Part shown: piece after piece, positions 1 through 64,000 of the stretch
How the letters are laid out: the number at the start of each line of letters is the position of its first letter
How positions within the stretch are numbered: the first letter of the stretch is position 1
Notes under the pieces: generated by a model
The model's database searches: none
The model's input: the letters and a program-made list of their open reading frames with translations, nothing else
Told to the model about the DNA's origin: nothing
Assembly (NCBI GenBank): GCA_035274425.1
Contig: DATEOC010000079.1
Span: forward strand, 8,030 to 72,029
DNA: 64,000 nucleotides
Direction: 5' to 3'
Source of the DNA: Chloroflexia bacterium
Lineage (GTDB): Bacteria > Chloroflexota > Chloroflexia > QHBQ01 > JADMIH01
Position numbers and translations under genes: made by a program

Positions 1-803
1 ATGCCAAATATGGCGGCAAATACAGGCTCAAGGGTGAAGATAAGAGCGGCGTGGGCGGCAGGTGTGAAGCGCTGCACGGTCATCATGACCACTATAGTCA
101 TGGCGGTCACGACGATGCCCAGGAATGCTATACCTGCCCACACTTCGGCGGTAAGGCCCGGCACGGGCCGCTCGAACAAGGCCACGCTTGCCGCGCTCAA
201 CACGCCCGCCACGAGCACCTGTACCAATGTCATCCTTATGGGGTCGCCAAAATGAGCTACGTAGGAGATGAGCACTATCTGAAAGGTGAAGGCAACAGCG
301 CACCCCAGCACCAATACGTCACCGATATTTACGCTCAAGCCTTCATCAAAGCGCAAGCTCAGCATCGCCAGGCCGACGATAGCGAGCACCACCCCTATCC
401 ACGCCCACCTGCCCGGCACCTGCCTCAGGACAGGTATCCCCAAGATGGGTACGAGCGCAACCGACATCCCCGTGAGGAAGCCCGCGTTGCTGGCGGTGGT
501 CCACTGCATACCTACAGTCTGGAAGGCATACCCACCCCAGAGCGCGACGCCCACCACGCTTCCCCAGGCAAGCTCGCGCATCGTGAGGCCGCGCCAGCGG
601 CGCAAAACCAGCAATACGAGAGCGAGAGCTACCACGCCTATCGCGAAGCGCGCCGCAAGCAGCACCATCGGCGAGACATGATCCAGCACGTCCTTCACCA
701 GCACGAAGGTCGAGCCCCATATTAGGGTTATGAACACCAGGGTGCTGTCCGCCAGCACCTGCCGCTTGACGTTGGGGCTTTCGGAGGAATGTAGGGCTGC
801 CAT
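1..803 (-). CDS. EamA/DMT-family transporter (3' end runs off the window edge)
   Basis: My own minus-strand translation from the ATG at 803-801 reads MAALHSSESPNVKRQVLADSTLVFITLIWGSTFVLVKDVLDHVSPMVLLAARF... and continues as hydrophobic helices to position 1. It is absent from the ORF track because no stop lies in the window. The listed plus-strand ORFs here look like GC-rich shadow frames. Confidence 0.7.
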   Translation of the reverse strand, partial: MAALHSSESPNVKRQVLADSTLVFITLIWGSTFVLVKDVLDHVSPMVLLAARFAIGVVALALVLLVLRRWRGLTMRELAWGSVVGVALWGGYAFQTVGMQWTTASNAGFLTGMSVALVPILGIPVLRQVPGRWAWIGVVLAIVGLAMLSLRFDEGLSVNIGDVLVLGCAVAFTFQIVLISYVAHFGDPIRMTLVQVLVAGVLSAASVALFERPVPGLTAEVWAGIAFLGIVVTAMTIVVMMTVQRFTPAAHAALIFTLEPVFAAIFG

Positions 804-975
804 GTGGTAATTATACCGGATTACGAAGTCCGCGTTGAAGTATAAAGCCAAGAGACTGAGGTATGACACAGCCCTGAAATAATGTTGTTTAGTGTTGTAT
901 AATGTTATGCACTATACTATAATGCGCTGGTAGGAAGTGCTTGATGATAAAGGGAAGGCACATAAGGGAGTGAAA

Positions 976-1281
976 ATGATAGAACTGTTGACAGTGGAAG
1001 AAGCTGCTGATCTGCTAAAACTGACGCCTTACACAGTTCGCCGCCTGCTGAACGAGGGCAAGCTACCGGGAAAGAAGGTAGGGGGTGGGAGACAGTGGCG
1101 CATAAACAGGGAGGCCCTGGAGCGACACTTTACAAGCAATAGCGGACCGGAAACCATCGGTGACAATGCATTTGCACGCGAACCGGCCTCCGATGCGCAT
1201 ACCATGTCGTTGATGAGCGAGGCAGCGCTGGCCCAGGATTGGCTGCGGCCTGATGAGGATGAGGCTTGGGCGCATTTGTAA
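976..1281 (+). CDS. Type II antitoxin: excisionase/MerR-type HTH domain with an acidic Trp-rich C-terminal tail
   Basis: Lies within ORF 937..1281, and the ATG at 976 is preceded by GGGAG. The HTH segment is LLTVEEAADLLKLTPYTVRRLLNEGKLPG...WRINREALERHF and the C-terminus is DWLRPDEDEAWAHL. It overlaps the downstream PemK/MazF ORF by 16 nt. Confidence 0.7.
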   Translation: MIELLTVEEAADLLKLTPYTVRRLLNEGKLPGKKVGGGRQWRINREALERHFTSNSGPETIGDNAFAREPASDAHTMSLMSEAALAQDWLRPDEDEAWAHL

Positions 1282-1598
1282 AAGGCGACGTAGTTGTCGT
1301 ACCTTTTCCCTTCTCCGACCTATCCGAGAGCAAGAGGCGTCCCGCGCTGGTCGTAGGCAACCTGAGCGGAGATGATGTTATCCTTTGCCAGATTACGAGC
1401 CAGGCGACGAACGACCGGTACGCTATACCCCTTGAGGACCAAGATTTCGCGAAGGGCACGCTCCAGCGCCCCAGCAACATCCGCCCAAACAGACTTTTCA
1501 CCGCCGACAGCAATATCGTCCGCTATAAAGCGGGCAATCTCACTCGTGAGAAAATAGAAGAAGCTACTGAAGCCATTATTGATATTCTTCGGGCATAA
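1266..1598 (+). CDS. PemK/MazF-family toxin (mRNA interferase)
   Basis: GDVVVVPFPFSDLSESKRRPALVV...ILCQITSQ...RPSNIRPNRLFT is a typical PemK/MazF signature. TTG start with GAGGA 6 nt upstream. Confidence 0.75.
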   Translation: MGAFVKGDVVVVPFPFSDLSESKRRPALVVGNLSGDDVILCQITSQATNDRYAIPLEDQDFAKGTLQRPSNIRPNRLFTADSNIVRYKAGNLTREKIEEATEAIIDILRA

Positions 1599-1657
1599 GC
1601 TCTCTTACCGGCTCCCTCCTAAGAACAGCTAACAAACCCGACGGGCAACTCCATTTG

Positions 1658-1769
1658 TCCGTCGTCTATCGTCCGTCGTCTATCGTCCGTCTTCTGTCGT
1701 CTATCGTCCATCGTCCATCGTCCATCGTCCATCGTCCATCGTCTATCGTCTATCGTCTATCGTCTATCG
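1658..1769. repeat. Tandem heptamer array (CGTCYAT/CGTCCGT), about 16 units
   Basis: Direct reading: ...cgtcgtctatcgtccgtcgtctatcgtccgtcttctgtcgtctatcgtccatcgtccatcgtccatcgtccatcgtccatcgtctatcgtctatcgtctatcgtctatcg. Confidence 0.95.
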
Positions 1770-1848
1770 CCCACTTGCAACCCACCACAGCTTGACATAT
1801 AATCGGCTCAGAGAGGGTTACGCACATATAGAGAGGGGTACGTTAGCC

Positions 1849-2838
1849 ATGCCTAGACCCAAGCCGAAGGTAAAGACCGAGCAGGAAGTGGTGGAGAGCA
1901 AGCTGCAACAGACCTTGCCGGTGCAGGCTCCCCTGTTCGGCCTGAACAACCGTGGGGAGCTTACGCAGCCTGTAGCCGACATACCGGCCCTCACCCCTAC
2001 CTCCAGCCTGGACGTGGCGCGGTGGTGGTACAGGCGGCACCTTGAGCAGCAGCGCCGCCCCATCAACACGATAGACTCCTATATGTACGATCTATCCCTC
2101 TTCCAGGAGACCGTGGGGAACAAGACTGTAGACCGCATATCCCCCACCGACATCGCCAACTTCCTGGGGCAGGCTAACAACAAGTCCACCCGCAAGCGGC
2201 GGCTCACCTCTTTGCAAGGTATGTATCGCTACCTGGTAGACAAGGAGAAGGTGCTGACCAAGAACCCCGCCGATAGCTTTTTCCCCGACTACATCCCCCT
2301 CAAGACCCCCCAGACCTTATTCCCTCATGAGCAGGATGCGATTCTCGACGCTGCCCAGGAGGAGAACTCACGCACCTATTTGATAGCTTACCTGCTCATC
2401 AAGCTCGGCTTGACGCGTACGGAGTTGTTGGCCCTCAAAGTAGACCATATAGACATAGGGGACCCGGAGAGGCCGATAATCTACATCTATTACGAGGACA
2501 CCCGTTCGCAGAAGAAGGAGAGAAAGCTGTCAGCGGGTCTCGACTTCACCGAGGCCTATCAGCGATACCTGGAGGAGTACAAGCCGGTTTCAAGGATGTT
2601 CAACCTCCTGCCCCAGTCGATCAACAAGATCGTGGACCGCATAGCCGAGACCGCTGGCATCAACAAGATAGTCACCCCGCAGTCGTTACGCGACACCTTT
2701 GCGGTTGAGCAGGCCAAAGCGGGGGCAGATGAGAAGAAGCTGCTGGCGATACTCGGCCTTGCCCCCGACAGCCGCAATCGCAAGAGCGTGCAGCGCTACA
2801 TCAAGTTGGCCGCGCCACCCGTAGCTGGAGTTGTGTGA
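1849..2838 (+). CDS. Tyrosine-type recombinase/integrase (XerC/D-like) with atypical catalytic residues
   Basis: N-terminal SAM-like core-binding segment (INTIDSYMYDLSLFQETVG...RLTSLQGMYRYLV). Catalytic domain has GLTRTELLALKVDHID (Arg I), QSLRDTFA in place of HxLRH, and ILGL...QRYIKL in place of LGH...Y. ATG 1849 follows GAGAGGGG; the track start at 1792 is a TTG. Confidence 0.7.
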   Translation: MPRPKPKVKTEQEVVESKLQQTLPVQAPLFGLNNRGELTQPVADIPALTPTSSLDVARWWYRRHLEQQRRPINTIDSYMYDLSLFQETVGNKTVDRISPTDIANFLGQANNKSTRKRRLTSLQGMYRYLVDKEKVLTKNPADSFFPDYIPLKTPQTLFPHEQDAILDAAQEENSRTYLIAYLLIKLGLTRTELLALKVDHIDIGDPERPIIYIYYEDTRSQKKERKLSAGLDFTEAYQRYLEEYKPVSRMFNLLPQSINKIVDRIAETAGINKIVTPQSLRDTFAVEQAKAGADEKKLLAILGLAPDSRNRKSVQRYIKLAAPPVAGVV

Positions 2839-2839
2839 G

Positions 2840-2892
2840 ACGAAACGGTCCAAACGCAAAGACGCAAAGATCACAGAGGAATCGCAGAGGTT
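2840..2892. repeat. Short composite array (ACGCAAAG x2, then CACAGAGG/CGCAGAGG)
   Basis: gacgaaacggtccaaacgcaaagacgcaaagatcacagaggaatcgcagagg. The same unit types recur at 50844-50919. Confidence 0.8.
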
Positions 2893-2895
2893 TTA

Positions 2896-3369
2896 ATGGA
2901 TTCCCGACGCCCAACCCTTGATCCCCGACCCCTCTCCATCGTCGTCAACCATACCTTTCGCGCGCGCTACGCGGAGACCGATGCAATGGGCATTGTGCAT
3001 CACGCCGAGTACCTGGTGTGGATGGAGATGGGGCGCACCGAGTTCATGCGCCACTTCGGCTTCACCTACCGCGAGCTGGAGAAGATGGGCGTGCTGCTTC
3101 CCGTGCTTGAGGTAAGCGTGCATTACAAGCAGTCTGCGCGTTACGATGACGAGATAAGAGTCTCTACATGGGTGGAGGCGATGGACCGCGTGCGCCTCAA
3201 GCTGGCGTACAAGATGGAGCGGGTTGAGGACAATGCACTACTGATCGAGGCAAGCACTACCCACACGTACATGGGACCAGATGGGCGGTTGCTGCGCATA
3301 ACACATCATACGGAAGCCTGGAAGAGGCTCCAGGCTATGATTCTGCCAAAGGAGAACGACGCACGTTAG
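2896..3369 (+). CDS. Acyl-CoA thioesterase, YbgC/4HBT (hotdog) family
   Basis: HTFRARYAETDAMGIVHHAEYLVWMEMGRTEFMRHFGFTYRELEKMGVLLPVLEVSVHYKQSARYDDEI is a classic 4HBT-type motif. Confidence 0.75.
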   Translation: MDSRRPTLDPRPLSIVVNHTFRARYAETDAMGIVHHAEYLVWMEMGRTEFMRHFGFTYRELEKMGVLLPVLEVSVHYKQSARYDDEIRVSTWVEAMDRVRLKLAYKMERVEDNALLIEASTTHTYMGPDGRLLRITHHTEAWKRLQAMILPKENDAR

Positions 3370-3443
3370 CCTTCGATTGGCCGGTCCTATTATTGGGTAC
3401 GCATAATATGTATCAAAGGCACAACTCATACGTGAGGTGAAGC

Positions 3444-4145
3444 ATGAGCGGTGACGGTGAAAGAAAGAGTGGGGTCCAGAAACTCTTCACTGGGAGAGTT
3501 TCACCCACCACACGTGCAGCGATGGAGGCCGAATCCCGAAGCTGGATGATAAGGTGTCCTTACTGCGGCCACGAGCGATCTGTCTGGGAGACTGGAGGCG
3601 TTCGCTACAAGGCCGCCGGGAACTCCCGGCAGTTGCGGCGGTGTCCGCAGTGCGGGAAGCTGTCCTGGCACATAATATACCGGCGGGAGAATCAACAGAG
3701 CACAGACACTCCCCTTGCCCCTCTCCCCCTCGCGGATAGCCGCAGGCGCTGGCTATTGTGGGTCCTGGGCCTGGGGCTGCTGGGCACAGTCATCGCCGCC
3801 TTTGTCGCCGTCCTCCTATTCGTGATAGGCACACTCACGCAGCCAGTAGTCACTGCTGGGGACGCGTTCATGACGGCGCTGAAAACCGGCAATTACGCTG
3901 AAGCCTACGCTCTTTGCACGCCTGAGTTACAAAAGGAATTGGGAAGCGTGTCCGGCATGGCGACCTTGCTAGAACCCGACCAGCCCTCCCAGTGGAATTG
4001 GACGAACCGGAGCATCCGCAATGGTGTAGGCCGGCTGGATGGCTCCCTTACTTATGCCAACGGCAAAACAGGCACGGTGCACCTCGTGCTCAACCAGGTG
4101 GGCAACGACTGGAAAATAGTTAGCTTCCGCATGGACCCGACCTAA
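3444..4145 (+). CDS. Zinc-ribbon membrane protein with extracytoplasmic NTF2-like/DUF4878-like domain (hypothetical)
   Basis: CPYCGHE...CPQCGK zinc ribbon, one TM helix (WLLWVLGLGLLGTVIAAFVAVLLFVIG), then AGDAFMTALKTGNYAEAYALCTPELQKELGS. Confidence 0.5.
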   Translation: MSGDGERKSGVQKLFTGRVSPTTRAAMEAESRSWMIRCPYCGHERSVWETGGVRYKAAGNSRQLRRCPQCGKLSWHIIYRRENQQSTDTPLAPLPLADSRRRWLLWVLGLGLLGTVIAAFVAVLLFVIGTLTQPVVTAGDAFMTALKTGNYAEAYALCTPELQKELGSVSGMATLLEPDQPSQWNWTNRSIRNGVGRLDGSLTYANGKTGTVHLVLNQVGNDWKIVSFRMDPT

Positions 4146-4357
4146 AGAGTCTTACTCGCACCTCTCCCCGCAACGTGGAGGCCTGGGAGAAGCATAGTCT
4201 GTAGCTTCTCTCTGGATAGACTCTCCATCCTACTACACATAGAACTAAAGTCATGTGCAGACTTCCCACTTTTAGGCGATACCTGAGCATACCGGCACCT
4301 GATATAGTTGTGACATAACTTCGGAGCTATTTTGCTATATCATAGGGAAGGTGCTTC

Positions 4358-4948
4358 ATGCCTTATTGTGTCAACTGTGGAAGCAGTTACAGCGTTTCAG
4401 AAAAATTCTGTCATGACTGTGGGCAACGACTGAAGAAGACGCAACATCATACCCACCCTCAGTTACGGTACTCGACATCTCCACTGGGCAATAGTGCTTC
4501 TGCGGTCATAGCTACAGAAGTCATTGTTGATGCACTGCGTGAGGGAAGAGCAGAGGAGAGAGAAGAGCGCCGCAAAACTAGAAACTATAACCGAGCAATG
4601 CACGACTCGGACGAAAGTTTAGAATTATTCCTGAAGTGCGTCGCTATACTGGGTATTTTCCACGGAATGTCACTAATAGGCGCTAATTGGTGGCCGGTAT
4701 TGAATGGACCAATAGGTTATTTCTTAGTCGGCGGCGCATTCCTGAGTGCATTTGTGAAGATTATTATAGATGTAAGGCACGGCCATTCTTTCGGTAAGAG
4801 TCTGTTGGTTGTCACGCTCCTGGGGCTGCTGATATATGGTATGGAATATGGAATATTCTGGTACATAAAGAACCAGGTTATGGCACACCCAGAAACTTGG
4901 TTCCAACTCAAATTCCCTACCCCTACACCAACGGCACACCCCCAATAA
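4358..4948 (+). CDS. Zinc-ribbon domain membrane protein (hypothetical)
   Basis: N-terminal MPYCVNCGSSYSVSEKFCHDCGQRL, with several C-terminal TM helices. Local sequence is visibly more AT-rich than the flanks. Confidence 0.45.
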   Translation: MPYCVNCGSSYSVSEKFCHDCGQRLKKTQHHTHPQLRYSTSPLGNSASAVIATEVIVDALREGRAEEREERRKTRNYNRAMHDSDESLELFLKCVAILGIFHGMSLIGANWWPVLNGPIGYFLVGGAFLSAFVKIIIDVRHGHSFGKSLLVVTLLGLLIYGMEYGIFWYIKNQVMAHPETWFQLKFPTPTPTAHPQ

Positions 4949-4977
4949 GCAAGAACGGCTTCTGAGCAGCCGCTTTC

Positions 4978-5499
4978 TTATGCATAACTGAGATACCCAG
5001 GCACCCTATCCTCAAACTTCGCCATCTCCAACTCTACCGACAGAGGTACTTTGAGGAGGGAGGCTATGGGGGTCATGTGGTTGAAGAGCCGTATCTTGCG
5101 GTTGACTTCCTCGACGGCGGCGCGGTGGCGGGCGGAGGCACGCTGGTGCTGAGCCTTCAGCCTGGCTACCTCCTGACGCAGCCGGCGGATAGCGAAGGGG
5201 TCGCTGCCTAGCTCCTTCAGGTTCTCGCGCAGGCGGGTAAAGTGGCGGTCGGCGTCGTGGCGCAGCCTCTCAAGATCAGCTTCAATCTCCTGGCTCACCA
5301 CCATCCAGTCGGGGGCGAAGCCGCTGTTAGATAGCACCTTGAAGGCCGCGCGCATCTCCTCCGGCACGAAGGGGTTGTCCTCGTGCGTGAGGGGCTTACC
5401 CATGCCGGGGAGGTTGTCGAACTCCCCCGCGTCTATAGCTTCCTGTATGCGCCTCTCGCTGATGCGCTCCAGGCCGATGAGTATCTCGTCAGCGTCCAT
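4978..5499 (-). CDS. DUF1992 (DnaJ-homologue subfamily C28-like) protein
   Basis: ISERRIQEAIDAGEFDNLPGMGKPL...NPFVPEEMRAAFKVLSNSGFAPDWM is the characteristic DUF1992 motif. Confidence 0.7.
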   Translation of the reverse strand: MDADEILIGLERISERRIQEAIDAGEFDNLPGMGKPLTHEDNPFVPEEMRAAFKVLSNSGFAPDWMVVSQEIEADLERLRHDADRHFTRLRENLKELGSDPFAIRRLRQEVARLKAQHQRASARHRAAVEEVNRKIRLFNHMTPIASLLKVPLSVELEMAKFEDRVPGYLSYA

Positions 5500-5527
5500 A
5501 CCTCAATTATACCAGAAAGATTGTACA

Positions 5528-5571
5528 AATAATCACAAAACCGGCTCACAGAGCCGATTTTGTGATTATTT
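5528..5571 (-). terminator. Hairpin downstream of ftsK
   Basis: aaataatcacaaaaccggctc-aca-gagccgattttgtgattattt gives an approximately 20-bp stem with one mismatch, 18 nt after the ftsK stop. Confidence 0.55.
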
Positions 5572-5588
5572 CTGTTGAGGAAGAAGAG

Positions 5589-8198
5589 TTACGGTTCTTC
5601 GTATGGATCGGAATCGGTGGCGTCGAAGGCGCGGTGATCGGGCGCTCCCAGTAGCACTTCGCGGGGCTTGCCGCGATTCTCGTTGGTGGCGGGCGCGATA
5701 AGGCCCATCTCCTCCATCTGCTCCACCAGGCGGGCGGCACGGTTATACCCTACCCGCAGCTTGCGCTGAAGCATAGAGACAGAAACGTACTGGTGCTTCT
5801 TCACAAGCTCGATGGCTTGCTCAAGCATCTCGCTCTCGGCGTCGGGGTCGCCCGTGCCAAGCCAGTCGGGCATCGGCATCGGCTGGACCGCAGGCTCTAT
5901 ACCGTTGTCCGCCAACTCTTCCTCCGTAGGGAGCTGCTTGCGCCAGAAGTTGACTATCCTATCCGACTCGGCGTCCGACACGTATGTGCCCTGGATGCGC
6001 ACAGGCTTGCTCTCGTCGGAGGCGGTATAGAGCATGTCGCCCCGCCCCAGCAGCTTCTCCGCTCCGCTCCCATCCAGAATTACTTTGCTGTCCACCTGGG
6101 ATGTCACTGCGAATGCCGCACGCGCCGGGAAGTTGGCCTTGATCAGCCCCGTCACCACGTCCACCGACGGGCGTTGCGTGGCGACCACCAGGTGTATACC
6201 CGTAGCGCGGGCAAGCTGCGCAAGGCGGCACAACGAAGTCTCTACCTCCTCCGGCGCGGTGAGCATCAGGTCCGCAAGCTCGTCTATGATGATTACTATG
6301 TACGGAACATGCTCCATCTGGGCGTCGGGGTTGTCCTTAACGAAGTTGCGGTACTGCTCGATGTTGCGGAAGACCTTGTTGATCCCCTCCTTGTCCCTGG
6401 CACCTTTGGCGAAAAGCTTATAGCGACGCTCCATCTCCCACAGCGCCCACTTGAGCACCTCCACCGCCGTCAAAGGGCGCTCCCGGTCATTTTGCACTTT
6501 GGGTTTCTGACCCTGTGAGTGGTTAGAGTGGCCCGACTCTTTCTCCATACGGATGTCGGTGACTACGGGGCGGAGGAGATGGGGGATGCCGTTGAAGCCG
6601 GTAAGCTCAACGCGCTTGGGGTCTATCATCAACATGCGCAGGTCGTCGGGGGTGAATTGGAGGAGGAAGCCTATCACCAGGGAATTGAGGAAGACCGACT
6701 TGCCGCTACCCGTCGCGCCCGCCACCAGGAGGTGGGGCAGCTTCTCCATGCCCGTCACCACGGCGCGTCCATGCGTGTCCCTGCCGAGGGTAATTTTCAG
6801 CTTCGCTTTAGAATTGTAGAATTCCTCCGACTCCATGATACTGCGCAGGCCGACCACTTGGAGCGATACGTTCGGCACTTCGATACCGATGCGCGACTGG
6901 CCTGGTATGGGCGCTTCGATGCGTATGTCAGGGGCAGCGAGAGCGAGGGCAAGATTGCGGTCGAGGTTGGTGAACTTATTGACGTGGACTCCCACGCCCG
7001 GCTCGATGGCGAACTGGGTGACGGCAGGCCCGGTATTGACCTCGCGCACGGTCGCCTCCACCTTGAAAGACATCAACGTCTCTTCGATAGTCTTTATCTT
7101 CGCCTTGATGTCCGACTGGCTGACCTTGATCTCTCCGGTGTTCTCGAGGAGGGTGAGCGCGGGGAGGTTCCAGGTGTAGCCCAGGGGAGACATGACCTGT
7201 ATGGGAGGACTTTGGAATTTGGACTTTAGATTCTGGATGTTGATTATGGGAGAAGGCTTCTCCTTCCCTTTCACTGATGGAGAGGCAGGCGTAGCTTCGC
7301 CCAGGACGCTGACGGCCTCGGTGGGGAGAGAGTGGGAGTCGAGCGGGGTGCCGTCCTCGTTAGTGATTTCCAGGGTCGGGTGCATCGCGGTCTCGCCCAC
7401 GATGACATCCTCACCGTTGATGCGCACGGACTCGTGGCTCCTGCCACCCTGACCTGAGCGCTCCTTGAGCATCTGCGATACTTCACCACGCACTTTGTCC
7501 AGGGCCTGGCCCGCTGCACGGCTTGCCGCCAGCGTAGGGCGACCCACGCCGCGCACTACCTGCGCAAGCGATAACCCGAAGGCCAGCATGATGCCGAGCA
7601 CGATGAGGGCCAGCAGCACCACCATCGCGCCCAGCTTCGTCAGGTAGTCTGAGAGGAAAGTGGAGATAGCAAGGCCCAGGTAGCCACCTCCCTGCCCCAG
7701 GTCGGCTGCGCGCTGGCCGTTGGCGAAGAGATGCAAGAAGCCCATTACGCCCAGCAGCAAGATGAGCGAGCCGGCAGGCACAAGCGGTGAGAGCCACTTA
7801 GCGTCGAGCTTGGCACCGATGAGGAGTATGCACGCCCCCGCCATCATCACAACCGGCACGAGCCACGCTGCCAGGCCGAATAGCTGCGCCAGGAAACTCC
7901 CCATCGCACCCACCATGTTCTGAGCGCCCCCGTTCCACCCAACCAACCCAACGACGAAGAGCATCCCCACGACCAGCATCAAGAGCGCAACTATCTCCCG
8001 CCTCACGTGAGCAGGGAGTTTGAATGCGGAGTGCGGAGTGCGGAGTGCGGATTTAGGACTTTGAACTTTGGACTTTGGACCCTGAACCTTAGACTTTGCG
8101 CTTTGGACTTTGGGCTTCGCTTTAGAGCGGCCACCTTCAATCTTAGTCCACGTGGGAGGGGAGGACTTTGGGGCTTTTTTAGCGGTTGCGGAAGGCAT
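5589..8198 (-). CDS. ftsK: DNA translocase FtsK/SpoIIIE
   Basis: N-terminal TM helices, a Walker A motif (LLVAGATGSGKSV), IIIDELADLM, a QRPSVDVVTG motor domain, and a C-terminal gamma winged helix (VSVSMLQRKLRVGYNRAARLVEQMEEMG). ATG 8198 has GAGG about 9 nt upstream. The first ~60 aa are encoded by repeat arrays. Confidence 0.9.
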   Translation of the reverse strand: MPSATAKKAPKSSPPTWTKIEGGRSKAKPKVQSAKSKVQGPKSKVQSPKSALRTPHSAFKLPAHVRREIVALLMLVVGMLFVVGLVGWNGGAQNMVGAMGSFLAQLFGLAAWLVPVVMMAGACILLIGAKLDAKWLSPLVPAGSLILLLGVMGFLHLFANGQRAADLGQGGGYLGLAISTFLSDYLTKLGAMVVLLALIVLGIMLAFGLSLAQVVRGVGRPTLAASRAAGQALDKVRGEVSQMLKERSGQGGRSHESVRINGEDVIVGETAMHPTLEITNEDGTPLDSHSLPTEAVSVLGEATPASPSVKGKEKPSPIINIQNLKSKFQSPPIQVMSPLGYTWNLPALTLLENTGEIKVSQSDIKAKIKTIEETLMSFKVEATVREVNTGPAVTQFAIEPGVGVHVNKFTNLDRNLALALAAPDIRIEAPIPGQSRIGIEVPNVSLQVVGLRSIMESEEFYNSKAKLKITLGRDTHGRAVVTGMEKLPHLLVAGATGSGKSVFLNSLVIGFLLQFTPDDLRMLMIDPKRVELTGFNGIPHLLRPVVTDIRMEKESGHSNHSQGQKPKVQNDRERPLTAVEVLKWALWEMERRYKLFAKGARDKEGINKVFRNIEQYRNFVKDNPDAQMEHVPYIVIIIDELADLMLTAPEEVETSLCRLAQLARATGIHLVVATQRPSVDVVTGLIKANFPARAAFAVTSQVDSKVILDGSGAEKLLGRGDMLYTASDESKPVRIQGTYVSDAESDRIVNFWRKQLPTEEELADNGIEPAVQPMPMPDWLGTGDPDAESEMLEQAIELVKKHQYVSVSMLQRKLRVGYNRAARLVEQMEEMGLIAPATNENRGKPREVLLGAPDHRAFDATDSDPYEEP
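8024..8114. repeat. Heptamer (GTGCGGA x4) followed by an octamer (GGACTTTG/GAACTTTG) array, inside the ftsK 5' coding region
   Basis: atgcggagtgcggagtgcggagtgcgga...aggactttgaactttggactttggaccctgaaccttagactttgcgctttggactttggg. Confidence 0.9.
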
Positions 8199-8355
8199 GG
8201 TAATTTACCTCATGGATGCGTAATGCATCTCAGGCGTGAAACAGCACATATGTTTGGGTATAGATATTATATCACGAGGATGAGGTATGGGGAAAAGTGG
8301 TGGATTGGGGAGTGGTGAGAAATGAAGTTGATGGGTAAAATGGGGTGGTGCTGGG

Positions 8356-8390
8356 AACGTAAAACGTAATGCGTGATGCGTGATGCGTGA
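8356..8390. repeat. Heptamer array (AACGTAA, GCGTGAT x3)
   Basis: aacgtaaaacgtaatgcgtgatgcgtgatgcgtga. Confidence 0.9.
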
Positions 8391-8406
8391 AGTGTGGGGA
8401 GGTACA

Positions 8407-9450
8407 ATGAATTTGGACATGACTTTGACTGCGGAGCAAGCCTCGCGCTTCTCGCGCCTTGCATTGGAGGGAGTACGGCGGGAATACCCTAACAGCCCTG
8501 GGCACGTCCTCAATGGGCCGGAGGAGATGCAAAGCCCACGCAAGTTACACCCCGCCTTCTACGGGTGCTTCGATTGGCACTCTTCGGTCCATAGTCATTG
8601 GATGCTGGTGCGTCTGCTGCGCACACTGCCCAAACTGCCGGAAGCGAGCGAGATACGCTCCGCGCTGGCTGAGAATCTTACTGAAGAGAACTTGCTCACC
8701 GAAAAGGCATATCTCGAACAGCCGAACCGCCGCTCCTTCGAGCGTATGTATGGCTGGGCTTGGCTACTGAAGCTGGCCGAAGAACTACAGGCGTGGAACG
8801 ATCTGGACGGCAAGAAATGGTCGCGCAATCTGCAGCCCCTGGCTGATACCATCGTGCAACGCTACACGGACTTCCTGCCCAGGCAAACATACCCCATCCG
8901 CGTGGGCACGCACAGCAATACAGCCTTCGGCCTGACCTTCGCGCTAGACTATGCGCGAAGCGTAGGAGATAGAAAACTGGAAGAGCTAATAGTGAGGCGC
9001 ACCTATACCTATTTTTCAAAGGACAGAGATTGCCCGGCAGCATGGGAGCCGGGCGGAAATGATTTTCTCTCCCCCTGCCTTATAGAAGCTGACTTAATGC
9101 GCCGCATTCTCTTACCTGTGGAGTTCCGCTCCTGGGTAGGTCGATTCTTGCCGGGACTACGCAACCGTAAGCCACAGAAACTCTTCCGACCCGCCACAGT
9201 CGCTGACCGCACCGACCCCCAGATAGTACACCTCGACGGCCTGAACCTCAGCCGCGCCTGGTGTATGCTCGGTATAGCCTCCTCTTTTGCACCGGACGAC
9301 CCCTCTCACCGCGTGCTGACCAGGTCTGCTCAATCGCACGCGCAAGCCGCGCTGCCACACATTACCAGCGGAGACTACATGGGCGAGCATTGGCTGGCTT
9401 CGTTCGCCGTGTATATGCTTTCCACGCCTGTAACTTATAGTAATCGCTAG
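8407..9450 (+). CDS. DUF2891-family protein
   Basis: ASRFSRLALEGVRREYPNSPGHVLNGPEEMQSPRKLHPAFYGCFDWHSSVHSHWMLVRLL matches my recollection of the DUF2891 signature. ATG 8407 follows GGGGAGG. Confidence 0.55.
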   Translation: MNLDMTLTAEQASRFSRLALEGVRREYPNSPGHVLNGPEEMQSPRKLHPAFYGCFDWHSSVHSHWMLVRLLRTLPKLPEASEIRSALAENLTEENLLTEKAYLEQPNRRSFERMYGWAWLLKLAEELQAWNDLDGKKWSRNLQPLADTIVQRYTDFLPRQTYPIRVGTHSNTAFGLTFALDYARSVGDRKLEELIVRRTYTYFSKDRDCPAAWEPGGNDFLSPCLIEADLMRRILLPVEFRSWVGRFLPGLRNRKPQKLFRPATVADRTDPQIVHLDGLNLSRAWCMLGIASSFAPDDPSHRVLTRSAQSHAQAALPHITSGDYMGEHWLASFAVYMLSTPVTYSNR

Positions 9451-9490
9451 CTCTGTTTTAACCTCCATCCACCACCCCAATTAGGGAGTT

Positions 9491-9545
9491 TGAAAAGGAT
9501 AAAATGAAGGGTCGGCTGCGCCGACCCTTCATTTTATCCTTTTCA
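9491..9545 (+). terminator. Long perfect hairpin (GAAAAG...CGGC-TGC-GCCG...CTTTTC family), probable intrinsic terminator
   Basis: tgaaaaggataaaatgaagggtcggc-tgc-gccgacccttcattttatccttttca, a 26-bp perfect stem 41 nt after the DUF2891 stop. Confidence 0.7.
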
Positions 9546-9958
9546 AGAGGTTATAGGCGCGTTTGTATATCTGGTAAAAATTCGGGAGGTCTCATATTGC
9601 CCCTGAAGGGCCGAAACGAAATGTATTTATCTCACGTAAATATAGTCCCTAACTAATACGCGACCTTGCGGTTCTCTCTTGACATACTAAAGCCTCCTTT
9701 GGCTCAGGTGAGGGGTTCACAATGTATTCGCTTCCCTGATCCTGGGTGGGATAAGGTCAACACTTTCGTGTTATATATTTACCTCAGAATCAATGAGTGC
9801 AGAAATACTATACTTCACCCAGGTTAAGTCTCTTGGATTTCAACGCCTCAATAAACGTCTAAAATTATGGCTTTTCCTCGCATTTAGGTGGTACGAATCC
9901 TTGCGGATACGCTTATATAGGGGAGAGGGATCATTCACCCTCCTACTAGGAGGCCATT

Positions 9959-10702
9959 ATGGACAGAGGAGACAGTGATTATCCGTCGGACTCTGGCGGT
10001 ATCGACGATGAAGACGAGACCGATTACTCTAAAGAGACTCCCACTCAACAGCCGGGTGATAAATGGGGGCGCTTGTTCACCCTAATCCCATTTATTCAGA
10101 AGGAGCAACTTGCAGGGAATGGTCAGAGTCAAGCCGTAAAGGATGCAATAGCTGAGCTATATACGATCTGTTATCCTACGCTCTATAGTGTCGCGTTTGG
10201 GGGACTAACGGGGGTCACATACCCAATTGAGGACCTGCGGTACTTGGCAGAATCCCTTGCTTTAGAGCAGATAACCGAATTTGTCGTTACACAGCTCCTT
10301 AATGGAAGTTTCAAATTCGAAGACGCCCACAAAGCTATGGGTTTCCTTTGCCAGGGTGTTAGGTGGGCGGCAGAGAAAGCAAGGAAACCCATCTGTAGAG
10401 TGGTATCCTTAGAGGATCTTCTTAGGCACGGTCGTGGTCCAGTTGTGGAGGACGCAAACCTCTCTAGGGTAGAGTTGAAGCAGTTGCCTTTAGCCAGGCT
10501 AATGAAGCAAGCAAAGCTAACACCTCGCGAGGTGAAGGTGATTCTCTATACCTACTTTGATGATCGAAGGACTAAGGAGATCGCAGAACGCATACATACG
10601 ACACCTGAACAGGTAAGGCATATACGCTCACGCGCTGTTCACAAGCTGAGGAAAGTGATATCCAAGGATGGGCAGGACGGCTGGCGAATAATGGGTCTAT
10701 GA
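9959..10702 (+). CDS. Sigma-70-family (ECF-like) sigma factor homologue with acidic N-terminal extension
   Basis: The C-terminus LTPREVKVILYTYFDDRRTKEIAERIHTTPEQVRHIRSRAVHKLRK is a clear region-4.2 HTH. Region 2 is only weakly recognisable. AGGAGG lies 7 nt upstream of the ATG. The context is AT-rich. Confidence 0.5.
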   Translation: MDRGDSDYPSDSGGIDDEDETDYSKETPTQQPGDKWGRLFTLIPFIQKEQLAGNGQSQAVKDAIAELYTICYPTLYSVAFGGLTGVTYPIEDLRYLAESLALEQITEFVVTQLLNGSFKFEDAHKAMGFLCQGVRWAAEKARKPICRVVSLEDLLRHGRGPVVEDANLSRVELKQLPLARLMKQAKLTPREVKVILYTYFDDRRTKEIAERIHTTPEQVRHIRSRAVHKLRKVISKDGQDGWRIMGL

Positions 10703-10831
10703 GATGCTCTGGATAGGTATCAGTGGCTCGATTACTACTCATTCTTCGTTGGCCAAGCTCCAAGCTTACGCATCAGCCATTCTTTGGATATAAGTTACTA
10801 GAAGCTATCTCGAAAGCACCAGAATAACCTC

Positions 10832-10860
10832 GTAGGGGCGTGCCAGCGGCACGCCCCTAC
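10832..10860. repeat. GTAGGGGC...GCCCCTAC palindrome, probable bidirectional terminator between convergent genes
   Basis: gtaggggcgtgcc-agc-ggcacgcccctac, a 13-bp perfect stem. A near-identical copy lies at 37041-37069. Confidence 0.8.
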
Positions 10861-10919
10861 ACCTATCATTACCATTTTTGAGATGACTTCTAGCTAGTGT
10901 TCGGTGAGAATGCGACAAG

Positions 10920-12227
10920 TTACGGAAGGTTCTCGCACGCCACTCCATCATTATCACCATCCAGGCGATGCGGGTCTTGCTCAGGCCCACCGGCTGCGAT
11001 GAAGAAAGCCTGAGCTTCGGCTTGCGTGGCGAAGTCGGCGCAATCACGGTCTGGGCCGTTGGGATCGTAGCGCAGCCCGGTAGTGGCTGTTGGCTGAGAT
11101 GCCTGGGTAGCCGTAGGCGGCGAGCTGGTAGGGGTCAATTGCGGTTCCGGCGATGAGTGCGGTGTAGGAGAAGGAGCAGGCTGCATTGGGAGTGAGGTAG
11201 GCTGCGATGTAGTTGTAGGTGTAGGGGCGTAACGAATTGTAGGAGTTGGCATAGATGACGGCCCTGTGCCAACTCCTATGGCTGTGTTGGTAGGGATGGT
11301 AGCTGGTGATGGACGCTTTGTTGGCGCCGGCGCTGACACAGATGGTGTAGGTGAGCGCACAGGTGTAGGGTTTGGGCGAACAGTAGGAGATACCATGCTG
11401 GCGGTGGGACTCTTCACAGGCACAGTAGATGTTACAATGAGTTGAGTTGGCGAGGGAATAAACACTGTAGGAGAAGGTGGCATTTCCGTAGGGAGAGGCG
11501 CGCCAAAAGCGCCACATACTCCCCATAAACCACGCCCCTGGACCTGCGCATCGTGTTCTATAGTCAAGAAGCGGTCTTCATGCCTGGTATCGGGTGGAGA
11601 AATAGCGGCTTTAGCATAACCTCCAACCAACATAGCCTCATTGAGCATCTGCTTACCGGCGGGTAACTCCAGCCAAACGTAGCGCAGCAGTCTCCCGGCG
11701 CGGTCCATCTCTGATACGTCTCGTTCAAGCCACACCCGCCGACCCGACTCGTCCACCATCTTCTGCGCTTGCTCCGATGCCTCCCGCCCGAAGCATACAG
11801 GTTTTGGAGTAATGCCGGGAGCGTCCACGCCTGACAACCTGACTATCACCGCCCAACCATCTAACCCTACCTCTAACGTATCACCATCTACCACGCGAAT
11901 TACAATTGCTTCAACCAACGCGCTAGGAGGAGCGGTAGAGACCGAGGCTGCCGAGGTTGGCGATCTGGGTGTAGTCACTTTGGGGTCTTGGGCAGGCCGA
12001 GTTGCTGAGTACAGAGTAACTGTCGCAGTTGGGGATGCAGTAATTTGAGCAGATGGAATAGATTGCTTGAGCAGCAGAGGTATAACGACAGCACCTGTTC
12101 CAAGTACGAACAGCCCGACACCCAACAAAGCCCAGCGCGATTTCGCGCCTGCCATAGAGCGGGCGCGTGAGACGCGTGTGGCGGGAGGCTTCTCCCTGTG
12201 TGACTCGGATGGCTGTGCCATAGCCAC
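10920..12227 (-). CDS. Membrane-anchored/secreted thermonuclease (SNase) with P/T/S-rich linker and C-terminal Excalibur Ca-binding domain
   Basis: SNase core [12 protein letters not shown]...[10 protein letters not shown]...GRLLRYVWL...[12 protein letters not shown]...[10 protein letters not shown]. The C-terminus is [40 protein letters not shown]. There is an N-terminal TM helix. Confidence 0.85.
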
Positions 12228-12240
12228 CTACTCTTAAATT

Positions 12241-12699
12241 CTATATTACACTACGTACCAGGCGGAGCAAGAAATGGGCGAAGGTCGAATTCACTACCTC
12301 GAAGGTTTGCTCCTCGAAAGTGAGGTCGGGTATCCACTGCACGACCGGGCACTCGTTATCGTCGTTCAGACGGGAGGTAGCCAGGCAGAGGATATCTCCC
12401 TCTCCCGTATCTTGTATCACGACGAGGTCGCCGGGGAAGAAGTCGTCGGCCCCGCGCAGGGCATCGGTGGCCCACACTACGTTGGGAAGGCTCGTGTCGG
12501 GCACGCCCAAACCGTACACATCCCTACCTCCGAACGACCCCGCGCCATAGCGCTGCAAGAACTCCCTGTAGGAGTCGGGGAAGCGCACGCCAAGATAGCC
12601 TTCCGCCACCCATACCTCCTCAAAAGGCACAGGCCCCACGAAGTTCGCCAGGTCATAGTTTGCGTCTATAATGTCGGCAGCTTTAGTGATACTAACCAT
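12241..12699 (-). CDS. SMI1/KNR4 (SUKH-1) family protein
   Basis: LGVRFPDSYREFLQRYGAGSFGGRDVYGLG...VVIQDTGEGDILCL. Start taken at MVSITKAADI (12699) because the track start at 12741 would overlap rnj. Confidence 0.7.
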   Translation of the reverse strand: MVSITKAADIIDANYDLANFVGPVPFEEVWVAEGYLGVRFPDSYREFLQRYGAGSFGGRDVYGLGVPDTSLPNVVWATDALRGADDFFPGDLVVIQDTGEGDILCLATSRLNDDNECPVVQWIPDLTFEEQTFEVVNSTFAHFLLRLVRSVI

Positions 12700-12727
12700 G
12701 AGAGAATTATAAGGGAAAAAGGATATT

Positions 12728-14434
12728 TTATACTTCCACAACTACGGGTAGCACCATCGGTCTACGGCGGGTCTGCTCGTACAGGTACTGGCTGGCGGCG
12801 TCACGTATCTTCTTGTTGAGGTAGTTCCAGTCAGGGGCCATCGTCGCATGGCGGTTGAGTCCATCAACGGCAGCGCGGATACGCTCTTTGGTCTCATCGA
12901 GGAGCGCGCCCGCTTCGGCGGCGTATACGAACCCACGTGTCACTATATCCGGCCCCGCGACAAGCTCACCGCTCTGCTTGTCTACCGTCACGACCACCAG
13001 AAGTACTCCGTCGCGGGCAAGTAGCTGGCGGTCACGTATAACCACCTGCCCGATGTCACCCACGCTCACCCCATCTACGAAGACGTTGGTAGCGGGCACG
13101 CGGCCTGTGACAGTAATCTCATCCTCGTCCAACTCAACTACATAGCCATTATCTACCAGCAGGATATTGTCTTTAGGCATCCCGACGGATTGGGCCAGCT
13201 TCTGGTATGTAATCAGATGGCGGCGCTCACCGTGTATGGGCACCACGTACTTGGGTCGGAGCAGGTTGAGCATCAGCCTATGCTCCTCCTGGCTGGCGTG
13301 GCCCGATACGTGGACGGGGGCAACCGCACTGTATATAACCTCCGCGCCCTGGCTGAAGAGGTTGTTGATAACGCGTCCCACGCTCGTCTCGTTGCCAGGT
13401 ATGGGGGTAGCCGACAGGATGTAGATGTCGCCCTCCTTGACGTTCCAGTGGCGGCTATCATCATTGGCTATGCGCGATAAGGCGGAGGTCGGCTCACCTT
13501 GCGCGCCTGTGCATATCACCAACACCTCGTTGTCGTATAGCTTCGATGTCTCAGCTACCTCAATAAGGAGCCCTGGTGGGACATTAAGGTAGCCCAATTC
13601 CGCAGCTACCTGCACGTTGTTGTGCAGGCTGCGCCCCAGTAGCGCCACGCGGCGGTTGTACTTATACCCTATGTCCATTATCTGCTGCACGCGTGAGATA
13701 AGGGAGGCAAATGTGGCGATAATCACTCGCCCAGGCGCATTAGCGATGATGGGGTCAAGGTTCCTGCCCACCACGCGCTCGGAGGGGGTGTAGCCGGGGG
13801 TCTCAACATGTACGCAATCGGTGAATAGACCAAGCACGCCCTCGCGCCCCAGCCTGGCGAGAGCTTCGTAATCACTCAACTGGTCATCCACCGGCGTGGG
13901 GTCTAACTTGAAATCTCCAGTGTGGATGATGGTTCCCAGGGGGGTATGGATCGCCAGGAGGCACGCATCGGGTATGGAGTGGCACATGTGAACGAATTCG
14001 ACGCGGAATGCGCCCAGGGTAATCACGTCACCCGCCTGTACCGTGTTCAGTTCGGCTTGCTGGAGGAGACCGCGTTCTTTCAGCTTGTTCGAAATGAGGC
14101 CGAGGGTGAGAGGTGTGCCGTAGATGGGCGCGTCAAGCTGGGGTAGGAGCCAGGGAAGACCGCCAATATGGTCCTCATGTCCATGCGTGATGCATATGCC
14201 GCGTATCCGGTCTTTCTTGCCATCAAGGTAGGAGATGTCGGGCAGCACGAGGTCTACGCCAAACATCTCCTCTTCGGGGAAGCCCATCCCCACGTCTATG
14301 ATGATTATGTCTTCGCCGTATTCGACTACGGACATGTTTTTACCGACTTCGCCGAGGCCGCCGATAGGTATGAAGCGAATGCGCTCTGTCGTAGGCTGTG
14401 GGTCTATGTAATCGGGTTGAAGTTGTACTGCCAA
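12728..14434 (-). CDS. rnj: Ribonuclease J
   Basis: IRFIPIGGLGEVGKNMSVVEYGEDIIIIDVGMGFP...ICITHGHEDHIGGLPWLL...HVSGHASQEE indicates a beta-CASP metallo-beta-lactamase RNase J architecture. Confidence 0.9.
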   Translation of the reverse strand: MAVQLQPDYIDPQPTTERIRFIPIGGLGEVGKNMSVVEYGEDIIIIDVGMGFPEEEMFGVDLVLPDISYLDGKKDRIRGICITHGHEDHIGGLPWLLPQLDAPIYGTPLTLGLISNKLKERGLLQQAELNTVQAGDVITLGAFRVEFVHMCHSIPDACLLAIHTPLGTIIHTGDFKLDPTPVDDQLSDYEALARLGREGVLGLFTDCVHVETPGYTPSERVVGRNLDPIIANAPGRVIIATFASLISRVQQIMDIGYKYNRRVALLGRSLHNNVQVAAELGYLNVPPGLLIEVAETSKLYDNEVLVICTGAQGEPTSALSRIANDDSRHWNVKEGDIYILSATPIPGNETSVGRVINNLFSQGAEVIYSAVAPVHVSGHASQEEHRLMLNLLRPKYVVPIHGERRHLITYQKLAQSVGMPKDNILLVDNGYVVELDEDEITVTGRVPATNVFVDGVSVGDIGQVVIRDRQLLARDGVLLVVVTVDKQSGELVAGPDIVTRGFVYAAEAGALLDETKERIRAAVDGLNRHATMAPDWNYLNKKIRDAASQYLYEQTRRRPMVLPVVVEV

Positions 14435-14467
14435 AAGGGTCTCCTAGGGGTAATTACGAGTTATGAG

Positions 14468-15127
14468 TTACGAGTTATGAGGTTGGGGTAAGTGCGAGGT
14501 GATTTCGTTGAGGAGGTCGTTCCTGCACTCTATGCCTCCGTAGAGGGGGAGGGAAGCTCCATGCGATAGCTTGTGCAGGATGCGAGCCAGAGGGTTCTGT
14601 ATTTGATTGATGCGGTCGGGTGTGTTGAGGAGTCGTGTATCAGGTTCGGTATCATCTTCACTTGGGGCCGCGTCGGCGGTATCATGGGCAGATTCGTCTT
14701 TATCGTCGCCCAGGAAGAAGCGGGCTATCTTACCCTTGCGGCCTGTAGCCTGGAAGTCCGATAACTCCTCCCATTTGTAGAGGAGGTCGATGCCCATGAG
14801 TGAGCAGTAGCGAATGCCACTTTCGCTGGTGGTGATACGACTGTTTGCTTCCTCCAGTAAAGCCCAACCTACTACGGGAGCCACCAGCACGATGCCCAGC
14901 ATCAACACCGCCGACACCCACTCTATGCCGCTCAATCCTCCGTCGAAGAGGGTTATCAGGCTCCAGACAGCGAACAGCCACAGAGTCGCTACGCCGAGTA
15001 GCAATACAATGGCTTGCCGCCGACCTTCCGGAGAGATAGGGTAGTCGTTTGCGTTGGTGCCTGCCGGGATATTTTGTGGTGATGCAGTTGTGGCGGCCCC
15101 TGTGGCCGCGATGTCCGATTCGGTCAA
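14468..15127 (-). CDS. Hypothetical membrane protein
   Basis: Two TM helices (AIVLLLGVATLWLFAVWSLITLF and WVSAVLMLGIVLVAPVVGWALL). Start moved to the in-frame TTG at 15127 (GAGGG 4 nt upstream) because the ATG at 15223 would overlap the UDG gene by 89 nt. Confidence 0.45.
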   Translation of the reverse strand: MTESDIAATGAATTASPQNIPAGTNANDYPISPEGRRQAIVLLLGVATLWLFAVWSLITLFDGGLSGIEWVSAVLMLGIVLVAPVVGWALLEEANSRITTSESGIRYCSLMGIDLLYKWEELSDFQATGRKGKIARFFLGDDKDESAHDTADAAPSEDDTEPDTRLLNTPDRINQIQNPLARILHKLSHGASLPLYGGIECRNDLLNEITSHLPQPHNS

Positions 15128-15134
15128 GTAACCC

Positions 15135-15938
15135 TCACGTATCGAAGAACGAAAGCTGTTTGTACTCTGCCCCTTTTTCGGAGGCTTTCTTGCGCCGGGA
15201 AGCAGGCGCAGGCGCGACCTCACTTTCTGGAGCGGCTACGGCCTGCACCTCGACAGGTGGAGTGGGTATCTCTGCCTTGTAAGCCGCAGACTCCTCCAAA
15301 ACGGCGGAGGTCTCAGGCTCATACACGACTGCCTCACGCGCCTCCTCGGCTTCTGCAACCTGCTCGGCGGCTACCTCAATAGGTGGCCTGGTCATCAGCC
15401 GCGCCTGCTCGACAAAGATAGGGAGCTTGCGGAAGTCGGAGCGAATGACATCAGCGAGACTTGCCTGGTGCAGACCCGCTGCGGGGTGGTACATCGCCAC
15501 GCACATACGGCCATCAACCATGCGGGCGGTGCCGTGTATCTGGCTGATACGCTCTCCGGGAAAGAACTGAGCCATCGAGTAGCGGCCCAGCGTGACTATA
15601 ATACGGGGGTTGATGAGGGCCATCTGCCGCGCAAGGTATGGAGCACAGGCTGCTATCTCATCAGGCATGGGGTCGCGGTTCTGGGGCGGCCTGCATTTCA
15701 CCACGTTCGCTATATAGACGCTCTCCCTTGACAGCCCCGCGATGCCCAACAATTCATTCAGGAATTGGCCCGCCGCACCAACAAATGGGCGGCCCTGCTT
15801 GTCCTCATGGTAGCCGGGGCCTTCCCCGATGAACATCACCTCAGCCCGTACATCCCCCTCGCCCGGCACAGCTTTGGTACGGGTCTTGGCGAGGCGGCAC
15901 AACTGGCAGGTACGAACCTGCCCCTCCAGTTCCTTCAT
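15135..15938 (-). CDS. Uracil-DNA glycosylase, family 4 (4Fe-4S type) with C-terminal extension
   Basis: CQLCRLAKTRTKAVPGEGDVRAEVMFIGEGPGYHEDKQGRPFVGAAGQFLNELL...ANVVKCRPPQNRDP...HPAA. Start taken at MKELEG. Confidence 0.85.
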   Translation of the reverse strand: MKELEGQVRTCQLCRLAKTRTKAVPGEGDVRAEVMFIGEGPGYHEDKQGRPFVGAAGQFLNELLGIAGLSRESVYIANVVKCRPPQNRDPMPDEIAACAPYLARQMALINPRIIVTLGRYSMAQFFPGERISQIHGTARMVDGRMCVAMYHPAAGLHQASLADVIRSDFRKLPIFVEQARLMTRPPIEVAAEQVAEAEEAREAVVYEPETSAVLEESAAYKAEIPTPPVEVQAVAAPESEVAPAPASRRKKASEKGAEYKQLSFFDT

Positions 15939-16063
15939 GCCGGCCTCTGCTTGTGCCAAGCCTTTACCCTCACGTCTTGCTATGGTGTAGGTAACTGTCC
16001 TGAAACTGATTATACGCCATGAGGTAAGAGGCGGCAACTACGAACCGCAGCCGGCTACAGTAT

Positions 16064-16420
16064 CTAGTGATCGTCTTCGTGAGCTAAAATATCAGCAATT
16101 GAGCGTTGCAGAGCAGGTAGTTTGTTCTGAACGATGTCCCAGATTCGGTCTAAATCAACCACGAAATATTGATGGGCAAGCACAGCCCGTAGACCCGTTA
16201 TCTTACGCTATTCCACCTCCGGATATTTGGTTCTAATATCCTCTGGAACGCGTTTAGTTGCCTCTCCGATGACCCGGAGATAATGCAGAACCGCGCCAAC
16301 CATCATGTCATTGGCTCTAAACTCTTCAAAGGCGACGCGATCTGTAAATCGGTTTATTATCTGAGCAGCCTCGATTATATCTTCGAGATATTGTCTATAC
16401 GTTCGGGGCATAAACGACAT
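16064..16420 (-). pseudogene. hepT: HepT (DUF86/HEPN) toxin gene interrupted by an in-frame TAG
   Basis: The ORF ends ...TKYPEVE then TAG (16210-16208). The same frame continues RKITGLRAVLAHQYFVVDLDRIWDIVQNKLPALQRSIADILAHEDDH to a stop at 16066-16064. The Rx4HxY HEPN motif lies after the premature stop, and the TAG sits where family members have Trp (TGG). Confidence 0.75.
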
Positions 16421-16718
16421 CTTCCATGATGTAGGGGCGTAACCTGGGCTTGATGTCCTTTTCCGGGACTAAGTCTACATTACACCCGAACAAATCCTCC
16501 AGGAAGAATTTCAGGTCCATGTAATCATCGAACGAGGGTCGCTCTAAAGTTACCAGGAAATCCATATCGCTATCAACTGTGGCCGTACCCTTGCGATATG
16601 ACCCAAACAATCCAATGTTCTGCACGCCCCAACGACGCAGTTCCTCTCGGTGTTGCGCTAAAGTGTCAAATATTTGTTGGGTGGTCCAGCGGGGAGAGCG
16701 AATATCAGTTCTCGGCAT
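16395..16718 (-). CDS. mntA: MntA-type nucleotidyltransferase antitoxin
   Basis: GLFGSYRKGTATVDSDMDFLVTL is a minimal nucleotidyltransferase motif. Overlaps the hepT start by 26 nt. Confidence 0.8.
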   Translation of the reverse strand: MPRTDIRSPRWTTQQIFDTLAQHREELRRWGVQNIGLFGSYRKGTATVDSDMDFLVTLERPSFDDYMDLKFFLEDLFGCNVDLVPEKDIKPRLRPYIMEDVVYAPNV

Positions 16719-16770
16719 ATCTCAACCCTATCTGTTTGGTATTCATTATCAAATTCAATATTACACTTAA

Positions 16771-17790
16771 TCACACCCTCTCCCGCCAGTAGTCAAGCAG
16801 ATCGTTCATCGTCTGCGTGAAGGGGATGGTGGGCTGCCAGCCGGTGGCGTCCATGAATTTGCTGGAGTCGGCCCAGAGGATCATCACGTCGGATGGGCGC
16901 AGGCGGGTGGGGTCTACGCGTACTTCGACCTGCACGCGGGAGAAGCTGAGGAGGGTGTCCAGCACCTCCTGCGCCGCTCGGGTAGTGCCTGAGCCGATAT
17001 TGTACACTTCGCCGGGCTTGCATTTTTCCAGGAGGAGCCAGTAGGCGCGCACCATGTCGCGCACGTCGGTGAAGTCGCGCTTGCTGCTGAGGTCACCAAC
17101 ATAGATGACCGGCTCCTGCACGCCCTTCTCAATGCGGGCTATCTGGCGGGCGAAAGTAGATGTGACGAAGTTTTCCCCACGACGTGGGCCTGTGTGGTTG
17201 AAGCCTCGAGAGACGATACTCTTCAGTCCGTAGCTCTGATGGTACTGGTAGGCGAGCATCTCCTGGGTCACCTTACTGACCGCGTAAGGGGAGAGGGGCC
17301 GCAGGGGGTTGCTTTCCTTCATCGGCACCTCGTCCGGGTAGACCATCCCGTACTCTTCGGACGAGCCCGCTATGTGGATGAGGGGGTCAATACCTGCCTG
17401 GCGCACAGCCTCAAATATATTTAGTTGCCCGATGATGTTGTCATGCAAGGTGGCTGCCGGGGCGTTCCAGGAAGTGGGGACGTGGCTTTGCGCGGCGAGG
17501 TGGAAGATGCGGTCCGGGCGAACCGAGGCGAGGAGCTTGTGGACGCTGAACGCGTCGAGCAGGTCGCAATCTACCAGGTTAATCTTGCCGGGCGCGAACG
17601 CCTTCTCCAGCGTGGAGACGCTGGCGACTCCAGGCTCCACCATGTGAAGCAGGTCGCGCACATCCTGTAGATGCTCAAGGCGGCTGCGGCGGCGGTAAAT
17701 GCCAAATATCTCCACGTCGGGTTGCGTAAGGGCGAACTCCGCCAGGTGGCTACCAGCAAAACCCGTTATGCCTGTGATAAGTATTCTCAA
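16771..17790 (-). CDS. NAD-dependent sugar-nucleotide epimerase/dehydratase (GDP-mannose 4,6-dehydratase / GDP-6-deoxy-4-keto-mannose reductase-like)
   Basis: ILITGITGFAGSHL Rossmann motif, LAAQSHV, SPYAVSK (YxxxK), NHTGPRRGENFV. TTG start with GGAGGA upstream. Confidence 0.7.
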   Translation of the reverse strand: MRILITGITGFAGSHLAEFALTQPDVEIFGIYRRRSRLEHLQDVRDLLHMVEPGVASVSTLEKAFAPGKINLVDCDLLDAFSVHKLLASVRPDRIFHLAAQSHVPTSWNAPAATLHDNIIGQLNIFEAVRQAGIDPLIHIAGSSEEYGMVYPDEVPMKESNPLRPLSPYAVSKVTQEMLAYQYHQSYGLKSIVSRGFNHTGPRRGENFVTSTFARQIARIEKGVQEPVIYVGDLSSKRDFTDVRDMVRAYWLLLEKCKPGEVYNIGSGTTRAAQEVLDTLLSFSRVQVEVRVDPTRLRPSDVMILWADSSKFMDATGWQPTIPFTQTMNDLLDYWRERV

Positions 17791-17879
17791 AAATAATCCT
17801 CCGAAACTTCGTTGTTTCTGTTACCTTCTATTATAGGTGAACACGTGCTATAGTCGCTACTTTATCCGATATAAGAGCA

Positions 17880-19004
17880 TCAGAAGCTCACGGACCTCTC
17901 CGGCAGCGTTACTCCGGGCCAGACCTTGACACCATTCGCCAGGTGATTGCCCGCGCCTACAGAAGCATTGTCACCTACGATAGTCACCCCCTCTATGCAA
18001 CAGTCGGGGCCGATATGGGCACGAGTGCCTACGATAGAAGTATGGCAGTGGCTCTTGGCCTCGAACCTGGCACCCTGCCATGCGACTATACCCTCAAGCT
18101 GCGCTTCTTCACCCACCTCGCAACCAGCGCCCAATACAGAGGGACCAACTATTGAAGCGCCCGTAGCCACTTTGCAACCTTTGCCGAGCACAACCGGGCC
18201 GGTAAGGCGAGCACCATCGTGGATGGACGAGCCTTCTCCCACCCATACCATATCGGCGAACTCCTCCCCATCAGGCTCAAGAGAGTGCTTGAGACGCCCA
18301 GCGAGGAGGTCGGTGTGGGCCTGGAGGTACTTGGCGGGCGTGCCGATATCCAGCCAGTACGCGCCGGTGCGATAGCCGTATAACGGCTTCTCCTGCTTCA
18401 AAAGATCGGGGAAGAGGCCGCGCTCAACCATGTGGAACTCGCCCGACGGTATGTGGGCCAGCACCTCCGGCTCCAGTATATACGTCCCGGCGTTTACCCA
18501 GCTGGAGGTGGCTTCTTCGCGTTTAGGCTTCTCGGTGAAGCGCTGGATGCGCCCGCTCTCATCCATATCTACTACGCCAAAAGCGCTCGGATCGTCCACG
18601 GACGTGAGCGAGATGGTGCATATCGAGGCGCTCTCCTTGTGGAAGCGCAGCATGTCGGTGAGGTCCAGGTCGGTGAGGATGTCGCCGTTGAAGACCAGGA
18701 AAGTCTCGCCTGGATCAAGGTGAGACTCTACGTTCTTGATGGCACCACCCGTGCCCATAGCCTCCTCCTCGCGGACGTACGTGAGCTTCATACCGAGGTG
18801 CGAGCCATCGCCATAAGCCTGCTCGAAGCTCTCCGACAGATAAGCGAGCGCTAGTATCACATCTGTAATCTCGTGCGTTCGCAGCAAGAAGAGAACATGA
18901 TCAAGGAAGGGCCGGTTCACCAGGGGCAAGAGCGGCTTAGGGGTATTTGTAGTGAGTGGCCGTAGGCGCGTACCGCCCCCGCCGACCAGGATAACTGCTT
19001 TCAT
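17880..19004 (-). CDS. Mannose-1-phosphate guanylyltransferase-like NDP-sugar pyrophosphorylase with C-terminal left-handed beta-helix
   Basis: MKAVILVGGGGTRLRPLTTNTPKPLLPLVNRPFLDHVL, with hexapeptide repeats at the C-terminus. Confidence 0.75.
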   Translation of the reverse strand: MKAVILVGGGGTRLRPLTTNTPKPLLPLVNRPFLDHVLFLLRTHEITDVILALAYLSESFEQAYGDGSHLGMKLTYVREEEAMGTGGAIKNVESHLDPGETFLVFNGDILTDLDLTDMLRFHKESASICTISLTSVDDPSAFGVVDMDESGRIQRFTEKPKREEATSSWVNAGTYILEPEVLAHIPSGEFHMVERGLFPDLLKQEKPLYGYRTGAYWLDIGTPAKYLQAHTDLLAGRLKHSLEPDGEEFADMVWVGEGSSIHDGARLTGPVVLGKGCKVATGASIVGPSVLGAGCEVGEEAQLEGIVAWQGARFEAKSHCHTSIVGTRAHIGPDCCIEGVTIVGDNASVGAGNHLANGVKVWPGVTLPERSVSF

Positions 19005-19015
19005 TCTTTCTTCAT

Positions 19016-19156
19016 CGCTTTATTCCCCGCTTTATTCACCGCAGAGACGCAGAGTTCGCAGAGATTCTTTGGAGATTACGAATTACTCTCACGCCTTACC
19101 ATCTATCGTCTATCGTCTATCGTCCCTTCTCACGCATCACGTTTCGCGTTTCACCC
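19016..19156. repeat. Composite repeat block (CGCTTTATTC x2; TTCACC-GCAGAGA/CGCAGAG; CTATCGT x3; CACGCAT/CACGTTT/CGCGTTT)
   Basis: Direct reading. The last ~20 nt encode the C-terminal residues KRET of the upstream epimerase paralogue. Confidence 0.9.
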
Positions 19157-20165
19157 GTTCCCTCCAATAGTCCAGTATATCCTTCAGCGTTTGCTCGATG
19201 GGGATTTGGGGCTGCCAGCCGGTTAGCTCGTTGAATTTTGTGGGGTTGCAGACTAGCTGCGGGATGTCGGAGGGGCGCATACGGGAGGGGTCCTGGCGCA
19301 CTTCGACTGCTATCTTGCTCATCGTAACGAGGGTATCGAGTATCCATTGCATCTTCCGAGCCACACCTGAGCCGATGTTGTACACCTCGCCCGGCTCACC
19401 CTGCGTGAGAGCAAGGTGGTATGCGCCCACGGTGTCGCGCACATCGGTGAAGTCGCGCTCAGCTTCCAGGTTGCCTACCGATATGACCGGCTCCTGCAAG
19501 CCCGCCTCGATGCGCGCTACCTGGTGAGCGAACGCGGCTGTCACAAAGTGCTCCGTCTGGCCGGGGCCAATGTGGTTGAAGGGGCGCACCCGGATGGTCG
19601 GCTGTCCGTAGCTCAAGAAATACTGGGTAGCGAGAGCATCCTGGGCTATCTTGCTGACTGCATAAGGGTTGTTAGGGCGGAATGGCGTATCCTCGTCAAT
19701 GGGTATATCTTCAGGGCGCACCAGGCCATATTCTTCGGAAGAGCATACCACCAACACGCGGGCACCGGGCACGCTCTCACGCAACACGTCGAGCAGGTTC
19801 AGTTGCCCAATTACGTTGGTCATGAAGGTCCTTTCGGGGTCCTTGAACGCCTGCTGGACGTTGCTCTGGGCGGCGAGGTGGAAGACGAAGTTGGGCCGCA
19901 CCTCGGCCACCATCGAGGCGACCGCCTTGCGGTCCGTCAGGTCGCTCGCCACCCAGCTCACACGCTCATCGCCGGGGTGTAGCGACGCCGCGTGCGCATT
20001 CCCGTAGATGTGCCAGTCAGTATGGGCGAGGAGATACGTGAGCAGATGCTTGCCGACGAACCCACCCGCGCCGGTGACGAGTGCGCGAGTTGCGCCTTCG
20101 GCGGACGGCGGATTGGGCGCGTGATGCGTGATGCGTGATGCGTGAGATGTGGTGGTATCAGTCAT
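19137..20165 (-). CDS. NAD-dependent sugar-nucleotide epimerase/dehydratase, paralogue of 16771..17790
   Basis: ALVTGAGGFVGKHLL, LAAQSNV, NPYAVSK, FNHIGPGQTEHFV. Codons 8-16 (HASRITHHA) are encoded by the GCGTGAT array. No alternative in-frame start lies between the ATG and the Rossmann motif. Confidence 0.75.
   Translation of the reverse strand: MTDTTTSHASRITHHAPNPPSAEGATRALVTGAGGFVGKHLLTYLLAHTDWHIYGNAHAASLHPGDERVSWVASDLTDRKAVASMVAEVRPNFVFHLAAQSNVQQAFKDPERTFMTNVIGQLNLLDVLRESVPGARVLVVCSSEEYGLVRPEDIPIDEDTPFRPNNPYAVSKIAQDALATQYFLSYGQPTIRVRPFNHIGPGQTEHFVTAAFAHQVARIEAGLQEPVISVGNLEAERDFTDVRDTVGAYHLALTQGEPGEVYNIGSGVARKMQWILDTLVTMSKIAVEVRQDPSRMRPSDIPQLVCNPTKFNELTGWQPQIPIEQTLKDILDYWRERVKRET
20119..20145. 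repeat. Heptamer array (GCGTGAT, 3.9 units) inside the 5' coding region of the epimerase gene
   Basis: gcgtgatgcgtgatgcgtgatgcgtga. Confidence 0.95.
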
Positions 20166-20170
20166 TCTTT

Positions 20171-20210
20171 ATCATCCATCCGTCGTCCGTCGTCCGTCGT
20201 CTATCATCTA
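20171..20210. repeat. Heptamer array (CGTCCGT/CGTCTAT type)
   Basis: atcatccatccgtcgtccgtcgtccgtcgtctatcatcta. Confidence 0.9.
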
Positions 20211-22640
20211 CCGAAAGTACCACTGGCGGGCGTTCCAGAAGCTGCTGGTGAGGGAGTTGGTGATTTTATAGTTGGCGAGTTTGTCCTTTACGATCTCGAT
20301 GTTGGCGCGTTGAACGAGGGGCACAACCACAATGTCCTGCATGAGAGTGACCTGGGCTTCGGCGGCGGCAACGACCTGGGTCTGTAGTTCTACCTCCGAG
20401 ATGAAGGTATAGTCTGCGATTGATACTTTCTCATTACAGTATGCTTGATCATTTCCATATCCTACAGGTATAGGATTGTATAAGCCCTCGCGGCAACTCC
20501 ACGAGCTAAAATCGCTCTCTCTCGTGGTTTGCCATGCGAACTGAGCTAGCTTGATAATGCCGTTAGCGCGAGGGCTTTCGACGCTGGTGTCGAAGAAGAG
20601 AGAAGCGGGATAATTCTTCGCTATGGCATCTACACCGATGGCTTTGAGGTCCGCCACCACCAGGGCCTGTATCTTCTGGCGCAAAGCCTGGGTCGTGGTG
20701 CCGTAAATAAATGATAGTTTCACGCCACCCTTTGCGCGCACCCCATCCGGCCCCACCTTCCACCCGGCCTCCTCCAATAGCTGCCTGGCTCTTTCGGGGT
20801 CATATGGGTAAATCGGCAGCTTATATTTGGCTGCAATATCGGGGAAGTTCCTGGCGAAATGAGGGTTCTCAAGGGAGAAATAAACACTTGGAGGCACCAC
20901 ACCATTCATTATTCCCCCTACCCCCCCATAAGCTTGCTCAATTATTCGCTGGCGGTTGATAGCACGGAAGATAGCTTCACGGACAGCATGATCTTTGAAC
21001 GGCCCGTAATCGAAGCGGAAATCCAGGTGCTCCCAGACGACCGCGGGCCGGCTCACAACGGAGAGGCCTCTACCCATAAGACTATCAGGATCCCCAGGAG
21101 GAGAGGTAAGGAGTTCGCTACTAACCAGATCGTACTCACCAAAAACAACATGAGACCACCCCGCATTCAGATCGGCATAGAATTTGAGAGTTATCTTCTT
21201 AATAGCAGGTTTGGCGGTCAGACTGTAATAGTCGTTAGGCACCAGCAATATTTGACTGGCTTCGATCCACCTTTCCACCCGGTATGGCCCCGTGCCTACA
21301 GGCGCGCGAGATACAGGATCATTCTGCATCTTGGCAGGGGGTATCTTGCCTAACAGATGCTCAGGGTATATGGCCCCCACCTCTGCGTAAGCTCGTGAAG
21401 TCACCGGCTTCTTCATGAAAATGTAGTCGTGTAAGTAATAGTAGTTTTCCCGATCGCGGAGGCTATTGTAATAGGTCTTCAGTTGGTTCAGCGACCGATA
21501 ATTATAGATGACAGTGTACTTGTCGGGGTTATCTACATTTTGTAGGCGCACGTACTCGGAGCGACCGGGTGCCTGGACTTCGGAATTCATTATCAGCCTG
21601 TAGGCAAAGATAGCGTCGTTGGAGGTAAGCTCCACCCCGTCGTTCCACTTGATACCCTGGCGTATCTTGTATTTCACACGCAAGTAGCGGTCGTCACCCT
21701 CTCCCATGAACTGTGCGCCGCCGTTTTCGAGGGTAGGCACGTACCAGGCATCTAAGGGGAAGAGGTTGTCATTGTCATCCCTCCCCACAAGTTGGTCTTC
21801 GATGAAGGAGCGTACCCTGCGCGTTGCCGGTTCGTTGTTGAGCACGCTGAGGGTGTGAGGCTCCTGCCACAAAGCAATTGTTATGTCACTCTTCGTACTC
21901 TTCACATCTTTGGGCGGGGCTACCGGCAGCGCGTCACCGGGGACTGCCATCAACCCATATTGCTCCACCCCCAGCAACCCTAGCTCCACGTCATAAGGCG
22001 CGGGCTTCTCAGGATGTAGCTCGAAGCGGTTGCGCTCGAAGTATTGCACCATATACGCCTTGCCGTCCGCCTCTGATACCTCCTGGAATGGCTCACTGAG
22101 GGGGAAGCCGAACTGGGTGAGACCACCATAACGGTTCCATGCGTCGAGGAGCTTACCGGAGAGGGTGTGGCGCGTTTCGGGAAACCATAGCTTGCCCGCA
22201 CTCAGGTCGGCGGGTTGGTCTACACCCAAGAAAGGCTCATCTCCGGGACTGACGACTTTGCCCGTAGCGGGGTCTATCTTGCCACGACCTTCGGCACGAC
22301 TCGCGCCTAACCTTCCCAGCATTACATCGTTCGGAGCTTTGCTCGCGGGGTGCATCTCATAGCGCGCCCGCTCGAACCACTGCGTTTCATAAGCGCGCCC
22401 ATCTTCGACGGAGATTTCGGGCCGGCGGGGGGTGATGGGGAGGCCATTCACATATACGCTGTCACGCTCACTTCCATGCCTGCTCCACATCTCAAGAAAG
22501 CGCCCTGACACCTCTATCCCATTGATAGTGCGAGCAGCCGTCTGGGCATGGGCAGAGAGGGCAGAGATAGGCATGGTAGGCAATGCAATCACGCCCACCA
22601 TGCCTATACTGAAGATAAATCGTATAAACTTACGCCTCAT
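20208..22640 (-). CDS. Secreted family-5 solute-binding-protein paralogue 1 with duplicated N-terminal module
   Basis: Signal peptide ends AHAQ. Two ~75-aa repeats end in QWFERARYEMHP...LGRLG and QYFERNRFELHPEKPAPYDVELGLLG. The C-terminal part carries family-5 SBP hallmarks: GIKWNDGVELTSNDAIFAY, PVGTGPYRVERW and VWEHLDF. Confidence 0.8.
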   Translation of the reverse strand: MRRKFIRFIFSIGMVGVIALPTMPISALSAHAQTAARTINGIEVSGRFLEMWSRHGSERDSVYVNGLPITPRRPEISVEDGRAYETQWFERARYEMHPASKAPNDVMLGRLGASRAEGRGKIDPATGKVVSPGDEPFLGVDQPADLSAGKLWFPETRHTLSGKLLDAWNRYGGLTQFGFPLSEPFQEVSEADGKAYMVQYFERNRFELHPEKPAPYDVELGLLGVEQYGLMAVPGDALPVAPPKDVKSTKSDITIALWQEPHTLSVLNNEPATRRVRSFIEDQLVGRDDNDNLFPLDAWYVPTLENGGAQFMGEGDDRYLRVKYKIRQGIKWNDGVELTSNDAIFAYRLIMNSEVQAPGRSEYVRLQNVDNPDKYTVIYNYRSLNQLKTYYNSLRDRENYYYLHDYIFMKKPVTSRAYAEVGAIYPEHLLGKIPPAKMQNDPVSRAPVGTGPYRVERWIEASQILLVPNDYYSLTAKPAIKKITLKFYADLNAGWSHVVFGEYDLVSSELLTSPPGDPDSLMGRGLSVVSRPAVVWEHLDFRFDYGPFKDHAVREAIFRAINRQRIIEQAYGGVGGIMNGVVPPSVYFSLENPHFARNFPDIAAKYKLPIYPYDPERARQLLEEAGWKVGPDGVRAKGGVKLSFIYGTTTQALRQKIQALVVADLKAIGVDAIAKNYPASLFFDTSVESPRANGIIKLAQFAWQTTRESDFSSWSCREGLYNPIPVGYGNDQAYCNEKVSIADYTFISEVELQTQVVAAAEAQVTLMQDIVVVPLVQRANIEIVKDKLANYKITNSLTSSFWNARQWYFR

Positions 22641-22652
22641 TCTCCTCCGCGT

Positions 22653-22675
22653 ACTCTGCGCCTCTGCGGTGAACC
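22653..22675. repeat. CTCTGCG-type heptamers ending GGTGAA
   Basis: actctgcgcctctgcggtgaacc. The same motif occurs at 60967-60986, and its reverse complement at 19035-19063 and 50890-50919. Confidence 0.8.
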
Positions 22676-22686
22676 CTCTTCGATTT

Positions 22687-24027
22687 TCAAGTAGAGCGCG
22701 AGGCGGTTACCGCGCTCTTGGCGTGATGGCCGTTGGCGTCGTTAGACATGTCTGGGACGAGCACCTCCAACTTGAGCTCTTCGGAGAGGCCTGCTTCTTT
22801 GCGCAGGATAGCAGCCTTGTCCGTCTTCTCCCAGGGGGCGTCTATATCGTTGCGCCCGAAGTGCCCGTATGTAGCGGTTGCCGTGTAGATTGGGCGGCGC
22901 AGGCGGAGGTCGCGTATAATCGCGCCTGGGCGCAGGTCAAAGTGCCTGTTGATTAGCGCCTCTATCTGCTGGTCAGGCACGCGCCCGGTGCCGAAGGTCT
23001 CTATCATTATAGAGAGGGGCCTGGCGACACCGATGGCATACGAAAGCTGTATCTCGAAGCGTTCTGCGAGACCCGCCGCCACGACGTTCTTGGCGACGTA
23101 GCGGGCCGCGTATGCCGCCGAGCGGTCCACCTTCGTCGGGTCTTTACCGGAGAAGGCCCCACCGCCGTGCCGGGCCACCCCGCCGTACGTATCTACGATG
23201 ATCTTTCGCCCGGTGAGGCCTGCATCACCCTTAGGGCCGCCCGTTACAAACTTGCCCGTGGGGTTGATGAAGTAGTGCGTCTTGTCGTCCAGCAGGTGAG
23301 AGGGGATTACCTTCTCGATGACCTCTTTTCTGATGGCATTCTCGATCTCTTCGTGCTCCACCTCAGGCTCATGTTGAGCGGAGACGACTACCGCGTCCAC
23401 GCGCACGGGCTTGCCGTGGCTGTACTCTACCGTCACCTGCGACTTGCCGTCGGGGCGAAGCCAGGGAAGGTGGCGGTTCTTGCGCACTTCGGCGAGGCGC
23501 TTGGTCAGCTTATGGGCGAGGGAGATGGTGAGGGGCATAAGCTCCTCAGTCTCGTTGCAGGCGAAGCCTATCATCATCCCCTGGTCGCCCGCGCCTATCG
23601 CCTCTACCTCCGCATCGGTCATCTCGCCGTGCTTCGATTCGAGGGCTTCATCCACGCCCATCGCGATGTCGGGTGACTGCTCGTGGATGGAGACGACGAC
23701 GGCGCACGTATCGGCGTCAAAGCCATACTTGGCACGATTGTAACCCGCGTGGAGGATGGTCTCACGGGCTATTTTCTGCACATCCACCCAGGCGGTAGTG
23801 GTTATCTCTCCCATGACGACGATGAAGCCGGTCGTGGTGGCGGTCTCGCACGCCACGCGAGCGTCAGGGTCCTGGGTGAGAATAGCGTCAAGCACCGCGT
23901 CCGATACCTGGTCGCACAGCTTATCGGGGTGGCCCTCCGTCACCGACTCCGAAGTCATGAAGAACTGCGGGGAGGACATAAAGGTTGACTGGTAACCACT
24001 CAGGTTCTGTTTCTCTTCTTTTGCCAT
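22687..24027 (-). CDS. metK: S-adenosylmethionine synthetase
   Basis: [28 protein letters not shown]...[12 protein letters not shown]...[22 protein letters not shown] lies 7 nt upstream. The start is 2 nt after the MBL gene stop. Confidence 0.95.
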
Positions 24028-24029
24028 TA

Positions 24030-24758
24030 TTACTCTCCTTTTTGTTGTTTGTTGTTCGACCTGTTTCTTCTTGCCAGGCTATTCAGCATGGCGGTAGCAC
24101 GCTCCGTGATGGGCGCGCCATGTCCACAAAGGATGGTTTGCGGCTCCAGCGCGGCCAGCTTGCGCACGGAGCGCATATTCTCAGGCATGTCCACGGTGAC
24201 GACCCTGAAAAGGGGGTCCAGCCGCCCGAATAGGTACATCATCGTGTCGCCCGCGAAGAGGATGCGCCGCTCAGGCTGCCAGAATGAGAGATGGTCGGGC
24301 GCGTGGCCCGGCGTGGAAATCACCTGGAGACCGCCCATCACCTCCAGCGTCTCTCCGTCCTTGAGTATGCGATGCACCTTACCCGGCTTCATTTTGGCCG
24401 GGGGGAGTATGAAGCGTAGAATGCGCTGCGGCCAGGGCACGCTCCGTACGGGAGGGCGCGGCACGGGCATCTCGCCCCTGATCACGGCTGCCTCACCCTC
24501 GGAGGCCCATACCTCGGCACCCGTCGCCCTCGCCAGTTCCGGCAGGCCGCCCACATGGTCAGGGTGAGAGTGCGTGATAATGATGCGCTTCACGTCGGAG
24601 GGGGCGCGCCCCATCTCCTGCAACTGCTTGATGATTCGCTTGGGAGCGAAAGGCAAGCTCGTGTCAATTATCGTCAGCCCATCGCCGTCCTCGATGAGGT
24701 AGACCCGCCCGACGATCAGGCCGGTAAAAGTGTATAGGTTGGAGGTGATTTGCTTCAT
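24030..24758 (-). CDS. Metallo-beta-lactamase-fold hydrolase
   Basis: [18 protein letters not shown] (HxHxDH motif), then TPGHAPDH and a C-terminal GH. Confidence 0.8.
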
Positions 24759-24767
24759 ATCAGCTCA

Positions 24768-24858
24768 GTTCAAAGTTCAAAGTTCAAGGTTCAAAGTTCA
24801 AAGTAATCGCGTTTCGCGTTTCGCGTTTCAAACCTTATCATCTGTCGTCCGTCGTCTA
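24768..24858. repeat. Composite array: octamers TTCAAAGT/TTCAAGGT x4-5, heptamers CGCGTTT x3, then CGTCCGT type
   Basis: gttcaaagttcaaagttcaaggttcaaagttcaaagtaatcgcgtttcgcgtttcgcgtttcaaaccttatcatctgtcgtccgtcgtcta. Confidence 0.95.
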
Positions 24859-27276
24859 CCTGAAGTACCACTGTCTCGCGTTCCAGAAGCTGCTCGTGGT
24901 GCCGCTGGCCAGCTTGTAGTTGGCGAGCGTCTCCTTTACGATTTCGACGTTGGGGCGCTGCACGAGGGGCACAACCACTATGTCCTGCATCAAAACAGCT
25001 TGCGCCTCAGCGGCGGCTTCCACCTGGGCATGGAGGTCTGCTTCTGAATTGAACTTCGCGTTTGCCTCATCCAGCTTCCGATTGCAATAGTGCTGGTTGT
25101 TCCCAGACTGGTAGTCAAGTAGGGGGTCATAATTGCCACAAAGCCATATGGCAAAGTCGCTGTCTCTCGTGCTTCCCCAGGCGAATTGAGCGAGCTTGAC
25201 AGTGCCATTGACGCGCGGACTATCGTAGCTACTGTCAAAGAATACGCCAGCAGGATAATTCTTCGCGACAGCATCCACGCCAACGGCCTTGAGGTCTGCT
25301 ACCACAAGAGCCTGTACCTGCTGGCGTACAGCCTGTGTGGTCGTGCCATATATAAAGGATAGCTTCACTCCACCCTTAGCCCGCACACCGTCCGGCCCCA
25401 CCTTCCACCCCGCATCCTCCAAAAGCTGCCTTGCTTTCTCAGGGTCGTAAGGGTAAATCGGCAGCTTGTACTCGGCTGCAATATCGGGGAAGCTCCTGGC
25501 AAAATTTGGGTTATCAAGGGAGTAATAGATGTCAGGGCCGACTACGCCATTCATTATCCTCCCCTGCCCTAGATAAACTTGGTCAATTATGCGCTGGCGG
25601 TTGATGGCCCGGAAGATGGCTTCGCGGACGGCATGATCTTTGAACGGCCCGTAGTCGAAGCGGAAGTCAAGATGCTCCCATAAGACTGCCGGGCGGACCA
25701 CTAAGCTGAAACCCTTCAAAGCGTCGCCAGCTACTGGTGATGAGCCGAACGCTTCGCTTGTGATTAAACTTATCTGATCAAGTTGGCCAGGTATTATATA
25801 CGAAAGGAACTTAATCCTAATCGTCTTAATGAGAGGCTTAGAGGTCAGGTTGTAATGCTCATTTGGGACCAGGAACATCTCCTGTTGCTTGTTCCACCTC
25901 TCCACCTTGTAAGGTCCTGTGCCCATAGGTGCGCTAGACACAGGGTCCTGCGGTATCTTAGCAGGGGGTATCTTGCCAAGCACATGCTCCGGGTAGATTG
26001 CGCCTACCTCCGAGTACATCCTGGAGATAACAGGCTTTTTCAGGGAAATGAAATCGGATAGGAAGCCATAAGACTGGCTCTTCGAAACGTCCCTGGCTTG
26101 CCTAATGGAGAGATAGTTGTAGATAACCGTATATTTGTCGGGGTTGTCTACGTTGTGAAGTCGCAGATATGCGTCTCGCATGTACGATTGAACATCGGGG
26201 TGCAGCACCAGCCTGTAGGCGAATATGGCGTCATTGGAAGTAAGCTCAACCCCATCTGACCACTTCATACCCTGCCGTATCTTGTACTTCACCCGCAGGT
26301 AGCGGTCCTCGCCCTCTCCGATGAACTGTGCGCCACCATTCTCGAGGGTGGGCACGTACCAGGCGTTCAAGGGGAAGAGGTTGTCGTTCTCGTCCCTCCC
26401 CACCAGCCCATCTTCGATAAGGGAGCGTACCCTGCGCGTTGGCCCATCATTGTTGAAGACGCTGAGGGTATCAGGCTCCTGGGTCATCCAAATCCTGATT
26501 TCGTCCTTCGCACTCTTCACATCTTTCGGAGGGGCTACCGGTAGCGCATCACCAGGGATAGCTGTCATACCATACTGCTCTACCCCCAGCAAGCCCAGTT
26601 CCACATCGTAGGGCGCAAACTTTTCGGGATGTAGCTCGAAGCGGTTGCGCTCGAAGTACTGTACAGTGTATGGCTCGCCGTCTGCCTGTGATACCTCCTG
26701 GAACGGCTCGCTGAGGGGGAAGCCAAACTGGGTGAGACCTCCGTAGCGCTTCCAGTATTCCAGGACCTCGCCGGAGAGGGTGTGGTGCGACTCTGGGAAC
26801 CAGAGCTTGCTTGCACTCAAATCGGCTGGTTGGTCTACGCCCACGAAAGGCTCATCTCCTGGGTTTGCAATTATGCGGCCAGCAAGGTCTATCTTGCCTC
26901 GCCCCTCCACGCGAGATGCACCGAGGCGGCCTAACAGCACGTCATTCGGCGGTTTGTTCTCAGGGTGAGCTTCGTAGCGCGCTCGCTCGAACCACTGCGT
27001 TTCATAAGCGCGCCCATCCTCTACGGAGACCTCCGAACGTTGCGCGGTAATGGGGAGGCCATTCACGTAGACGCTATTACGCTCGCTCCCTTGCTTGCTC
27101 CACACCTCAAGGAAGCGCCCTGACACCTCGATGCCGTTAATCACGCGGATAGGGGCTTGTGCACGAACAGAAGCGGCAAACGTGGTGCCAACCGGCAAGG
27201 CCACAGGACCTGCCACGCCCACGCAGACGCAGAAGACTACACTGGCAATATTCGCTTTTGGCCTCAGTGCTCTCAT
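24856..27276 (-). CDS. Secreted family-5 solute-binding-protein paralogue 2 with duplicated N-terminal module
   Basis: Same architecture as paralogue 1 (QWFERARYEAHP, QYFERNRFELHP, GMKWSDGVELTSNDAIFAY, PMGTGPYKVERW). Start set at MRALRPKANIASVVF by homology with the paralogue-3 N-terminus MRGRTLKADIASIAF, which also removes the overlap with paralogue 3. Confidence 0.8.
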   Translation of the reverse strand: MRALRPKANIASVVFCVCVGVAGPVALPVGTTFAASVRAQAPIRVINGIEVSGRFLEVWSKQGSERNSVYVNGLPITAQRSEVSVEDGRAYETQWFERARYEAHPENKPPNDVLLGRLGASRVEGRGKIDLAGRIIANPGDEPFVGVDQPADLSASKLWFPESHHTLSGEVLEYWKRYGGLTQFGFPLSEPFQEVSQADGEPYTVQYFERNRFELHPEKFAPYDVELGLLGVEQYGMTAIPGDALPVAPPKDVKSAKDEIRIWMTQEPDTLSVFNNDGPTRRVRSLIEDGLVGRDENDNLFPLNAWYVPTLENGGAQFIGEGEDRYLRVKYKIRQGMKWSDGVELTSNDAIFAYRLVLHPDVQSYMRDAYLRLHNVDNPDKYTVIYNYLSIRQARDVSKSQSYGFLSDFISLKKPVISRMYSEVGAIYPEHVLGKIPPAKIPQDPVSSAPMGTGPYKVERWNKQQEMFLVPNEHYNLTSKPLIKTIRIKFLSYIIPGQLDQISLITSEAFGSSPVAGDALKGFSLVVRPAVLWEHLDFRFDYGPFKDHAVREAIFRAINRQRIIDQVYLGQGRIMNGVVGPDIYYSLDNPNFARSFPDIAAEYKLPIYPYDPEKARQLLEDAGWKVGPDGVRAKGGVKLSFIYGTTTQAVRQQVQALVVADLKAVGVDAVAKNYPAGVFFDSSYDSPRVNGTVKLAQFAWGSTRDSDFAIWLCGNYDPLLDYQSGNNQHYCNRKLDEANAKFNSEADLHAQVEAAAEAQAVLMQDIVVVPLVQRPNVEIVKETLANYKLASGTTSSFWNARQWYFR

Positions 27277-27280
27277 GACG

Positions 27281-29743
27281 TCATGGCTGCCTGAAATACC
27301 ACTGTCTGGCATTCCAGAAGTTGCTGGTGGTACCGCTTGGTAGCTTGTAATTGGTGAGCGTGTTCCTTACAACTGCGACGTTGGGGCGTTGAACAAGAGG
27401 CACGACCACAATGTCTTGCATAAAAATGGCCTGAACTTGGGCAGCGGCTTCGACCTGGACATGTAACTCTGCCTCGGAGTTGAACTTCGTGTGTGCCTCG
27501 TCCAGCTTCTGATTACAATAGTTCGGGTCGTGCTTAAGTTCGTAAGATGTAGCAGGATTATAACAGCCACGCTGTAGGACAAAATCGCCATCTCTCGTGG
27601 TTGACCATGCGAACTGAGAGAGTTTGATAGTGCCGTTAGCGCGAGGGCTGTCTGCGCTATTGTCGAAGAAGATATCAGATGGGTAGCTCTTCACTATGGC
27701 CTCCACACCAACGGCCTTGAGGTCTGCTGCCACAAGGGCCTGCATCTGCTGGCGCGCAGCCTGGGTCGTGGTGCCATAGATAAATGATAGCTTCACCCCA
27801 CCCTTTGCGCGTATACCATCCGGCCCCACCTTCCACCCTGCTTCCTCCAACACCTGCCTGGCCCTCTCAGGGTCGTAGGGATAAATCGGCAGCTTGTACT
27901 TGGCGGCTATGTCGGGGAAGTTCATTGCGAAATCGGGGTTGTCAAGAGAGTAGTAGATGCTGGGAGGTACTACGCTGTTCATTACTCCCCCCGTCCCTAG
28001 ATAAACTATATCAATTATTCGCTGGCGATTGATGGCCCGGAAGATGGCTTCACGGACGGCACGCTCTTTGAATGGCCCATAATCAAAACGGAAATCAAGA
28101 TGCTCCCATATAGGTCCGGGGCGAGTGGGCATACTGTAGCCTGCGGCTTTTAGGCCAGCGACATCTGCCACTGGCGAGTTGAACGACTCGCTAGTGAACA
28201 TATCTATTTGGCCTGTTTTGAATTGCGAAAGGCCGGAATAGAACTCAACTATAAACTTGATTCTCAACCTCTTGATAAGAGGCTTTGCCGTCAGGCTGTA
28301 ATGCTCGTTGGGGACCAGGACCAGCTGCTGTTCCCTGTTCCAACTCTCTACTTTGTAAGGCCCTGTACCCACAGGTGAGCCAGACACAGGGTCCTCCCGT
28401 AGCTTAGTAGTAGGTATCTTGCCAAGCACATGTTCTGGATAGATAGCGCCTACCTCCGAGTACATCCTGGAGATGACAGGCTTTTTCAGGGAGATGAACG
28501 GGTCGAGAAAACTATACGTCCCCTGAGTAGCGGCTGGCAGGTTGTTCACTAAAGCCTTAGCTTGCTTGTAAGAGCGGTAGTTGTAGATGATGGTGTACTT
28601 GCCAGGGTTGTCTACATTCTGGAGTCGCAGGTACTCGTTGCGATTAGGCGCTTCGACATCAGGGTTGAGGATCAACCTGTAAGCGAAGATAGCGTCATTG
28701 GAGGTAAGCTCCACCCCATCCGACCATTTTATGCCCTGGCGCAGCTTGTACTTCACCTGCAGGTAACGGTCCTCTCCCTCTCCTATGAACTGTGCCCCAC
28801 CATTCTCAAGTGTTGGCACGTACCAGGCGTTCAGAGGGAAGAGATTGTCGTTCTCGTCCCGTCCTACCAACTGGTCTTCGATGAGGGACTTTATCCCACG
28901 CCCAGCTACCGAATTGTCGAACAGGGTGAGGCTGTAAGGCTCTTGCGACATACCAACGATGATCTCGTCCTTCGTGCTCTTCACATCTTTTGGCGGGGCT
29001 ATCGGAAGCGCTTCGGCTGGGACTGCCGTCATGCTGTACTGCTCCACCCCCAGCAGGCCCAACTCCACATCGTATGGCGCAGGCTTCTCAGGGTGTAGCT
29101 CCATGCGGTTGCGCTCGAAGTATTGCACTGTGTATGGCTTGCCGTCGGCCTGTGATACCTCCTCGAATGGCTCACTCAGAGGGAAGCCGAATTGGGGGAG
29201 TCCACCATAGCGGTTCCAGTATTCCAGGAGCTTGCCGGAGAGGGTGTGGCGGGTTTCGGGGAACCATAGCTTGCTCGCGCTCAAATCGGCCGGTTGGTCT
29301 ATGCCTACAAAAGGCTCATCACCTGGGTTGGCGGCTTTGCCTGTAGCTGGGTCTATCTTATTACCGCGCCCCTCTACACGAGATGCACCCAACCTCCCCA
29401 GCAGCACATCGTTGGGAGCTTTGCTCGTGGGGTGCAACTCGTAGCGTGCCCGCTCGAACCATTGGGTATCGTACAGCTTCCCATCCTCTATGGAGATTTC
29501 GGGGCGTCGGGCCGTAATGGGGAGGCCGTTCACGTAGACGCTATCACGCTCGCTCCCCTGCTTGCTCCATACATCAAGGAAGCGCCCTGCCACCTCGATG
29601 CCGTTAATCACGCGAGCAGAGGCTTGTGCGTGGGCAGGGGCGGCAAGGGTGGCATCAACCGGCACGGCTATAAGACCGGGCACGATCATGCAGGTGGAGA
29701 AAGCAATGCTGGCTATATCCGCTTTTAGCGTACGTCCTCTCAT
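27281..29743 (-). CDS. Secreted family-5 solute-binding-protein paralogue 3 with duplicated N-terminal module
   Basis: QWFERARYELHP, QYFERNRMELHP, GIKWSDGVELTSNDAIFAY, PVGTGPYKVESW. The stop is 4 nt before the paralogue-2 ATG. Confidence 0.8.
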   Translation of the reverse strand: MRGRTLKADIASIAFSTCMIVPGLIAVPVDATLAAPAHAQASARVINGIEVAGRFLDVWSKQGSERDSVYVNGLPITARRPEISIEDGKLYDTQWFERARYELHPTSKAPNDVLLGRLGASRVEGRGNKIDPATGKAANPGDEPFVGIDQPADLSASKLWFPETRHTLSGKLLEYWNRYGGLPQFGFPLSEPFEEVSQADGKPYTVQYFERNRMELHPEKPAPYDVELGLLGVEQYSMTAVPAEALPIAPPKDVKSTKDEIIVGMSQEPYSLTLFDNSVAGRGIKSLIEDQLVGRDENDNLFPLNAWYVPTLENGGAQFIGEGEDRYLQVKYKLRQGIKWSDGVELTSNDAIFAYRLILNPDVEAPNRNEYLRLQNVDNPGKYTIIYNYRSYKQAKALVNNLPAATQGTYSFLDPFISLKKPVISRMYSEVGAIYPEHVLGKIPTTKLREDPVSGSPVGTGPYKVESWNREQQLVLVPNEHYSLTAKPLIKRLRIKFIVEFYSGLSQFKTGQIDMFTSESFNSPVADVAGLKAAGYSMPTRPGPIWEHLDFRFDYGPFKERAVREAIFRAINRQRIIDIVYLGTGGVMNSVVPPSIYYSLDNPDFAMNFPDIAAKYKLPIYPYDPERARQVLEEAGWKVGPDGIRAKGGVKLSFIYGTTTQAARQQMQALVAADLKAVGVEAIVKSYPSDIFFDNSADSPRANGTIKLSQFAWSTTRDGDFVLQRGCYNPATSYELKHDPNYCNQKLDEAHTKFNSEAELHVQVEAAAQVQAIFMQDIVVVPLVQRPNVAVVRNTLTNYKLPSGTTSNFWNARQWYFRQP

Positions 29744-29753
29744 TACAATATGC

Positions 29754-32216
29754 TTACCTGAAATACCACTGCCTGGCGTTCCAGAAACTGCTCATAGTGG
29801 AGTTGGTGATCTTGTAATTGACTAGTTTGCTGGTGACAAGCTCGATGTTGGGACGCTGTACGAGAGGCACGGTAACAAGGTCTTGCATTAGATTGACCTG
29901 GGCTTGTGCGGCTGCGGCGATAACTACGCTACCCAGATTGTTATTTAACGTGGTGTTAGCATCATCTACAGCCCTATTGCAATATATTGTTCTATTATCC
30001 TCAGGGCCCCTTGGATCGTACGGAGGTGGGCAGAGCCATTCGCTAAAATCACTATCCCGCGTGCCTACCGAGGAGAGCCCCTTCAGCTTAATGATCCCGT
30101 TGTGCCAGATATCATCGGGGCATTCCCAACAGCTCGAACTGGCAGGGTACGATTTCGGCACTGCATCTATACCTACAGCTTTGAGGTCTGCCACCACGAG
30201 AGTTTGCATTCGCTGACGCACACTGTTGATGACAATACCATACTCGAACGACAGCCTAAACCCACCTTTGGCGCGGATGCCATCCGGCCCAGCCTTCCAA
30301 CCTGCGTCTTCCAGCAGCTTCTTGGCACGTTCAGGATCATATGAGTAAATTGGGAGCTTATACTGGGCGGCTATGTCGGGATAGTTCCTGGCGAAATCTG
30401 GGTTATCGAGGGAGTAATAGACGCCTGCGGGCACGGGCGCATTCATGACCCTCCCCGCGCCCTGGTAGACCTGGTCTACTATGCGTTGGCGGTTGATTGC
30501 TATGAAGATAGCTTCCCGGACCGCGCGCTCTCTGAATGGGCCGTAGTCGAAGTGGAAATCAAGGTGCTCCCAAGTGGAAGCCGGGCGGCTCGCTATGACT
30601 ATGCCCGCGCTCTTGAGGCCGACGTCAGCAGGAGGAACAGTGAAATAGTCGCCGGCAACCATATCTACATCGCCCGTCCTGACCTGTGTGGTCACCTGGT
30701 TCGAGTCCACAACAAACTTTAGTGTGATTCTCTTGATAAGGGGCGCAGAGGTCAGGGTGTAGTGCTCATTTAGGGTCAGGACCATCTCCTGCCCGGTAGT
30801 CCACCTCGTTACCTTGTATGGCCCTGTGCCAATGGGTGCCCGCGCTATAGGGGCTTCCCCTATAAGGGAGATAGGGATCTTGCCAAGCGCATGTTCAGGG
30901 TAGATAGCCCCTATCTCGGAGTAAGCTCTCGATATGACGGGCCTGTTCTGGTCAACGAACGGCCGCAGGAAACTGTATGTCACCTTGTCGTTAGCCGGCA
31001 GGGTGTTCAGCAGGGTGCGAGCCTGCCGGCTGGAGCGATAGTTGTAGATAACGGTGTACTTGTCCGGGTTGTCCACATTCTGGAGCTTTTCGTACTCGGC
31101 ACGGTCAGCAACCTGGGAATCGGGATCCATCACCAGCTTGTAGGCAAAGACCGCGTCATTGGAGGTAAGCTCCACACCATCCGACCACTTTATTCCGCGC
31201 CGTAGCTTGTACTTCACCCTTAGATAGCGGTCAACCTCGCTCCCCACGTAAGAGGCCCCGCCATTCTCAATGGTAGGCACGTACCAGGCGTCAAGAGGGA
31301 AGAGATTGTCGTTGTCGTCACGGCCCACCAGCCCATCCTCGATGAGTAAGCGGATTCGTTTAGCGGCAGGGGTGATACTTCTGAACGTCAGGTCGCCCGG
31401 CTCCAGGAGCATGCCAATCCTGATCTCATCTCTGGGGGTCGTCACATTTTTGGGCGGGGCTATGGGCAGCGCGTCAGCAGGGACGGCCCTCATGCCGTAC
31501 TGCTCTACCCCCAGCAAACCTAACTCGACGTCGTAGGGTGCGGGCTTTTCGGGGTGTAGCTCAAAGCGATTACGCTCGAAATACTGCACCGTGAAATATT
31601 TCACCTCGAATGGCTTACCTTCTGCCTGTGATGCCTCCTGGAATGGCTCGCTCAAGGGGAAGCCGAACTGCGAAAGTCCACCGTACTTGTTCCAGTATTC
31701 CAGGAACTTCCCGGAAAGGGTATGGCGCGTCTCCGGGAACCAGCGCTTTCTTTCTCCCAGGCCGCCAGGCTGGCTTACCCCCACGAAAGGAAAATCTGTA
31801 GGGTGAGCGACTTCGCCCGTGGAGACATCTATCTTGCCGAGGCCCTCAACACGAGATAAGCCCAACCTGCCCAGCAGCACGTCGTTGGGGCCTGGGTTCT
31901 CTGGGTGAAGCTCATAGCGCGCCCGCTCGAACCACTGCATCTCATACACCCTGCCATCATCCAGTGAGATCTCGGAGCGGCGGGGGGTAATGGGGAGGCC
32001 GTTGACATAGACGCTATCACGCTCGCTCCCCTGCTTGTTCCACACTTCCAGGAAGCGCCCTGACACCTCGATGCCATTGATCGTGCGGGTAGTCTGAATT
32101 GCGCTCAATTGGGCGTAGACAGCGACAGTAGACACAGGCAGGGCCAGCAAGGTCATGAGTATTCCCATGCCTATACGGAATGTCGTGTGAGAGACCTTAC
32201 GGGTCAAGTTGCCCAT
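29754..32216 (-). CDS. Secreted family-5 solute-binding-protein paralogue 4 with duplicated N-terminal module
   Basis: QWFERARYELHP, QYFERNRFELHP, GIKWSDGVELTSNDAVFAY, PIGTGPYKVTRW. Start set at MGNLTRKVSH. The upstream 24 codons of the track ORF are repeat-encoded, and no clear SD is present, so the start is uncertain. Confidence 0.75.
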   Translation of the reverse strand: MGNLTRKVSHTTFRIGMGILMTLLALPVSTVAVYAQLSAIQTTRTINGIEVSGRFLEVWNKQGSERDSVYVNGLPITPRRSEISLDDGRVYEMQWFERARYELHPENPGPNDVLLGRLGLSRVEGLGKIDVSTGEVAHPTDFPFVGVSQPGGLGERKRWFPETRHTLSGKFLEYWNKYGGLSQFGFPLSEPFQEASQAEGKPFEVKYFTVQYFERNRFELHPEKPAPYDVELGLLGVEQYGMRAVPADALPIAPPKNVTTPRDEIRIGMLLEPGDLTFRSITPAAKRIRLLIEDGLVGRDDNDNLFPLDAWYVPTIENGGASYVGSEVDRYLRVKYKLRRGIKWSDGVELTSNDAVFAYKLVMDPDSQVADRAEYEKLQNVDNPDKYTVIYNYRSSRQARTLLNTLPANDKVTYSFLRPFVDQNRPVISRAYSEIGAIYPEHALGKIPISLIGEAPIARAPIGTGPYKVTRWTTGQEMVLTLNEHYTLTSAPLIKRITLKFVVDSNQVTTQVRTGDVDMVAGDYFTVPPADVGLKSAGIVIASRPASTWEHLDFHFDYGPFRERAVREAIFIAINRQRIVDQVYQGAGRVMNAPVPAGVYYSLDNPDFARNYPDIAAQYKLPIYSYDPERAKKLLEDAGWKAGPDGIRAKGGFRLSFEYGIVINSVRQRMQTLVVADLKAVGIDAVPKSYPASSSCWECPDDIWHNGIIKLKGLSSVGTRDSDFSEWLCPPPYDPRGPEDNRTIYCNRAVDDANTTLNNNLGSVVIAAAAQAQVNLMQDLVTVPLVQRPNIELVTSKLVNYKITNSTMSSFWNARQWYFR

Positions 32217-32260
32217 ATTGTTGAAATGTATCGTCGTGGTAAGCGAGGATTTAATCACAA

Positions 32261-32290
32261 GGAACACAGAGGGGCACAAAGGACACAAAG
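32261..32290. repeat. CACAGAGG/CACAAAGG-type short array
   Basis: ggaacacagaggggcacaaaggacacaaag. Confidence 0.7.
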
Positions 32291-32418
32291 TCTACTTGAG
32301 GTTGGTTCACCTCCGAGTGCGGAAGGTCTGCATCTGGCAGGTAAATCCTTACAGGACCCCAACCCATGTTTCGGAACAATGAGGAACAAGGAGTTTCGGG
32401 TGACGAAGCACCTCTCTA

Positions 32419-32503
32419 CCTGTCATTCTGAACAAAGTGAGGAATCTCCGTGCTTTGCCGAATGCATAGATTTCTAGATTCCTCACTTCGTTCGGAATGA
32501 CAG
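32419..32503. repeat. TGTCATTC...GAATGACA inverted-repeat element, copy 1
   Basis: cctgtcattctgaacaaagtgaggaatct-(27 nt)-agattcctcacttcgttcggaatgacagg. Related copies lie at 52383-52477 and 59677-59756. Confidence 0.9.
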
Positions 32504-32551
32504 GTAAAAGATTACACTTCTCGTACGCAGCTATACTTCTTATCGTCCTTC

Positions 32552-34463
<1,912 letters not shown>

Positions 34464-34493
34464 CTTCTCCCTACACGCTAACGTAAATCGTAC

Positions 34494-35471
34494 TTATGAG
34501 ACCGGCGAAGCGCCTAACGCCTCGGCAATAACAGGCTCCTCGCCAAAGTTCTCGACATACCTATCTGCGAACTCCTGGCGGGTGTAGCTGAACGATTGCG
34601 TGCCGTAGTTCTCTATGGCGCAGACTGCGGCAAGGGAAGCCACACGCCCTGCCCGCTGTATGTCAAGCCCCGCACCCAACGCGAATACCAACCCACCCAG
34701 GTAGGCATCTCCCGCACCGACAGGGTCTACCAACTCACGCGGCCTGGCGGGTGGGATGGCGGCGACCTCGTCTCGCGTCATTATCACCGAGCCATGCTTA
34801 CCCTTCGTGACGACTACCATCTCCGCATGGTCGAGGATGTCGTGCTGGCTCAGGCCCGTCTTGTCGCGGATAAGTTCATACTCGTAGTCATTCGCGACCA
34901 CTACTTTGGCCCCGCGCACGCCCTCTGCTAGCTCGTCACCGCTCATGCGGATGATCTGCCAGATAGGAGAGTAGACGTAGGGGATGCCCATCTCCTGGCA
35001 CTCCTGGGTGAAGCGCACGATAGGCTCAGGCTCGGTGGGGCCGATCACCACAAGGTCCATCTCCTCTCGCGGGATGGTAGTTAGACTCTTCTCTTTGTCG
35101 CGGGCCATCGCGCCTGTGTAGAAGCCGGTGATCTGGTTGTTGTCGAGGTCGGTAGTGATGTAGCAGGTGGCGGTGAATTCGTCGGGCACGACCTCGATGA
35201 AACGGGTGTCTATACCATGTCGCTCCATCCACGCTTCATAGTCGGCCCAGTCATTCTCGCCTACTGACGTGAAAATAGCGGGGGGCGCTCCCAGCAATGC
35301 CATCGTATAGGCGATGTTGGCGGCGACCCCGCCACGTTGCCGCTTCATCGTGCTGACCAGGAAGGAGAGATTGATGACGTGGAGCTTATCGGGCATAATA
35401 TGGTCCTTGAAATGCCCAGGAAAGTTCATGATGTTATCGTACGCTACCGACCCGGTGATTATCGTGCTCAT
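34494..35471 (-). CDS. PfkB-family carbohydrate/nucleoside kinase, adenosine-kinase-like
   Basis: MSTIITGSVAYDNIMNFPGHFKDHIMPDKLHVINLSFLV...RGGVAANIAY and C-terminal DPVGAGDAYLGG. Resembles mycobacterial-type adenosine kinase from memory. Start moved to 35471 (GAGGA upstream) because the track start lies inside a hairpin. Confidence 0.65.
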   Translation of the reverse strand: MSTIITGSVAYDNIMNFPGHFKDHIMPDKLHVINLSFLVSTMKRQRGGVAANIAYTMALLGAPPAIFTSVGENDWADYEAWMERHGIDTRFIEVVPDEFTATCYITTDLDNNQITGFYTGAMARDKEKSLTTIPREEMDLVVIGPTEPEPIVRFTQECQEMGIPYVYSPIWQIIRMSGDELAEGVRGAKVVVANDYEYELIRDKTGLSQHDILDHAEMVVVTKGKHGSVIMTRDEVAAIPPARPRELVDPVGAGDAYLGGLVFALGAGLDIQRAGRVASLAAVCAIENYGTQSFSYTRQEFADRYVENFGEEPVIAEALGASPVS

Positions 35472-35484
35472 TCTTATTCCTCTT

Positions 35485-35529
35485 CCTTCTTCCTTTTCTG
35501 ACATCTTCGATGTCAGAAAAGGAAGAAGG
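35485..35529 (-). other. Intercistronic perfect hairpin (21-bp stem)
   Basis: ccttcttccttttctgacatc-ttc-gatgtcagaaaaggaagaagg, between mtnA and the kinase gene. Confidence 0.8.
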
Positions 35530-35548
35530 AAACAATAATTTCTTTTGT

Positions 35549-35593
35549 CTTTGATTTTCATTTTGACCTTGCAGGCCAAAATGAAAATCAAAG
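35549..35593 (-). other. Intercistronic hairpin (17-bp stem) immediately after the mtnA stop
   Basis: ctttgattttcattttg-(11 nt)-caaaatgaaaatcaaag. A related palindrome lies at 37092-37111. Confidence 0.8.
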
Positions 35594-35596
35594 AGG

Positions 35597-36622
35597 TTAA
35601 ATCTCCTGTAAGGAGGCGCTATAAGGCTGCCGCAAAATGCCGGACTCAGTGATTATACAACTTACGAGGCGGTTGGGGGTAACATCGAAGGCGGGATTGT
35701 AAACCGCGATGCTATCAGGCGCGAGACGCTTGCCACCATGATATGTCACCTCATCGGGGTGGCGCTCCTCTATCTTTATGTCGTCGCCGGTGCGGATATT
35801 GAGGTCTATTGTGGAGGTGGGCGCGGCTACGTAGAAGGGGATGTCGTGGGCGTGGGCGAGTGTCGCAAGGCCATAGGTGCCGATCTTGTTCGCCACGTCG
35901 CCATTCGCGGCGATGCGGTCAGCGCCCACCAGCACGGCATCCACACGCCCAGCTCGCATGAGGGAAGCAGCCATGCTGTCGGCTATAAGCGTGCAGGGAA
36001 CGCCCCACCTGCTCAGTTCCCATGTAGTCAGGCGCGCACCCTGCAACAAGGGACGCGTCTCGTCAACCCAAACGTGGATGCGCTTCCCCTGGCGGCGGGC
36101 CGTGTAGATGATGCCGAGGGCCGAGCCTATGCCACCGGCGGCTAATGGACCGGCGTTGCAGTGCGTCAAGACGTTCATACCGTCGTGCAAGAGTTGCGCG
36201 CCATGCTCGCCCATACGCTTGTTCGCTTCCTCGTTTTCATGCTCAATGCGTTGGGCGGTAGCGAGAATGGCGGCACGCGCTCCCTGCATATCACTCGCGC
36301 CGCGAGCCGCAGAGAGAACAGTGTCGAGCGCCCACCCCAGGTTCACCGCTGTGGGCCGGGTGCTTCGCAAGAGAGAGGCAGCAGACTCTATGTCGGAGAG
36401 GAAAGTAAGGAGGTCAGATGCGCGGGAAGACGCTGCGGCTAGGCACAATCCATAGGCAGCCGCCACTCCGAGCGCAGGCGCACCCCGTACCTTGAGTGTG
36501 CGTATCGCTCCGGCAAGCTCCTCAACCGAATGGCACGCGATGTACTCCAAACGCGCTGGGAGGAGCGTCTGGTCAACCAGCCGGAGCGTGCCGTCAGGCA
36601 ACCATGCAACAGGAGCAGGCAC
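35597..36622 (-). CDS. mtnA: S-methyl-5-thioribose-1-phosphate isomerase
   Basis: LVDQTLLP...LKVRGAPALG...THCNAGPLA...VWVDETRPLLQGARLTTWEL...VGADRIAANGDVANKIGTY...PFYVAAPTSTID. The track ATG at 36772 lies upstream of the riboswitch terminator, so the start is placed at the in-frame GTG at 36622 (an alternative TTG is at 36667). The start is uncertain. Confidence 0.85.
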   Translation of the reverse strand: MPAPVAWLPDGTLRLVDQTLLPARLEYIACHSVEELAGAIRTLKVRGAPALGVAAAYGLCLAAASSRASDLLTFLSDIESAASLLRSTRPTAVNLGWALDTVLSAARGASDMQGARAAILATAQRIEHENEEANKRMGEHGAQLLHDGMNVLTHCNAGPLAAGGIGSALGIIYTARRQGKRIHVWVDETRPLLQGARLTTWELSRWGVPCTLIADSMAASLMRAGRVDAVLVGADRIAANGDVANKIGTYGLATLAHAHDIPFYVAAPTSTIDLNIRTGDDIKIEERHPDEVTYHGGKRLAPDSIAVYNPAFDVTPNRLVSCIITESGILRQPYSASLQEI

Positions 36623-36691
36623 TTCGCTATCGCGCCCAATATCAACTTGTGAAGATTGAAGAAGCAACGTTATTTCAAGCTTACATACAGA

Positions 36692-36724
36692 CCGTCGTCT
36701 ATCGTCTATCGTCCGTCGTCCGCC
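36692..36724. repeat. Heptamer array (CGTCTAT/CGTCCGT) in the mtnA 5' UTR
   Basis: ccgtcgtctatcgtctatcgtccgtcgtccgcc. Confidence 0.9.
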
Positions 36725-36732
36725 GAAGGCAC

Positions 36733-36760
36733 AAAAAAAGTTCTCTCGGCATGAGAGAAC
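36733..36760 (-). terminator. Intrinsic terminator (expression platform of the SAM-I riboswitch)
   Basis: Minus strand reads GUUCUCUC-AUGCC-GAGAGAAC followed by U7. The 5' arm can alternatively pair with the 3' strand of aptamer helix P1 (AUGAGAGA) as an anti-terminator. Confidence 0.85.
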
Positions 36761-36781
36761 AAAGCATAGCACAATGTTCGT

Positions 36782-36900
36782 CTCTCATCTTTCAGGTCTG
36801 ACGACCTGTCGGATTTGGCACCAACGATCAAGCAAGAATATTGCCTGATCCGGTTGCCGGGCTTCACGGGGCCGTTCCCTCCGCCCATCTCGATAAGAGC
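36782..36900 (-). promoter_or_regulatory. SAM-I (S-box) riboswitch aptamer
   Basis: Minus strand reads CUCUUAUCGAGAUGGGCGGAGGGAACGGCCCCGUGAAGCCCGGCAACCGG...GGUGCCAAAUCCGACAGGUCGUCAGACCUGAAAGAUGAGAG. This reproduces the conserved S-box blocks (CUUAUC.AGAG, GAGGGA, GGCCC, GAA.CC.GCAACC, GGUGC.AA.UCC, AGAU.AG). Confidence 0.9.
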
Positions 36901-36928
36901 CATGTTATTCGATTTTGACGCAGAGAGA

Positions 36929-36957
36929 ATCATATCATAAGGTATGGTTGCTGTCAA
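36929..36957 (-). promoter_or_regulatory. Sigma-70-type promoter for the riboswitch-led operon
   Basis: Minus strand reads TTGACA-17 nt-TATGAT, about 25 nt upstream of aptamer helix P1. Confidence 0.65.
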
Positions 36958-37040
36958 GTTTCGCATCCAGCCTGAATCTTATCTTCACATAGACTTCTCT
37001 TAAGATGGGAAGTTTAGGATAGGATCTGTAACAAAACCGC

Positions 37041-37069
37041 GTAGGGGCGTGCCGTCGGCACGCCCCTAC
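37041..37069. repeat. GTAGGGGC...GCCCCTAC palindrome, copy 2
   Basis: gtaggggcgtgcc-gtc-ggcacgcccctac. Confidence 0.85.
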
Positions 37070-37091
37070 ATCTGAATGCTCACCATCCAAA

Positions 37092-37111
37092 TTGATTTTC
37101 ATGAAAATCAA
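37092..37111. repeat. TTGATTTTCAT/ATGAAAATCAA palindrome
   Basis: ttgattttcatgaaaatcaa followed by agacaaagg. Shares ATGAAAATCAAAGA with the hairpin at 35549-35593. Confidence 0.75.
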
Positions 37112-37237
37112 AGACAAAGGAGATTCACTGTAACCTCTGAAGTATTAGTAGGTATATGCCTCGATGCCGCCGCGTAGGGCGGGGTTGCATGGCTACGTGG
37201 GCACGTGGGCGCAAAATACCAACCAAAAGGAGACGAG

Positions 37238-40200
37238 ATGACTTTTACGATACAGCATGGCTCCAAGCGCAACACTATTAAAGGTGCGCTCTTTATCATA
37301 CTCGGAATGGCGATAGCCGGAATAATCATACCAGGGTTGGCTGCAACTTCTTCGGCTGCCGGGCCTGTGGCTAATGTAGCTGCGGTCCCGGCAGGGACGT
37401 GTTCATCGCCCAGCTTCGGGCCGCCGACCCACTTCCCGGCGGGGATAAACCCCGTAGCGGTAGTGATAGCCGACTTCAACCTCGACACCCACCCTGACCT
37501 GGCGGTAGCAGACTACAACCAGGGTAATCTACTCACCTTGCTCGGCAACGGCGCGGGCAGCTTCAGCGCTCCCATGACCTTCACCGTTGGCAGCGGGCCT
37601 TCCGGCATCGCGGTAGGCGACTTCAACCTTGACCTCAAACCTGATGTTGTAGTGGCTAACTTCCTGTCGAACGACGTGTCGGTATTGATAGGCAACGGCA
37701 CGGGCGGGTTCGGAGCGCGCACCAACTACGTGGTCGAGAGCGATACGCGGTCCGTTGCGGTGGGCGACTTCAACCACGACAACAAGCCCGACCTAGCCGT
37801 AGCGAACAGCTTCGACAACGTCGTGTCGGTGCTGCTCGGTAACGGCACCGGTGGCTTTGGCGCACGCACCAATTTCACAGCAGGGCTTAATGCAGACTCG
37901 GTAGCCGTAGGCGATTTGAACCACGATACCCATCTCGATCTAGTCGTAGGCACCGCGGGCAACGACAGCGTAGCTGTCCTGCTGGGCACCGGCACAGGTA
38001 GCTTTGGCGCGCCCACCAGCTTCCCGGTGGGGGATAACCCCCGCTACGTGGCGCTAGCAGATTTCAACAACGATACCCACCTCGACATCGCTACCGCGAA
38101 CAACAACTCCGACGACGTTTCAGTGTTACTCGGTAACGGCGCTGGCAACTTCTCGTTCGCAGTGAGTTACGCGGCAGGCAATACCCCATATACTGTTGTG
38201 ACGGCTGATTTCAATGGTGACGGCAAAGTTGACCTTGCCACGGCAAACGCTTTCTCTTCGAGCGTTTCCGTCCTGCTAGGGAGTGGCACGGGCACCTTCA
38301 GTCCCGCCGTAAACTACCTGGTAAACTCGACCGTCTACTCGGTGGCGGCAGGCGATCTGAACCACGATGGCAACCCCGATATCGTCTCCACGAGCGCTAG
38401 CTCCAGCACCGTTTCGGTACTGTTGAACACCTGCGGGCAGCCGACTCCTACAGTTACGCCAACGGCAGTGGGGTGTACCGTACCGAGCTTCCAGGCTGCA
38501 ATGAACTACGCTGTAGGGGACCAACCTAGCGCGATAACCACCGCAGATTTCAACCGGGATGGCAAGCCCGACCTGGCTACGGCCAATAACGCATCCGAGG
38601 ATATATCTATCCTGCTAAACAACGGCACAGGCGGTTTTGGAGCCCCTACCAATATAACGATAGGTAAAGGGCCGCTCGCCATTGTGTCGGGGGACTTGAA
38701 CCATGATGCCAACCCCGACCTCGTCGTCTCCAGCACCGGGGGCAACGGTTCCGTTACGGTACTCCTGGGGAACGGTATGGGCGGGTTCGGCACGCCTGCG
38801 CCTTACGCTTCAGGATCATTCTCACCCTACGAGATCAGGCTCGCAGACGTGAATAATGACACCAACCCCGACCTCGTGACGGCCAACCTGGGCGGAGACA
38901 CTATATCGGTGCTTCTGGGTAATGGGACGGGCGGGTTTGCCACGGGCACCACCTACCCGGCAGGGGACGACCCCGCCTCTTTGACGCTGGGGGACTTCAA
39001 CCACGACAACAACCTGGACGTGGCCGTTGCTAACATCGGCACCGTAAGTGGAGTGTCGGTGCTGCTCGGCAACGGCACGGGTGGATTTGGAGCGCCTACG
39101 AGCTTTTCAGGAGGTAGTGGCCCAAGAGCCGTAGCGACGGGTGAATTCAATGGAGACACCCACCTCGACCTGGCAGTGACGAACTTCGGCGCGAATACGG
39201 TATCGGTACTCCTGGGGAACGGTACAGGTAGCTTCGGTGCGCCTACCAGTTTCCCCGCACAAGGAGCAGGCTTGTCACTGGTTGTGGCAGACTTCAACCG
39301 GGACGGACATGACGACCTCGCTCTTGTAGGGAACTTCCCGTCAGGCGTGGTGGTCATGTTCGGCAACGGCATGGGAGGATTTGGATCGCCCGTCAGCTTC
39401 GCGTCAGGCTCAAGTCCTTTTGAAGTTACGGTTGGTGACTACAACGTGGACGGCGCGCTTGATATATCGGTGGTCAATGCAGGCTCGGACAACGTGTCGG
39501 TGCTGCTGAATAACTGCGTACCTACCGGCGGGGGCACGCCCACAAGCGTGACTACTTCTACAGCCACTCGCACGGCTACGCGCACCGCGACGGGCGTGGC
39601 TACGGGTGCAGCCACCAATACGAGAACAGCAACGCAGGTTGCTACTAGCGTAGCGTCGGCAACTCGCACCGCAACGGCAGGCCAGCCCAGCGCGACGGCT
39701 ATAAGCACCGCCACCGCAGAAGCTACCGCTACAGCATGCACCATCACCTTCACAGACGTGCCCAATGACCACACCTTCTACTCGTTCATCAGGTGTCTCG
39801 CTTGTAGAGGGATAATCTCCGGTTATACTGACGGTACGTTCCGGCCAGGTAATGACATCACACGTGGGCAGATAGCCAAAATAGTATCTAACGCCGCTGG
39901 CTTCAGTGAAGACGCAGGTCCTCAGATATACGAGGATGTGCCACCGGATAGCCCATTCTATGCATGGGTAAATCGTCTCTCAATGAGGGGACACATGGGA
40001 GGATACCTGTGCGGCATCACACCTGAGGAACCTTGTATCCCACCAGACAACCGTCCATACTTCCGTCCTAACGCCAATGCCAGCAGAGGGCAGCTTGCGA
40101 AGATAGTGGCTAATGCCGCTGGGATAGGAGGCACACCCACTGGGATCTTCTACACGGATGTACAGGAGGACCACCCATTCTACGTATGGATCATGCGTCT

Positions 40201-40369
40201 AAGTCAATTGGGCGTGATGAGCGGGTACGTATGTGGTGGGGAAGGCGAGCCATGCGACGAGGAGAATCGTCCGTACTTCCGGCCCTTCAACAACGTGACC
40301 AGAGGTCAGGCATCGAAGATAGTGGCGAACACTTTCTTCCCTAACTGCCAGACCCCTGCGCGACCCTAG
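37238..40369 (+). CDS. Surface protein: 14 FG-GAP/VCBS-like repeats (7+7), T/A-rich linker and three C-terminal SLH domains
   Basis: I counted 14 units of the type VGDFNHDNKPDLAVAN...VSVLLGNGTGGFG, with a Cys-flanked P/T linker after unit 7. The three SLH motifs are FTDVPNDHTFYSFIRCLACRGIISGY, YEDVPPDSPFYAWVNRLSMRGHMGGY and YTDVQEDHPFYVWIMRLSQLGVMSGY. ATG 37238 follows AAGGAG, and a signal-anchor helix is present. Confidence 0.85.
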   Translation: MTFTIQHGSKRNTIKGALFIILGMAIAGIIIPGLAATSSAAGPVANVAAVPAGTCSSPSFGPPTHFPAGINPVAVVIADFNLDTHPDLAVADYNQGNLLTLLGNGAGSFSAPMTFTVGSGPSGIAVGDFNLDLKPDVVVANFLSNDVSVLIGNGTGGFGARTNYVVESDTRSVAVGDFNHDNKPDLAVANSFDNVVSVLLGNGTGGFGARTNFTAGLNADSVAVGDLNHDTHLDLVVGTAGNDSVAVLLGTGTGSFGAPTSFPVGDNPRYVALADFNNDTHLDIATANNNSDDVSVLLGNGAGNFSFAVSYAAGNTPYTVVTADFNGDGKVDLATANAFSSSVSVLLGSGTGTFSPAVNYLVNSTVYSVAAGDLNHDGNPDIVSTSASSSTVSVLLNTCGQPTPTVTPTAVGCTVPSFQAAMNYAVGDQPSAITTADFNRDGKPDLATANNASEDISILLNNGTGGFGAPTNITIGKGPLAIVSGDLNHDANPDLVVSSTGGNGSVTVLLGNGMGGFGTPAPYASGSFSPYEIRLADVNNDTNPDLVTANLGGDTISVLLGNGTGGFATGTTYPAGDDPASLTLGDFNHDNNLDVAVANIGTVSGVSVLLGNGTGGFGAPTSFSGGSGPRAVATGEFNGDTHLDLAVTNFGANTVSVLLGNGTGSFGAPTSFPAQGAGLSLVVADFNRDGHDDLALVGNFPSGVVVMFGNGMGGFGSPVSFASGSSPFEVTVGDYNVDGALDISVVNAGSDNVSVLLNNCVPTGGGTPTSVTTSTATRTATRTATGVATGAATNTRTATQVATSVASATRTATAGQPSATAISTATAEATATACTITFTDVPNDHTFYSFIRCLACRGIISGYTDGTFRPGNDITRGQIAKIVSNAAGFSEDAGPQIYEDVPPDSPFYAWVNRLSMRGHMGGYLCGITPEEPCIPPDNRPYFRPNANASRGQLAKIVANAAGIGGTPTGIFYTDVQEDHPFYVWIMRLSQLGVMSGYVCGGEGEPCDEENRPYFRPFNNVTRGQASKIVANTFFPNCQTPARP

Positions 40370-40417
40370 CATATAAGTTGTCATGTTCAGGTGATCTCTC
40401 CCGGTTGGGGGGAGTTC

Positions 40418-40472
40418 GAAAAAGATCAAAAGAGACTTTCGGCGTAGCCGAAAGTCTCTTTTGATCTTTTTC
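40418..40472 (+). terminator. Long perfect hairpin of the GAAAAG...CGGC-NNN-GCCG...CTTTTC family
   Basis: gaaaaagatcaaaagagactttcggc-gta-gccgaaagtctcttttgatctttttc. Confidence 0.7.
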
Positions 40473-40551
40473 CCAGACATATGTTCAGCAGAAAAGCGTC
40501 TAACCTGTAGTATAATAAAGATGTAGTGTAAAGGCGAAAAACGGAGTGGAT

Positions 40552-41112
40552 ATGGCTCTTCAATTTGAAAAGCGACACTTTACGGTAGAGGAATATTACC
40601 GCATGGGAGAAGCAGGCATCCTCGGTGAGGATGACCGCGTGGAGCTGCTCGAAGGGGAGATAGTACACATGAGTCCCATCGGCATACAGCACATAGCGTG
40701 TGTGAACAGGCTTAACATGCTCTTTGCACGTCTCCTGGTGGACAGAGCCATCGTCAGCGTCCAAAACCCTGTTGTACTTAGCGATATTTCCGTACCTCAA
40801 CCGGACGTAACGGTGTTGCGCCCGCGGGAAGATTTCTATGGTAGCTCGTATATTACACCCGCCGATGTGTTGCTGCTTGTAGAGGTAGCCGATAGCTCAA
40901 TCGGCTACGACCGTGCCTATAAGATACCCCTCTACGCAAAAGCCGGTGTTGCCGAAGTGTGGCTGGTGGACGTACAGGCGAGAACCGTTACAACCTACAA
41001 TCAGCCTACTCCCAGCGGGTACAAGGCCAGTACCCAAGCTCAAGGCAACCAGGCACTGATATCTCAGACTATACCTAACATGTCTGTAAATGTTAGCGAT
41101 ATACTTGGGTGA
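40552..41112 (+). CDS. Uma2-family (DUF820) restriction-endonuclease-fold protein
   Basis: FTVEEYYRMGEAGILGEDDRVELLEGEIVHMSP...PDVTVL...LLVEVADSS..YDR..KIPLYAKAGVAEVWLVDV. Confidence 0.8.
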   Translation: MALQFEKRHFTVEEYYRMGEAGILGEDDRVELLEGEIVHMSPIGIQHIACVNRLNMLFARLLVDRAIVSVQNPVVLSDISVPQPDVTVLRPREDFYGSSYITPADVLLLVEVADSSIGYDRAYKIPLYAKAGVAEVWLVDVQARTVTTYNQPTPSGYKASTQAQGNQALISQTIPNMSVNVSDILG

Positions 41113-41242
41113 TTTCCTGGTAGCGGATGGGCCTTCAGAACGATGCGCTCCAAGCACATTTGTGCTATAATAGAAGCAGATAAGATAGACAGGGCGGCCA
41201 TCCGGTCGCCCATTTCTGACTGAGAGAGCAGGAGTCGAGAGT

Positions 41243-43240
41243 ATGCCCACTTTTCAGGTAGAAGCACCCTTTATCCCTATGGGCGACCAACCCCAGGCTT
41301 TAGAGAAGCTTGTGGCAGGCATCAATGCGGGGTATAAGCACCAAACGTTACTGGGTGCAACGGCAACTGGTAAGACCTATCTAATGTCAAAGCTAATCGA
41401 GGCAGTCAACCGCCCCACCCTCGTGCTCGCTCATAACAAGACGTTGGCCGCACAACTCTACCAGGAGTTCAAGGATTTCCTACCTAATAATGCGGTTGAA
41501 TACTTCGTCTCTTACTACGACTTCTACCAGCCTGAAGCGTATATACCGCGCACAGACTTATATATAGAGAAAGACGCCGATATCAATGAGGAAATAGACA
41601 AACTGCGCCACGCTGCCACCCGCGCTTTGTTTGAGCGGAAGGATGTGGTGATAGTGGCATCGGTGTCGTGCATATTCGGCCTGGGGTCGCCGGAGGAGTA
41701 CGGTAAGACGCTCCTCAACATCAGGCGGGGCCAGACGATGAAGCGCAACTCCATTCTGCGCCGCCTGATAGATATCCACTACTCACGTAATGACCAATCA
41801 TTGGTCAGGGGTAACTTCCGAGTGCGCGGCGATACCCTGGAAATCATGCCCGCCTATGAAGACCTTGCCCTACGTATCGAGTTCTGGGGGGACGAGGTGG
41901 AGCGCATCCTCGAATTCGACCCCCTCACGGGCGAAGTGCTGCTGGAGCGGAGCGAGACCAACATCTACCCGGCAAAGCACTTCCTCACCTCCGAGGATAA
42001 GCTGGTCGCCGCAATACGCGACATAGAAGACGAGCTTGTGGCGAGGGTAGCGGAGTTGCGCGCCGAGGATAAGATAGTGGAAGCGCAACGCCTTGAGCAG
42101 AGAACGCGCTATGATCTTGAGATGCTCCAGGAGACGGGGTACTGCTCAGGCGTCGAGAACTACTCGCGGCACCTTTCGAGAAGGCAACCGGGAGAGCAGC
42201 CCTGGACCCTGCTTGACTACTTTCCTGAAGATTACCTGATCATGGTGGACGAGTCGCACATCACGCTGCCACAGGTGCGCGGCATGCACGGGGGAGACCG
42301 CTCGCGCAAAGTGACGCTGATAGATTACGGCTTCCGCCTGCCATCCGCCGCCGATAACCGCCCCCTCACCTTCCCGGAGTTCATGGGGCACATCAACCAG
42401 GCTATCTTCGTGAGCGCGACGCCGGGGCCTTTCGAGTACGAGCACAGCGAGCAGATAGTGGAGCTTATCATCCGACCCACCGGCCTGGTCGACCCCTCCA
42501 TTGAGGTCAAGCCGACCGAGAACCAGATAGACGACCTGGTAGAGCAGATCAGGGAGCGGGTCGAGAAGAAACAGCGCGTGCTAGTGACCACCATGCGGAC
42601 CAAGTTCGCCGAGCAGATAGCGGACTACCTGAAGGAGATGGGCATCCGCGCCAACTTCATCCACCACGAGATAGAGACTCTGGAACGCGTGGACATCCTG
42701 CGGCAGCTACGGCTGGGGGTGTATGACGTGCTGGTGGGTATCAACCTCCTCAGGGAGGGTCTGGACCTGCCGGAGGTGTCGCTGGTAGCGATACTGGACG
42801 CGGACAAGGAAGGCTTCCTGCGCTCGCGCGACGCGCTCATCCAGACGATAGGCCGCGCGGCGCGCCACGTGGAGGGGCACGTAATCATGTACGCCGACGT
42901 GGTGACGCGCTCGATGCAGGCCGCCATCGAGGAGACTTACCGCCGCCGCGAGATACAGATGGCATACAACGTGGAGCACGGTATCGAGCCTGCCTCCATC
43001 CAGAAGGAAGTACGCGACCTCACAGACCGCGTGAAGCTCTCCGCCGTCGCCGAGACCCAGGCAGAGTATGTCGTGCTGCCGAGCGGCGAGATCAGCCTCA
43101 ACAAAGACGAGATCGCCCGCATGATAAAGGACCTCGAAAGCCAGATGAAGAACGCCGCCAAGATGCTGGAGTTCGAGAAGGCAGCAGCGTTCAGAGATAG
43201 AATTGTGGAGTTAAGGCGCACGCTGGCTCTTGAGGTTTAG
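41243..43240 (+). CDS. uvrB: Excinuclease ABC subunit B
   Basis: [39 protein letters not shown] box, beta-hairpin region [10 protein letters not shown], and C-terminal UVR domain ([17 protein letters not shown]). Confidence 0.95.
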
Positions 43241-43289
43241 ACAGGTAAATAATTCGCCCAAAGCTCCATATTGAGGGATCAACTTGATC

Positions 43290-44435
43290 ATGTACGATGT
43301 AATCGTGATCGGCGCGAGGTGCGCAGGGTCGCCCACCGCTATGCTCCTTGCGCGCAAGGGCTACCGGGTTCTCCTGGTGGACAGGGCTACCTTTCCCAGC
43401 GACTCCCCGAAGAATCATTTCATACGGCAGATGGGCGTTGCGCAGTTGGCGCGGTGGGGGCTGCTGGAGAGAGTTGCGGCATCGGGGTGCCCACCTGTGC
43501 GAAAGCATACGGTTGATTTTGGAGACTTCCCACTCACGGGCTATCCCCCATTCCCCGACGGAGTTGATGCGGAGTATGGCCCACGCCGGATAGTCCTGGA
43601 CAAGATATTGGGTGACGCGGCAGTAGAGGCGGGCGCCGAGCTGCGCGAAGGGTTCTCGGTGCAAGAAATAGTGATTGAAGATGGGCGCGTCGTGGGGATA
43701 AAGGGAAGATCAAAGGGGAGCGAGAGTGTAACCGAGCGTGCCGCTATCGTCATCGGCGCAGACGGCCACCATTCAATAGTTGCCCGCACGATGCAGCCCC
43801 CCACATATAATGAGAGGCCGGCCCTTACCTGCGGCTACTTCAGCTATTGGAGCGAAATGCCGTGCGACGCCCTTGAGGTCTATTTTCGGTCAGATCCGGC
43901 ATTCCTGCTTGCATTCCCCACGAACTACGGGCAAACATGTGTGGCGGTCCAGGTGCCGGTCCGGGAGTTCGACGCATTCCGCACCAATATAGAAGAGAGC
44001 TTCCTCAAGAAGATTGGCCTGGCTCCCGATCTGGCGGAGCGAGTACGCAACGGCAAACGCGAGGAGCGATTCTATGGTACGGCGGACCTGGAGAATTTCT
44101 TCCGCAAGCCTTATGGAGCCGAACCTAACGGAGGTTGGGCTTTGGTGGGTGATGCGGGCTATCACAAAGACCCGATTACGGCGTTGGGCGTATCTGATGC
44201 CTTCCGCGATGCGGAACTGCTGGCCGAAGCCGTTGATAGTGGCCTGTCGGGGCGGGAGCCAATTGAAGAGGCCCTGGACGGCTATGAGCGCAAACGAAAC
44301 GAGGCGGCCATACCAGAGTATGAAAATGCTTGCATGACCGCTTCGTTCTATCCGCCCCCACCACAGGTGTTCGAGCTACGAGCTGCGATCCGAGGCAACC
44401 AGGGGGCCATCAATCGCTTCATGAGCCAGGGTTAG
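43290..44435 (+). CDS. FAD-dependent oxidoreductase (flavin monooxygenase / geranylgeranyl-reductase-like)
   Basis: MYDVIVIGARCAGSPTAMLLARKGYRVLLVDR is a dinucleotide-binding motif. Also ALVGDAGYHKDPITALG. Confidence 0.7.
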   Translation: MYDVIVIGARCAGSPTAMLLARKGYRVLLVDRATFPSDSPKNHFIRQMGVAQLARWGLLERVAASGCPPVRKHTVDFGDFPLTGYPPFPDGVDAEYGPRRIVLDKILGDAAVEAGAELREGFSVQEIVIEDGRVVGIKGRSKGSESVTERAAIVIGADGHHSIVARTMQPPTYNERPALTCGYFSYWSEMPCDALEVYFRSDPAFLLAFPTNYGQTCVAVQVPVREFDAFRTNIEESFLKKIGLAPDLAERVRNGKREERFYGTADLENFFRKPYGAEPNGGWALVGDAGYHKDPITALGVSDAFRDAELLAEAVDSGLSGREPIEEALDGYERKRNEAAIPEYENACMTASFYPPPPQVFELRAAIRGNQGAINRFMSQG

Positions 44436-44436
44436 G

Positions 44437-44610
44437 TGGACGACGGACGACGGACGACGGACGACGGACGACGGACGATAGAGGTCAGAGGGCAGAAGTC
44501 AGAAGTCAGAAGTCAGAAGTCACCTAATACCGTCACGTTTCACGTTTCACTCTGTCGTCTGTCGTCTGTCGTCTGTCGTCTATCGTCTATCGTCTATAGT
44601 CTATCGTCTA
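44437..44610. repeat. Composite 174-nt array with five unit types: GGACGAC x6, AGAAGTC(A) x4-5, CACGTTT x2.5, CTGTCGT x4, CTATCGT x4
   Basis: Direct reading. It fills the whole interval between the converging FAD-oxidoreductase and SIMPL genes. Confidence 0.95.
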
Positions 44611-45429
44611 CTTTATCGCATACACCACGCTAACCTCCACCCTCACCTCCTGCTCTCCTGGGGAAACTTGGGTGGGTGGTAAGGAAGAACCACTATCCAT
44701 TAGGGGACTGTTACTGACAGATTTGGGCGCGACGTTAGCCCCCGCGTCCTGCACGATTATTGGGAGACCCAACCCTACTCCACCCTGCGTGGCAAGTTGC
44801 TGCGCTTTCTGCTTCGCATCTGCCATAGCCGCATCTCGTGCTGCCTTCAGAGAAGCGGTGGGGTCAGAGAAACTGAAGCTCATACCCTGTATCCTGTTGA
44901 CCCCGGCTGTCACCACAGAATCTATCAGCTTGCCCGCCTTGGCTATGTCGCGCAGCTTGACGTTGAGGATGTTGGTCACGCGATAGTAGGCCAGGCGCGG
45001 TGGCTCGTTATTCTTATACGTATATACCGGCTCGACGGCCAGGCGCGCCGTGGAAATGTCGCGGTCGGCTACCCCTCCGGCGATGAGCAGCTTCATGGCG
45101 GCGTCTATCCTGGTGTTGGCGTCCCACTGCGCGTCGGCGAGTAAGCTGTTATCCACCACCACCCCTATCTGCACCGTCAGCATGTCTGGCCGTGCCGACA
45201 CGATGCCCATGCCCCTCACGGAGATGTAAGGCTGCTCACTCAGGGGTGCGGCTGATACCGCATAGTTCGTGCTCGAAGTCAGAGAATAGGCAGGCCGCGA
45301 TACTTCCTCCTGTACCCTCGCGCTTCCAGCCTGTGGGAAGAGCCACAGCGCGAAGAATGCCACCAACAGTAGAACTGCCCCCACCATAGCGCCGAGGGCT
45401 TTCACGTATCTGTTTCGCTCCGTATTCAT
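44608..45429 (-). CDS. SIMPL (DUF541) domain protein, paralogue 1
   Basis: N-terminal TM anchor, ISVRGMGIVSARPDMLTVQIGVV..., C-terminus VSPGEQEVRVEVSVVYAIK. Start at MNTERNRY (GGAGAG upstream). Confidence 0.7.
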   Translation of the reverse strand: MNTERNRYVKALGAMVGAVLLLVAFFALWLFPQAGSARVQEEVSRPAYSLTSSTNYAVSAAPLSEQPYISVRGMGIVSARPDMLTVQIGVVVDNSLLADAQWDANTRIDAAMKLLIAGGVADRDISTARLAVEPVYTYKNNEPPRLAYYRVTNILNVKLRDIAKAGKLIDSVVTAGVNRIQGMSFSFSDPTASLKAARDAAMADAKQKAQQLATQGGVGLGLPIIVQDAGANVAPKSVSNSPLMDSGSSLPPTQVSPGEQEVRVEVSVVYAIK

Positions 45430-45568
45430 CGTGGGTCTCTCCTTCTGGTAGGACGTAGGCGCTCGACGCTTGCTCATACGCAGACCGCAGACACTATGCG
45501 CCGGGCACACTCAAACTACCTTGCTTTATACACTGCTAAAAGCAAGGTAAAGTTCAAGACCCATTACT

Positions 45569-45624
45569 GGACGAAGGACGAAAGACGAAAGACGAAATAT
45601 GCTATCCGTCCTTCGTCCTTCGTC
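45569..45624. repeat. Inverted pair of GACGAAR octamer/heptamer arrays (hairpin-forming)
   Basis: ggacgaaggacgaaagacgaaagacgaaa-tatgctatcc-gtccttcgtccttcgtc. Confidence 0.9.
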
Positions 45625-45642
45625 AACATCATTTAGGATGAG

Positions 45643-46506
45643 CTATTTGATAGCGTATACGACGCTAACTTCGACCCTTATCTCCTGCTGGCCGGGGTTG
45701 ATGGGAACCGGCATAGCAGCCATGTCCTGGGCCACGTTCCTGACAGCGCCCGCGTCCATAACAACAGGGGGAACGTTCGCGCCGCCATCGTCTATTAGGA
45801 GAGGGGTGCCGAGGGTAACGCCACCGAGAGCGGCTAGCTCGCTTGCCTTAGCCTTGGCGTCGTTCATAGCCTGCTCGCGGGCCTGCTTCATCAACGCGCC
45901 AGGGTCAGAGAAGCCGAAGCTGAGGCCGTACACCGTGTTCGCACCTGCCTTCACCAGGTCGTCAATCACCTTTCCCGCCTTTGCTATGTCGCGCAGCTTG
46001 ACGTTGAGGATGTTGGTCACGCGGAAGCCGGTCACGCGAGGAGGTTGATTTTCGCGGTACTCCATCACAGGCTCGACGTTGAACTGGGAGGTGGAGATGT
46101 CTTTCTCGTCCACGCCTGCCGCCTTGAGCTGCTGCATCGCGGCGTTCATCTTGGTCGTGGCCTCGCTCTGCGCGGCGTCAAGAGAGGTGTTCTGTATCTG
46201 CACGCCTATCTGAAGGTTTGCCATGTCGGGCTTGGCCGATACGAGGCCCGTACCCCGCACGGAGATGCGCGGCAGGTCAGATACAAAGGTTCCACCCGCC
46301 TGGTTGATGGGAGACATGTTCAGCTTGTCTTGAGTTCCACCTGTGGAGCCTATGATAGTACCGGGACCCTGGCCGCTCTGCACGTTGGCGTTGCTTACCT
46401 CCGGCCCGCGAGGGGTGAGCCACACGACCATGAATGCTCCCAGGAGCAATAGCACCGCACCTGCGCTGCCGAGGGCCATCATTACCTTATTCCTACTCTT
46501 TTCCAT
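45643..46506 (-). CDS. SIMPL (DUF541) domain protein, paralogue 2
   Basis: ISVRGTGLVSAKPDMANLQIGVQ... and C-terminus INPGQQEIRVEVSVVYAIK, with the same last 10 residues as paralogue 1. Confidence 0.7.
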   Translation of the reverse strand: MEKSRNKVMMALGSAGAVLLLLGAFMVVWLTPRGPEVSNANVQSGQGPGTIIGSTGGTQDKLNMSPINQAGGTFVSDLPRISVRGTGLVSAKPDMANLQIGVQIQNTSLDAAQSEATTKMNAAMQQLKAAGVDEKDISTSQFNVEPVMEYRENQPPRVTGFRVTNILNVKLRDIAKAGKVIDDLVKAGANTVYGLSFGFSDPGALMKQAREQAMNDAKAKASELAALGGVTLGTPLLIDDGGANVPPVVMDAGAVRNVAQDMAAMPVPINPGQQEIRVEVSVVYAIK

Positions 46507-46612
46507 TCTTTTCCTCCTATAAGATATAAATTATCGCTATGTGGGAGGTTTGCGAACCGCCCAACGGGCCAATTATTGGGTGCATATTCTATTGTGTGCC
46601 GCCGACCGCAGG

Positions 46613-48214
46613 TCATCCTATATTATTAGGACGAATGTCGTGCGGAGAAAGTTCCCCTGTTGGGTGGCCGGTTACGGAAGCAATCAGGCGCTGTTTGAGG
46701 TCCCAGAGGCGCTCGGTGAGGGAGACGTGGTATACGTGCGGGTTGATGAGGCGGCGAACGCCCGTGTCGAGGCGGTCCATGTCGGCTATGCGGCGCTCGC
46801 GCATCTCGTCCACGGGGGGGAGGTAGTAGACCAGCTTACCTTCATCGAGGACATCTACCAGCAGAGGCTCTATACCGGAGATGTGTGCGGATTCGAGTGT
46901 GCGGCGCTTAGTGTGGTCGTAGGGGTGATGGGCCGCGATGCTGCTCATCTGGCCCGGGTCTTCGGAGTCGAGGCCGAGGAGGTCCATGGTCGCTTTGCCG
47001 CGCTCGTCGTAGATGCGCCACGCCTGCTTATGCCCAGGGTTGGGCGTCTTCTGGGGAGACTCTGATAGCTTGATGGCGGGGTCCCATTCCCCCGAAGTTG
47101 CGTCGCGAACGGCCACGAGCTTGTAGACCCCGCCCAGCGCAGGCTCTCCATGAGAGGTGATGAGGCGCGTGCCGACGCCGTAGACCAGGCGCTTGATTAG
47201 GCGGTCAGGGTCTACGCCGTAGCGCTGGGCCTCCGCGCCGATCTGAGTGATTATCTGCCATATAACCATCTCATCAAGGTCATTTGAAAGGACGATGGAG
47301 GTGTTAGGGAAGCCTGCCGCGTCGAGCATTTTCGCTGCCTGGATGCTGAGGTATGCCAGGTCGCCAGAGTCGAGGCGAACGCCTACAGGCTCGTGACCCC
47401 TGCGTCGTAGCTCCTCGAAGACCCTGATGGCGTTGGGGATGCCACTCTCCAGGGTGTTGATAGTGTCTACCAGCAGGAGGCAGTCGTCGGGGTAGACGTC
47501 TGCGTAGGCGCGAAAAGCCCCTAGCTCACCCATGCCGAGGGTGATGAACATCTGCACCATGCTGTGGGCGTGCGTGCCCTTCGGTGGATAGCCGAGGACA
47601 TGCGAAATGCCTACGTTTGAAGAGAAATCGGCCCCACCTATGAGGGCTGCACGCGCACCGGCGTTCGCGCCCTTACCCTGCCCGCGACGCAGGCCAAACT
47701 CCATAAGCACCCCACCCCTTCCAACATCGTGTATGAGCGCGGCTTTGGTAGCGATCAGGGTCTGGTAGTTGATGTGGTTGAGGAGGGAGGTCTCCAGAAG
47801 CTGGGCCATAGCGAGCGGCCCCTGCACGACGGTGAGAGGCACGTGAGGGTGGACGACACGCCCTTCGGGGATAGCCCGGAGGGTGATGCTATCGAAATTG
47901 CACTCTCCCTGGAGCCATGACAGAAAATCGTCGGCGAATACGCGCGTGCTGGTGCGATTGCGCTGGCCTCGCAGGTACTCTATATCCTCGTCCCTGAAGT
48001 GCGCCTGGCGTAGCCAATCGAGGAACCATTCGAGGCCGGCGCTAACGCAGTACCCCGCCTGGTGCGTGCCGTAATTGGGGTAGCGGCGGAAGAAGTGGTC
48101 GAACTGGGCGGGTTGCTCGTGCAGGCCGGTGCGGTAGTAGACCTGCGCCATCGTCAACTGGTACTGATCGGTGAATAAGATGCCTTCCGCCGTCTCGCGG
48201 TCCAATGGTTTCAT
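46613..48214 (-). CDS. pncB: Nicotinate phosphoribosyltransferase
   Basis: [16 protein letters not shown]...FGLRRGQG...GTHAHSMV...VRLDSGDL. Start at MKPLDRE (AGGAG upstream), because the track start at 48316 lies inside a hairpin. Confidence 0.8.
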
Positions 48215-48271
48215 ACGGCAAATGCTCCTGCGGGGTATGCTTCCCACAGGAGTGTAACACATCAATAAGCT

Positions 48272-48332
48272 TTGAAAAAGCATAAAAATGATGCTCCGGC
48301 TGCGCCGGAGCATCATTTTTATGCTTTTTCAA
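48272..48332 (-). terminator. Long perfect hairpin of the GAAAAG...CGGC-TGC-GCCG...CTTTTC family
   Basis: ttgaaaaagcataaaaatgatgctccggc-tgc-gccggagcatcatttttatgctttttcaa, a 29-bp perfect stem 32 nt after the stop of the 48364..50664 gene. Confidence 0.7.
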
Positions 48333-48363
48333 CCCTCAGTCCCCTCCGAAGAGAGGACCCTAC

Positions 48364-50664
48364 CTACTGGCAGGTGTTGAGGGCAACGTCGTCTACGAAG
48401 AAGCTGGAGATGAGGCTTGAGTCGGTGGTGACTCGCCACTGGACGCGCACCGTCTGGCCTTTCCAGGGTAGAAGGTTCAAGTTGGTGGACTGCACCCATG
48501 CGTTGCGGGTGCTCCTGTTGCTCTGAGTTTGGAGCGTGCCCAGGAGCGCGCCGGTCGTGCTGCGCACTTCGACGTACATGAAGTCGAAGGCGGTGGTCGT
48601 CCCTTCCTGGGAGGTCATATACCACCAGAAGCTGAGATTGGAAGATGTAGCATTTGCCGGTATGCTCACCGTCTGGTAGATGGTGTCGGTGCCACTATTG
48701 TAGCCCCCCAGGTAGGCGCTGAAAGAGCCTGTGTGCGGGCGCGTGGTGTCGATCAATTGGAAGCCGCCGGTAGAAGACTGCACCCATGGAGCCGTGCCGC
48801 TCTCGAAGCCGGGGTTGGCGAGTTGCTGGGTGCAGCCACCCGGCACTGGTGTGTTAGTAGGGGTAGGTGGAACAGGCGTGTTCGTAGGTGGTGGGATGGG
48901 TGTATTTGTAGCTACCGGGTTAGGAGTATTGGTAGGAGGTGGTACAGGAGTATTGGTGGGTGCAGGCCCGGCGTTGCAGCCAGGGAACTTGAACGCACCG
49001 ATGCGCGTAACCCAGGAGGCGGTGCCTGTGGTCGCCATGTACTCTGTGGTGAACCAGAAGGTGCAGTCGTCGGTGGGGTCGATGGTGGTCATGGCGTAGT
49101 CGCCCCAGCGCGAGCCTGTGCCTGTCTGCGAGCCTGAGCCGTTGATAAGGGTGGCCTCACCCTGCGGTAATGTGCCTAGAGGATCTGTCACCAGGCGGCC
49201 CGTGTAGCGGATACCGGGGGAGACAGTGCTAGACGAGACGCTGTAAGCGAGGGCGAGGTTGCCCTGGCGGTCCATCGCCACGCTCCCCATCCACCTGTTG
49301 GTGGCGTCGGGCGCGTAGGTCCCCTGCTGGTAGATTGTGGGGCTAACGGGGTTGCGGATTTCGTACCAGCGCACGCCTGCCTGGGTGCCACTGGATGCGG
49401 CGTTGACCGAATGGTTCACCACGAGCGACTCGTGCGTGCCGAAGTTGCGATAGGCGAGGCGATGCATCAGGCGGTCGCCCAGGCCATCGAGCCTGACCGT
49501 CGTGCTTGGCTGCGGTACACAGCTCCTCGTGGTGGCGCAAAGGTCGTTGTAGGCGGCGGTGGCGACAGTGACGGGACCTGTGAAGGTGGAGTTGGCGCTA
49601 TTGGCCCAATCTACGTGGAACCGCCAGAAGCGGAGGGAGTTGGTACCCTTAGCCGCGAAGTAGTTGGTCGAGCCTGCGGGCGGCAGGGTGGCACCGTCGA
49701 GATCGGATGGGAAGGGGGTGCCATAGGTAGAGCTCAGGTTGAACTGCTGGAAGGTGGCCGGCTGTCCCACGAGCATATTAGCGCGATTGAAGACGATAGC
49801 CGAGCCGCCGTTGTAAGTGTTACCCGTGAAGCGGTTGGCACCCATGTAATAACCATCGGGCCACACGCCCAGGTGCGGGTAGTCATAGAAGACTGTCGTG
49901 CTGAACTGGAAGAAGTAGCGATTCCAGGTGCCCGTAGGGTCGGGAGTGCTGGAGATGGCTATGCACTCGCCGTAGGGATTGGCGGCGGTGAACTGGCTGA
50001 TGAGCCAGCGGTCAGCGATTGAGTCGTACAGCACGATGGGGTCGCCGTCGTTGCGGGTCTGGCAGGGGCCACCGAAGCCCGACCAGATGGTGTTGCCGTT
50101 GGTGGGGCCGTAGAGGGAGTTGCCGTTCTTGTCCCATATCTGGAGGGAGAGGTTGACCCACTGCACGTAGTGGTTGGGGCCAACGTCGCCGTTGGTGTCA
50201 GGGGGGTAGACGCCGTTGCGGTTGTTGAGACCAGCGAAGTTCTTTGAAGGGGCCGGCATAGCCATAGGAGCCATTTGGCCCAGTCCAAAGGTGGATTGCA
50301 GCACCGAGTCGCTGATCTGGCGAACGGGAGGTTCTTTGGAGAGAGCGTCACGCTCCGGCATCTCACGCGGTGTGGTCCACGGTTCGGCTGCGATAAGCGG
50401 TATCTTGCTGAGCGGGGGTGACACGTCGTTCTGGACAGACTTGCCCACAACGAACTGGGCGTTATCGGCGTCGGTACGAACACCGTCTTCTGATTGTCCG
50501 GCCTGGGAGCCACTTACGGCTGCCCTGCGGGGAGCTTCACTATTGGTGCCGGCTGCCGAGGGCGAAGATGACTGCCCCTTGAGCAGGATGGCCGCCTGCA
50601 TAACAACTGCGAGCAGGAGTAGAAAGACCCCCAGCCGCAAATAACCACGCTTCTTATTGACCAT
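48364..50664 (-). CDS. Large secreted protein, unknown function, with P/T linker and C-terminal carbohydrate-binding-module-like jelly-roll domain
   Basis: Signal anchor LRLGVFLLLLAVVMQAAILL. PTNTP-repeat linker. C-terminus NPGFESGTAPWVQSS...SAYLGGYN...VRVQWRVTTDSSLISSFFVDDVAL is typical of CBM4/9-like or galactose-binding-like domains. Confidence 0.45.
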   Translation of the reverse strand: MVNKKRGYLRLGVFLLLLAVVMQAAILLKGQSSSPSAAGTNSEAPRRAAVSGSQAGQSEDGVRTDADNAQFVVGKSVQNDVSPPLSKIPLIAAEPWTTPREMPERDALSKEPPVRQISDSVLQSTFGLGQMAPMAMPAPSKNFAGLNNRNGVYPPDTNGDVGPNHYVQWVNLSLQIWDKNGNSLYGPTNGNTIWSGFGGPCQTRNDGDPIVLYDSIADRWLISQFTAANPYGECIAISSTPDPTGTWNRYFFQFSTTVFYDYPHLGVWPDGYYMGANRFTGNTYNGGSAIVFNRANMLVGQPATFQQFNLSSTYGTPFPSDLDGATLPPAGSTNYFAAKGTNSLRFWRFHVDWANSANSTFTGPVTVATAAYNDLCATTRSCVPQPSTTVRLDGLGDRLMHRLAYRNFGTHESLVVNHSVNAASSGTQAGVRWYEIRNPVSPTIYQQGTYAPDATNRWMGSVAMDRQGNLALAYSVSSSTVSPGIRYTGRLVTDPLGTLPQGEATLINGSGSQTGTGSRWGDYAMTTIDPTDDCTFWFTTEYMATTGTASWVTRIGAFKFPGCNAGPAPTNTPVPPPTNTPNPVATNTPIPPPTNTPVPPTPTNTPVPGGCTQQLANPGFESGTAPWVQSSTGGFQLIDTTRPHTGSFSAYLGGYNSGTDTIYQTVSIPANATSSNLSFWWYMTSQEGTTTAFDFMYVEVRSTTGALLGTLQTQSNRSTRNAWVQSTNLNLLPWKGQTVRVQWRVTTDSSLISSFFVDDVALNTCQ

Positions 50665-50843
50665 GCCTTATGTGCTCCTTTCGATAAATAGGTGTTGTGG
50701 AAGTAGAATATATACTTCGTTGGATTTAGAATATACTCCTTCGAGAGACGAATAGCAAGCGAAATTTAGATGGATTCAATGGTACTTTAGTACTAGCTTT
50801 CACTCGAATAGTGAACCGAGTATGAGACGAGTTGTCTAATCTA

Positions 50844-50919
50844 AACGCAAAGACGCAAAGGGAGCAAAGAACGCAAAGATTCTTTGGGGTTCACCGCAGA
50901 GGCGCGGAGGGCGCAGAGG
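50844..50919. repeat. Composite array: ACGCAAAG-type octamers, then TTCACC-GCAGAGG/CGCGGAGG/GCGCAGAGG
   Basis: aaacgcaaagacgcaaagggagcaaagaacgcaaagattctttggggttcaccgcagaggcgcggagggcgcagagg. Confidence 0.9.
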
Positions 50920-50951
50920 TTTTTATGGGGTTGTGGTAAGGTGGTCCGGTG

Positions 50952-50980
50952 GTGGGGGCATGGCGACGCCATGCCCCTAC
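50952..50980. repeat. GTGGGGGC...GCCCCTAC palindrome (variant copy)
   Basis: gtgggggcatggcg-acgccatgcccctac. Confidence 0.75.
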
Positions 50981-51137
50981 GGGCTTGTGCAATGGTAGGG
51001 TGTGGGTGCCCCGATGACCGTAACTGGTTCCTGGTGGGTTTCCTCTCCTGTTTGTGGGAGGAGAGTGTGCGGGGCGGCGCTCCACCAGCGGGGATTGACC
51101 TGCGCCGCGACACTTTTGCTTGCCGAGTGCTGAGGAC

Positions 51138-51178
51138 TGAGGACTGAGGGGTCAGGGGTCAGGGGTCAGCATACGGCA
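51138..51178. repeat. Heptamer arrays CTGAGGA x2.5 then GGGTCAG x3
   Basis: gctgaggactgaggactgaggggtcaggggtcaggggtcag. Confidence 0.95.
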
Positions 51179-51519
51179 GGTAGGCCTATTGGGTTGTGAT
51201 GTAGTGTTGTGATTAGGCGCTCCTTTTGGGAGCGGAGTGATCCTTTCTGTCACTCTATATCGGGGCACCAGCGGGTTCCCTTTGGGTTGATGGCCCTCGC
51301 TACGGTCGCGGGGGTTGAGATGCATCTATTATATTAATCCCATTTTGGAGGCAAAATGGGACACGTTTTTGGGGCCAATTTGGGGGTATTTTGAAAATTG
51401 GTCAAAAATGGAGGTCAGGCAGTGGATGAAGATTAACAAGGTAACGAGGTAATGGAGGCAAATCGCGTAGGGGCGACCCCAAGGATCGATCTGGTAGCCA
51501 AGATGTAAGGTGGGTGAGG

Positions 51520-51550
51520 GTAGCAGGGCGACCACAAGGGTCGCCCCTAC
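51520..51550. repeat. GTAGCAGGGCGACC...GGTCGCCCCTAC palindrome (variant copy; a half-copy lies at 51467-51480)
   Basis: gtagcagggcgacc-acaag-ggtcgcccctac. Confidence 0.75.
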
Positions 51551-51568
51551 AATCTGTTACTCCGAGGG

Positions 51569-52207
51569 CTAAGCTGTGCTCTCCAAAGGGATATGGAATG
51601 AGCAGCGCAGAGGGGTGCCGCGGTCGCATTCCTCTTGCACGCTGGTGTCCAGCCAACTAGTGAGTAGAGCCTCTATCAGGAGGCAGACTTCCGGATGATT
51701 CGGCACGATTTCCGCCACGGGACAACTGTAGCCACGTATGCGGAACTCATCTTCGCCTTCTTCCATCTCCGCAAGGCCTCCTAGATCATTGAGCACTTCG
51801 GCTGCGGACATGACCCGGGAGCGGAAATCATCACCCCGCAAAGCCTGGTTGCCCGCGATCTCACGGCCTAAAGCGCGCATCATATCGCGGACCTCCTCAG
51901 GGTCTAGGCGCTTCTCAAGCAAGTCGAAAGTATGGTTGAGCACCAGAGAATATGGTTTTGGGAAGAGCTGCTCGGCATCCGGTGTGAGGTAATAGCAATA
52001 GGAAGGCTTGCCCTGGCCCCGGCGAACGCCACGCTGCTCCACAAGGCCATCCCGCTCCAGAGAGGTGAGGTGGGCGCGCACCGCGTTGTCCGTCAAGCCG
52101 AGACTCTGAGCCAGTTCATCCACCGTGAGGCCGGAGCGGCGCAGCAATAATATTATCTTCCCACGGGTGCTGCTGGCGAACCTGTTACCTTGTAACGTTG
52201 CTGACAT
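51569..52207 (-). CDS. ArsR-family winged-helix transcriptional regulator with C-terminal Cys-containing domain
   Basis: GKIILLLRRSGLTVDELAQSLGLTDNAVRAHLTSLERDGLVEQRGVRRGQGKPSYCYYLT. AGGAGGTGGAG lies upstream of the ATG. Confidence 0.65.
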   Translation of the reverse strand: MSATLQGNRFASSTRGKIILLLRRSGLTVDELAQSLGLTDNAVRAHLTSLERDGLVEQRGVRRGQGKPSYCYYLTPDAEQLFPKPYSLVLNHTFDLLEKRLDPEEVRDMMRALGREIAGNQALRGDDFRSRVMSAAEVLNDLGGLAEMEEGEDEFRIRGYSCPVAEIVPNHPEVCLLIEALLTSWLDTSVQEECDRGTPLRCSFHIPLESTA

Positions 52208-52227
52208 TCTCCACCTCCTACTGATCT

Positions 52228-52256
52228 ATGATAAGACGATCGCTAATGTTTGTCAA
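52228..52256 (-). promoter_or_regulatory. Candidate promoter of the ArsR-family gene
   Basis: Minus strand reads TTGACA (52256-52251)-17 nt-TATCAT (52233-52228), about 20 nt upstream of the ATG. Confidence 0.45.
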
Positions 52257-52273
52257 ATATGTCAATGTTTTAC

Positions 52274-52303
52274 TTGACACATCAACTTGGCCCCTGTTAT
52301 AGT
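52274..52303 (+). promoter_or_regulatory. Candidate divergent promoter for the 52538 gene
   Basis: TTGACA-18 nt-TATAGT. The 5' UTR would contain the inverted-repeat element at 52383-52477. Confidence 0.45.
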
Positions 52304-52382
52304 TACCTTGCTGCACCATTAGAACCTACTTTGAGAGCAGGATTATGAACACCAAAAGTTTTGAGTAACGAAGCATCCTTTT

Positions 52383-52477
52383 CCCTGTCATTCTGAGCGG
52401 AGCGAAGAATCTAGAAATCTATGAGTTTGACCTGTGGTGGAAATGTTAGATTCTTCGCTCCGCTCAGAATGACAGGG
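52383..52477. repeat. TGTCATTC...GAATGACA inverted-repeat element, copy 2
   Basis: ccctgtcattctgagcggagcgaagaatct-(35 nt)-agattcttcgctccgctcagaatgacaggg. Confidence 0.9.
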
Positions 52478-52537
52478 AGAGGAGTCCTGTTCTTACGTTC
52501 TTAAACAGGTTCTTATATTCACACCAGGAGGCAAGAG

Positions 52538-54256
52538 ATGAGACCCGGTAAACGTTATCGCGAAGTTGAAGAGGCCAGTCACTCTGAAGATAGCACATCG
52601 AGGGGTTATGGCAGGGCCGGTTCGAGAATAGTAAAGCGTGCACGCATCATAACGGCCCTATTGCTACTGGTGTCACTGGTGTTGGTAACTCCTGCCAGGC
52701 GTATTGGTGCGCAGCAGGCTACCCCTACGGGCGAGCCGCCGCCCCCACGCGGCTTCGACGTCACTCACATAAAGCTACAGGATGGCTACAGGATCGAGGT
52801 GATAGCGGCGAACCTGAGCGTGCCTACAACCGCTATCTTCGATGGGAATGACCTGCTGGTGGCGGAGTCGGGGTGGGCCAATACTGCCCTGCCGAGGGTG
52901 CTGCGCATCAAGCCCGACTGGACGGTAGAGGTGCTGGCGAGCGAGGGGCTGAATGGACCTGTAACGGGGTTGCTGGTGAAGGATGGGCAGCTTTACGTAT
53001 CGCACGCGGGCAAGGTCTCAATAGTGGAAGCTGGGGGTAAGCTGCGCGACATCGTGGTAGGGTTACCCTCGAACGGGGACCACCAGAACAACAATATCGT
53101 GCTTGGACCGGACGGGAAGATATACATGGGCCAGGGGACGGTGACGAACTCCGGGGTGGTGGGCGTTGACAACTACATTTTCGGCTGGCTCGACAAGCGC
53201 CCGCAGGAGCATGAGATACCTTGCAAGGACATCACCCTCGTGGGGGAGAATTTCGAGACTGACAACCCCCTGACGTCGGCAGAAGACAAGATTACGACAG
53301 GCGCGTACAAGCCGTTCGGCACGACCAGTACGGCGGGCGAGGTTATCAAGGGAGACGTGAAGTGCGGCGGGTCAATCGCGAGGTTCAACCCCGATGGGTC
53401 GCAGTATGAGATGGTGGCCTGGGGGTTGCGTAACCCATTCGGGCTGGAGTTCGACGCACAAGGGAAGCTGTGGACGGCCTATCACGGTGCGGACGTGCGA
53501 GGGAGCCGCTCCATACGCGATGACCCGGACTACTTCGTGCAGGTAGAGGAAGGAGCGTGGTACGGCTGGCCCGACTTCTTCGATGGAGAGTCCGTGGATG
53601 CCGACAGGTTCAAGGACCCCACCAAGCCAAAGCCCAACTCCTTATGGAAGGAGCACCCGCCCCTGACCAAGCCTTTCACTACCTTCGAGACGCATGAAGG
53701 GGCGAATGGCGTCGATTTCTCGCCGGGTGCAGAGTTCGGCTTCGAGGGGGATGCCTTCGTGGCGATGTTCGGGAGCTTCTTGCCCGTGACCACAGGTATA
53801 AATGTAAAGCCCAACGGCTTCCGCGTTGTGCGGGTCGATATGAAGACGAAAGAGGTACACGACTTCGCCTCTAACAACGTACCCGGTCCGGCGTATATCA
53901 ATCAGACGAGAGGGTTCGATAGGCCATCAGACGTGGTATTCGCCCCCGATAACAGCATGTACATCGTGGATTGGGGCGCTTCGACGGTCACGGACGAGGG
54001 CTTGAAGCTGACGCCGCTGACCGGGGCGGTGTGGCGCATATACAAGGATGGGACCAAGCAGGTGCGGCCCGAAGGGGCGCTAATCATAGAGGCCCCGCCG
54101 CCTATACCCGAAGAGCAGCGCAAGCCGGAGGTACGCAACGTGCCGGAGGCGTGGAAGGAGCTGCTACCTACTTTCGCGATAATAGGTGGGGTGCTGGTGC
54201 TGGGGATCGGCTTCCTGGTGTGGTTCTTCAAGGTACTGAGGCGGAAGAAGGTGTAA
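52538..54256 (+). CDS. PQQ-dependent sugar (glucose/sorbosone) dehydrogenase-like beta-propeller protein with N-terminal signal anchor and C-terminal TM helix
   Basis: GLRNPFGLEFDAQGKLWTAYHGAD, GWPDFFDG and PSDVVFAPDNSMYIVDWG propeller motifs. C-terminal helix FAIIGGVLVLGIGFLVWFF. The family call is from memory. Confidence 0.5.
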   Translation: MRPGKRYREVEEASHSEDSTSRGYGRAGSRIVKRARIITALLLLVSLVLVTPARRIGAQQATPTGEPPPPRGFDVTHIKLQDGYRIEVIAANLSVPTTAIFDGNDLLVAESGWANTALPRVLRIKPDWTVEVLASEGLNGPVTGLLVKDGQLYVSHAGKVSIVEAGGKLRDIVVGLPSNGDHQNNNIVLGPDGKIYMGQGTVTNSGVVGVDNYIFGWLDKRPQEHEIPCKDITLVGENFETDNPLTSAEDKITTGAYKPFGTTSTAGEVIKGDVKCGGSIARFNPDGSQYEMVAWGLRNPFGLEFDAQGKLWTAYHGADVRGSRSIRDDPDYFVQVEEGAWYGWPDFFDGESVDADRFKDPTKPKPNSLWKEHPPLTKPFTTFETHEGANGVDFSPGAEFGFEGDAFVAMFGSFLPVTTGINVKPNGFRVVRVDMKTKEVHDFASNNVPGPAYINQTRGFDRPSDVVFAPDNSMYIVDWGASTVTDEGLKLTPLTGAVWRIYKDGTKQVRPEGALIIEAPPPIPEEQRKPEVRNVPEAWKELLPTFAIIGGVLVLGIGFLVWFFKVLRRKKV

Positions 54257-54285
54257 GCAAGGGTGGTAACGTACCACTAATCGTA

Positions 54286-54338
54286 GGAAAAGCATCAAAG
54301 AGGTTTCGGCGGCGCCGAAACCTCTTTGATGCTTTTCC
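54286..54338 (+). terminator. Long perfect hairpin of the GAAAAG...CGGC-GGC-GCCG...CTTTTC family
   Basis: ggaaaagcatcaaagaggtttcggc-ggc-gccgaaacctctttgatgcttttcc. Confidence 0.7.
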
Positions 54339-54451
54339 GTACTCACTTCCAACGAGTAAACTTGCTATAATGCAGGCATAAGGCTAGCGTGGGATGGGAG
54401 ACAGTAGCGATTGCCTCAATATCTTCGCTCACGAAGCCGCAAAGGAGAGAT

Positions 54452-55261
54452 ATGGGCGAACTGTCCAAAGAAGAAGTAAGTAAACTATGGCGAGAATTCC
54501 TGGTAGGCGGGGACGCGGGATTTCACAGGGTCCAGCATCTGTTTCGCGTACTTCCGTCATCACCACGATGCAAGGTATGCTATTCTCCTTTTCGTGGCGC
54601 AGGCGGTTTTGCCATGCGCCTCATCGGCAGAAGGCCGGCCAAGATGAACCCTCTCATATGTGGTGCCTGCGAGCGCTTTGCGGAAACCCACCCTGGAGGC
54701 GCTGAAATACCTTTAACATTATTGTTCGCGGACATCCGCGGTTCTACCACTCTAGCGGAAACGCTGGGGACGACGCAATTCTCGGGTTTGATCGCCCGGT
54801 TTTACGATGCGGTCACTGATGAGCTAGTAAAAAGATATGCATTGATTGACAGGTTGATCGGAGATGAGGTAATCGCGCTCTTCGTTCCTGGCATCGCGGG
54901 AGATAAGCATCCAGAGGTAGCTGTGAAGGCAGCTGAGGCGATTCTGAGGGCCACTGGGCATGACCGGAGCGAAGGACCCTGGGTTCCGGTCGGCATAGGT
55001 ATTCACACAGGAAACGCCTTTGTCGGAGCGGTAGGATCGGCAGGGGTGAGTGATATTACGGCCCTGGGAGATGACGTGAATCTGACGGCGCGCCTTGCCT
55101 CTACGGCGAAGGCAGGAGAGATAATCATCACAGAGGCCACGCGTGCTGCCGCGGGTTTAGAAACCGACCACATGGAGCCAACCCGTCTCGATCTCAAGGG
55201 ACGTAGCACCCCAGTCGACGTGTGGCTTATGCGTATCGGAGCGACTATTGCAGAAAATTGA
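54452..55261 (+). CDS. Class III adenylate/guanylate cyclase with N-terminal Cys4 zinc-ribbon-like segment
   Basis: LTLLFADIRGSTTLAE...IDRLIGDEVIALF...GIGIHTGNAFVGAVGS...ITALGDDVNLTARL. The N-terminus has CKVCYSPF...CGACERF. ATG 54452 follows AAGGAGAG. Confidence 0.8.
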   Translation: MGELSKEEVSKLWREFLVGGDAGFHRVQHLFRVLPSSPRCKVCYSPFRGAGGFAMRLIGRRPAKMNPLICGACERFAETHPGGAEIPLTLLFADIRGSTTLAETLGTTQFSGLIARFYDAVTDELVKRYALIDRLIGDEVIALFVPGIAGDKHPEVAVKAAEAILRATGHDRSEGPWVPVGIGIHTGNAFVGAVGSAGVSDITALGDDVNLTARLASTAKAGEIIITEATRAAAGLETDHMEPTRLDLKGRSTPVDVWLMRIGATIAEN

Positions 55262-55277
55262 GGCACAAAGGACATAA

Positions 55278-55327
55278 ATAGCACAAGATGAGGGCTGCCT
55301 GGCCAGGCAGCCCTCATCTTGTGCTAT
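55278..55327. terminator. 50-nt perfect palindrome between convergent genes (bidirectional terminator candidate)
   Basis: atagcacaagatgagggctgcctgg/ccaggcagccctcatcttgtgctat. Overlaps the stop codon of the PurE-like gene. Confidence 0.65.
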
Positions 55328-55803
55328 TGCATCGCCGCGTCGTCTTCCTCTATCTTGCGCCTACTCTTCTCCTGGTACTCCTTGACGCGCCCGGTCAGGG
55401 AGGGGTCGGCGAGGGAGAGGATTTTCGCGGCGGCAATGGCGGCGGCTTCCGGCTCCAGGACCACGAGCGCGCCGAGGCCGGAAGGCATTCGGAGCGAAGA
55501 GAGGATGTCCATGCCACCGAAGCGGTCTGAGTAAGGCGGGCAGGCTATCACGGGTGCGGTTACGTTGGCGTCTACCACGCCGGAGAGGGCGTTGGAGCGG
55601 CCCGCGACGGTGATGTAGACGAGGGCACGGCCGCTCTGCTCGTACTCAGCGAGGAGGTTGAGAAGATAGCGGGTGGCTTTGTGGGCGGAGGCGATGCGGG
55701 TCTGGTGCTCGATTCCGAAAGCGTCTAGAACGGAGGTGATAGCGCGTGCGTGATCGAGGTCGGCTTTGGAGCCGAGGATGATGGGGACGAGTGGGGTCGG
55801 CAT
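55324..55803 (-). CDS. AIR-carboxylase (PurE-like) family protein, divergent
   Basis: VPIILGSKADLDHARAITSVLDAFGIEHQTRIASAHKATRYLL...ITVAGRSNALSGVVDANVTAPVIACPP has the PurE fold pattern, but several canonical PurE residues differ. Confidence 0.5.
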   Translation of the reverse strand: MPTPLVPIILGSKADLDHARAITSVLDAFGIEHQTRIASAHKATRYLLNLLAEYEQSGRALVYITVAGRSNALSGVVDANVTAPVIACPPYSDRFGGMDILSSLRMPSGLGALVVLEPEAAAIAAAKILSLADPSLTGRVKEYQEKSRRKIEEDDAAMQ

Positions 55804-55825
55804 AGGTTCTCCTTTTGCAGATAAT

Positions 55826-56440
55826 CTAATCTTCCTTCAGCTTCCCTTCTTTCTCAATCAATGCCTTCAATTCCCGGATGGCTTTGTCGCGCTCCTCTTT
55901 ATCTTGCGACATTACGGCTATCGATAGAGGGTGCATATCGTAAATCTCCGAGTGGATATTATACATGGAGAGAAGGGATGAAGCGGCGTGTGTGCGCACA
56001 AGGTCTTCCGGGTCATTCTCTACAGCCTGCCAGAGGCTCTCTATGACGCGTGGGGTTGGCACGTCACGCAGTAAGCGGGCGGCATCTCCACGGTCTCCCC
56101 AGAAGGGGGCCGTTCTCAGGATAGTGACGAGTGTATTCGCGGCGGGAAGGTAACGCTCGATTTGCCAGAGCGCGTGGGCGGTCCGTATTGCCGCGGAGGG
56201 AGGCGCATCAGGCAGCGCTTCTTTAAGTTTGTCTGCTGCGTTGGCTGAACGGAGGGTTGCCAGCCCTGCGGCGGGGCGATAGTCAGACGAGCCGAGGGCA
56301 TCTATCAGCATCTGCTCGGCACGCTCCAGCTCCTCACCGTCAAGGGAGAGGAGCGCCTGCGAGTCGAGGCCGTCATGCCAGGCCATGTACGGGTCGCCGA
56401 AGTAGCTTTCGTAGAAACGGTCCCAGGCTAGAGAGGACAT
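55826..56440 (-). CDS. Hypothetical protein, HEAT-like helical repeats
   Basis: Repeated helical segments (RPAAGLATLRSANAADKLKEAL and ARLLRDVPTPRVIESLWQAVENDPEDLVRTHAASSL). Weak assignment. Confidence 0.35.
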   Translation of the reverse strand: MSSLAWDRFYESYFGDPYMAWHDGLDSQALLSLDGEELERAEQMLIDALGSSDYRPAAGLATLRSANAADKLKEALPDAPPSAAIRTAHALWQIERYLPAANTLVTILRTAPFWGDRGDAARLLRDVPTPRVIESLWQAVENDPEDLVRTHAASSLLSMYNIHSEIYDMHPLSIAVMSQDKEERDKAIRELKALIEKEGKLKED

Positions 56441-56454
56441 AGATGCTCTTAAGT

Positions 56455-57702
56455 TTATGTCTGTAGCTCAGGTGACACTGTATCCACTCCTTCTTTCCGT
56501 AGCAGAATGGGCGCGGCTACCGCAGCGGCGAGGAGGCAGAGCGCACCCGCTACGAGGGGAGTAGCGAGGAGACCGTATGCGTCGGCTATGAGGCCGAAGA
56601 GGATGGGACCTATGGCGAAGCCGGTCGAGCCTGCGAGGTTGAAGCCGCCCATAGCGACCCCACGCTGCCCTGGGGAGGCATAGTCGCCCACTAGGGCTAT
56701 AGACGGAGGGTAAAGGATCGCGCCACTGAGGCCCCCTATCGCCATGACCGCGTAGAGCATTTCGGGAGCAACCCGTCCTATGAGTAGGAGAGTAACGCCG
56801 TATATGGCGGTGCCGAGGAGCATAGGTTTGGCACGGCCCAGTCGGTCGGAGAGGATGCCGCCCAGGGGTGAGAATAGAGCGAAGCAGCCGAGGAAGATGC
56901 CCAGGTAAGCGCCGGCTTGGGCGGCGTCGAGGCTATATACCTCCTTCACGAGGAGGAGGAAGGTGCTTATGAAGAAGCCAACGGTCAGCCTATCGAGGAA
57001 GGAGAAAGCGTAAGGGATGATGAGGCGTGGCTGCTCGCGGAAGGCGGCGAGTGCGCGGCGGAAGGAATAGGCGCGGGTCTGCGCGCCAGGCTCTTTGACC
57101 AGGAAGAAGATTATGGTAGAGATGACGGCGAGAAGGACCGTGCCCAACCAGAAGGGGTAAGCGAGATCAAGCTTGGAGAGGCTGCCGCCCAGGGGTGTCC
57201 CTGCGGCGTTGCCGAGAAGCATACCCATAGTGAAGATGCCCAGGGTCATGCCGCGCCTGGCCGGGGGGGCAATATCGAGCGCCATCGTCATAAGCATGGA
57301 GACGACGGCGATACCGAATGTCCCCTCGATGAAACGAACTGCATAGAGGAGCCAGATGTTGTCTATGAAGGGGATAAGGAAGTACATGACCGCCTGCCCG
57401 GACATGCCGATGAGGAGGATCGGCTTGCGCTTGCCGCTGCGGTCGGAGAGCGCGCCCCATATGAATGCGAAGGGGATGTAGGCGAGGAAGTGAGCGGTCT
57501 GGAAGAATCCTTTTGCGGTGTTCTCAAGAGCGAGGTCGGCCCCACCGTCGGGAAGGAGGCGGCTAACAAATCTGTCCAACTGAGCCACAGGCAGCGTCAG
57601 CACCATCATAGCCACAAACATAGCTATGACGAGCAGAACAAGCTGTCGAACATTGAGCCGTGTCTGCGCCGGGACCGCAATATCCCCACCAGATAATGTC
57701 AT
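56455..57702 (-). CDS. MFS transporter
   Basis: About 12 predicted TM helices, with GALSDRSGKRKP and ILSDRLGRAKP loop motifs typical of MFS. Start at MTLSGG (purine-rich SD upstream). Confidence 0.75.
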   Translation of the reverse strand: MTLSGGDIAVPAQTRLNVRQLVLLVIAMFVAMMVLTLPVAQLDRFVSRLLPDGGADLALENTAKGFFQTAHFLAYIPFAFIWGALSDRSGKRKPILLIGMSGQAVMYFLIPFIDNIWLLYAVRFIEGTFGIAVVSMLMTMALDIAPPARRGMTLGIFTMGMLLGNAAGTPLGGSLSKLDLAYPFWLGTVLLAVISTIIFFLVKEPGAQTRAYSFRRALAAFREQPRLIIPYAFSFLDRLTVGFFISTFLLLVKEVYSLDAAQAGAYLGIFLGCFALFSPLGGILSDRLGRAKPMLLGTAIYGVTLLLIGRVAPEMLYAVMAIGGLSGAILYPPSIALVGDYASPGQRGVAMGGFNLAGSTGFAIGPILFGLIADAYGLLATPLVAGALCLLAAAVAAPILLRKEGVDTVSPELQT

Positions 57703-57768
57703 CTCTGCTTTCCTTCCGTTAGCCTCAATATCACAATATAGCAGGTAGGGCATAGGTGATGCAACGCC

Positions 57769-57836
57769 GACGACAGACGAAGGACGAAAGACGAAGGAGC
57801 ATCTATTTTCGTCTTTCGTCCTTCGTCCTTCGTCCG
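57769..57836. repeat. Inverted pair of GACGAAR arrays (hairpin-forming) between aspS and the MFS gene
   Basis: gacgacagacgaaggacgaaagacgaagga-gcatctat-tttcgtctttcgtccttcgtccttcgtccg. Confidence 0.9.
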
Positions 57837-57845
57837 TTTCTATCG

Positions 57846-59144
57846 CTACGGTGCCAACCGATGCATGTCACGGGGGAAGAGGGTTGTCTCGCGTATGTTA
57901 GCTGCTTCTATGAGACGCGCTACCCATCGCTCGAGGCCGATGGCGAAGCCTCCATGTGGTGGCATACCGTACTTGAAGGCGTCCAGGTAGCTCTCCAATC
58001 CCTCAGGGCTTAGTTGTCGAGCGCCCAACGCCGCCAAATAGTCTTCGTACAGATGGAGTCGCTGGCCGCCCGTCACCAGTTCGAGGCCGCGAAAGAGAAG
58101 GTCGAAGCTGTTGGAGTAACCTGGCTTGTGAGGGTCAGGATGGGTGTAGAAGGGTCTCTTCACCATAGGGAAGCCGGTCACGAAGAGGAAATCTGAGCCA
58201 TACTCGCGTCTGGCCCACTCGCTCAACCAGCGCTCATGCGACGGTGCGAGATCCGGCTCTCCAATTACATCTTCGCCCGTCTCGCGTGCAATCATCTCCT
58301 GGGCGTCGGCAAAGTGGACCGAGGGGATCGAGGAGAGCACCTCCGGCAGCGTCAGCCCAAGAAGTGAGACAGCCTCCCCCGCTTCCACCCTGATCGCCTC
58401 CACCATGCCCATGATTACGCGCGTGAGACATGCCATGACCGTTGTATGGTCCTGGATGAAGCCCATCTCGGCATCGAGGGAGACATATTCGTTCAGGTGG
58501 CGGGGTGTGTCGTGCGGCTCGGCGCGAAAGACCGGCCCGACCTCGAAAACGCGCTCGAAGACCCCAACCATAGTTTGCTTGTAAAATTGGGGGCTTTGCG
58601 CCAGGTAGGCGGGCTTGCCGAAATAGTCTAGCGAGAAGACGTTAGCCCCACCCTCTGTAGCCGTGCCAACGATCTTAGGCGTCTGGATTTCAACAAAGCC
58701 CATCTCACGCAGAGTCGAGCGAAAGCCCTGCATCGAGGCAGACGCCAGGTGGAAGAGCGCCCTGTGGCGAGGGTGCCGCAGGGTGAGAGGCGCGAAGTCG
58801 AGGATGGTAGGCAAGGGAGCTTTGATAGCGGGGCGGAAAATATCGAGAGGGGGCGGATGGGAGGGCGCTATGACCTGGATAACAGGCTCGTGCACCTCCA
58901 CGCCGCCTGGGGCCTGCGCTTCGGCGCGCACGCCCCCCTCAACCCACAACACCGTCTCATTATGAAGCTCCGCCAGCTTCGCGACGAGGGTCGCGTCCTC
59001 CACCACGACCTGCGCCAGCCCTTTGGCGTCACGCAGGATAAGAAAGGTGACATGGGAAAGGCGTCTCAGCCTGTGCAGCCACCCTACCAGCCTGACCCGC
59101 TCGCCCAAATGCTCTTTGATGTCAGCAGTATAAATACGTTCCAT
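57846..59144 (-). CDS. aspS: Aspartate--tRNA ligase, archaeal/type-2 form (possibly non-discriminating)
   Basis: VRLVGWLHRLRRLSHVTFLILRDAKGLAQVV (OB fold), FRAEPHDTPRHLNEYVSLDAEMGF (class II motif 2) and GGFAIGLERWV (motif 3). The length of about 430 aa fits the type-2 form. ATG 59144 follows GAGGTG. Confidence 0.85.
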   Translation of the reverse strand: MERIYTADIKEHLGERVRLVGWLHRLRRLSHVTFLILRDAKGLAQVVVEDATLVAKLAELHNETVLWVEGGVRAEAQAPGGVEVHEPVIQVIAPSHPPPLDIFRPAIKAPLPTILDFAPLTLRHPRHRALFHLASASMQGFRSTLREMGFVEIQTPKIVGTATEGGANVFSLDYFGKPAYLAQSPQFYKQTMVGVFERVFEVGPVFRAEPHDTPRHLNEYVSLDAEMGFIQDHTTVMACLTRVIMGMVEAIRVEAGEAVSLLGLTLPEVLSSIPSVHFADAQEMIARETGEDVIGEPDLAPSHERWLSEWARREYGSDFLFVTGFPMVKRPFYTHPDPHKPGYSNSFDLLFRGLELVTGGQRLHLYEDYLAALGARQLSPEGLESYLDAFKYGMPPHGGFAIGLERWVARLIEAANIRETTLFPRDMHRLAP

Positions 59145-59197
59145 AGTAAGCACCTCAAAGATCAGAATGCATAACAACCCCAAGTGACAACTCCATT

Positions 59198-59240
59198 CGT
59201 CTGTCGTCACGCATCACGTTTCACGTTTCACGTTTCACGC
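59198..59240. repeat. Heptamer array (CGTCTGT, CGTCACG, CATCACG, TTTCACG x3) in the aspS 5' UTR
   Basis: cgtctgtcgtcacgcatcacgtttcacgtttcacgtttcacgc. Confidence 0.9.
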
Positions 59241-59270
59241 TAGCGTCCATACCCGTTTTGCCATGCATTC

Positions 59271-59562
59271 TTAAATAAAATACCCCTTCGCCATGCGGAC
59301 GAGGGGGCGCTCGTGGTGCCACCGCACTTTGCTGCCACTCGCTTGTCGAGCCACAGCCTCAAGCCCAATAACGGAGGCAACCCGTCAAGTCTTACTAAGG
59401 TCAATTGCCGCATCATACATCCGTCGTCCGTCGTCCAGCAACCAACCTTTTCTTACCTGCGCTCCGGAGGGTCTTCGCGGGTTCTGGGTGCTGCCATCTC
59501 AGCGCCGGCAGCTCTCTGATACCGAGGTTAGCTCGCTACTCTTCTCCATCACAGCTTTCGTA
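59271..59562 (-). promoter_or_regulatory. T-box riboswitch leader with Asp (GAC) specifier
   Basis: Minus-strand features: a purine-rich Stem-I base (GUGAUGGAGAAGAGUAGC), the AGAGAG element, and specifier context GCGAA-GAC-C (GAC at 59473-59471). The T-box sequence is AAAGUGCGGUGGCACCACGAG (59330-59311), whose UGGC fits a G73 discriminator. The terminator is CCCCUCG...CGAAGGGG followed by UAUUUUAUUU. Confidence 0.8.
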
Positions 59563-59567
59563 AGGAC

Positions 59568-59597
59568 AGGATACAAGAGGGGCGATAAAGCTGTCAA
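59568..59597 (-). promoter_or_regulatory. Candidate promoter of the T-box/aspS transcript
   Basis: Minus strand reads TTGACA-18 nt-TATCCT, directly upstream of the leader. Confidence 0.5.
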
Positions 59598-59676
59598 TCG
59601 GGCTATGGAAGTAAGAAGGTGTTGTTGAGTAGCGATAAGGAAGTTGAAGTCTCGCTTTACGAAGCACATCTTTCTT

Positions 59677-59756
59677 TGTCATTCCGAGCGCAGTGAGGAA
59701 TCTCCGAGCTTGCCAGGTGGAGGCATTTTTAGATTCCTCACTCCGTTCGGAATGAC
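59677..59756. repeat. TGTCATTC...GAATGACA inverted-repeat element, copy 3
   Basis: tgtcattccgagcgcagtgaggaatct-(27 nt)-agattcctcactccgttcggaatgaca. Confidence 0.9.
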
Positions 59757-59824
59757 ACTCTTTTTACTTTCGTTGTTACCCACCCTTTAAGAGTCATCAG
59801 TGACAAGGCTGAACCAGGGGCTAT

Positions 59825-59832
59825 GATATAAT
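59825..59832 (+). promoter_or_regulatory. Extended -10 element (TGaTATAAT) 5 nt upstream of the deacetylase ATG, a leaderless-transcript candidate
   Basis: ctaTGaTATAATctcgcATG. No SD sequence is possible in the 5-nt gap. Confidence 0.35.
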
Positions 59833-59837
59833 CTCGC

Positions 59838-60911
59838 ATGAGCAACCCACTTACGGGCGTGGATAAGGAAGTCGCGCTCTTTTACCACCCTGCTTCTTTG
59901 GAGCATGATACAGGTTATCACCCTGAGTCGCCTGATAGACTGAGGGCCATTATTGCTGAGCTTGAGCGGCGCGGGGTGCCTGAAAGCAAGCTGGTGAGGC
60001 CGGAGCCTGTAGACCTGGAGCTGCTGGCGGAGGTACACGATCCTCGATACATAGCCGCAGTCGAGAAGGTAGCGCAGAGGGGCGGCGGGTACTGGGATAT
60101 GGACACCTACATCTCGCCAGGGTCGTACAGGGCAGCCGTACTGGCGGCGGGGGCGGCTACGGCGGCGGTAGACAGCGCGATGGCAGGGCGCACAGGGTTC
60201 GCCCTGGTGAGGCCACCTGGGCACCACGCGCTGCACGCCTCTGCGATGGGCTTCTGTCTCTTCAACAACGTAGCGGTGGCCGCGCAGCACGCTATCAGGA
60301 CGCACGAGCTAGAGCGGGTGCTGATCGTCGATTGGGATGTGCATCACGGGAACGGCACGCAGGACTATTTCTATGAGCGTCAAGATGTGCTCTTCTTCAG
60401 TGTCCACCAGTACCCATTTTATCCGGGCACGGGCGCGGCTGGCGATATAGGATTGGGTGCAGGCAACGGCTACACAGTCAACGTACCTCTCAGGGGAGGC
60501 GTAGGCGACGAAGGATACGGCAAGGTATTCGACGAGGTGCTCGCGCCAGTAGCATTGCATTACAGGCCGCAAATGATAGTGGTATCGGCGGGGTATGACG
60601 CCCACATCGCGGACCCGATTGGCGGGATGGCGGTTAGCGTAGCGGGCTTCTACGGCATGGCAGCAAAGGTAAAGCGGCTGGCTGAGGATATAGAGGAGTG
60701 CGAAGGAAGAGTGGCGGCTGTGCTTGAAGGGGGTTATAATGTCGAGGCGCTGGCCGCCTCGGTGGTGGCGACGATAGCAGCATGGCAACCAGGTAAGGGG
60801 TCATCAGCAGCAGAAGCAAGTGAGTACGCTCAACCCGATGCACCTACAAGGCGCAGAGAACCCGACACTAGCCATATCATAGGTGAGATACGCAAGATAC
60901 ACGGGCTGTAA
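59838..60911 (+). CDS. Histone deacetylase-family (acetoin utilisation/acetylpolyamine amidohydrolase-like) protein
   Basis: HPESPDRL, RPPGHHA, GFCLFNNVA, DWDVHHGNGTQ, GYD.H..D and EGGY motifs. Confidence 0.85.
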   Translation: MSNPLTGVDKEVALFYHPASLEHDTGYHPESPDRLRAIIAELERRGVPESKLVRPEPVDLELLAEVHDPRYIAAVEKVAQRGGGYWDMDTYISPGSYRAAVLAAGAATAAVDSAMAGRTGFALVRPPGHHALHASAMGFCLFNNVAVAAQHAIRTHELERVLIVDWDVHHGNGTQDYFYERQDVLFFSVHQYPFYPGTGAAGDIGLGAGNGYTVNVPLRGGVGDEGYGKVFDEVLAPVALHYRPQMIVVSAGYDAHIADPIGGMAVSVAGFYGMAAKVKRLAEDIEECEGRVAAVLEGGYNVEALAASVVATIAAWQPGKGSSAAEASEYAQPDAPTRRREPDTSHIIGEIRKIHGL

Positions 60912-60960
60912 CGAAACGCGCACTGTAGAATAAGCCTTACCATCCAATCACAACAAACTA

Positions 60961-61045
60961 TGCGCACTCTGCGTCTCTGCGGTGAATAAAGGGTAAACCA
61001 TTAAAGAACCTTGGCGCTCTTGGTAATCTTGGCGTCTTGGCGTTT
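60961..61045. repeat. Composite array: CTCTGCG heptamers ending GGTGAA, then CTTGGCG-type units
   Basis: tgcgcactctgcgtctctgcggtgaa...cttggcgctcttggtaatcttggcgtcttggcgttt. Confidence 0.85.
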
Positions 61046-61069
61046 AAGCAATTTGAAAGGGGTCAGGGT

Positions 61070-62275
61070 ATGGTGGATATGCTCAGGTCATCTAAGGACG
61101 ATGACCAGCGTAGGCGAGACGAGTCGCAGCTTTACACGATCCAGCAGCAGCTTGACGAGTTGCGCCGCCAGCTGAAGGAGAACCTTGCCCGGCAGCAGTG
61201 GTTCGAGGAGCTTTACAAGCAGGGAGAGGGGCGGATCGCCCAATTGCAACAGGCGCAGGACCGCATGTCTCAGGACGTAGCCCAGGCGCTGCACGCCCGG
61301 CAGATAGACGACAGCCGCACCAAGGCCCAGATATCGGAGCTTGCTATCAAGCTGGAAGCGCCCGATAAGCAGATACGAGACTTGAGAGCGCAGGTCCACG
61401 ACCTTTCGGAGTCGCGTAAGACCGAGCGCGATTCCGGTGCCGCCAGCCAGCGCCAGATAGACGACCTGCACCGCCAGATACGCGAGACGAACGCCCACAT
61501 CAGCAAGACCGACGACGCCCTCAAGCAGTTGCGCGAGCTTTTCTCAGAGATACAGGGGAGCATAAGCGAGGTGCGCCAGGAGACGGTCCACATAGTGGAA
61601 CTCCAACGCATGGAGGAGCAGAGGCTGCGCCGCCAGGGTATGGAGCTACAGGGGCTGTTTGAAGCATTGAGGCAGCAATTCACCGAGATAGCGGCCAGAT
61701 CGCAGCGCGTAGATGAGGTACGCCACCAACTGACCGAGCGCATTGATGCAATCGAAGTAAAGATGGAACCGATGCGCGATGAAGGGGACGACCTCCGCAA
61801 GGAGCTACAGCGCATCGAGACGCTGGCGACCGAGCAGTATATGGAGGAGCAGAGCAGGCTTGAGACTGTTCGGCTGCAACTGGAGACGCAGATAGGCGAG
61901 ATGCGCCAGATAACTGACCAGCGCACTGACCGCTATATGTCGCGCCTGAGCACTATTGACGAGAAGCTAAGGGATTTAGACCAGGCCTTGAGTGAGTTCC
62001 CCAGCAGATTTGAGGCGCTAGAGCGGCAGGACGAGATGATAGGGGCAGAAACTGATACGATAGAAGAGTGGCTGGTGATGCGCCAAATAGCGGCTATGGA
62101 GGGGGTACTGGACGAGGTGCGCAAGCGCCGCGCCGAGCGCGCCCCCAACTTGAACCCGCAGGTGCGCCCCGATCCACCGCCCGACCCGATCCCCGGCTCT
62201 ATATATAACCCCTCCGGCCTGATAAAGAGCGTGCGCGACGCAAGGCCACCCTCGCGCAGAGTGGACGAGGAGTAA
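61070..62275 (+). CDS. Long coiled-coil protein, unknown function
   Basis: About 400 aa, dominated by heptad-like E/R/Q/L-rich sequence (QQLDELRRQLKENLARQQWFEELYKQ...) with a Pro-rich C-terminal tail. Start at MVDML (AAAGGGG upstream). Confidence 0.6.
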   Translation: MVDMLRSSKDDDQRRRDESQLYTIQQQLDELRRQLKENLARQQWFEELYKQGEGRIAQLQQAQDRMSQDVAQALHARQIDDSRTKAQISELAIKLEAPDKQIRDLRAQVHDLSESRKTERDSGAASQRQIDDLHRQIRETNAHISKTDDALKQLRELFSEIQGSISEVRQETVHIVELQRMEEQRLRRQGMELQGLFEALRQQFTEIAARSQRVDEVRHQLTERIDAIEVKMEPMRDEGDDLRKELQRIETLATEQYMEEQSRLETVRLQLETQIGEMRQITDQRTDRYMSRLSTIDEKLRDLDQALSEFPSRFEALERQDEMIGAETDTIEEWLVMRQIAAMEGVLDEVRKRRAERAPNLNPQVRPDPPPDPIPGSIYNPSGLIKSVRDARPPSRRVDEE

Positions 62276-62276
62276 T

Positions 62277-62312
62277 GTGGAGTGCGGAGTGCGGAGTGCG
62301 GAGTGCGGAATG
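62277..62312. repeat. Heptamer array GAGTGCG x4.5
   Basis: gtggagtgcggagtgcggagtgcggagtgcggaatg. Confidence 0.95.
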
Positions 62313-62364
62313 ATTTTGAACGGAGGAGTGTAGAATTAGGCGAATAGGGTTGGGGGATATTCGA

Positions 62365-62721
62365 ATGAAGAACGAGAACCTTAAGGCTCGCACTAAGGGA
62401 TATGCGTTACGGATAATTCGCCTCGTTGGGACTTTATCGAAAGACCGCACCGTAGATGTTCTCGCCAGGCAGTTACTTCGTGCCGGAACTTCAGTAGGAG
62501 CCAATTATAGAGCCGCTTGCCGCGCCAAATCCACCGCCGATTTTATTGCAAAGATGGGCATAGTAGAGGAAGAAGCAGACGAGTCCCTATACTGGATGGA
62601 ATTACTGATTGACGGAGATTTCGTTCCAGAAGCACGTTTGACGGAGCTAATGCAGGAGGGCAACGAGATTATAGCTATTGTCGTTGCCTCAATCCGAGCC
62701 GCAAGAAACGCAAAGGCATGA
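62365..62721 (+). CDS. Four-helix-bundle protein (23S rRNA intervening-sequence protein family)
   Basis: ARTKGYALRIIRLVGTLSKDRTVDVLARQLLRAGTSVGANYRAACRAKSTADFIAKMGIVEEEADESLYWMELL is the family signature. The stop overlaps the rsmA ATG (ATGA). Confidence 0.8.
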   Translation: MKNENLKARTKGYALRIIRLVGTLSKDRTVDVLARQLLRAGTSVGANYRAACRAKSTADFIAKMGIVEEEADESLYWMELLIDGDFVPEARLTELMQEGNEIIAIVVASIRAARNAKA

Positions 62722-63638
62722 TCCGGCATTCAACAGTCAAAAACACTCCGCACTCCGCAGGTTCTTGGGCTACGCCCAATTCAGGCACTCCGCACTCCCC
62801 GAAGAAGAGCCTGGGCCAGCATTTCCTCAAGGACCGCTCGGTGCCGCCGAGGATCGTGGAAGGCGCGGGAGTTGAGGCGGGGGATTGCATAGTGGAGGTG
62901 GGGCCGGGGCTTGGGGTGCTGACGGAGGAGATAGCCCGTAAGCTCGACCCTGAGCGCGGCGGGAAGTTGGTGGCGGTGGAACTCGATAGCACCCTGCTGC
63001 CGGTGCTGGAGGAGCGATTCGGGGATAGCGCCCACGTCAGCTTCGTTCATGCGGACGTGCTCGATATGCCGCCTCAAGAGTTGGCGGGTGAGCGAGCGTA
63101 CAAGGTGGTGGCTAACCTCCCTTATTACATCACCTCAGCGGTGCTGCGGCACTTCCTTGAGGCTGAGAAGAAACCGCAGTCCCTGACGGTGATGGTGCAG
63201 CGTGAGGTCGCGGAGCGCATGGTGGCGAAGCCGCCGGAGATGAGTCTGCTGGCTGTGGCCGTGCAGTTCTATGGGAAGCCTAAAGTGCTCTTTCGAGTAC
63301 CGCCTGGTGCGTTCAAGCCGCCGCCGAAGGTCGACTCCGCGGTTGTACGGATTGACGTGTACGCCTCTGGTGAGAGGCCGGTCCCCGTTGGGAGTGAGGA
63401 AGGATTCTTCCGGGTAGTGAGGGCAGGCTTCGGTCAGAAGCGTAAGCAGCTTGGGAATACGCTGGCGACGGGGCTGGAACTGCCAAAAGAGAGCGTAGCC
63501 GGTCGCCTTATAGAAGCGGGCATACAGCCATCCCGAAGGGCAGAAACGCTGTCACTTGAGGAGTGGGGGAGAGTCAACGAAACATTGGTCCAAAGTTCAA
63601 GGTTCAAAGTCCAAAGTCACTTGAACCTTGAACCTTGA
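62718..63638 (+). CDS. rsmA: 16S rRNA (adenine1518/1519-N6)-dimethyltransferase
   Basis: KKSLGQHFLKDRSV...VEVGPGLGVLTEEIA...VANLPYYITS...PPKVDSAVVRI. Repeat arrays encode part of the N-terminal ~28 aa and the last ~17 aa. Confidence 0.9.
   Translation: MIRHSTVKNTPHSAGSWATPNSGTPHSPKKSLGQHFLKDRSVPPRIVEGAGVEAGDCIVEVGPGLGVLTEEIARKLDPERGGKLVAVELDSTLLPVLEERFGDSAHVSFVHADVLDMPPQELAGERAYKVVANLPYYITSAVLRHFLEAEKKPQSLTVMVQREVAERMVAKPPEMSLLAVAVQFYGKPKVLFRVPPGAFKPPPKVDSAVVRIDVYASGERPVPVGSEEGFFRVVRAGFGQKRKQLGNTLATGLELPKESVAGRLIEAGIQPSRRAETLSLEEWGRVNETLVQSSRFKVQSHLNLEP
62744..62800. repeat. CACTCCG heptamers (reverse complement of the 62277 array) in two blocks inside the rsmA 5' coding region
   Basis: cactccgcactccgca (62744-62759) and gcactccgcactcccc (62785-62800). 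Confidence 0.85.
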
Positions 63639-63690
63639 ACCTTGAACCTTGAACCTTGAACCTTGAACCTTGAACTTTGAACCTTAAACT
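63588..63690. repeat. Octamer arrays CAAAGTYC x4 followed by the inverse unit GAACCTTG x8-9
   Basis: gtccaaagttcaaggttcaaagtccaaagtcacttgaaccttgaaccttgaaccttgaaccttgaaccttgaaccttgaactttgaaccttaaac. Confidence 0.95.
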
Positions 63691-64000
63691 ATGATTACAG
63701 AACACGCTTACGCCAAGTTAAACCTGAGCCTCGAAGTGCTGGGGCAAAGGGCGGATGGGTATCACGACCTCGTATCGGTGATGCAGCTTATCGAGTTGCA
63801 CGATACCCTGGTGTTCAATAGAGCGGATGAGTTAGAGGTGGAATGCGATGACGCTGACCTGGCGGCTGTAAAGGAAGCGAATCTTGTGTGGAGAGCGGCA
63901 CGCCTGCTGCAAGACAGTGCCGGCGTGCGAGCAGGCGCACGAATAGTCCTCTGGAAGCGGATACCGATGTCGGCGGGTATGGGAGGGGGGAGCAGCGATG
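63691..64000 (+). CDS. ispE: 4-diphosphocytidyl-2-C-methyl-D-erythritol kinase (5' part; continues beyond the window)
   Basis: My own translation reads MITEHAYAKLNLSLEVLGQRADGYHDLVSVMQLIELHDTL...IVLWKRIPMSAGMGGGSSD, a GHMP kinase motif. rsmA-ispE adjacency is common in bacteria. Confidence 0.85.
   Translation, partial: MITEHAYAKLNLSLEVLGQRADGYHDLVSVMQLIELHDTLVFNRADELEVECDDADLAAVKEANLVWRAARLLQDSAGVRAGARIVLWKRIPMSAGMGGGSSD

Follow-up and report, generated by a model that had tools for sequence, protein, structure and literature searches.

Heptanucleotide simple-sequence arrays in the spacers of an uncultured Chloroflexia bacterium

Introduction

Short tandem repeats with a seven-nucleotide unit have been described in intergenic DNA as the STRR of cyanobacteria, in the surveys of Mrázek and of Mori, in Xanthomonas and in Beggiatoaceae. 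The excess of heptamers in intergenic DNA of many prokaryotes is published, together with the idea that polymerase slippage produces them. Among these reports are the (GATAGRA)n heptamers of Chloroflexus aurantiacus; Subirana and Messeguer considered the heptamer satellites of Chloroflexus to be "probably transposed". As to function, MacGregor (2015) raised the binding of heptamers by cold-shock proteins, and a preprint on Nostoc, in which deletion of a heptamer array alters reporter expression, postulates an unknown binding partner.

Here we analyze a 64-kb stretch of DNA (the window) from an uncultured Chloroflexia bacterium. Its spacers carry heptanucleotide simple-sequence (microsatellite) arrays of the STRR-like class.

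Results

Period and Composition of the Arrays

We located the arrays with TRF and with exact-run scans of the window, and found tandem arrays at essentially all of the positions given in an earlier, sequence-only reading of this DNA. Exact period-7 runs of at least 16 nt number 29 in 64 kb, far above the chance level given by 100 dinucleotide-preserving shuffles (mean 0.29, maximum 2). For periods 5, 6, 8 and 9 the window contains 1, 1, 2 and 1 runs, against about 0.2 expected, which is the level of chance. The arrays are not CRISPR, as they have neither spacers nor repeat-spacer periodicity, and they are other than ordinary low complexity; in both respects the earlier reading was right, as it was about the recurrence of units at unlinked loci and in both orientations. 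Among the 15 or more unit families are units built on a 5-nt core: six variants of TCGTC+YN and several of TCACG+NN. Single, non-tandem copies of the array units are not over-represented.

The same reading had spoken of a mixed 7-nt/8-nt family. The strict 7-nt arrays stand, while four of the five proposed octamers are mis-phased heptamers: GAACCTTG/CAAAGTTC is CTTGAAC read out of phase, GGACTTTG is GGACTTT, AGTCAGAA is AGAAGTC, and GACGAAAG is GACGAAA/GACGAAG. The only true 8-mer is ACGCAAAG. Together with the period-8 unit CGCAGAGN, to which the supposed heptamer CTCTGCG in fact belongs, it makes up a separate composite element, outside the heptamer family and without a match in Rfam, with at least 7 copies in 82 kb. 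The reported succession of ACGCAAAG and TTCACCGCAGAG is real at both places named, neither of which holds a heptamer array. The copy at 2852-2892 (+ strand), (ACGCAAAG)n ... (CRCAGAGG)n, lies directly 5' to a start codon; the fullest copy, (ACGCAAAG)4 - ATTCTTTGGGG - TTCACCGCAGAGG(CGCRGAGG)2, is at 50844-50919 (+ strand). Further copies are found at 19006-19064, 22641-22686 (- strand) and 60955-61043 (- strand).

Arrays of the Window

The longest array cluster (1657-1773), between a PemK toxin gene and an integrase gene, begins with alternating GTCCGTC/GTCTATC, continues with (ATCGTCC)5.9 and (ATCGTCT)4.6, and shows higher-order periods of 14 and 21 nt in TRF. Other spacers are filled by several arrays in succession. 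Those at 24767-24855, (AGTTCAA)5.4, (TCGCGTT)3.3 and degenerate CGTC units, fill the 97 nt that separate an SBP_bac_5 gene from an MBL-fold gene, and a convergent spacer is filled at 44438-44610 by (GGACGAC)5.9, an in-register (AGAAGTC)6.1, (TCACGTT)2.6 and (TCTGTCG/TCTATCG)8.6, the first and last of which are mutually inverted. An array of (TCCGTCG)3.3 (20179-20201) takes up most of a 42-nt spacer, (CTGAGGA)2.9 runs in register into (AGGGGTC)3.3 at 51130-51169 in a spacer of 904 nt, and (AACGTAA)2 with (ATGCGTG)3.1 (8356-8390) lies in a divergent spacer, 23 nt upstream of the DUF2891 start.

Several arrays reach into open reading frames. Within the first 60 codons of the called FtsK ORF, (TGCGGAG)3.9 is followed in a common 7-nt register by about nine GGACTTT-like units (8025-8117); the array is 93 nt long and keeps the frame. 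A (TTACGAG/TTATGAG)4 array (14454-14481) covers a gene's stop and the spacer that leads to the RNase J gene, and (TCTATCG)3.3, followed by degenerate TCACG-type units (19102-19160), reaches into the 3' end of a GMD-like gene. The 27-nt array (GCGTGAT)3.9 (20119-20145) occupies codons 7-15 of the GMD-like ORF, which has no alternative start codon downstream of it.

Two RNA leaders contain arrays. In the mtnA 5' leader, (TCGTCTA)2.7 and (TCGTCCG)2 (36692-36722) lie past the terminator of the SAM-I riboswitch, 70 nt before the start codon. At the aspartyl-tRNA synthetase gene, CGTCTGT units and (TCACGTT)3.7 (59198-59239) separate the T-box terminator from the Shine-Dalgarno sequence, and (TCCGTCG)2.4 (59420-59436) is part of an insertion, 47 nt long, in a variable loop of the structured T-box leader, that of Stem II. 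The adjacency of CACGTTT and CGTCNNT units, which had been noted at three loci, holds at 44533-44610 and 59198-59240 and only in degenerate form at 19102-19160; further instances are at 24807-24855 and, outside the window, in its flank (L088 13106-13203).

Inverted Pairs and Predicted Hairpins

About one third of the arrays are in inverted pairs that fold into long hairpins; of these pairs, 60 of 63 have their purine-rich arm on the 5' side. Between two SIMPL genes, (GGACGAA/AGACGAA)4 and (CGTCCTT)2.6, 9 nt apart, form a 20-bp hairpin (45569-45624; -36 kcal/mol, z -7.1). The pair (GACGAAR)4 - 12 nt - (YTTCGTC)4 at 57769-57835, between the aspartyl-tRNA synthetase stop and the start of an MFS gene, folds at -46 kcal/mol (z -6.4); within 82 kb, GACGAAR hairpins occur three times in near-identical form. 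At 63588-63689, (GTTCAAR/GTCCAAA)4.4 is followed by an in-register inverted (CTTGAAC)10; the pair overlaps the RsmA stop and extends to the ispE start (z -5.7). A further pair surrounds the gene for a PF05635 (23S rRNA IVS) protein, with (GGAGTGC)4.4 upstream (62279-62309) and (CACTCCG)2.3 plus (GCACTCC)2 downstream (62744-62798), the latter within an N-terminal extension of the called RsmA ORF.

Folding z scores are -5.7 to -9.2 for paired arrays and about -0.7 to -1.4 for single ones. The cluster at 1657-1773 (z -1.4) folds no better than its shuffles, and the mixed spacer at 24759-24855 gives -2.4. The paired subset is predicted to form very stable stem-loops in transcripts of either strand. 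In a 36-bp perfect stem the order of variants is mirrored between the arms (AAG, AAA, AAA, AAG against CTT, TTT, TTT, CTT), and one 25-bp stem takes in non-array flanks. A function in termination, suggested earlier, is not supported, since the array hairpins have no U-tails and none is among the intrinsic terminators called. Terminators of the classical kind are present elsewhere in the window.

Gene Context and Turnover

Intergenic DNA makes up 11.8% of the window and contains 81% of array bases. The rest belong to the outermost few codons, at either end, of called ORFs (the N-termini of FtsK and the GMD-like protein and both ends of RsmA), in agreement with the claim that arrays sit between genes or at gene termini. 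That they occur at almost every gene boundary was an overstatement: an array is found at 17 of 50 boundaries, about one in three, and among the 35 spacers that are 40 nt or longer, 15 have one. Across 820 kb from other loci, gene interiors make up about 80% of the sequence, yet only 89 of 346 arrays are there. Most arrays are downstream of genes or between co-directional ones. Relative to background spacer counts, divergent spacers are poor in arrays (14 observed, about 36 expected) and convergent spacers hold 46 against 33 expected. Orientation relative to transcription is unbiased, sense purine-rich and sense pyrimidine-rich arrays numbering 37 and 40 in one count and 35 and 24 in another, and the CACGTTT arrays between co-directional genes divide 27 to 23. 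This fits an origin at the level of DNA. For the 120 metagenome loci the gene model was a crude one based on ORFs, and it can mislabel some contexts.

Neighboring arrays of different units share one 7-nt register, with hybrid units at the junctions (8025-8117, 44438-44522, 51130-51169 and 63588-63689). Non-array flanks within 40 nt of arrays have a lag-7 identity of 0.351, against about 0.26, and no lag-7 signal is present in intergenic DNA distant from arrays. In syntenic relatives, with conserved gene order and aspartyl-tRNA synthetases 83-85% identical, the Stem II loop of the T-box carries other heptamer units at the same spot, and three relatives keep an array there. Neither syntenic relative has the array that follows the T-box terminator and precedes the Shine-Dalgarno sequence, the PF05635 gene that an inverted pair brackets is missing from a syntenic relative, and other arrays or a REP-like palindrome are found in relatives at positions of window arrays. 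A 74% relative has no array at all in 21 kb. Of the active generating or maintaining mechanism proposed earlier, what holds is the limited sense of a fast, in-register turnover.

Discussion

On balance, we favor the view that the arrays are slippage-born, rapidly turning-over heptamer satellites, tolerated only outside constrained sequence, and that a hairpin-forming subset may act on RNA. Arrays would be born and remodelled in place by slipped-strand mispairing or unequal exchange in 7-nt steps, and a unit that has acquired a point mutation within an array could be amplified again, so that blocks of different units would come to share a single unbroken 7-nt lattice within a spacer. Occasional copying of whole arrays to an inverted partner by intra-strand template switching would produce perfect hairpins whose arms mirror each other's variant units. 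The observed distribution suggests that selection confines arrays to harmless sites (spacers, extreme ORF ends, and variable loops or linkers of RNA leaders) and clears them from gene interiors and divergent promoter spacers. Turnover is quick between related species. Of the single arrays, most are probably inert spacers without structure, in DNA as in RNA, and paired arrays may serve as 3'-end, processing or stabilizing hairpins in the manner of REP elements.

Slippage leaves unexplained the 7-nt step and the limited set of units recurring within and between lineages. Exact unit sharing is 15 against 3.2 expected, and CACGTTT arrays are found in Anaerolineae, in Poribacteria, on more than 120 metagenome contigs and on IMG/VR contigs. 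Nor does purely neutral slippage predict the same units at unlinked loci and in other phyla, a leader loop that keeps an array while its unit is replaced, or the rule of the purine-rich 5' arm (60/63).

The arrays could instead be bound by a factor each subunit of which contacts about 7 nt, either a cold-shock-domain or OB-fold protein on single-stranded RNA or DNA, or ribbon-helix-helix dimers on duplex DNA. The limited vocabulary of units would then represent recognition cores (TCACG, TCGTC) with two free positions. Ribbon-helix-helix dimers of the omega/pSM19035 type polymerize on consecutive heptads; the omega heptad, WATCACW, resembles ATCACGC of the window, just as the preferred heptamer of CspB, GTCTTTG/T, resembles GTCTTTC. 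A reader of this sort is also consistent with the restricted units and their 5-nt cores, with identical units in distant lineages, with the Stem II loop array kept in three relatives, with the lack of structure in single arrays that a single-strand binder needs, with the cold-shock-protein suggestion of MacGregor, and with the reporter effect in Nostoc. Nevertheless, we consider it rather unlikely: 15 or more unit families would need many readers or a very tolerant one, single unit copies are not enriched, units are replaced at orthologous sites, close relatives lack arrays at the same genes, divergent promoter spacers are depleted rather than enriched, and the lack of orientation bias speaks against a reader at the RNA level. 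Less probable still is that the arrays, or at least the hairpin pairs and recurrent combinations, are small mobile or recombination-spread elements of the MITE, REP or BIME kind, where copying from locus to locus would place the same units at many sites. CGTC-type beside TCACG-type arrays at five or six loci here and in L186, the three GACGAAR hairpins, the inverted pair around an inserted PF05635 gene that a syntenic relative lacks, the occurrence on IMG/VR contigs, and the opinion of Subirana and Messeguer all point in this direction. However, by-eye comparison of same-unit arrays revealed no conserved flanks, terminal repeats or target duplications, copy numbers and neighbors differ at every locus, no transposase is associated, and the in-register junctions and decayed flanks argue for local growth.

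Contingency loci, in which a 7-nt change in copy number switches a gene by frameshift or by altered promoter or leader spacing, seem very improbable. FtsK, the GMD-like gene and RsmA do carry arrays in their 5' coding ends, where gain or loss of a single unit would shift the frame, and other arrays lie between leader elements and start codons, but the genes concerned (ftsK, rsmA, the aspartyl-tRNA synthetase gene, mtnA) are housekeeping rather than surface or restriction genes, most arrays are downstream of genes or between co-directional ones, and the host, a Chloroflexia bacterium from the environment, is no host-adapted pathogen. An artefact of short-read metagenome assembly is close to refuted. 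The window does consist of two MEGAHIT contigs joined by an overlap of exactly 141 nt (44554-44694) inside an array cluster, and Logan contigs end within arrays. On the other hand, no array reaches the 141-nt length of the k-mer, and two assemblers (the MEGAHIT assembly and the Logan contigs of run SRR5195144) give identical arrays. Syntenic relatives from other samples have arrays of this kind, as does the 5.9-Mb contig L030, which to judge by its "tig" name may come from a long-read assembly, and heptamer arrays have been described in finished genomes.

Comparison with Known Heptamer Repeats

The cyanobacterial STRR, named earlier as the nearest analogue, are indeed of the same tandem heptamer type. 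STRR also lie inside cyanobacterial RNase P RNA, and here, too, a structured leader RNA holds an array in one of its variable loops, that of Stem II in the T-box. The differences are in the host, a Chloroflexia bacterium rather than a cyanobacterium, and in the units, as none of the canonical STRR units was found in tandem here. With its precedent in Chloroflexus aurantiacus, the phenomenon is less unknown than had been assumed. Five features are not described in the papers that we consulted: the recurrence of the same units, such as CACGTTT, in other lineages; different units at the same sites in syntenic relatives; neighboring arrays in one 7-nt register; hairpin-forming inverted pairs for about a third of the arrays; and the purine-rich 5' arm in 60 of 63 pairs. 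The window adds a rich new case to the known puzzle of tandem heptamer repeats.

Period, Units and Register of the Arrays

From the sequence alone, the window had been described as carrying tandem 7-nt and 8-nt arrays at almost every gene boundary. Tandem Repeats Finder returned about 60 rows for the window, the strong ones nearly all of period 7 or its multiples. A scan for exact periodicity found arrays at periods 7 and 14 only, and a mismatch-tolerant scan found 24 period-7 segments (733 nt) with zero or one segment at each of the other periods from 4 to 12. With a minimum length of 16 nt, the window has 29 exact period-7 runs versus a mean of 0.29 and a maximum of 2 in 100 dinucleotide-preserving shuffles, and against the same shuffles the runs of periods 5, 6, 8 and 9 (1, 1, 2 and 1, respectively) are at chance level. 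The excess at period 7, with the other periods at chance, shows that the arrays are real, highly non-random and heptameric only; their density is about 4 to 5 per 10 kb. The 7-nt part of the proposed family therefore stands, but the 8-nt part does not, as neither exact nor approximate scans gave a period-8 excess. Four of the five claimed octamers are heptamers read out of phase: GAACCTTG is CTTGAAC, GGACTTTG is GGACTTT, AGTCAGAA is AGAAGTC and GACGAAAG is GACGAAA/GACGAAG. The unit ACGCAAAG is a true 8-mer, but it belongs to a composite element apart from the heptamers, and CTCTGCG, which had been listed as a heptamer, is the reverse strand of the period-8 unit CGCAGAGN. A CRISPR array has repeats of 20–50 nt with unique spacers of similar length between them; the units here are contiguous, 7 nt long and without spacers, and CRISPR had rightly been set aside.

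The unit families are few and related by single changes. One is built on TCGTC followed by YN (CGTCCAT, CGTCTAT, CGTCTGT, CGTCCGT, CGTCCTT and CGTCTTT), another on TCACG followed by NN (CACGTTT and ATCACGC, with CGCGTTT as a near relative); further families are GTTCAAG/GTTCAAA/GTCCAAA, GGAGTGC, and AGAAGTC/AGAGGTC/AGGGGTC/AGGAGTC. Where arrays of unlike units adjoin, a single 7-nt register runs through them, with hybrid units at the junctions, as seen at 8025–8117 (AAAGTCC/TAAATCC/GCACTCC), 44438–44522 (GGACGAT/AGAGGTC/AGAAGTC), 51130–51169 (CTGAGGA/CTGAGGG/GTCAGGG) and 63588–63689 (GTCCAAA/GTCACTT/GAACCTT). The period also extends past the recognizable units: in non-array sequence within 40 nt of arrays (738 positions) the identity at lag 7 is 0.351, versus about 0.26 at other lags, and this signal is absent from intergenic DNA farther away. 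As hold-out sequence, taken after the hypotheses had been formed, we used 9.6 kb after and 8 kb before the window. These flanks contain eight or nine further heptamer arrays, including (GGACGAC/GGACGAT) adjoining (TCACGTT)3.7, an AGGAGTC/TCCTGAC hairpin, a GAGTAGC pair, TTTTGAA/AAAATTC arrays and (AGAAGTT)2.4. Rfam gave no match for the arrays.

Assembly and Host

Two MEGAHIT contigs of ENA assembly ERZ27257050 (52,723 and 128,076 bp) match the window at 100% identity; they overlap by 141 nt at window 44554–44694, within the largest array cluster; a contig of 180,658 bp, that is 52,723 + 128,076 − 141, is also recorded. Logan contigs of run SRR5195144 are identical to the window wherever they overlap it, and they end within arrays at window positions 1743, 8050, 24796 and 59236. 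Every array is shorter than the 141-nt assembly k-mer, and similar arrays occur in relatives from other samples and on a 5.9-Mb “tig...” contig of Ca. Leptofilum proximum. Given this agreement of the assemblies, the length of the arrays relative to the k-mer and their presence elsewhere, an assembly artefact, the concern voiced in the sequence-only reading, is very unlikely; copy numbers are those of the assembly. The arrays do interrupt short-read assemblies. Synteny with relatives gave no confirmation of the join at 44554–44694. Near it, at about 46 kb, the GC skew rises from about 0 and from there on lies between +0.08 and +0.18, except in one 2-kb bin (−0.015).

The window has a G+C content of 57%. 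Its UvrB matches proteins from MAGs labelled “Chloroflexia bacterium” at 82–83% identity. The aspartyl-tRNA synthetase is 83–85% identical to metagenome proteins and 74% identical to that of a Herpetosiphonaceae MAG, the next matches coming from Chloroflexia, Roseiflexaceae and Thermomicrobiales MAGs.

Position Relative to Genes and RNA Leaders

Using the gene calls of the source contigs, we find the arrays between genes or at gene ends, as had been proposed: the intergenic 11.8% of the window holds 81% of the array bases, and the rest fall within the opening or closing codons of called ORFs. “Almost every” boundary was an overstatement; arrays are frequent only, occurring at 17 of 50 boundaries and, among spacers of 40 nt or more, in 15 of 35. 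Within ORFs, a 93-nt array lies in the N-terminus of FtsK, with a good GAGG ribosome-binding site upstream, and a 27-nt array occupies codons 7–15 of a GDP-mannose-dehydratase-like (GMD-like) gene that has no alternative start codon downstream. RsmA has arrays at both ends and is 306 residues long, versus 278 in a relative; homology begins at residue 23 and stops 10 residues before the stop codon, so both extensions are array-encoded. The called FtsK and GMD-like ORFs, like RsmA, are lengthened by heptamer arrays. An 83-residue ORF called at 36706–36957 (−), over the SAM riboswitch, is almost certainly spurious. Arrays thus misguide gene callers, through the N- and C-terminal extensions of RsmA, heptamer-encoded peptide tails and the spurious ORF over the SAM riboswitch.

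Two RNA leaders carry arrays. In the T-box leader (59292–59561, −), (GGACGAC)2.4 lies within a 47-nt insertion in the terminal loop of Stem II, and a second array, (AAACGTG)3.7, is placed between the T-box terminator and the Shine-Dalgarno sequence. In the mtnA leader, which contains the SAM-I riboswitch (36782–36899, −), the array lies 3′ of the riboswitch terminator hairpin and T-run, 70 nt upstream of the start codon. From these locations it follows that arrays are transcribed and occupy sites that tolerate extra nucleotides. Heptamer insertion into riboswitch and T-box leaders is relevant to the annotation of Chloroflexota MAGs.

For a larger sample we used a simple ORF-based gene model, which reproduces the strands of the called genes of the window. 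Relative to a background of 416 co-directional, 108 convergent and 118 divergent spacers, the divergent spacers of this sample are depleted of arrays (14 observed, about 36 expected) and the convergent ones somewhat enriched (46 observed, 33 expected). The orientation of arrays relative to co-directional genes is neutral in the full larger sample (37 versus 40 and 35 versus 24), and CACGTTT arrays among the matches listed show no orientation bias relative to such genes (27 versus 23). A bias with respect to transcription had been considered on the basis of the window, where 10 of the 11 unpaired CGTC-type arrays have a purine-rich sense strand; one array of the flanks contradicted it, and it was dropped in view of the larger sample.

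Several gene neighbourhoods deserve mention in their own right. The longest array of the window lies between the PemK and tyrosine integrase genes, where an HTH_17/PemK toxin-antitoxin pair adjoins the integrase (976–2838), and a HepT/MNT (nucleotidyltransferase) pair is found at 16208–16718. The minus-strand region 20208–36899 is a methionine/SAM-cycle neighbourhood encoding MetK, AdoHcy hydrolase, a PfkB kinase and, behind the SAM-I riboswitch, MtnA; interleaved are four paralogous SBP_bac_5 genes for solute-binding proteins of 800 residues, about 75–78% identical in DNA. A gene of family PF05635 (23S rRNA intervening-sequence protein, Avd-like) at 62365–62721, between hyp398 and rsmA, is bracketed by inverted arrays, (GGAGTGC)4.4 upstream and (GCACTCC) units downstream, and its stop codon overlaps the rsmA start (ATGA). 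This arrangement recalls the stem that flanks rRNA intervening sequences. The syntenic metagenome contig L212 has no PF05635 gene at the site, only a 37-nt heptamer spacer, and a tblastn search of all fetched loci found no PF05635 homologue, so that the arrangement cannot be generalized.

Inverted Pairs

About one-third of the arrays are paired with an inverted partner, and the pairs fold into stable hairpins: −36 kcal/mol (z = −7.1) at 45569–45624, −46 kcal/mol (z = −6.4) at 57769–57835, −32 kcal/mol (z = −5.7) at 63588–63689 and −48 kcal/mol (z = −9.2) at 16170–16223 of L088, the fetched sequence that reaches beyond the window. Of the single arrays, four were folded, none of them better than its shuffles (z from −0.7 to −1.4), and a mixed spacer with two unrelated arrays (24759–24855) gives z = −2.4. 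Upstream of the window, a third GACGAAR hairpin has a perfect 36-bp stem in which the order of variant units in one arm is exactly mirrored in the other. Such mirroring argues that the arms were copied as a block, and against their independent expansion.

An intrinsic terminator is a G+C-rich hairpin with a U-run directly after it. The role in termination that had been suggested for the arrays was not borne out, as the array hairpins have no U-tail (their tails are CAGUAAUG and GGCGUUGC) and none was reported by a terminator scan, which does report the classical long A-stem-T terminators of this genome, e.g., at 48280 and 55280. Four perfect bidirectional terminator hairpins of 25–29 bp, flanked by an A-tract and a T-tract, were noted at 9490–9546, 40418–40472, 48272–48332 and 54286–54338; all have CGGC-NNN-GCCG at the loop and for this reason look like one family rather than independent terminators.

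The arms of the pairs have a strong polarity. Among the matches listed, an inverted partner lies within 200 nt of 47 of the 120 CACGTTT arrays, and 44 of the 47 pairs read (CGTGAAA)n, loop, (TTTCACG)n. The purine-rich arm is the 5′ arm in 60 of the 63 inverted heptamer pairs, on both strands, among the matches listed for the larger sample, and in 24 of 27 pairs of units other than the query, again among the matches listed. Ordinary hairpins of the extended contig lean the same way (17 versus 7), and the polarity is also that of A-tract-stem-T-tract bidirectional terminators. This shared polarity suggests that paired arrays descended from, or are shaped like, 3′-end hairpins. In the larger sample inverted pairs are not enriched in any type of spacer, convergent ones included, and their contexts match the background.

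Period-8 Composite and Other Dispersed Repeats

The true 8-mers belong to a composite with the layout (ACGCAAAG or CGCCAAGA)n, a ATTCTTTGGGG-like linker, TTCACCGCAGAGG and (CGCAGAGN)n. At least seven copies are present in the approximately 82 kb of window and flanks, at 2852–2892 (+), 19006–19064 (+), 22641–22686 (−), 50844–50919 (+), 60955–61043 (−) and, in L088, 11832–11925 (+) and 20480–20519 (−). In three copies only a few bases separate the end from a start codon, and their GAGG could thus act as a Shine-Dalgarno sequence. Rfam gave no match for the composite. Remnants of it (ACGCAAAGAC) are found in L212 and in L211, another metagenome contig syntenic with the window. REP-like palindromes, GTAGGGGCGTGCC-NNN-GGCACGCCCCTAC and variants, recur between genes both here (10832–10860, 37041–37069, 50955–50977 and 51465–51555) and in a relative (L211, about 11360–11440). 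A further dispersed intergenic family consists of palindromic elements of about 100 nt based on GTCATTCTGAGCG.../AGTGAGGAATCT...AGATTCCTCACT, located at 32435–32510, 52382–52478 and 59675–59765, at about 20340–20400 of L088 and at about 11415–11440 of L212.

Turnover in Relatives and Wider Distribution

L211 and L212, whose synthetases are 83–84% identical to that of the window, are syntenic with window 45–63 kb. In the Stem II loop of the T-box, the GGACGAC array of the window is replaced by (ACGCAAT)2.7 in L211 and by degenerate ACGCAGA/ACGTAGT in L212, and neither contig has an array between the T-box terminator and the Shine-Dalgarno sequence. The spacer before rsmA is (AGTCCAA)3 plus CGTCGTCCGTCGTCC (37 nt) in L212; in the window it is (GGAGTGC)4.4, the inserted PF05635 gene and inverted (GCACTCC) units. 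After the synthetase gene, L211 has a GTAGGGGC...GCCCCTAC palindrome where the window has a GACGAAR hairpin. ACGCAAT, the unit of L211's own, is reused there at the 3′ end of the NAPRTase gene. The 21 kb of the Herpetosiphonaceae MAG locus (74% identity) contains no array. Unlike or missing arrays at orthologous sites show that arrays are quickly gained, lost and rewritten. Some array positions are hot spots, and the preferred units differ genome by genome. In L211 (84% identity), a block of low G+C content is inserted at 1–9700 and separates the HDAC gene from the T-box leader, where the window has only a 654-nt spacer; with genes for Rep_1, HNH, tyrosine integrase and HTH_17 proteins, this block resembles an integrated plasmid or a phage-like element.

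We also surveyed 80 uvrB neighbourhoods from GTDB species genomes, for survey use only, as the closest MAGs show no synteny past uvrB in these 80 loci. Arrays are nearly absent from them. Most Chloroflexota loci have none; the exceptions include the uvrB locus of Ca. Leptofilum proximum (L030, Anaerolineae), with three CACGTTT and two TTCACCG arrays, and L032. The uvrB locus of another Anaerolineae MAG has a TCACGCA array. The uvrB neighbourhood of Megasphaera intestinihominis (L052) contains four heptamer arrays in 22 kb.

In JGI metagenomes (TCACGTT)3 has at least 120 matches, on contigs with a G+C content of 39%–71% among the matches listed. In 684 kb of these loci, again among the matches listed, there are 309 period-7 arrays versus 48, 39 and 26 for periods 8, 6 and 9; the commonest companion unit is ATCACGC (9 loci), and CGTCTAT, CGTCCAT and CGTCCTT occur in three loci, one of them a Chloroflexia contig judged by its SdhA. 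Among the matches listed, exact sharing with the window repertoire amounts to 15, versus 3.2 expected from 300 composition-preserving shuffles (maximum 8). A Candidatus Poribacteria contig, recognized by a PriA that matches an NCBI Poribacteria record at 100% identity, carries a further CACGTTT locus with several inverted heptamer pairs. IMG/VR has (TCACGTT)3 in 16 stretches and (GGACGAC)3 in 10, and its contigs with (TCACGTT)3 contain 72 heptamer arrays in 139 kb. Some “viral” contigs of IMG/VR (L218, L224, L227 and L230, about 60% G+C) are very array-dense and have units of their own (AAAGCAG, AAATCCG and AACATCC).

Discussion

Most likely the arrays grow in place by slippage and re-amplification, 7 nt per step, of which the register common to adjacent arrays and the lag-7 signal beside them are signs; the arms of inverted pairs would be copied as blocks through template switching, and selection would confine arrays to harmless places. 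Of copy-number polymorphism within a population, which would be slippage in action, the contig break at 44554–44694 and the Logan contigs that end in 26–27-nt arrays are the only hints. Dispersal as a mobile element would account for one unit at many loci. MITE- and REP-like elements have conserved ends, terminal inverted repeats or target-site duplications common to their copies, and by eye we saw no shared flanks around the arrays in the loci inspected within the 82 kb. Phase variation was also considered and is unlikely. In contingency loci a simple sequence repeat lies within a surface, restriction-modification or virulence gene or in its promoter spacer; the arrays here adjoin housekeeping genes, and most of them are found on the downstream side of genes.

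Slippage does not explain why the same units recur in different lineages or why the arms have a polarity, and the arrays may therefore have a function that involves a reader protein or RNA structure. In its strongest form, this would make them a conserved, sequence-read system, beyond slippage debris, for a putative factor with a 7-nt footprint, which we consider improbable. Such a system would use a small vocabulary of 5-nt cores (for example, TCACG and TCGTC) with two free positions, found alike in Chloroflexota classes, in Poribacteria and in other phyla and set down in one fixed register of 7 nt, and about one-third of it would be set as inverted pairs with the purine-rich arm first. The factor would then act on transcript 3′-end formation or processing or on local chromosome structure, and the 7-nt period would be its footprint and not a property of the replicative polymerase. 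The omega operators of pSM19035, at partition and copy-control promoters, consist of seven to ten WATCACW heptads, each bound by one ribbon-helix-helix (RHH) dimer. The only link of the arrays to these operators is that the ATCACGC unit resembles the ATCAC core of the heptad; a tandem occurrence of AATCACA was not found. Single heptamer copies, which would represent dispersed binding sites, show no excess over the expectation from composition. The period, location, turnover, register, hairpin stability and polarity of the arrays are shown here; slippage itself, template switching and any function are inferred.

Comparison with Known Systems

The nearest described system is that of the STRR heptamers of heterocyst-forming cyanobacteria, reportedly described by Mazel and colleagues in 1990 with the units CCCCAGT (STRR1), TTGGTCA (STRR2) and CAACAGT (STRR3). 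The analogy, drawn earlier from the sequence alone, holds for the broad class, given the period-7 excess, the non-coding location and the variation among relatives, but not for STRR in the strict sense, as units and host differ. The arrays of both consist of tandem 7-nt units in several families, each at many loci, in both orientations and in non-coding DNA. An STRR is said to lie inside cyanobacterial RNase P RNA, and here too an array occupies a variable loop of a structured RNA, that of T-box Stem II. On the other hand, no tandem copies of the STRR1–3 units are present in the 82 kb, the host belongs to the phylum Chloroflexota (its nearest named relatives being Chloroflexia and Herpetosiphonaceae MAGs, and its leaders T-box and SAM-I), the genome has 57% G+C, and the window units are richer in G+C and CG. 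REP and BIME palindromes of enterobacteria, which protect upstream mRNA or serve as processing sites, are like the paired arrays in forming stable extragenic hairpins after stop codons and between co-transcribed genes, without a U-tail; unlike them, the stems here consist of tandem heptamers with several pairing registers and no conserved family consensus, and only about one-third of the arrays are paired.

Single heptamers have been studied in several other bacteria. Chloroflexus aurantiacus has the most satellites of the bacteria surveyed, 22 of them from (GATAGRA)n (Subirana and Messeguer 2019, PMC6749651). These heptamer arrays, scattered through the genome, come from the same bacterial class as ours, and their unit is one base from GATAGAC (equivalent to CGTCTAT) of the window; Chloroflexus as described has a single dominant heptamer whereas the window genome has at least 15 unit families, and the authors favoured transposition (PMC6749651) whereas our evidence favours local growth. 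GGGAATC arrays of Xanthomonas include inverted pairs and have the same gene neighbours but unlike lengths in two species, and Nostoc PCC 7120 has G-rich heptamers, GGGGAYT (Rehm 2015, PMC4692102). TAACTGA arrays were found in Beggiatoaceae, cyanobacteria and Bacteroidetes, with cold-shock proteins raised as possible readers (MacGregor 2015, PMC4679880), and deletion of a TTTTGAA array affects a reporter in Nostoc (preprint, bioRxiv 2022.06.06.494920). Like those of the window, these arrays are intergenic, often near start or stop codons, and keep their gene neighbours in relatives while differing in length and sequence; TTTTGAA arrays are even present in the same contig as the window (L088, 12524–12550). 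These studies concern one unit each, and the G-quadruplex potential is inapplicable to most window units. The Beggiatoaceae arrays face a downstream start codon, whereas those of the window and the larger sample have no orientation bias.

In a limited, non-exhaustive search of the literature we found no prior description of register continuity, arm polarity or the sharing of units across phyla. The window leaves the heptamer puzzle unsolved, and as a dense, well-annotated case it turns vague ideas into rules that can be checked: a strict register across unlike unit blocks, replacement of units at conserved sites, units common to phyla, a strong purine-arm-first polarity of pairs and depletion from divergent promoter spacers. 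Heptanucleotides are, as the work of Mrázek (2007) is relayed in PMC4679880 and PMC4692102, the commonest class of long simple sequence repeats in most genomes, perhaps because 7 nt is the interaction length of the polymerase. According to Mori et al. (SPADE, bioRxiv 309039), no intergenic repeat is more abundant than tandem heptamers across a broad range of prokaryotes, and there is no clue to what they do. From these prokaryotic repeats in general there is no essential difference: in both, period 7 is over-represented among repeats of 5–11 nt, the arrays are intergenic, phylogenetically patchy and variable in length and sequence between close relatives, and no function is accepted. The arrays of the window are a genuine and dense case of this known, unexplained class.
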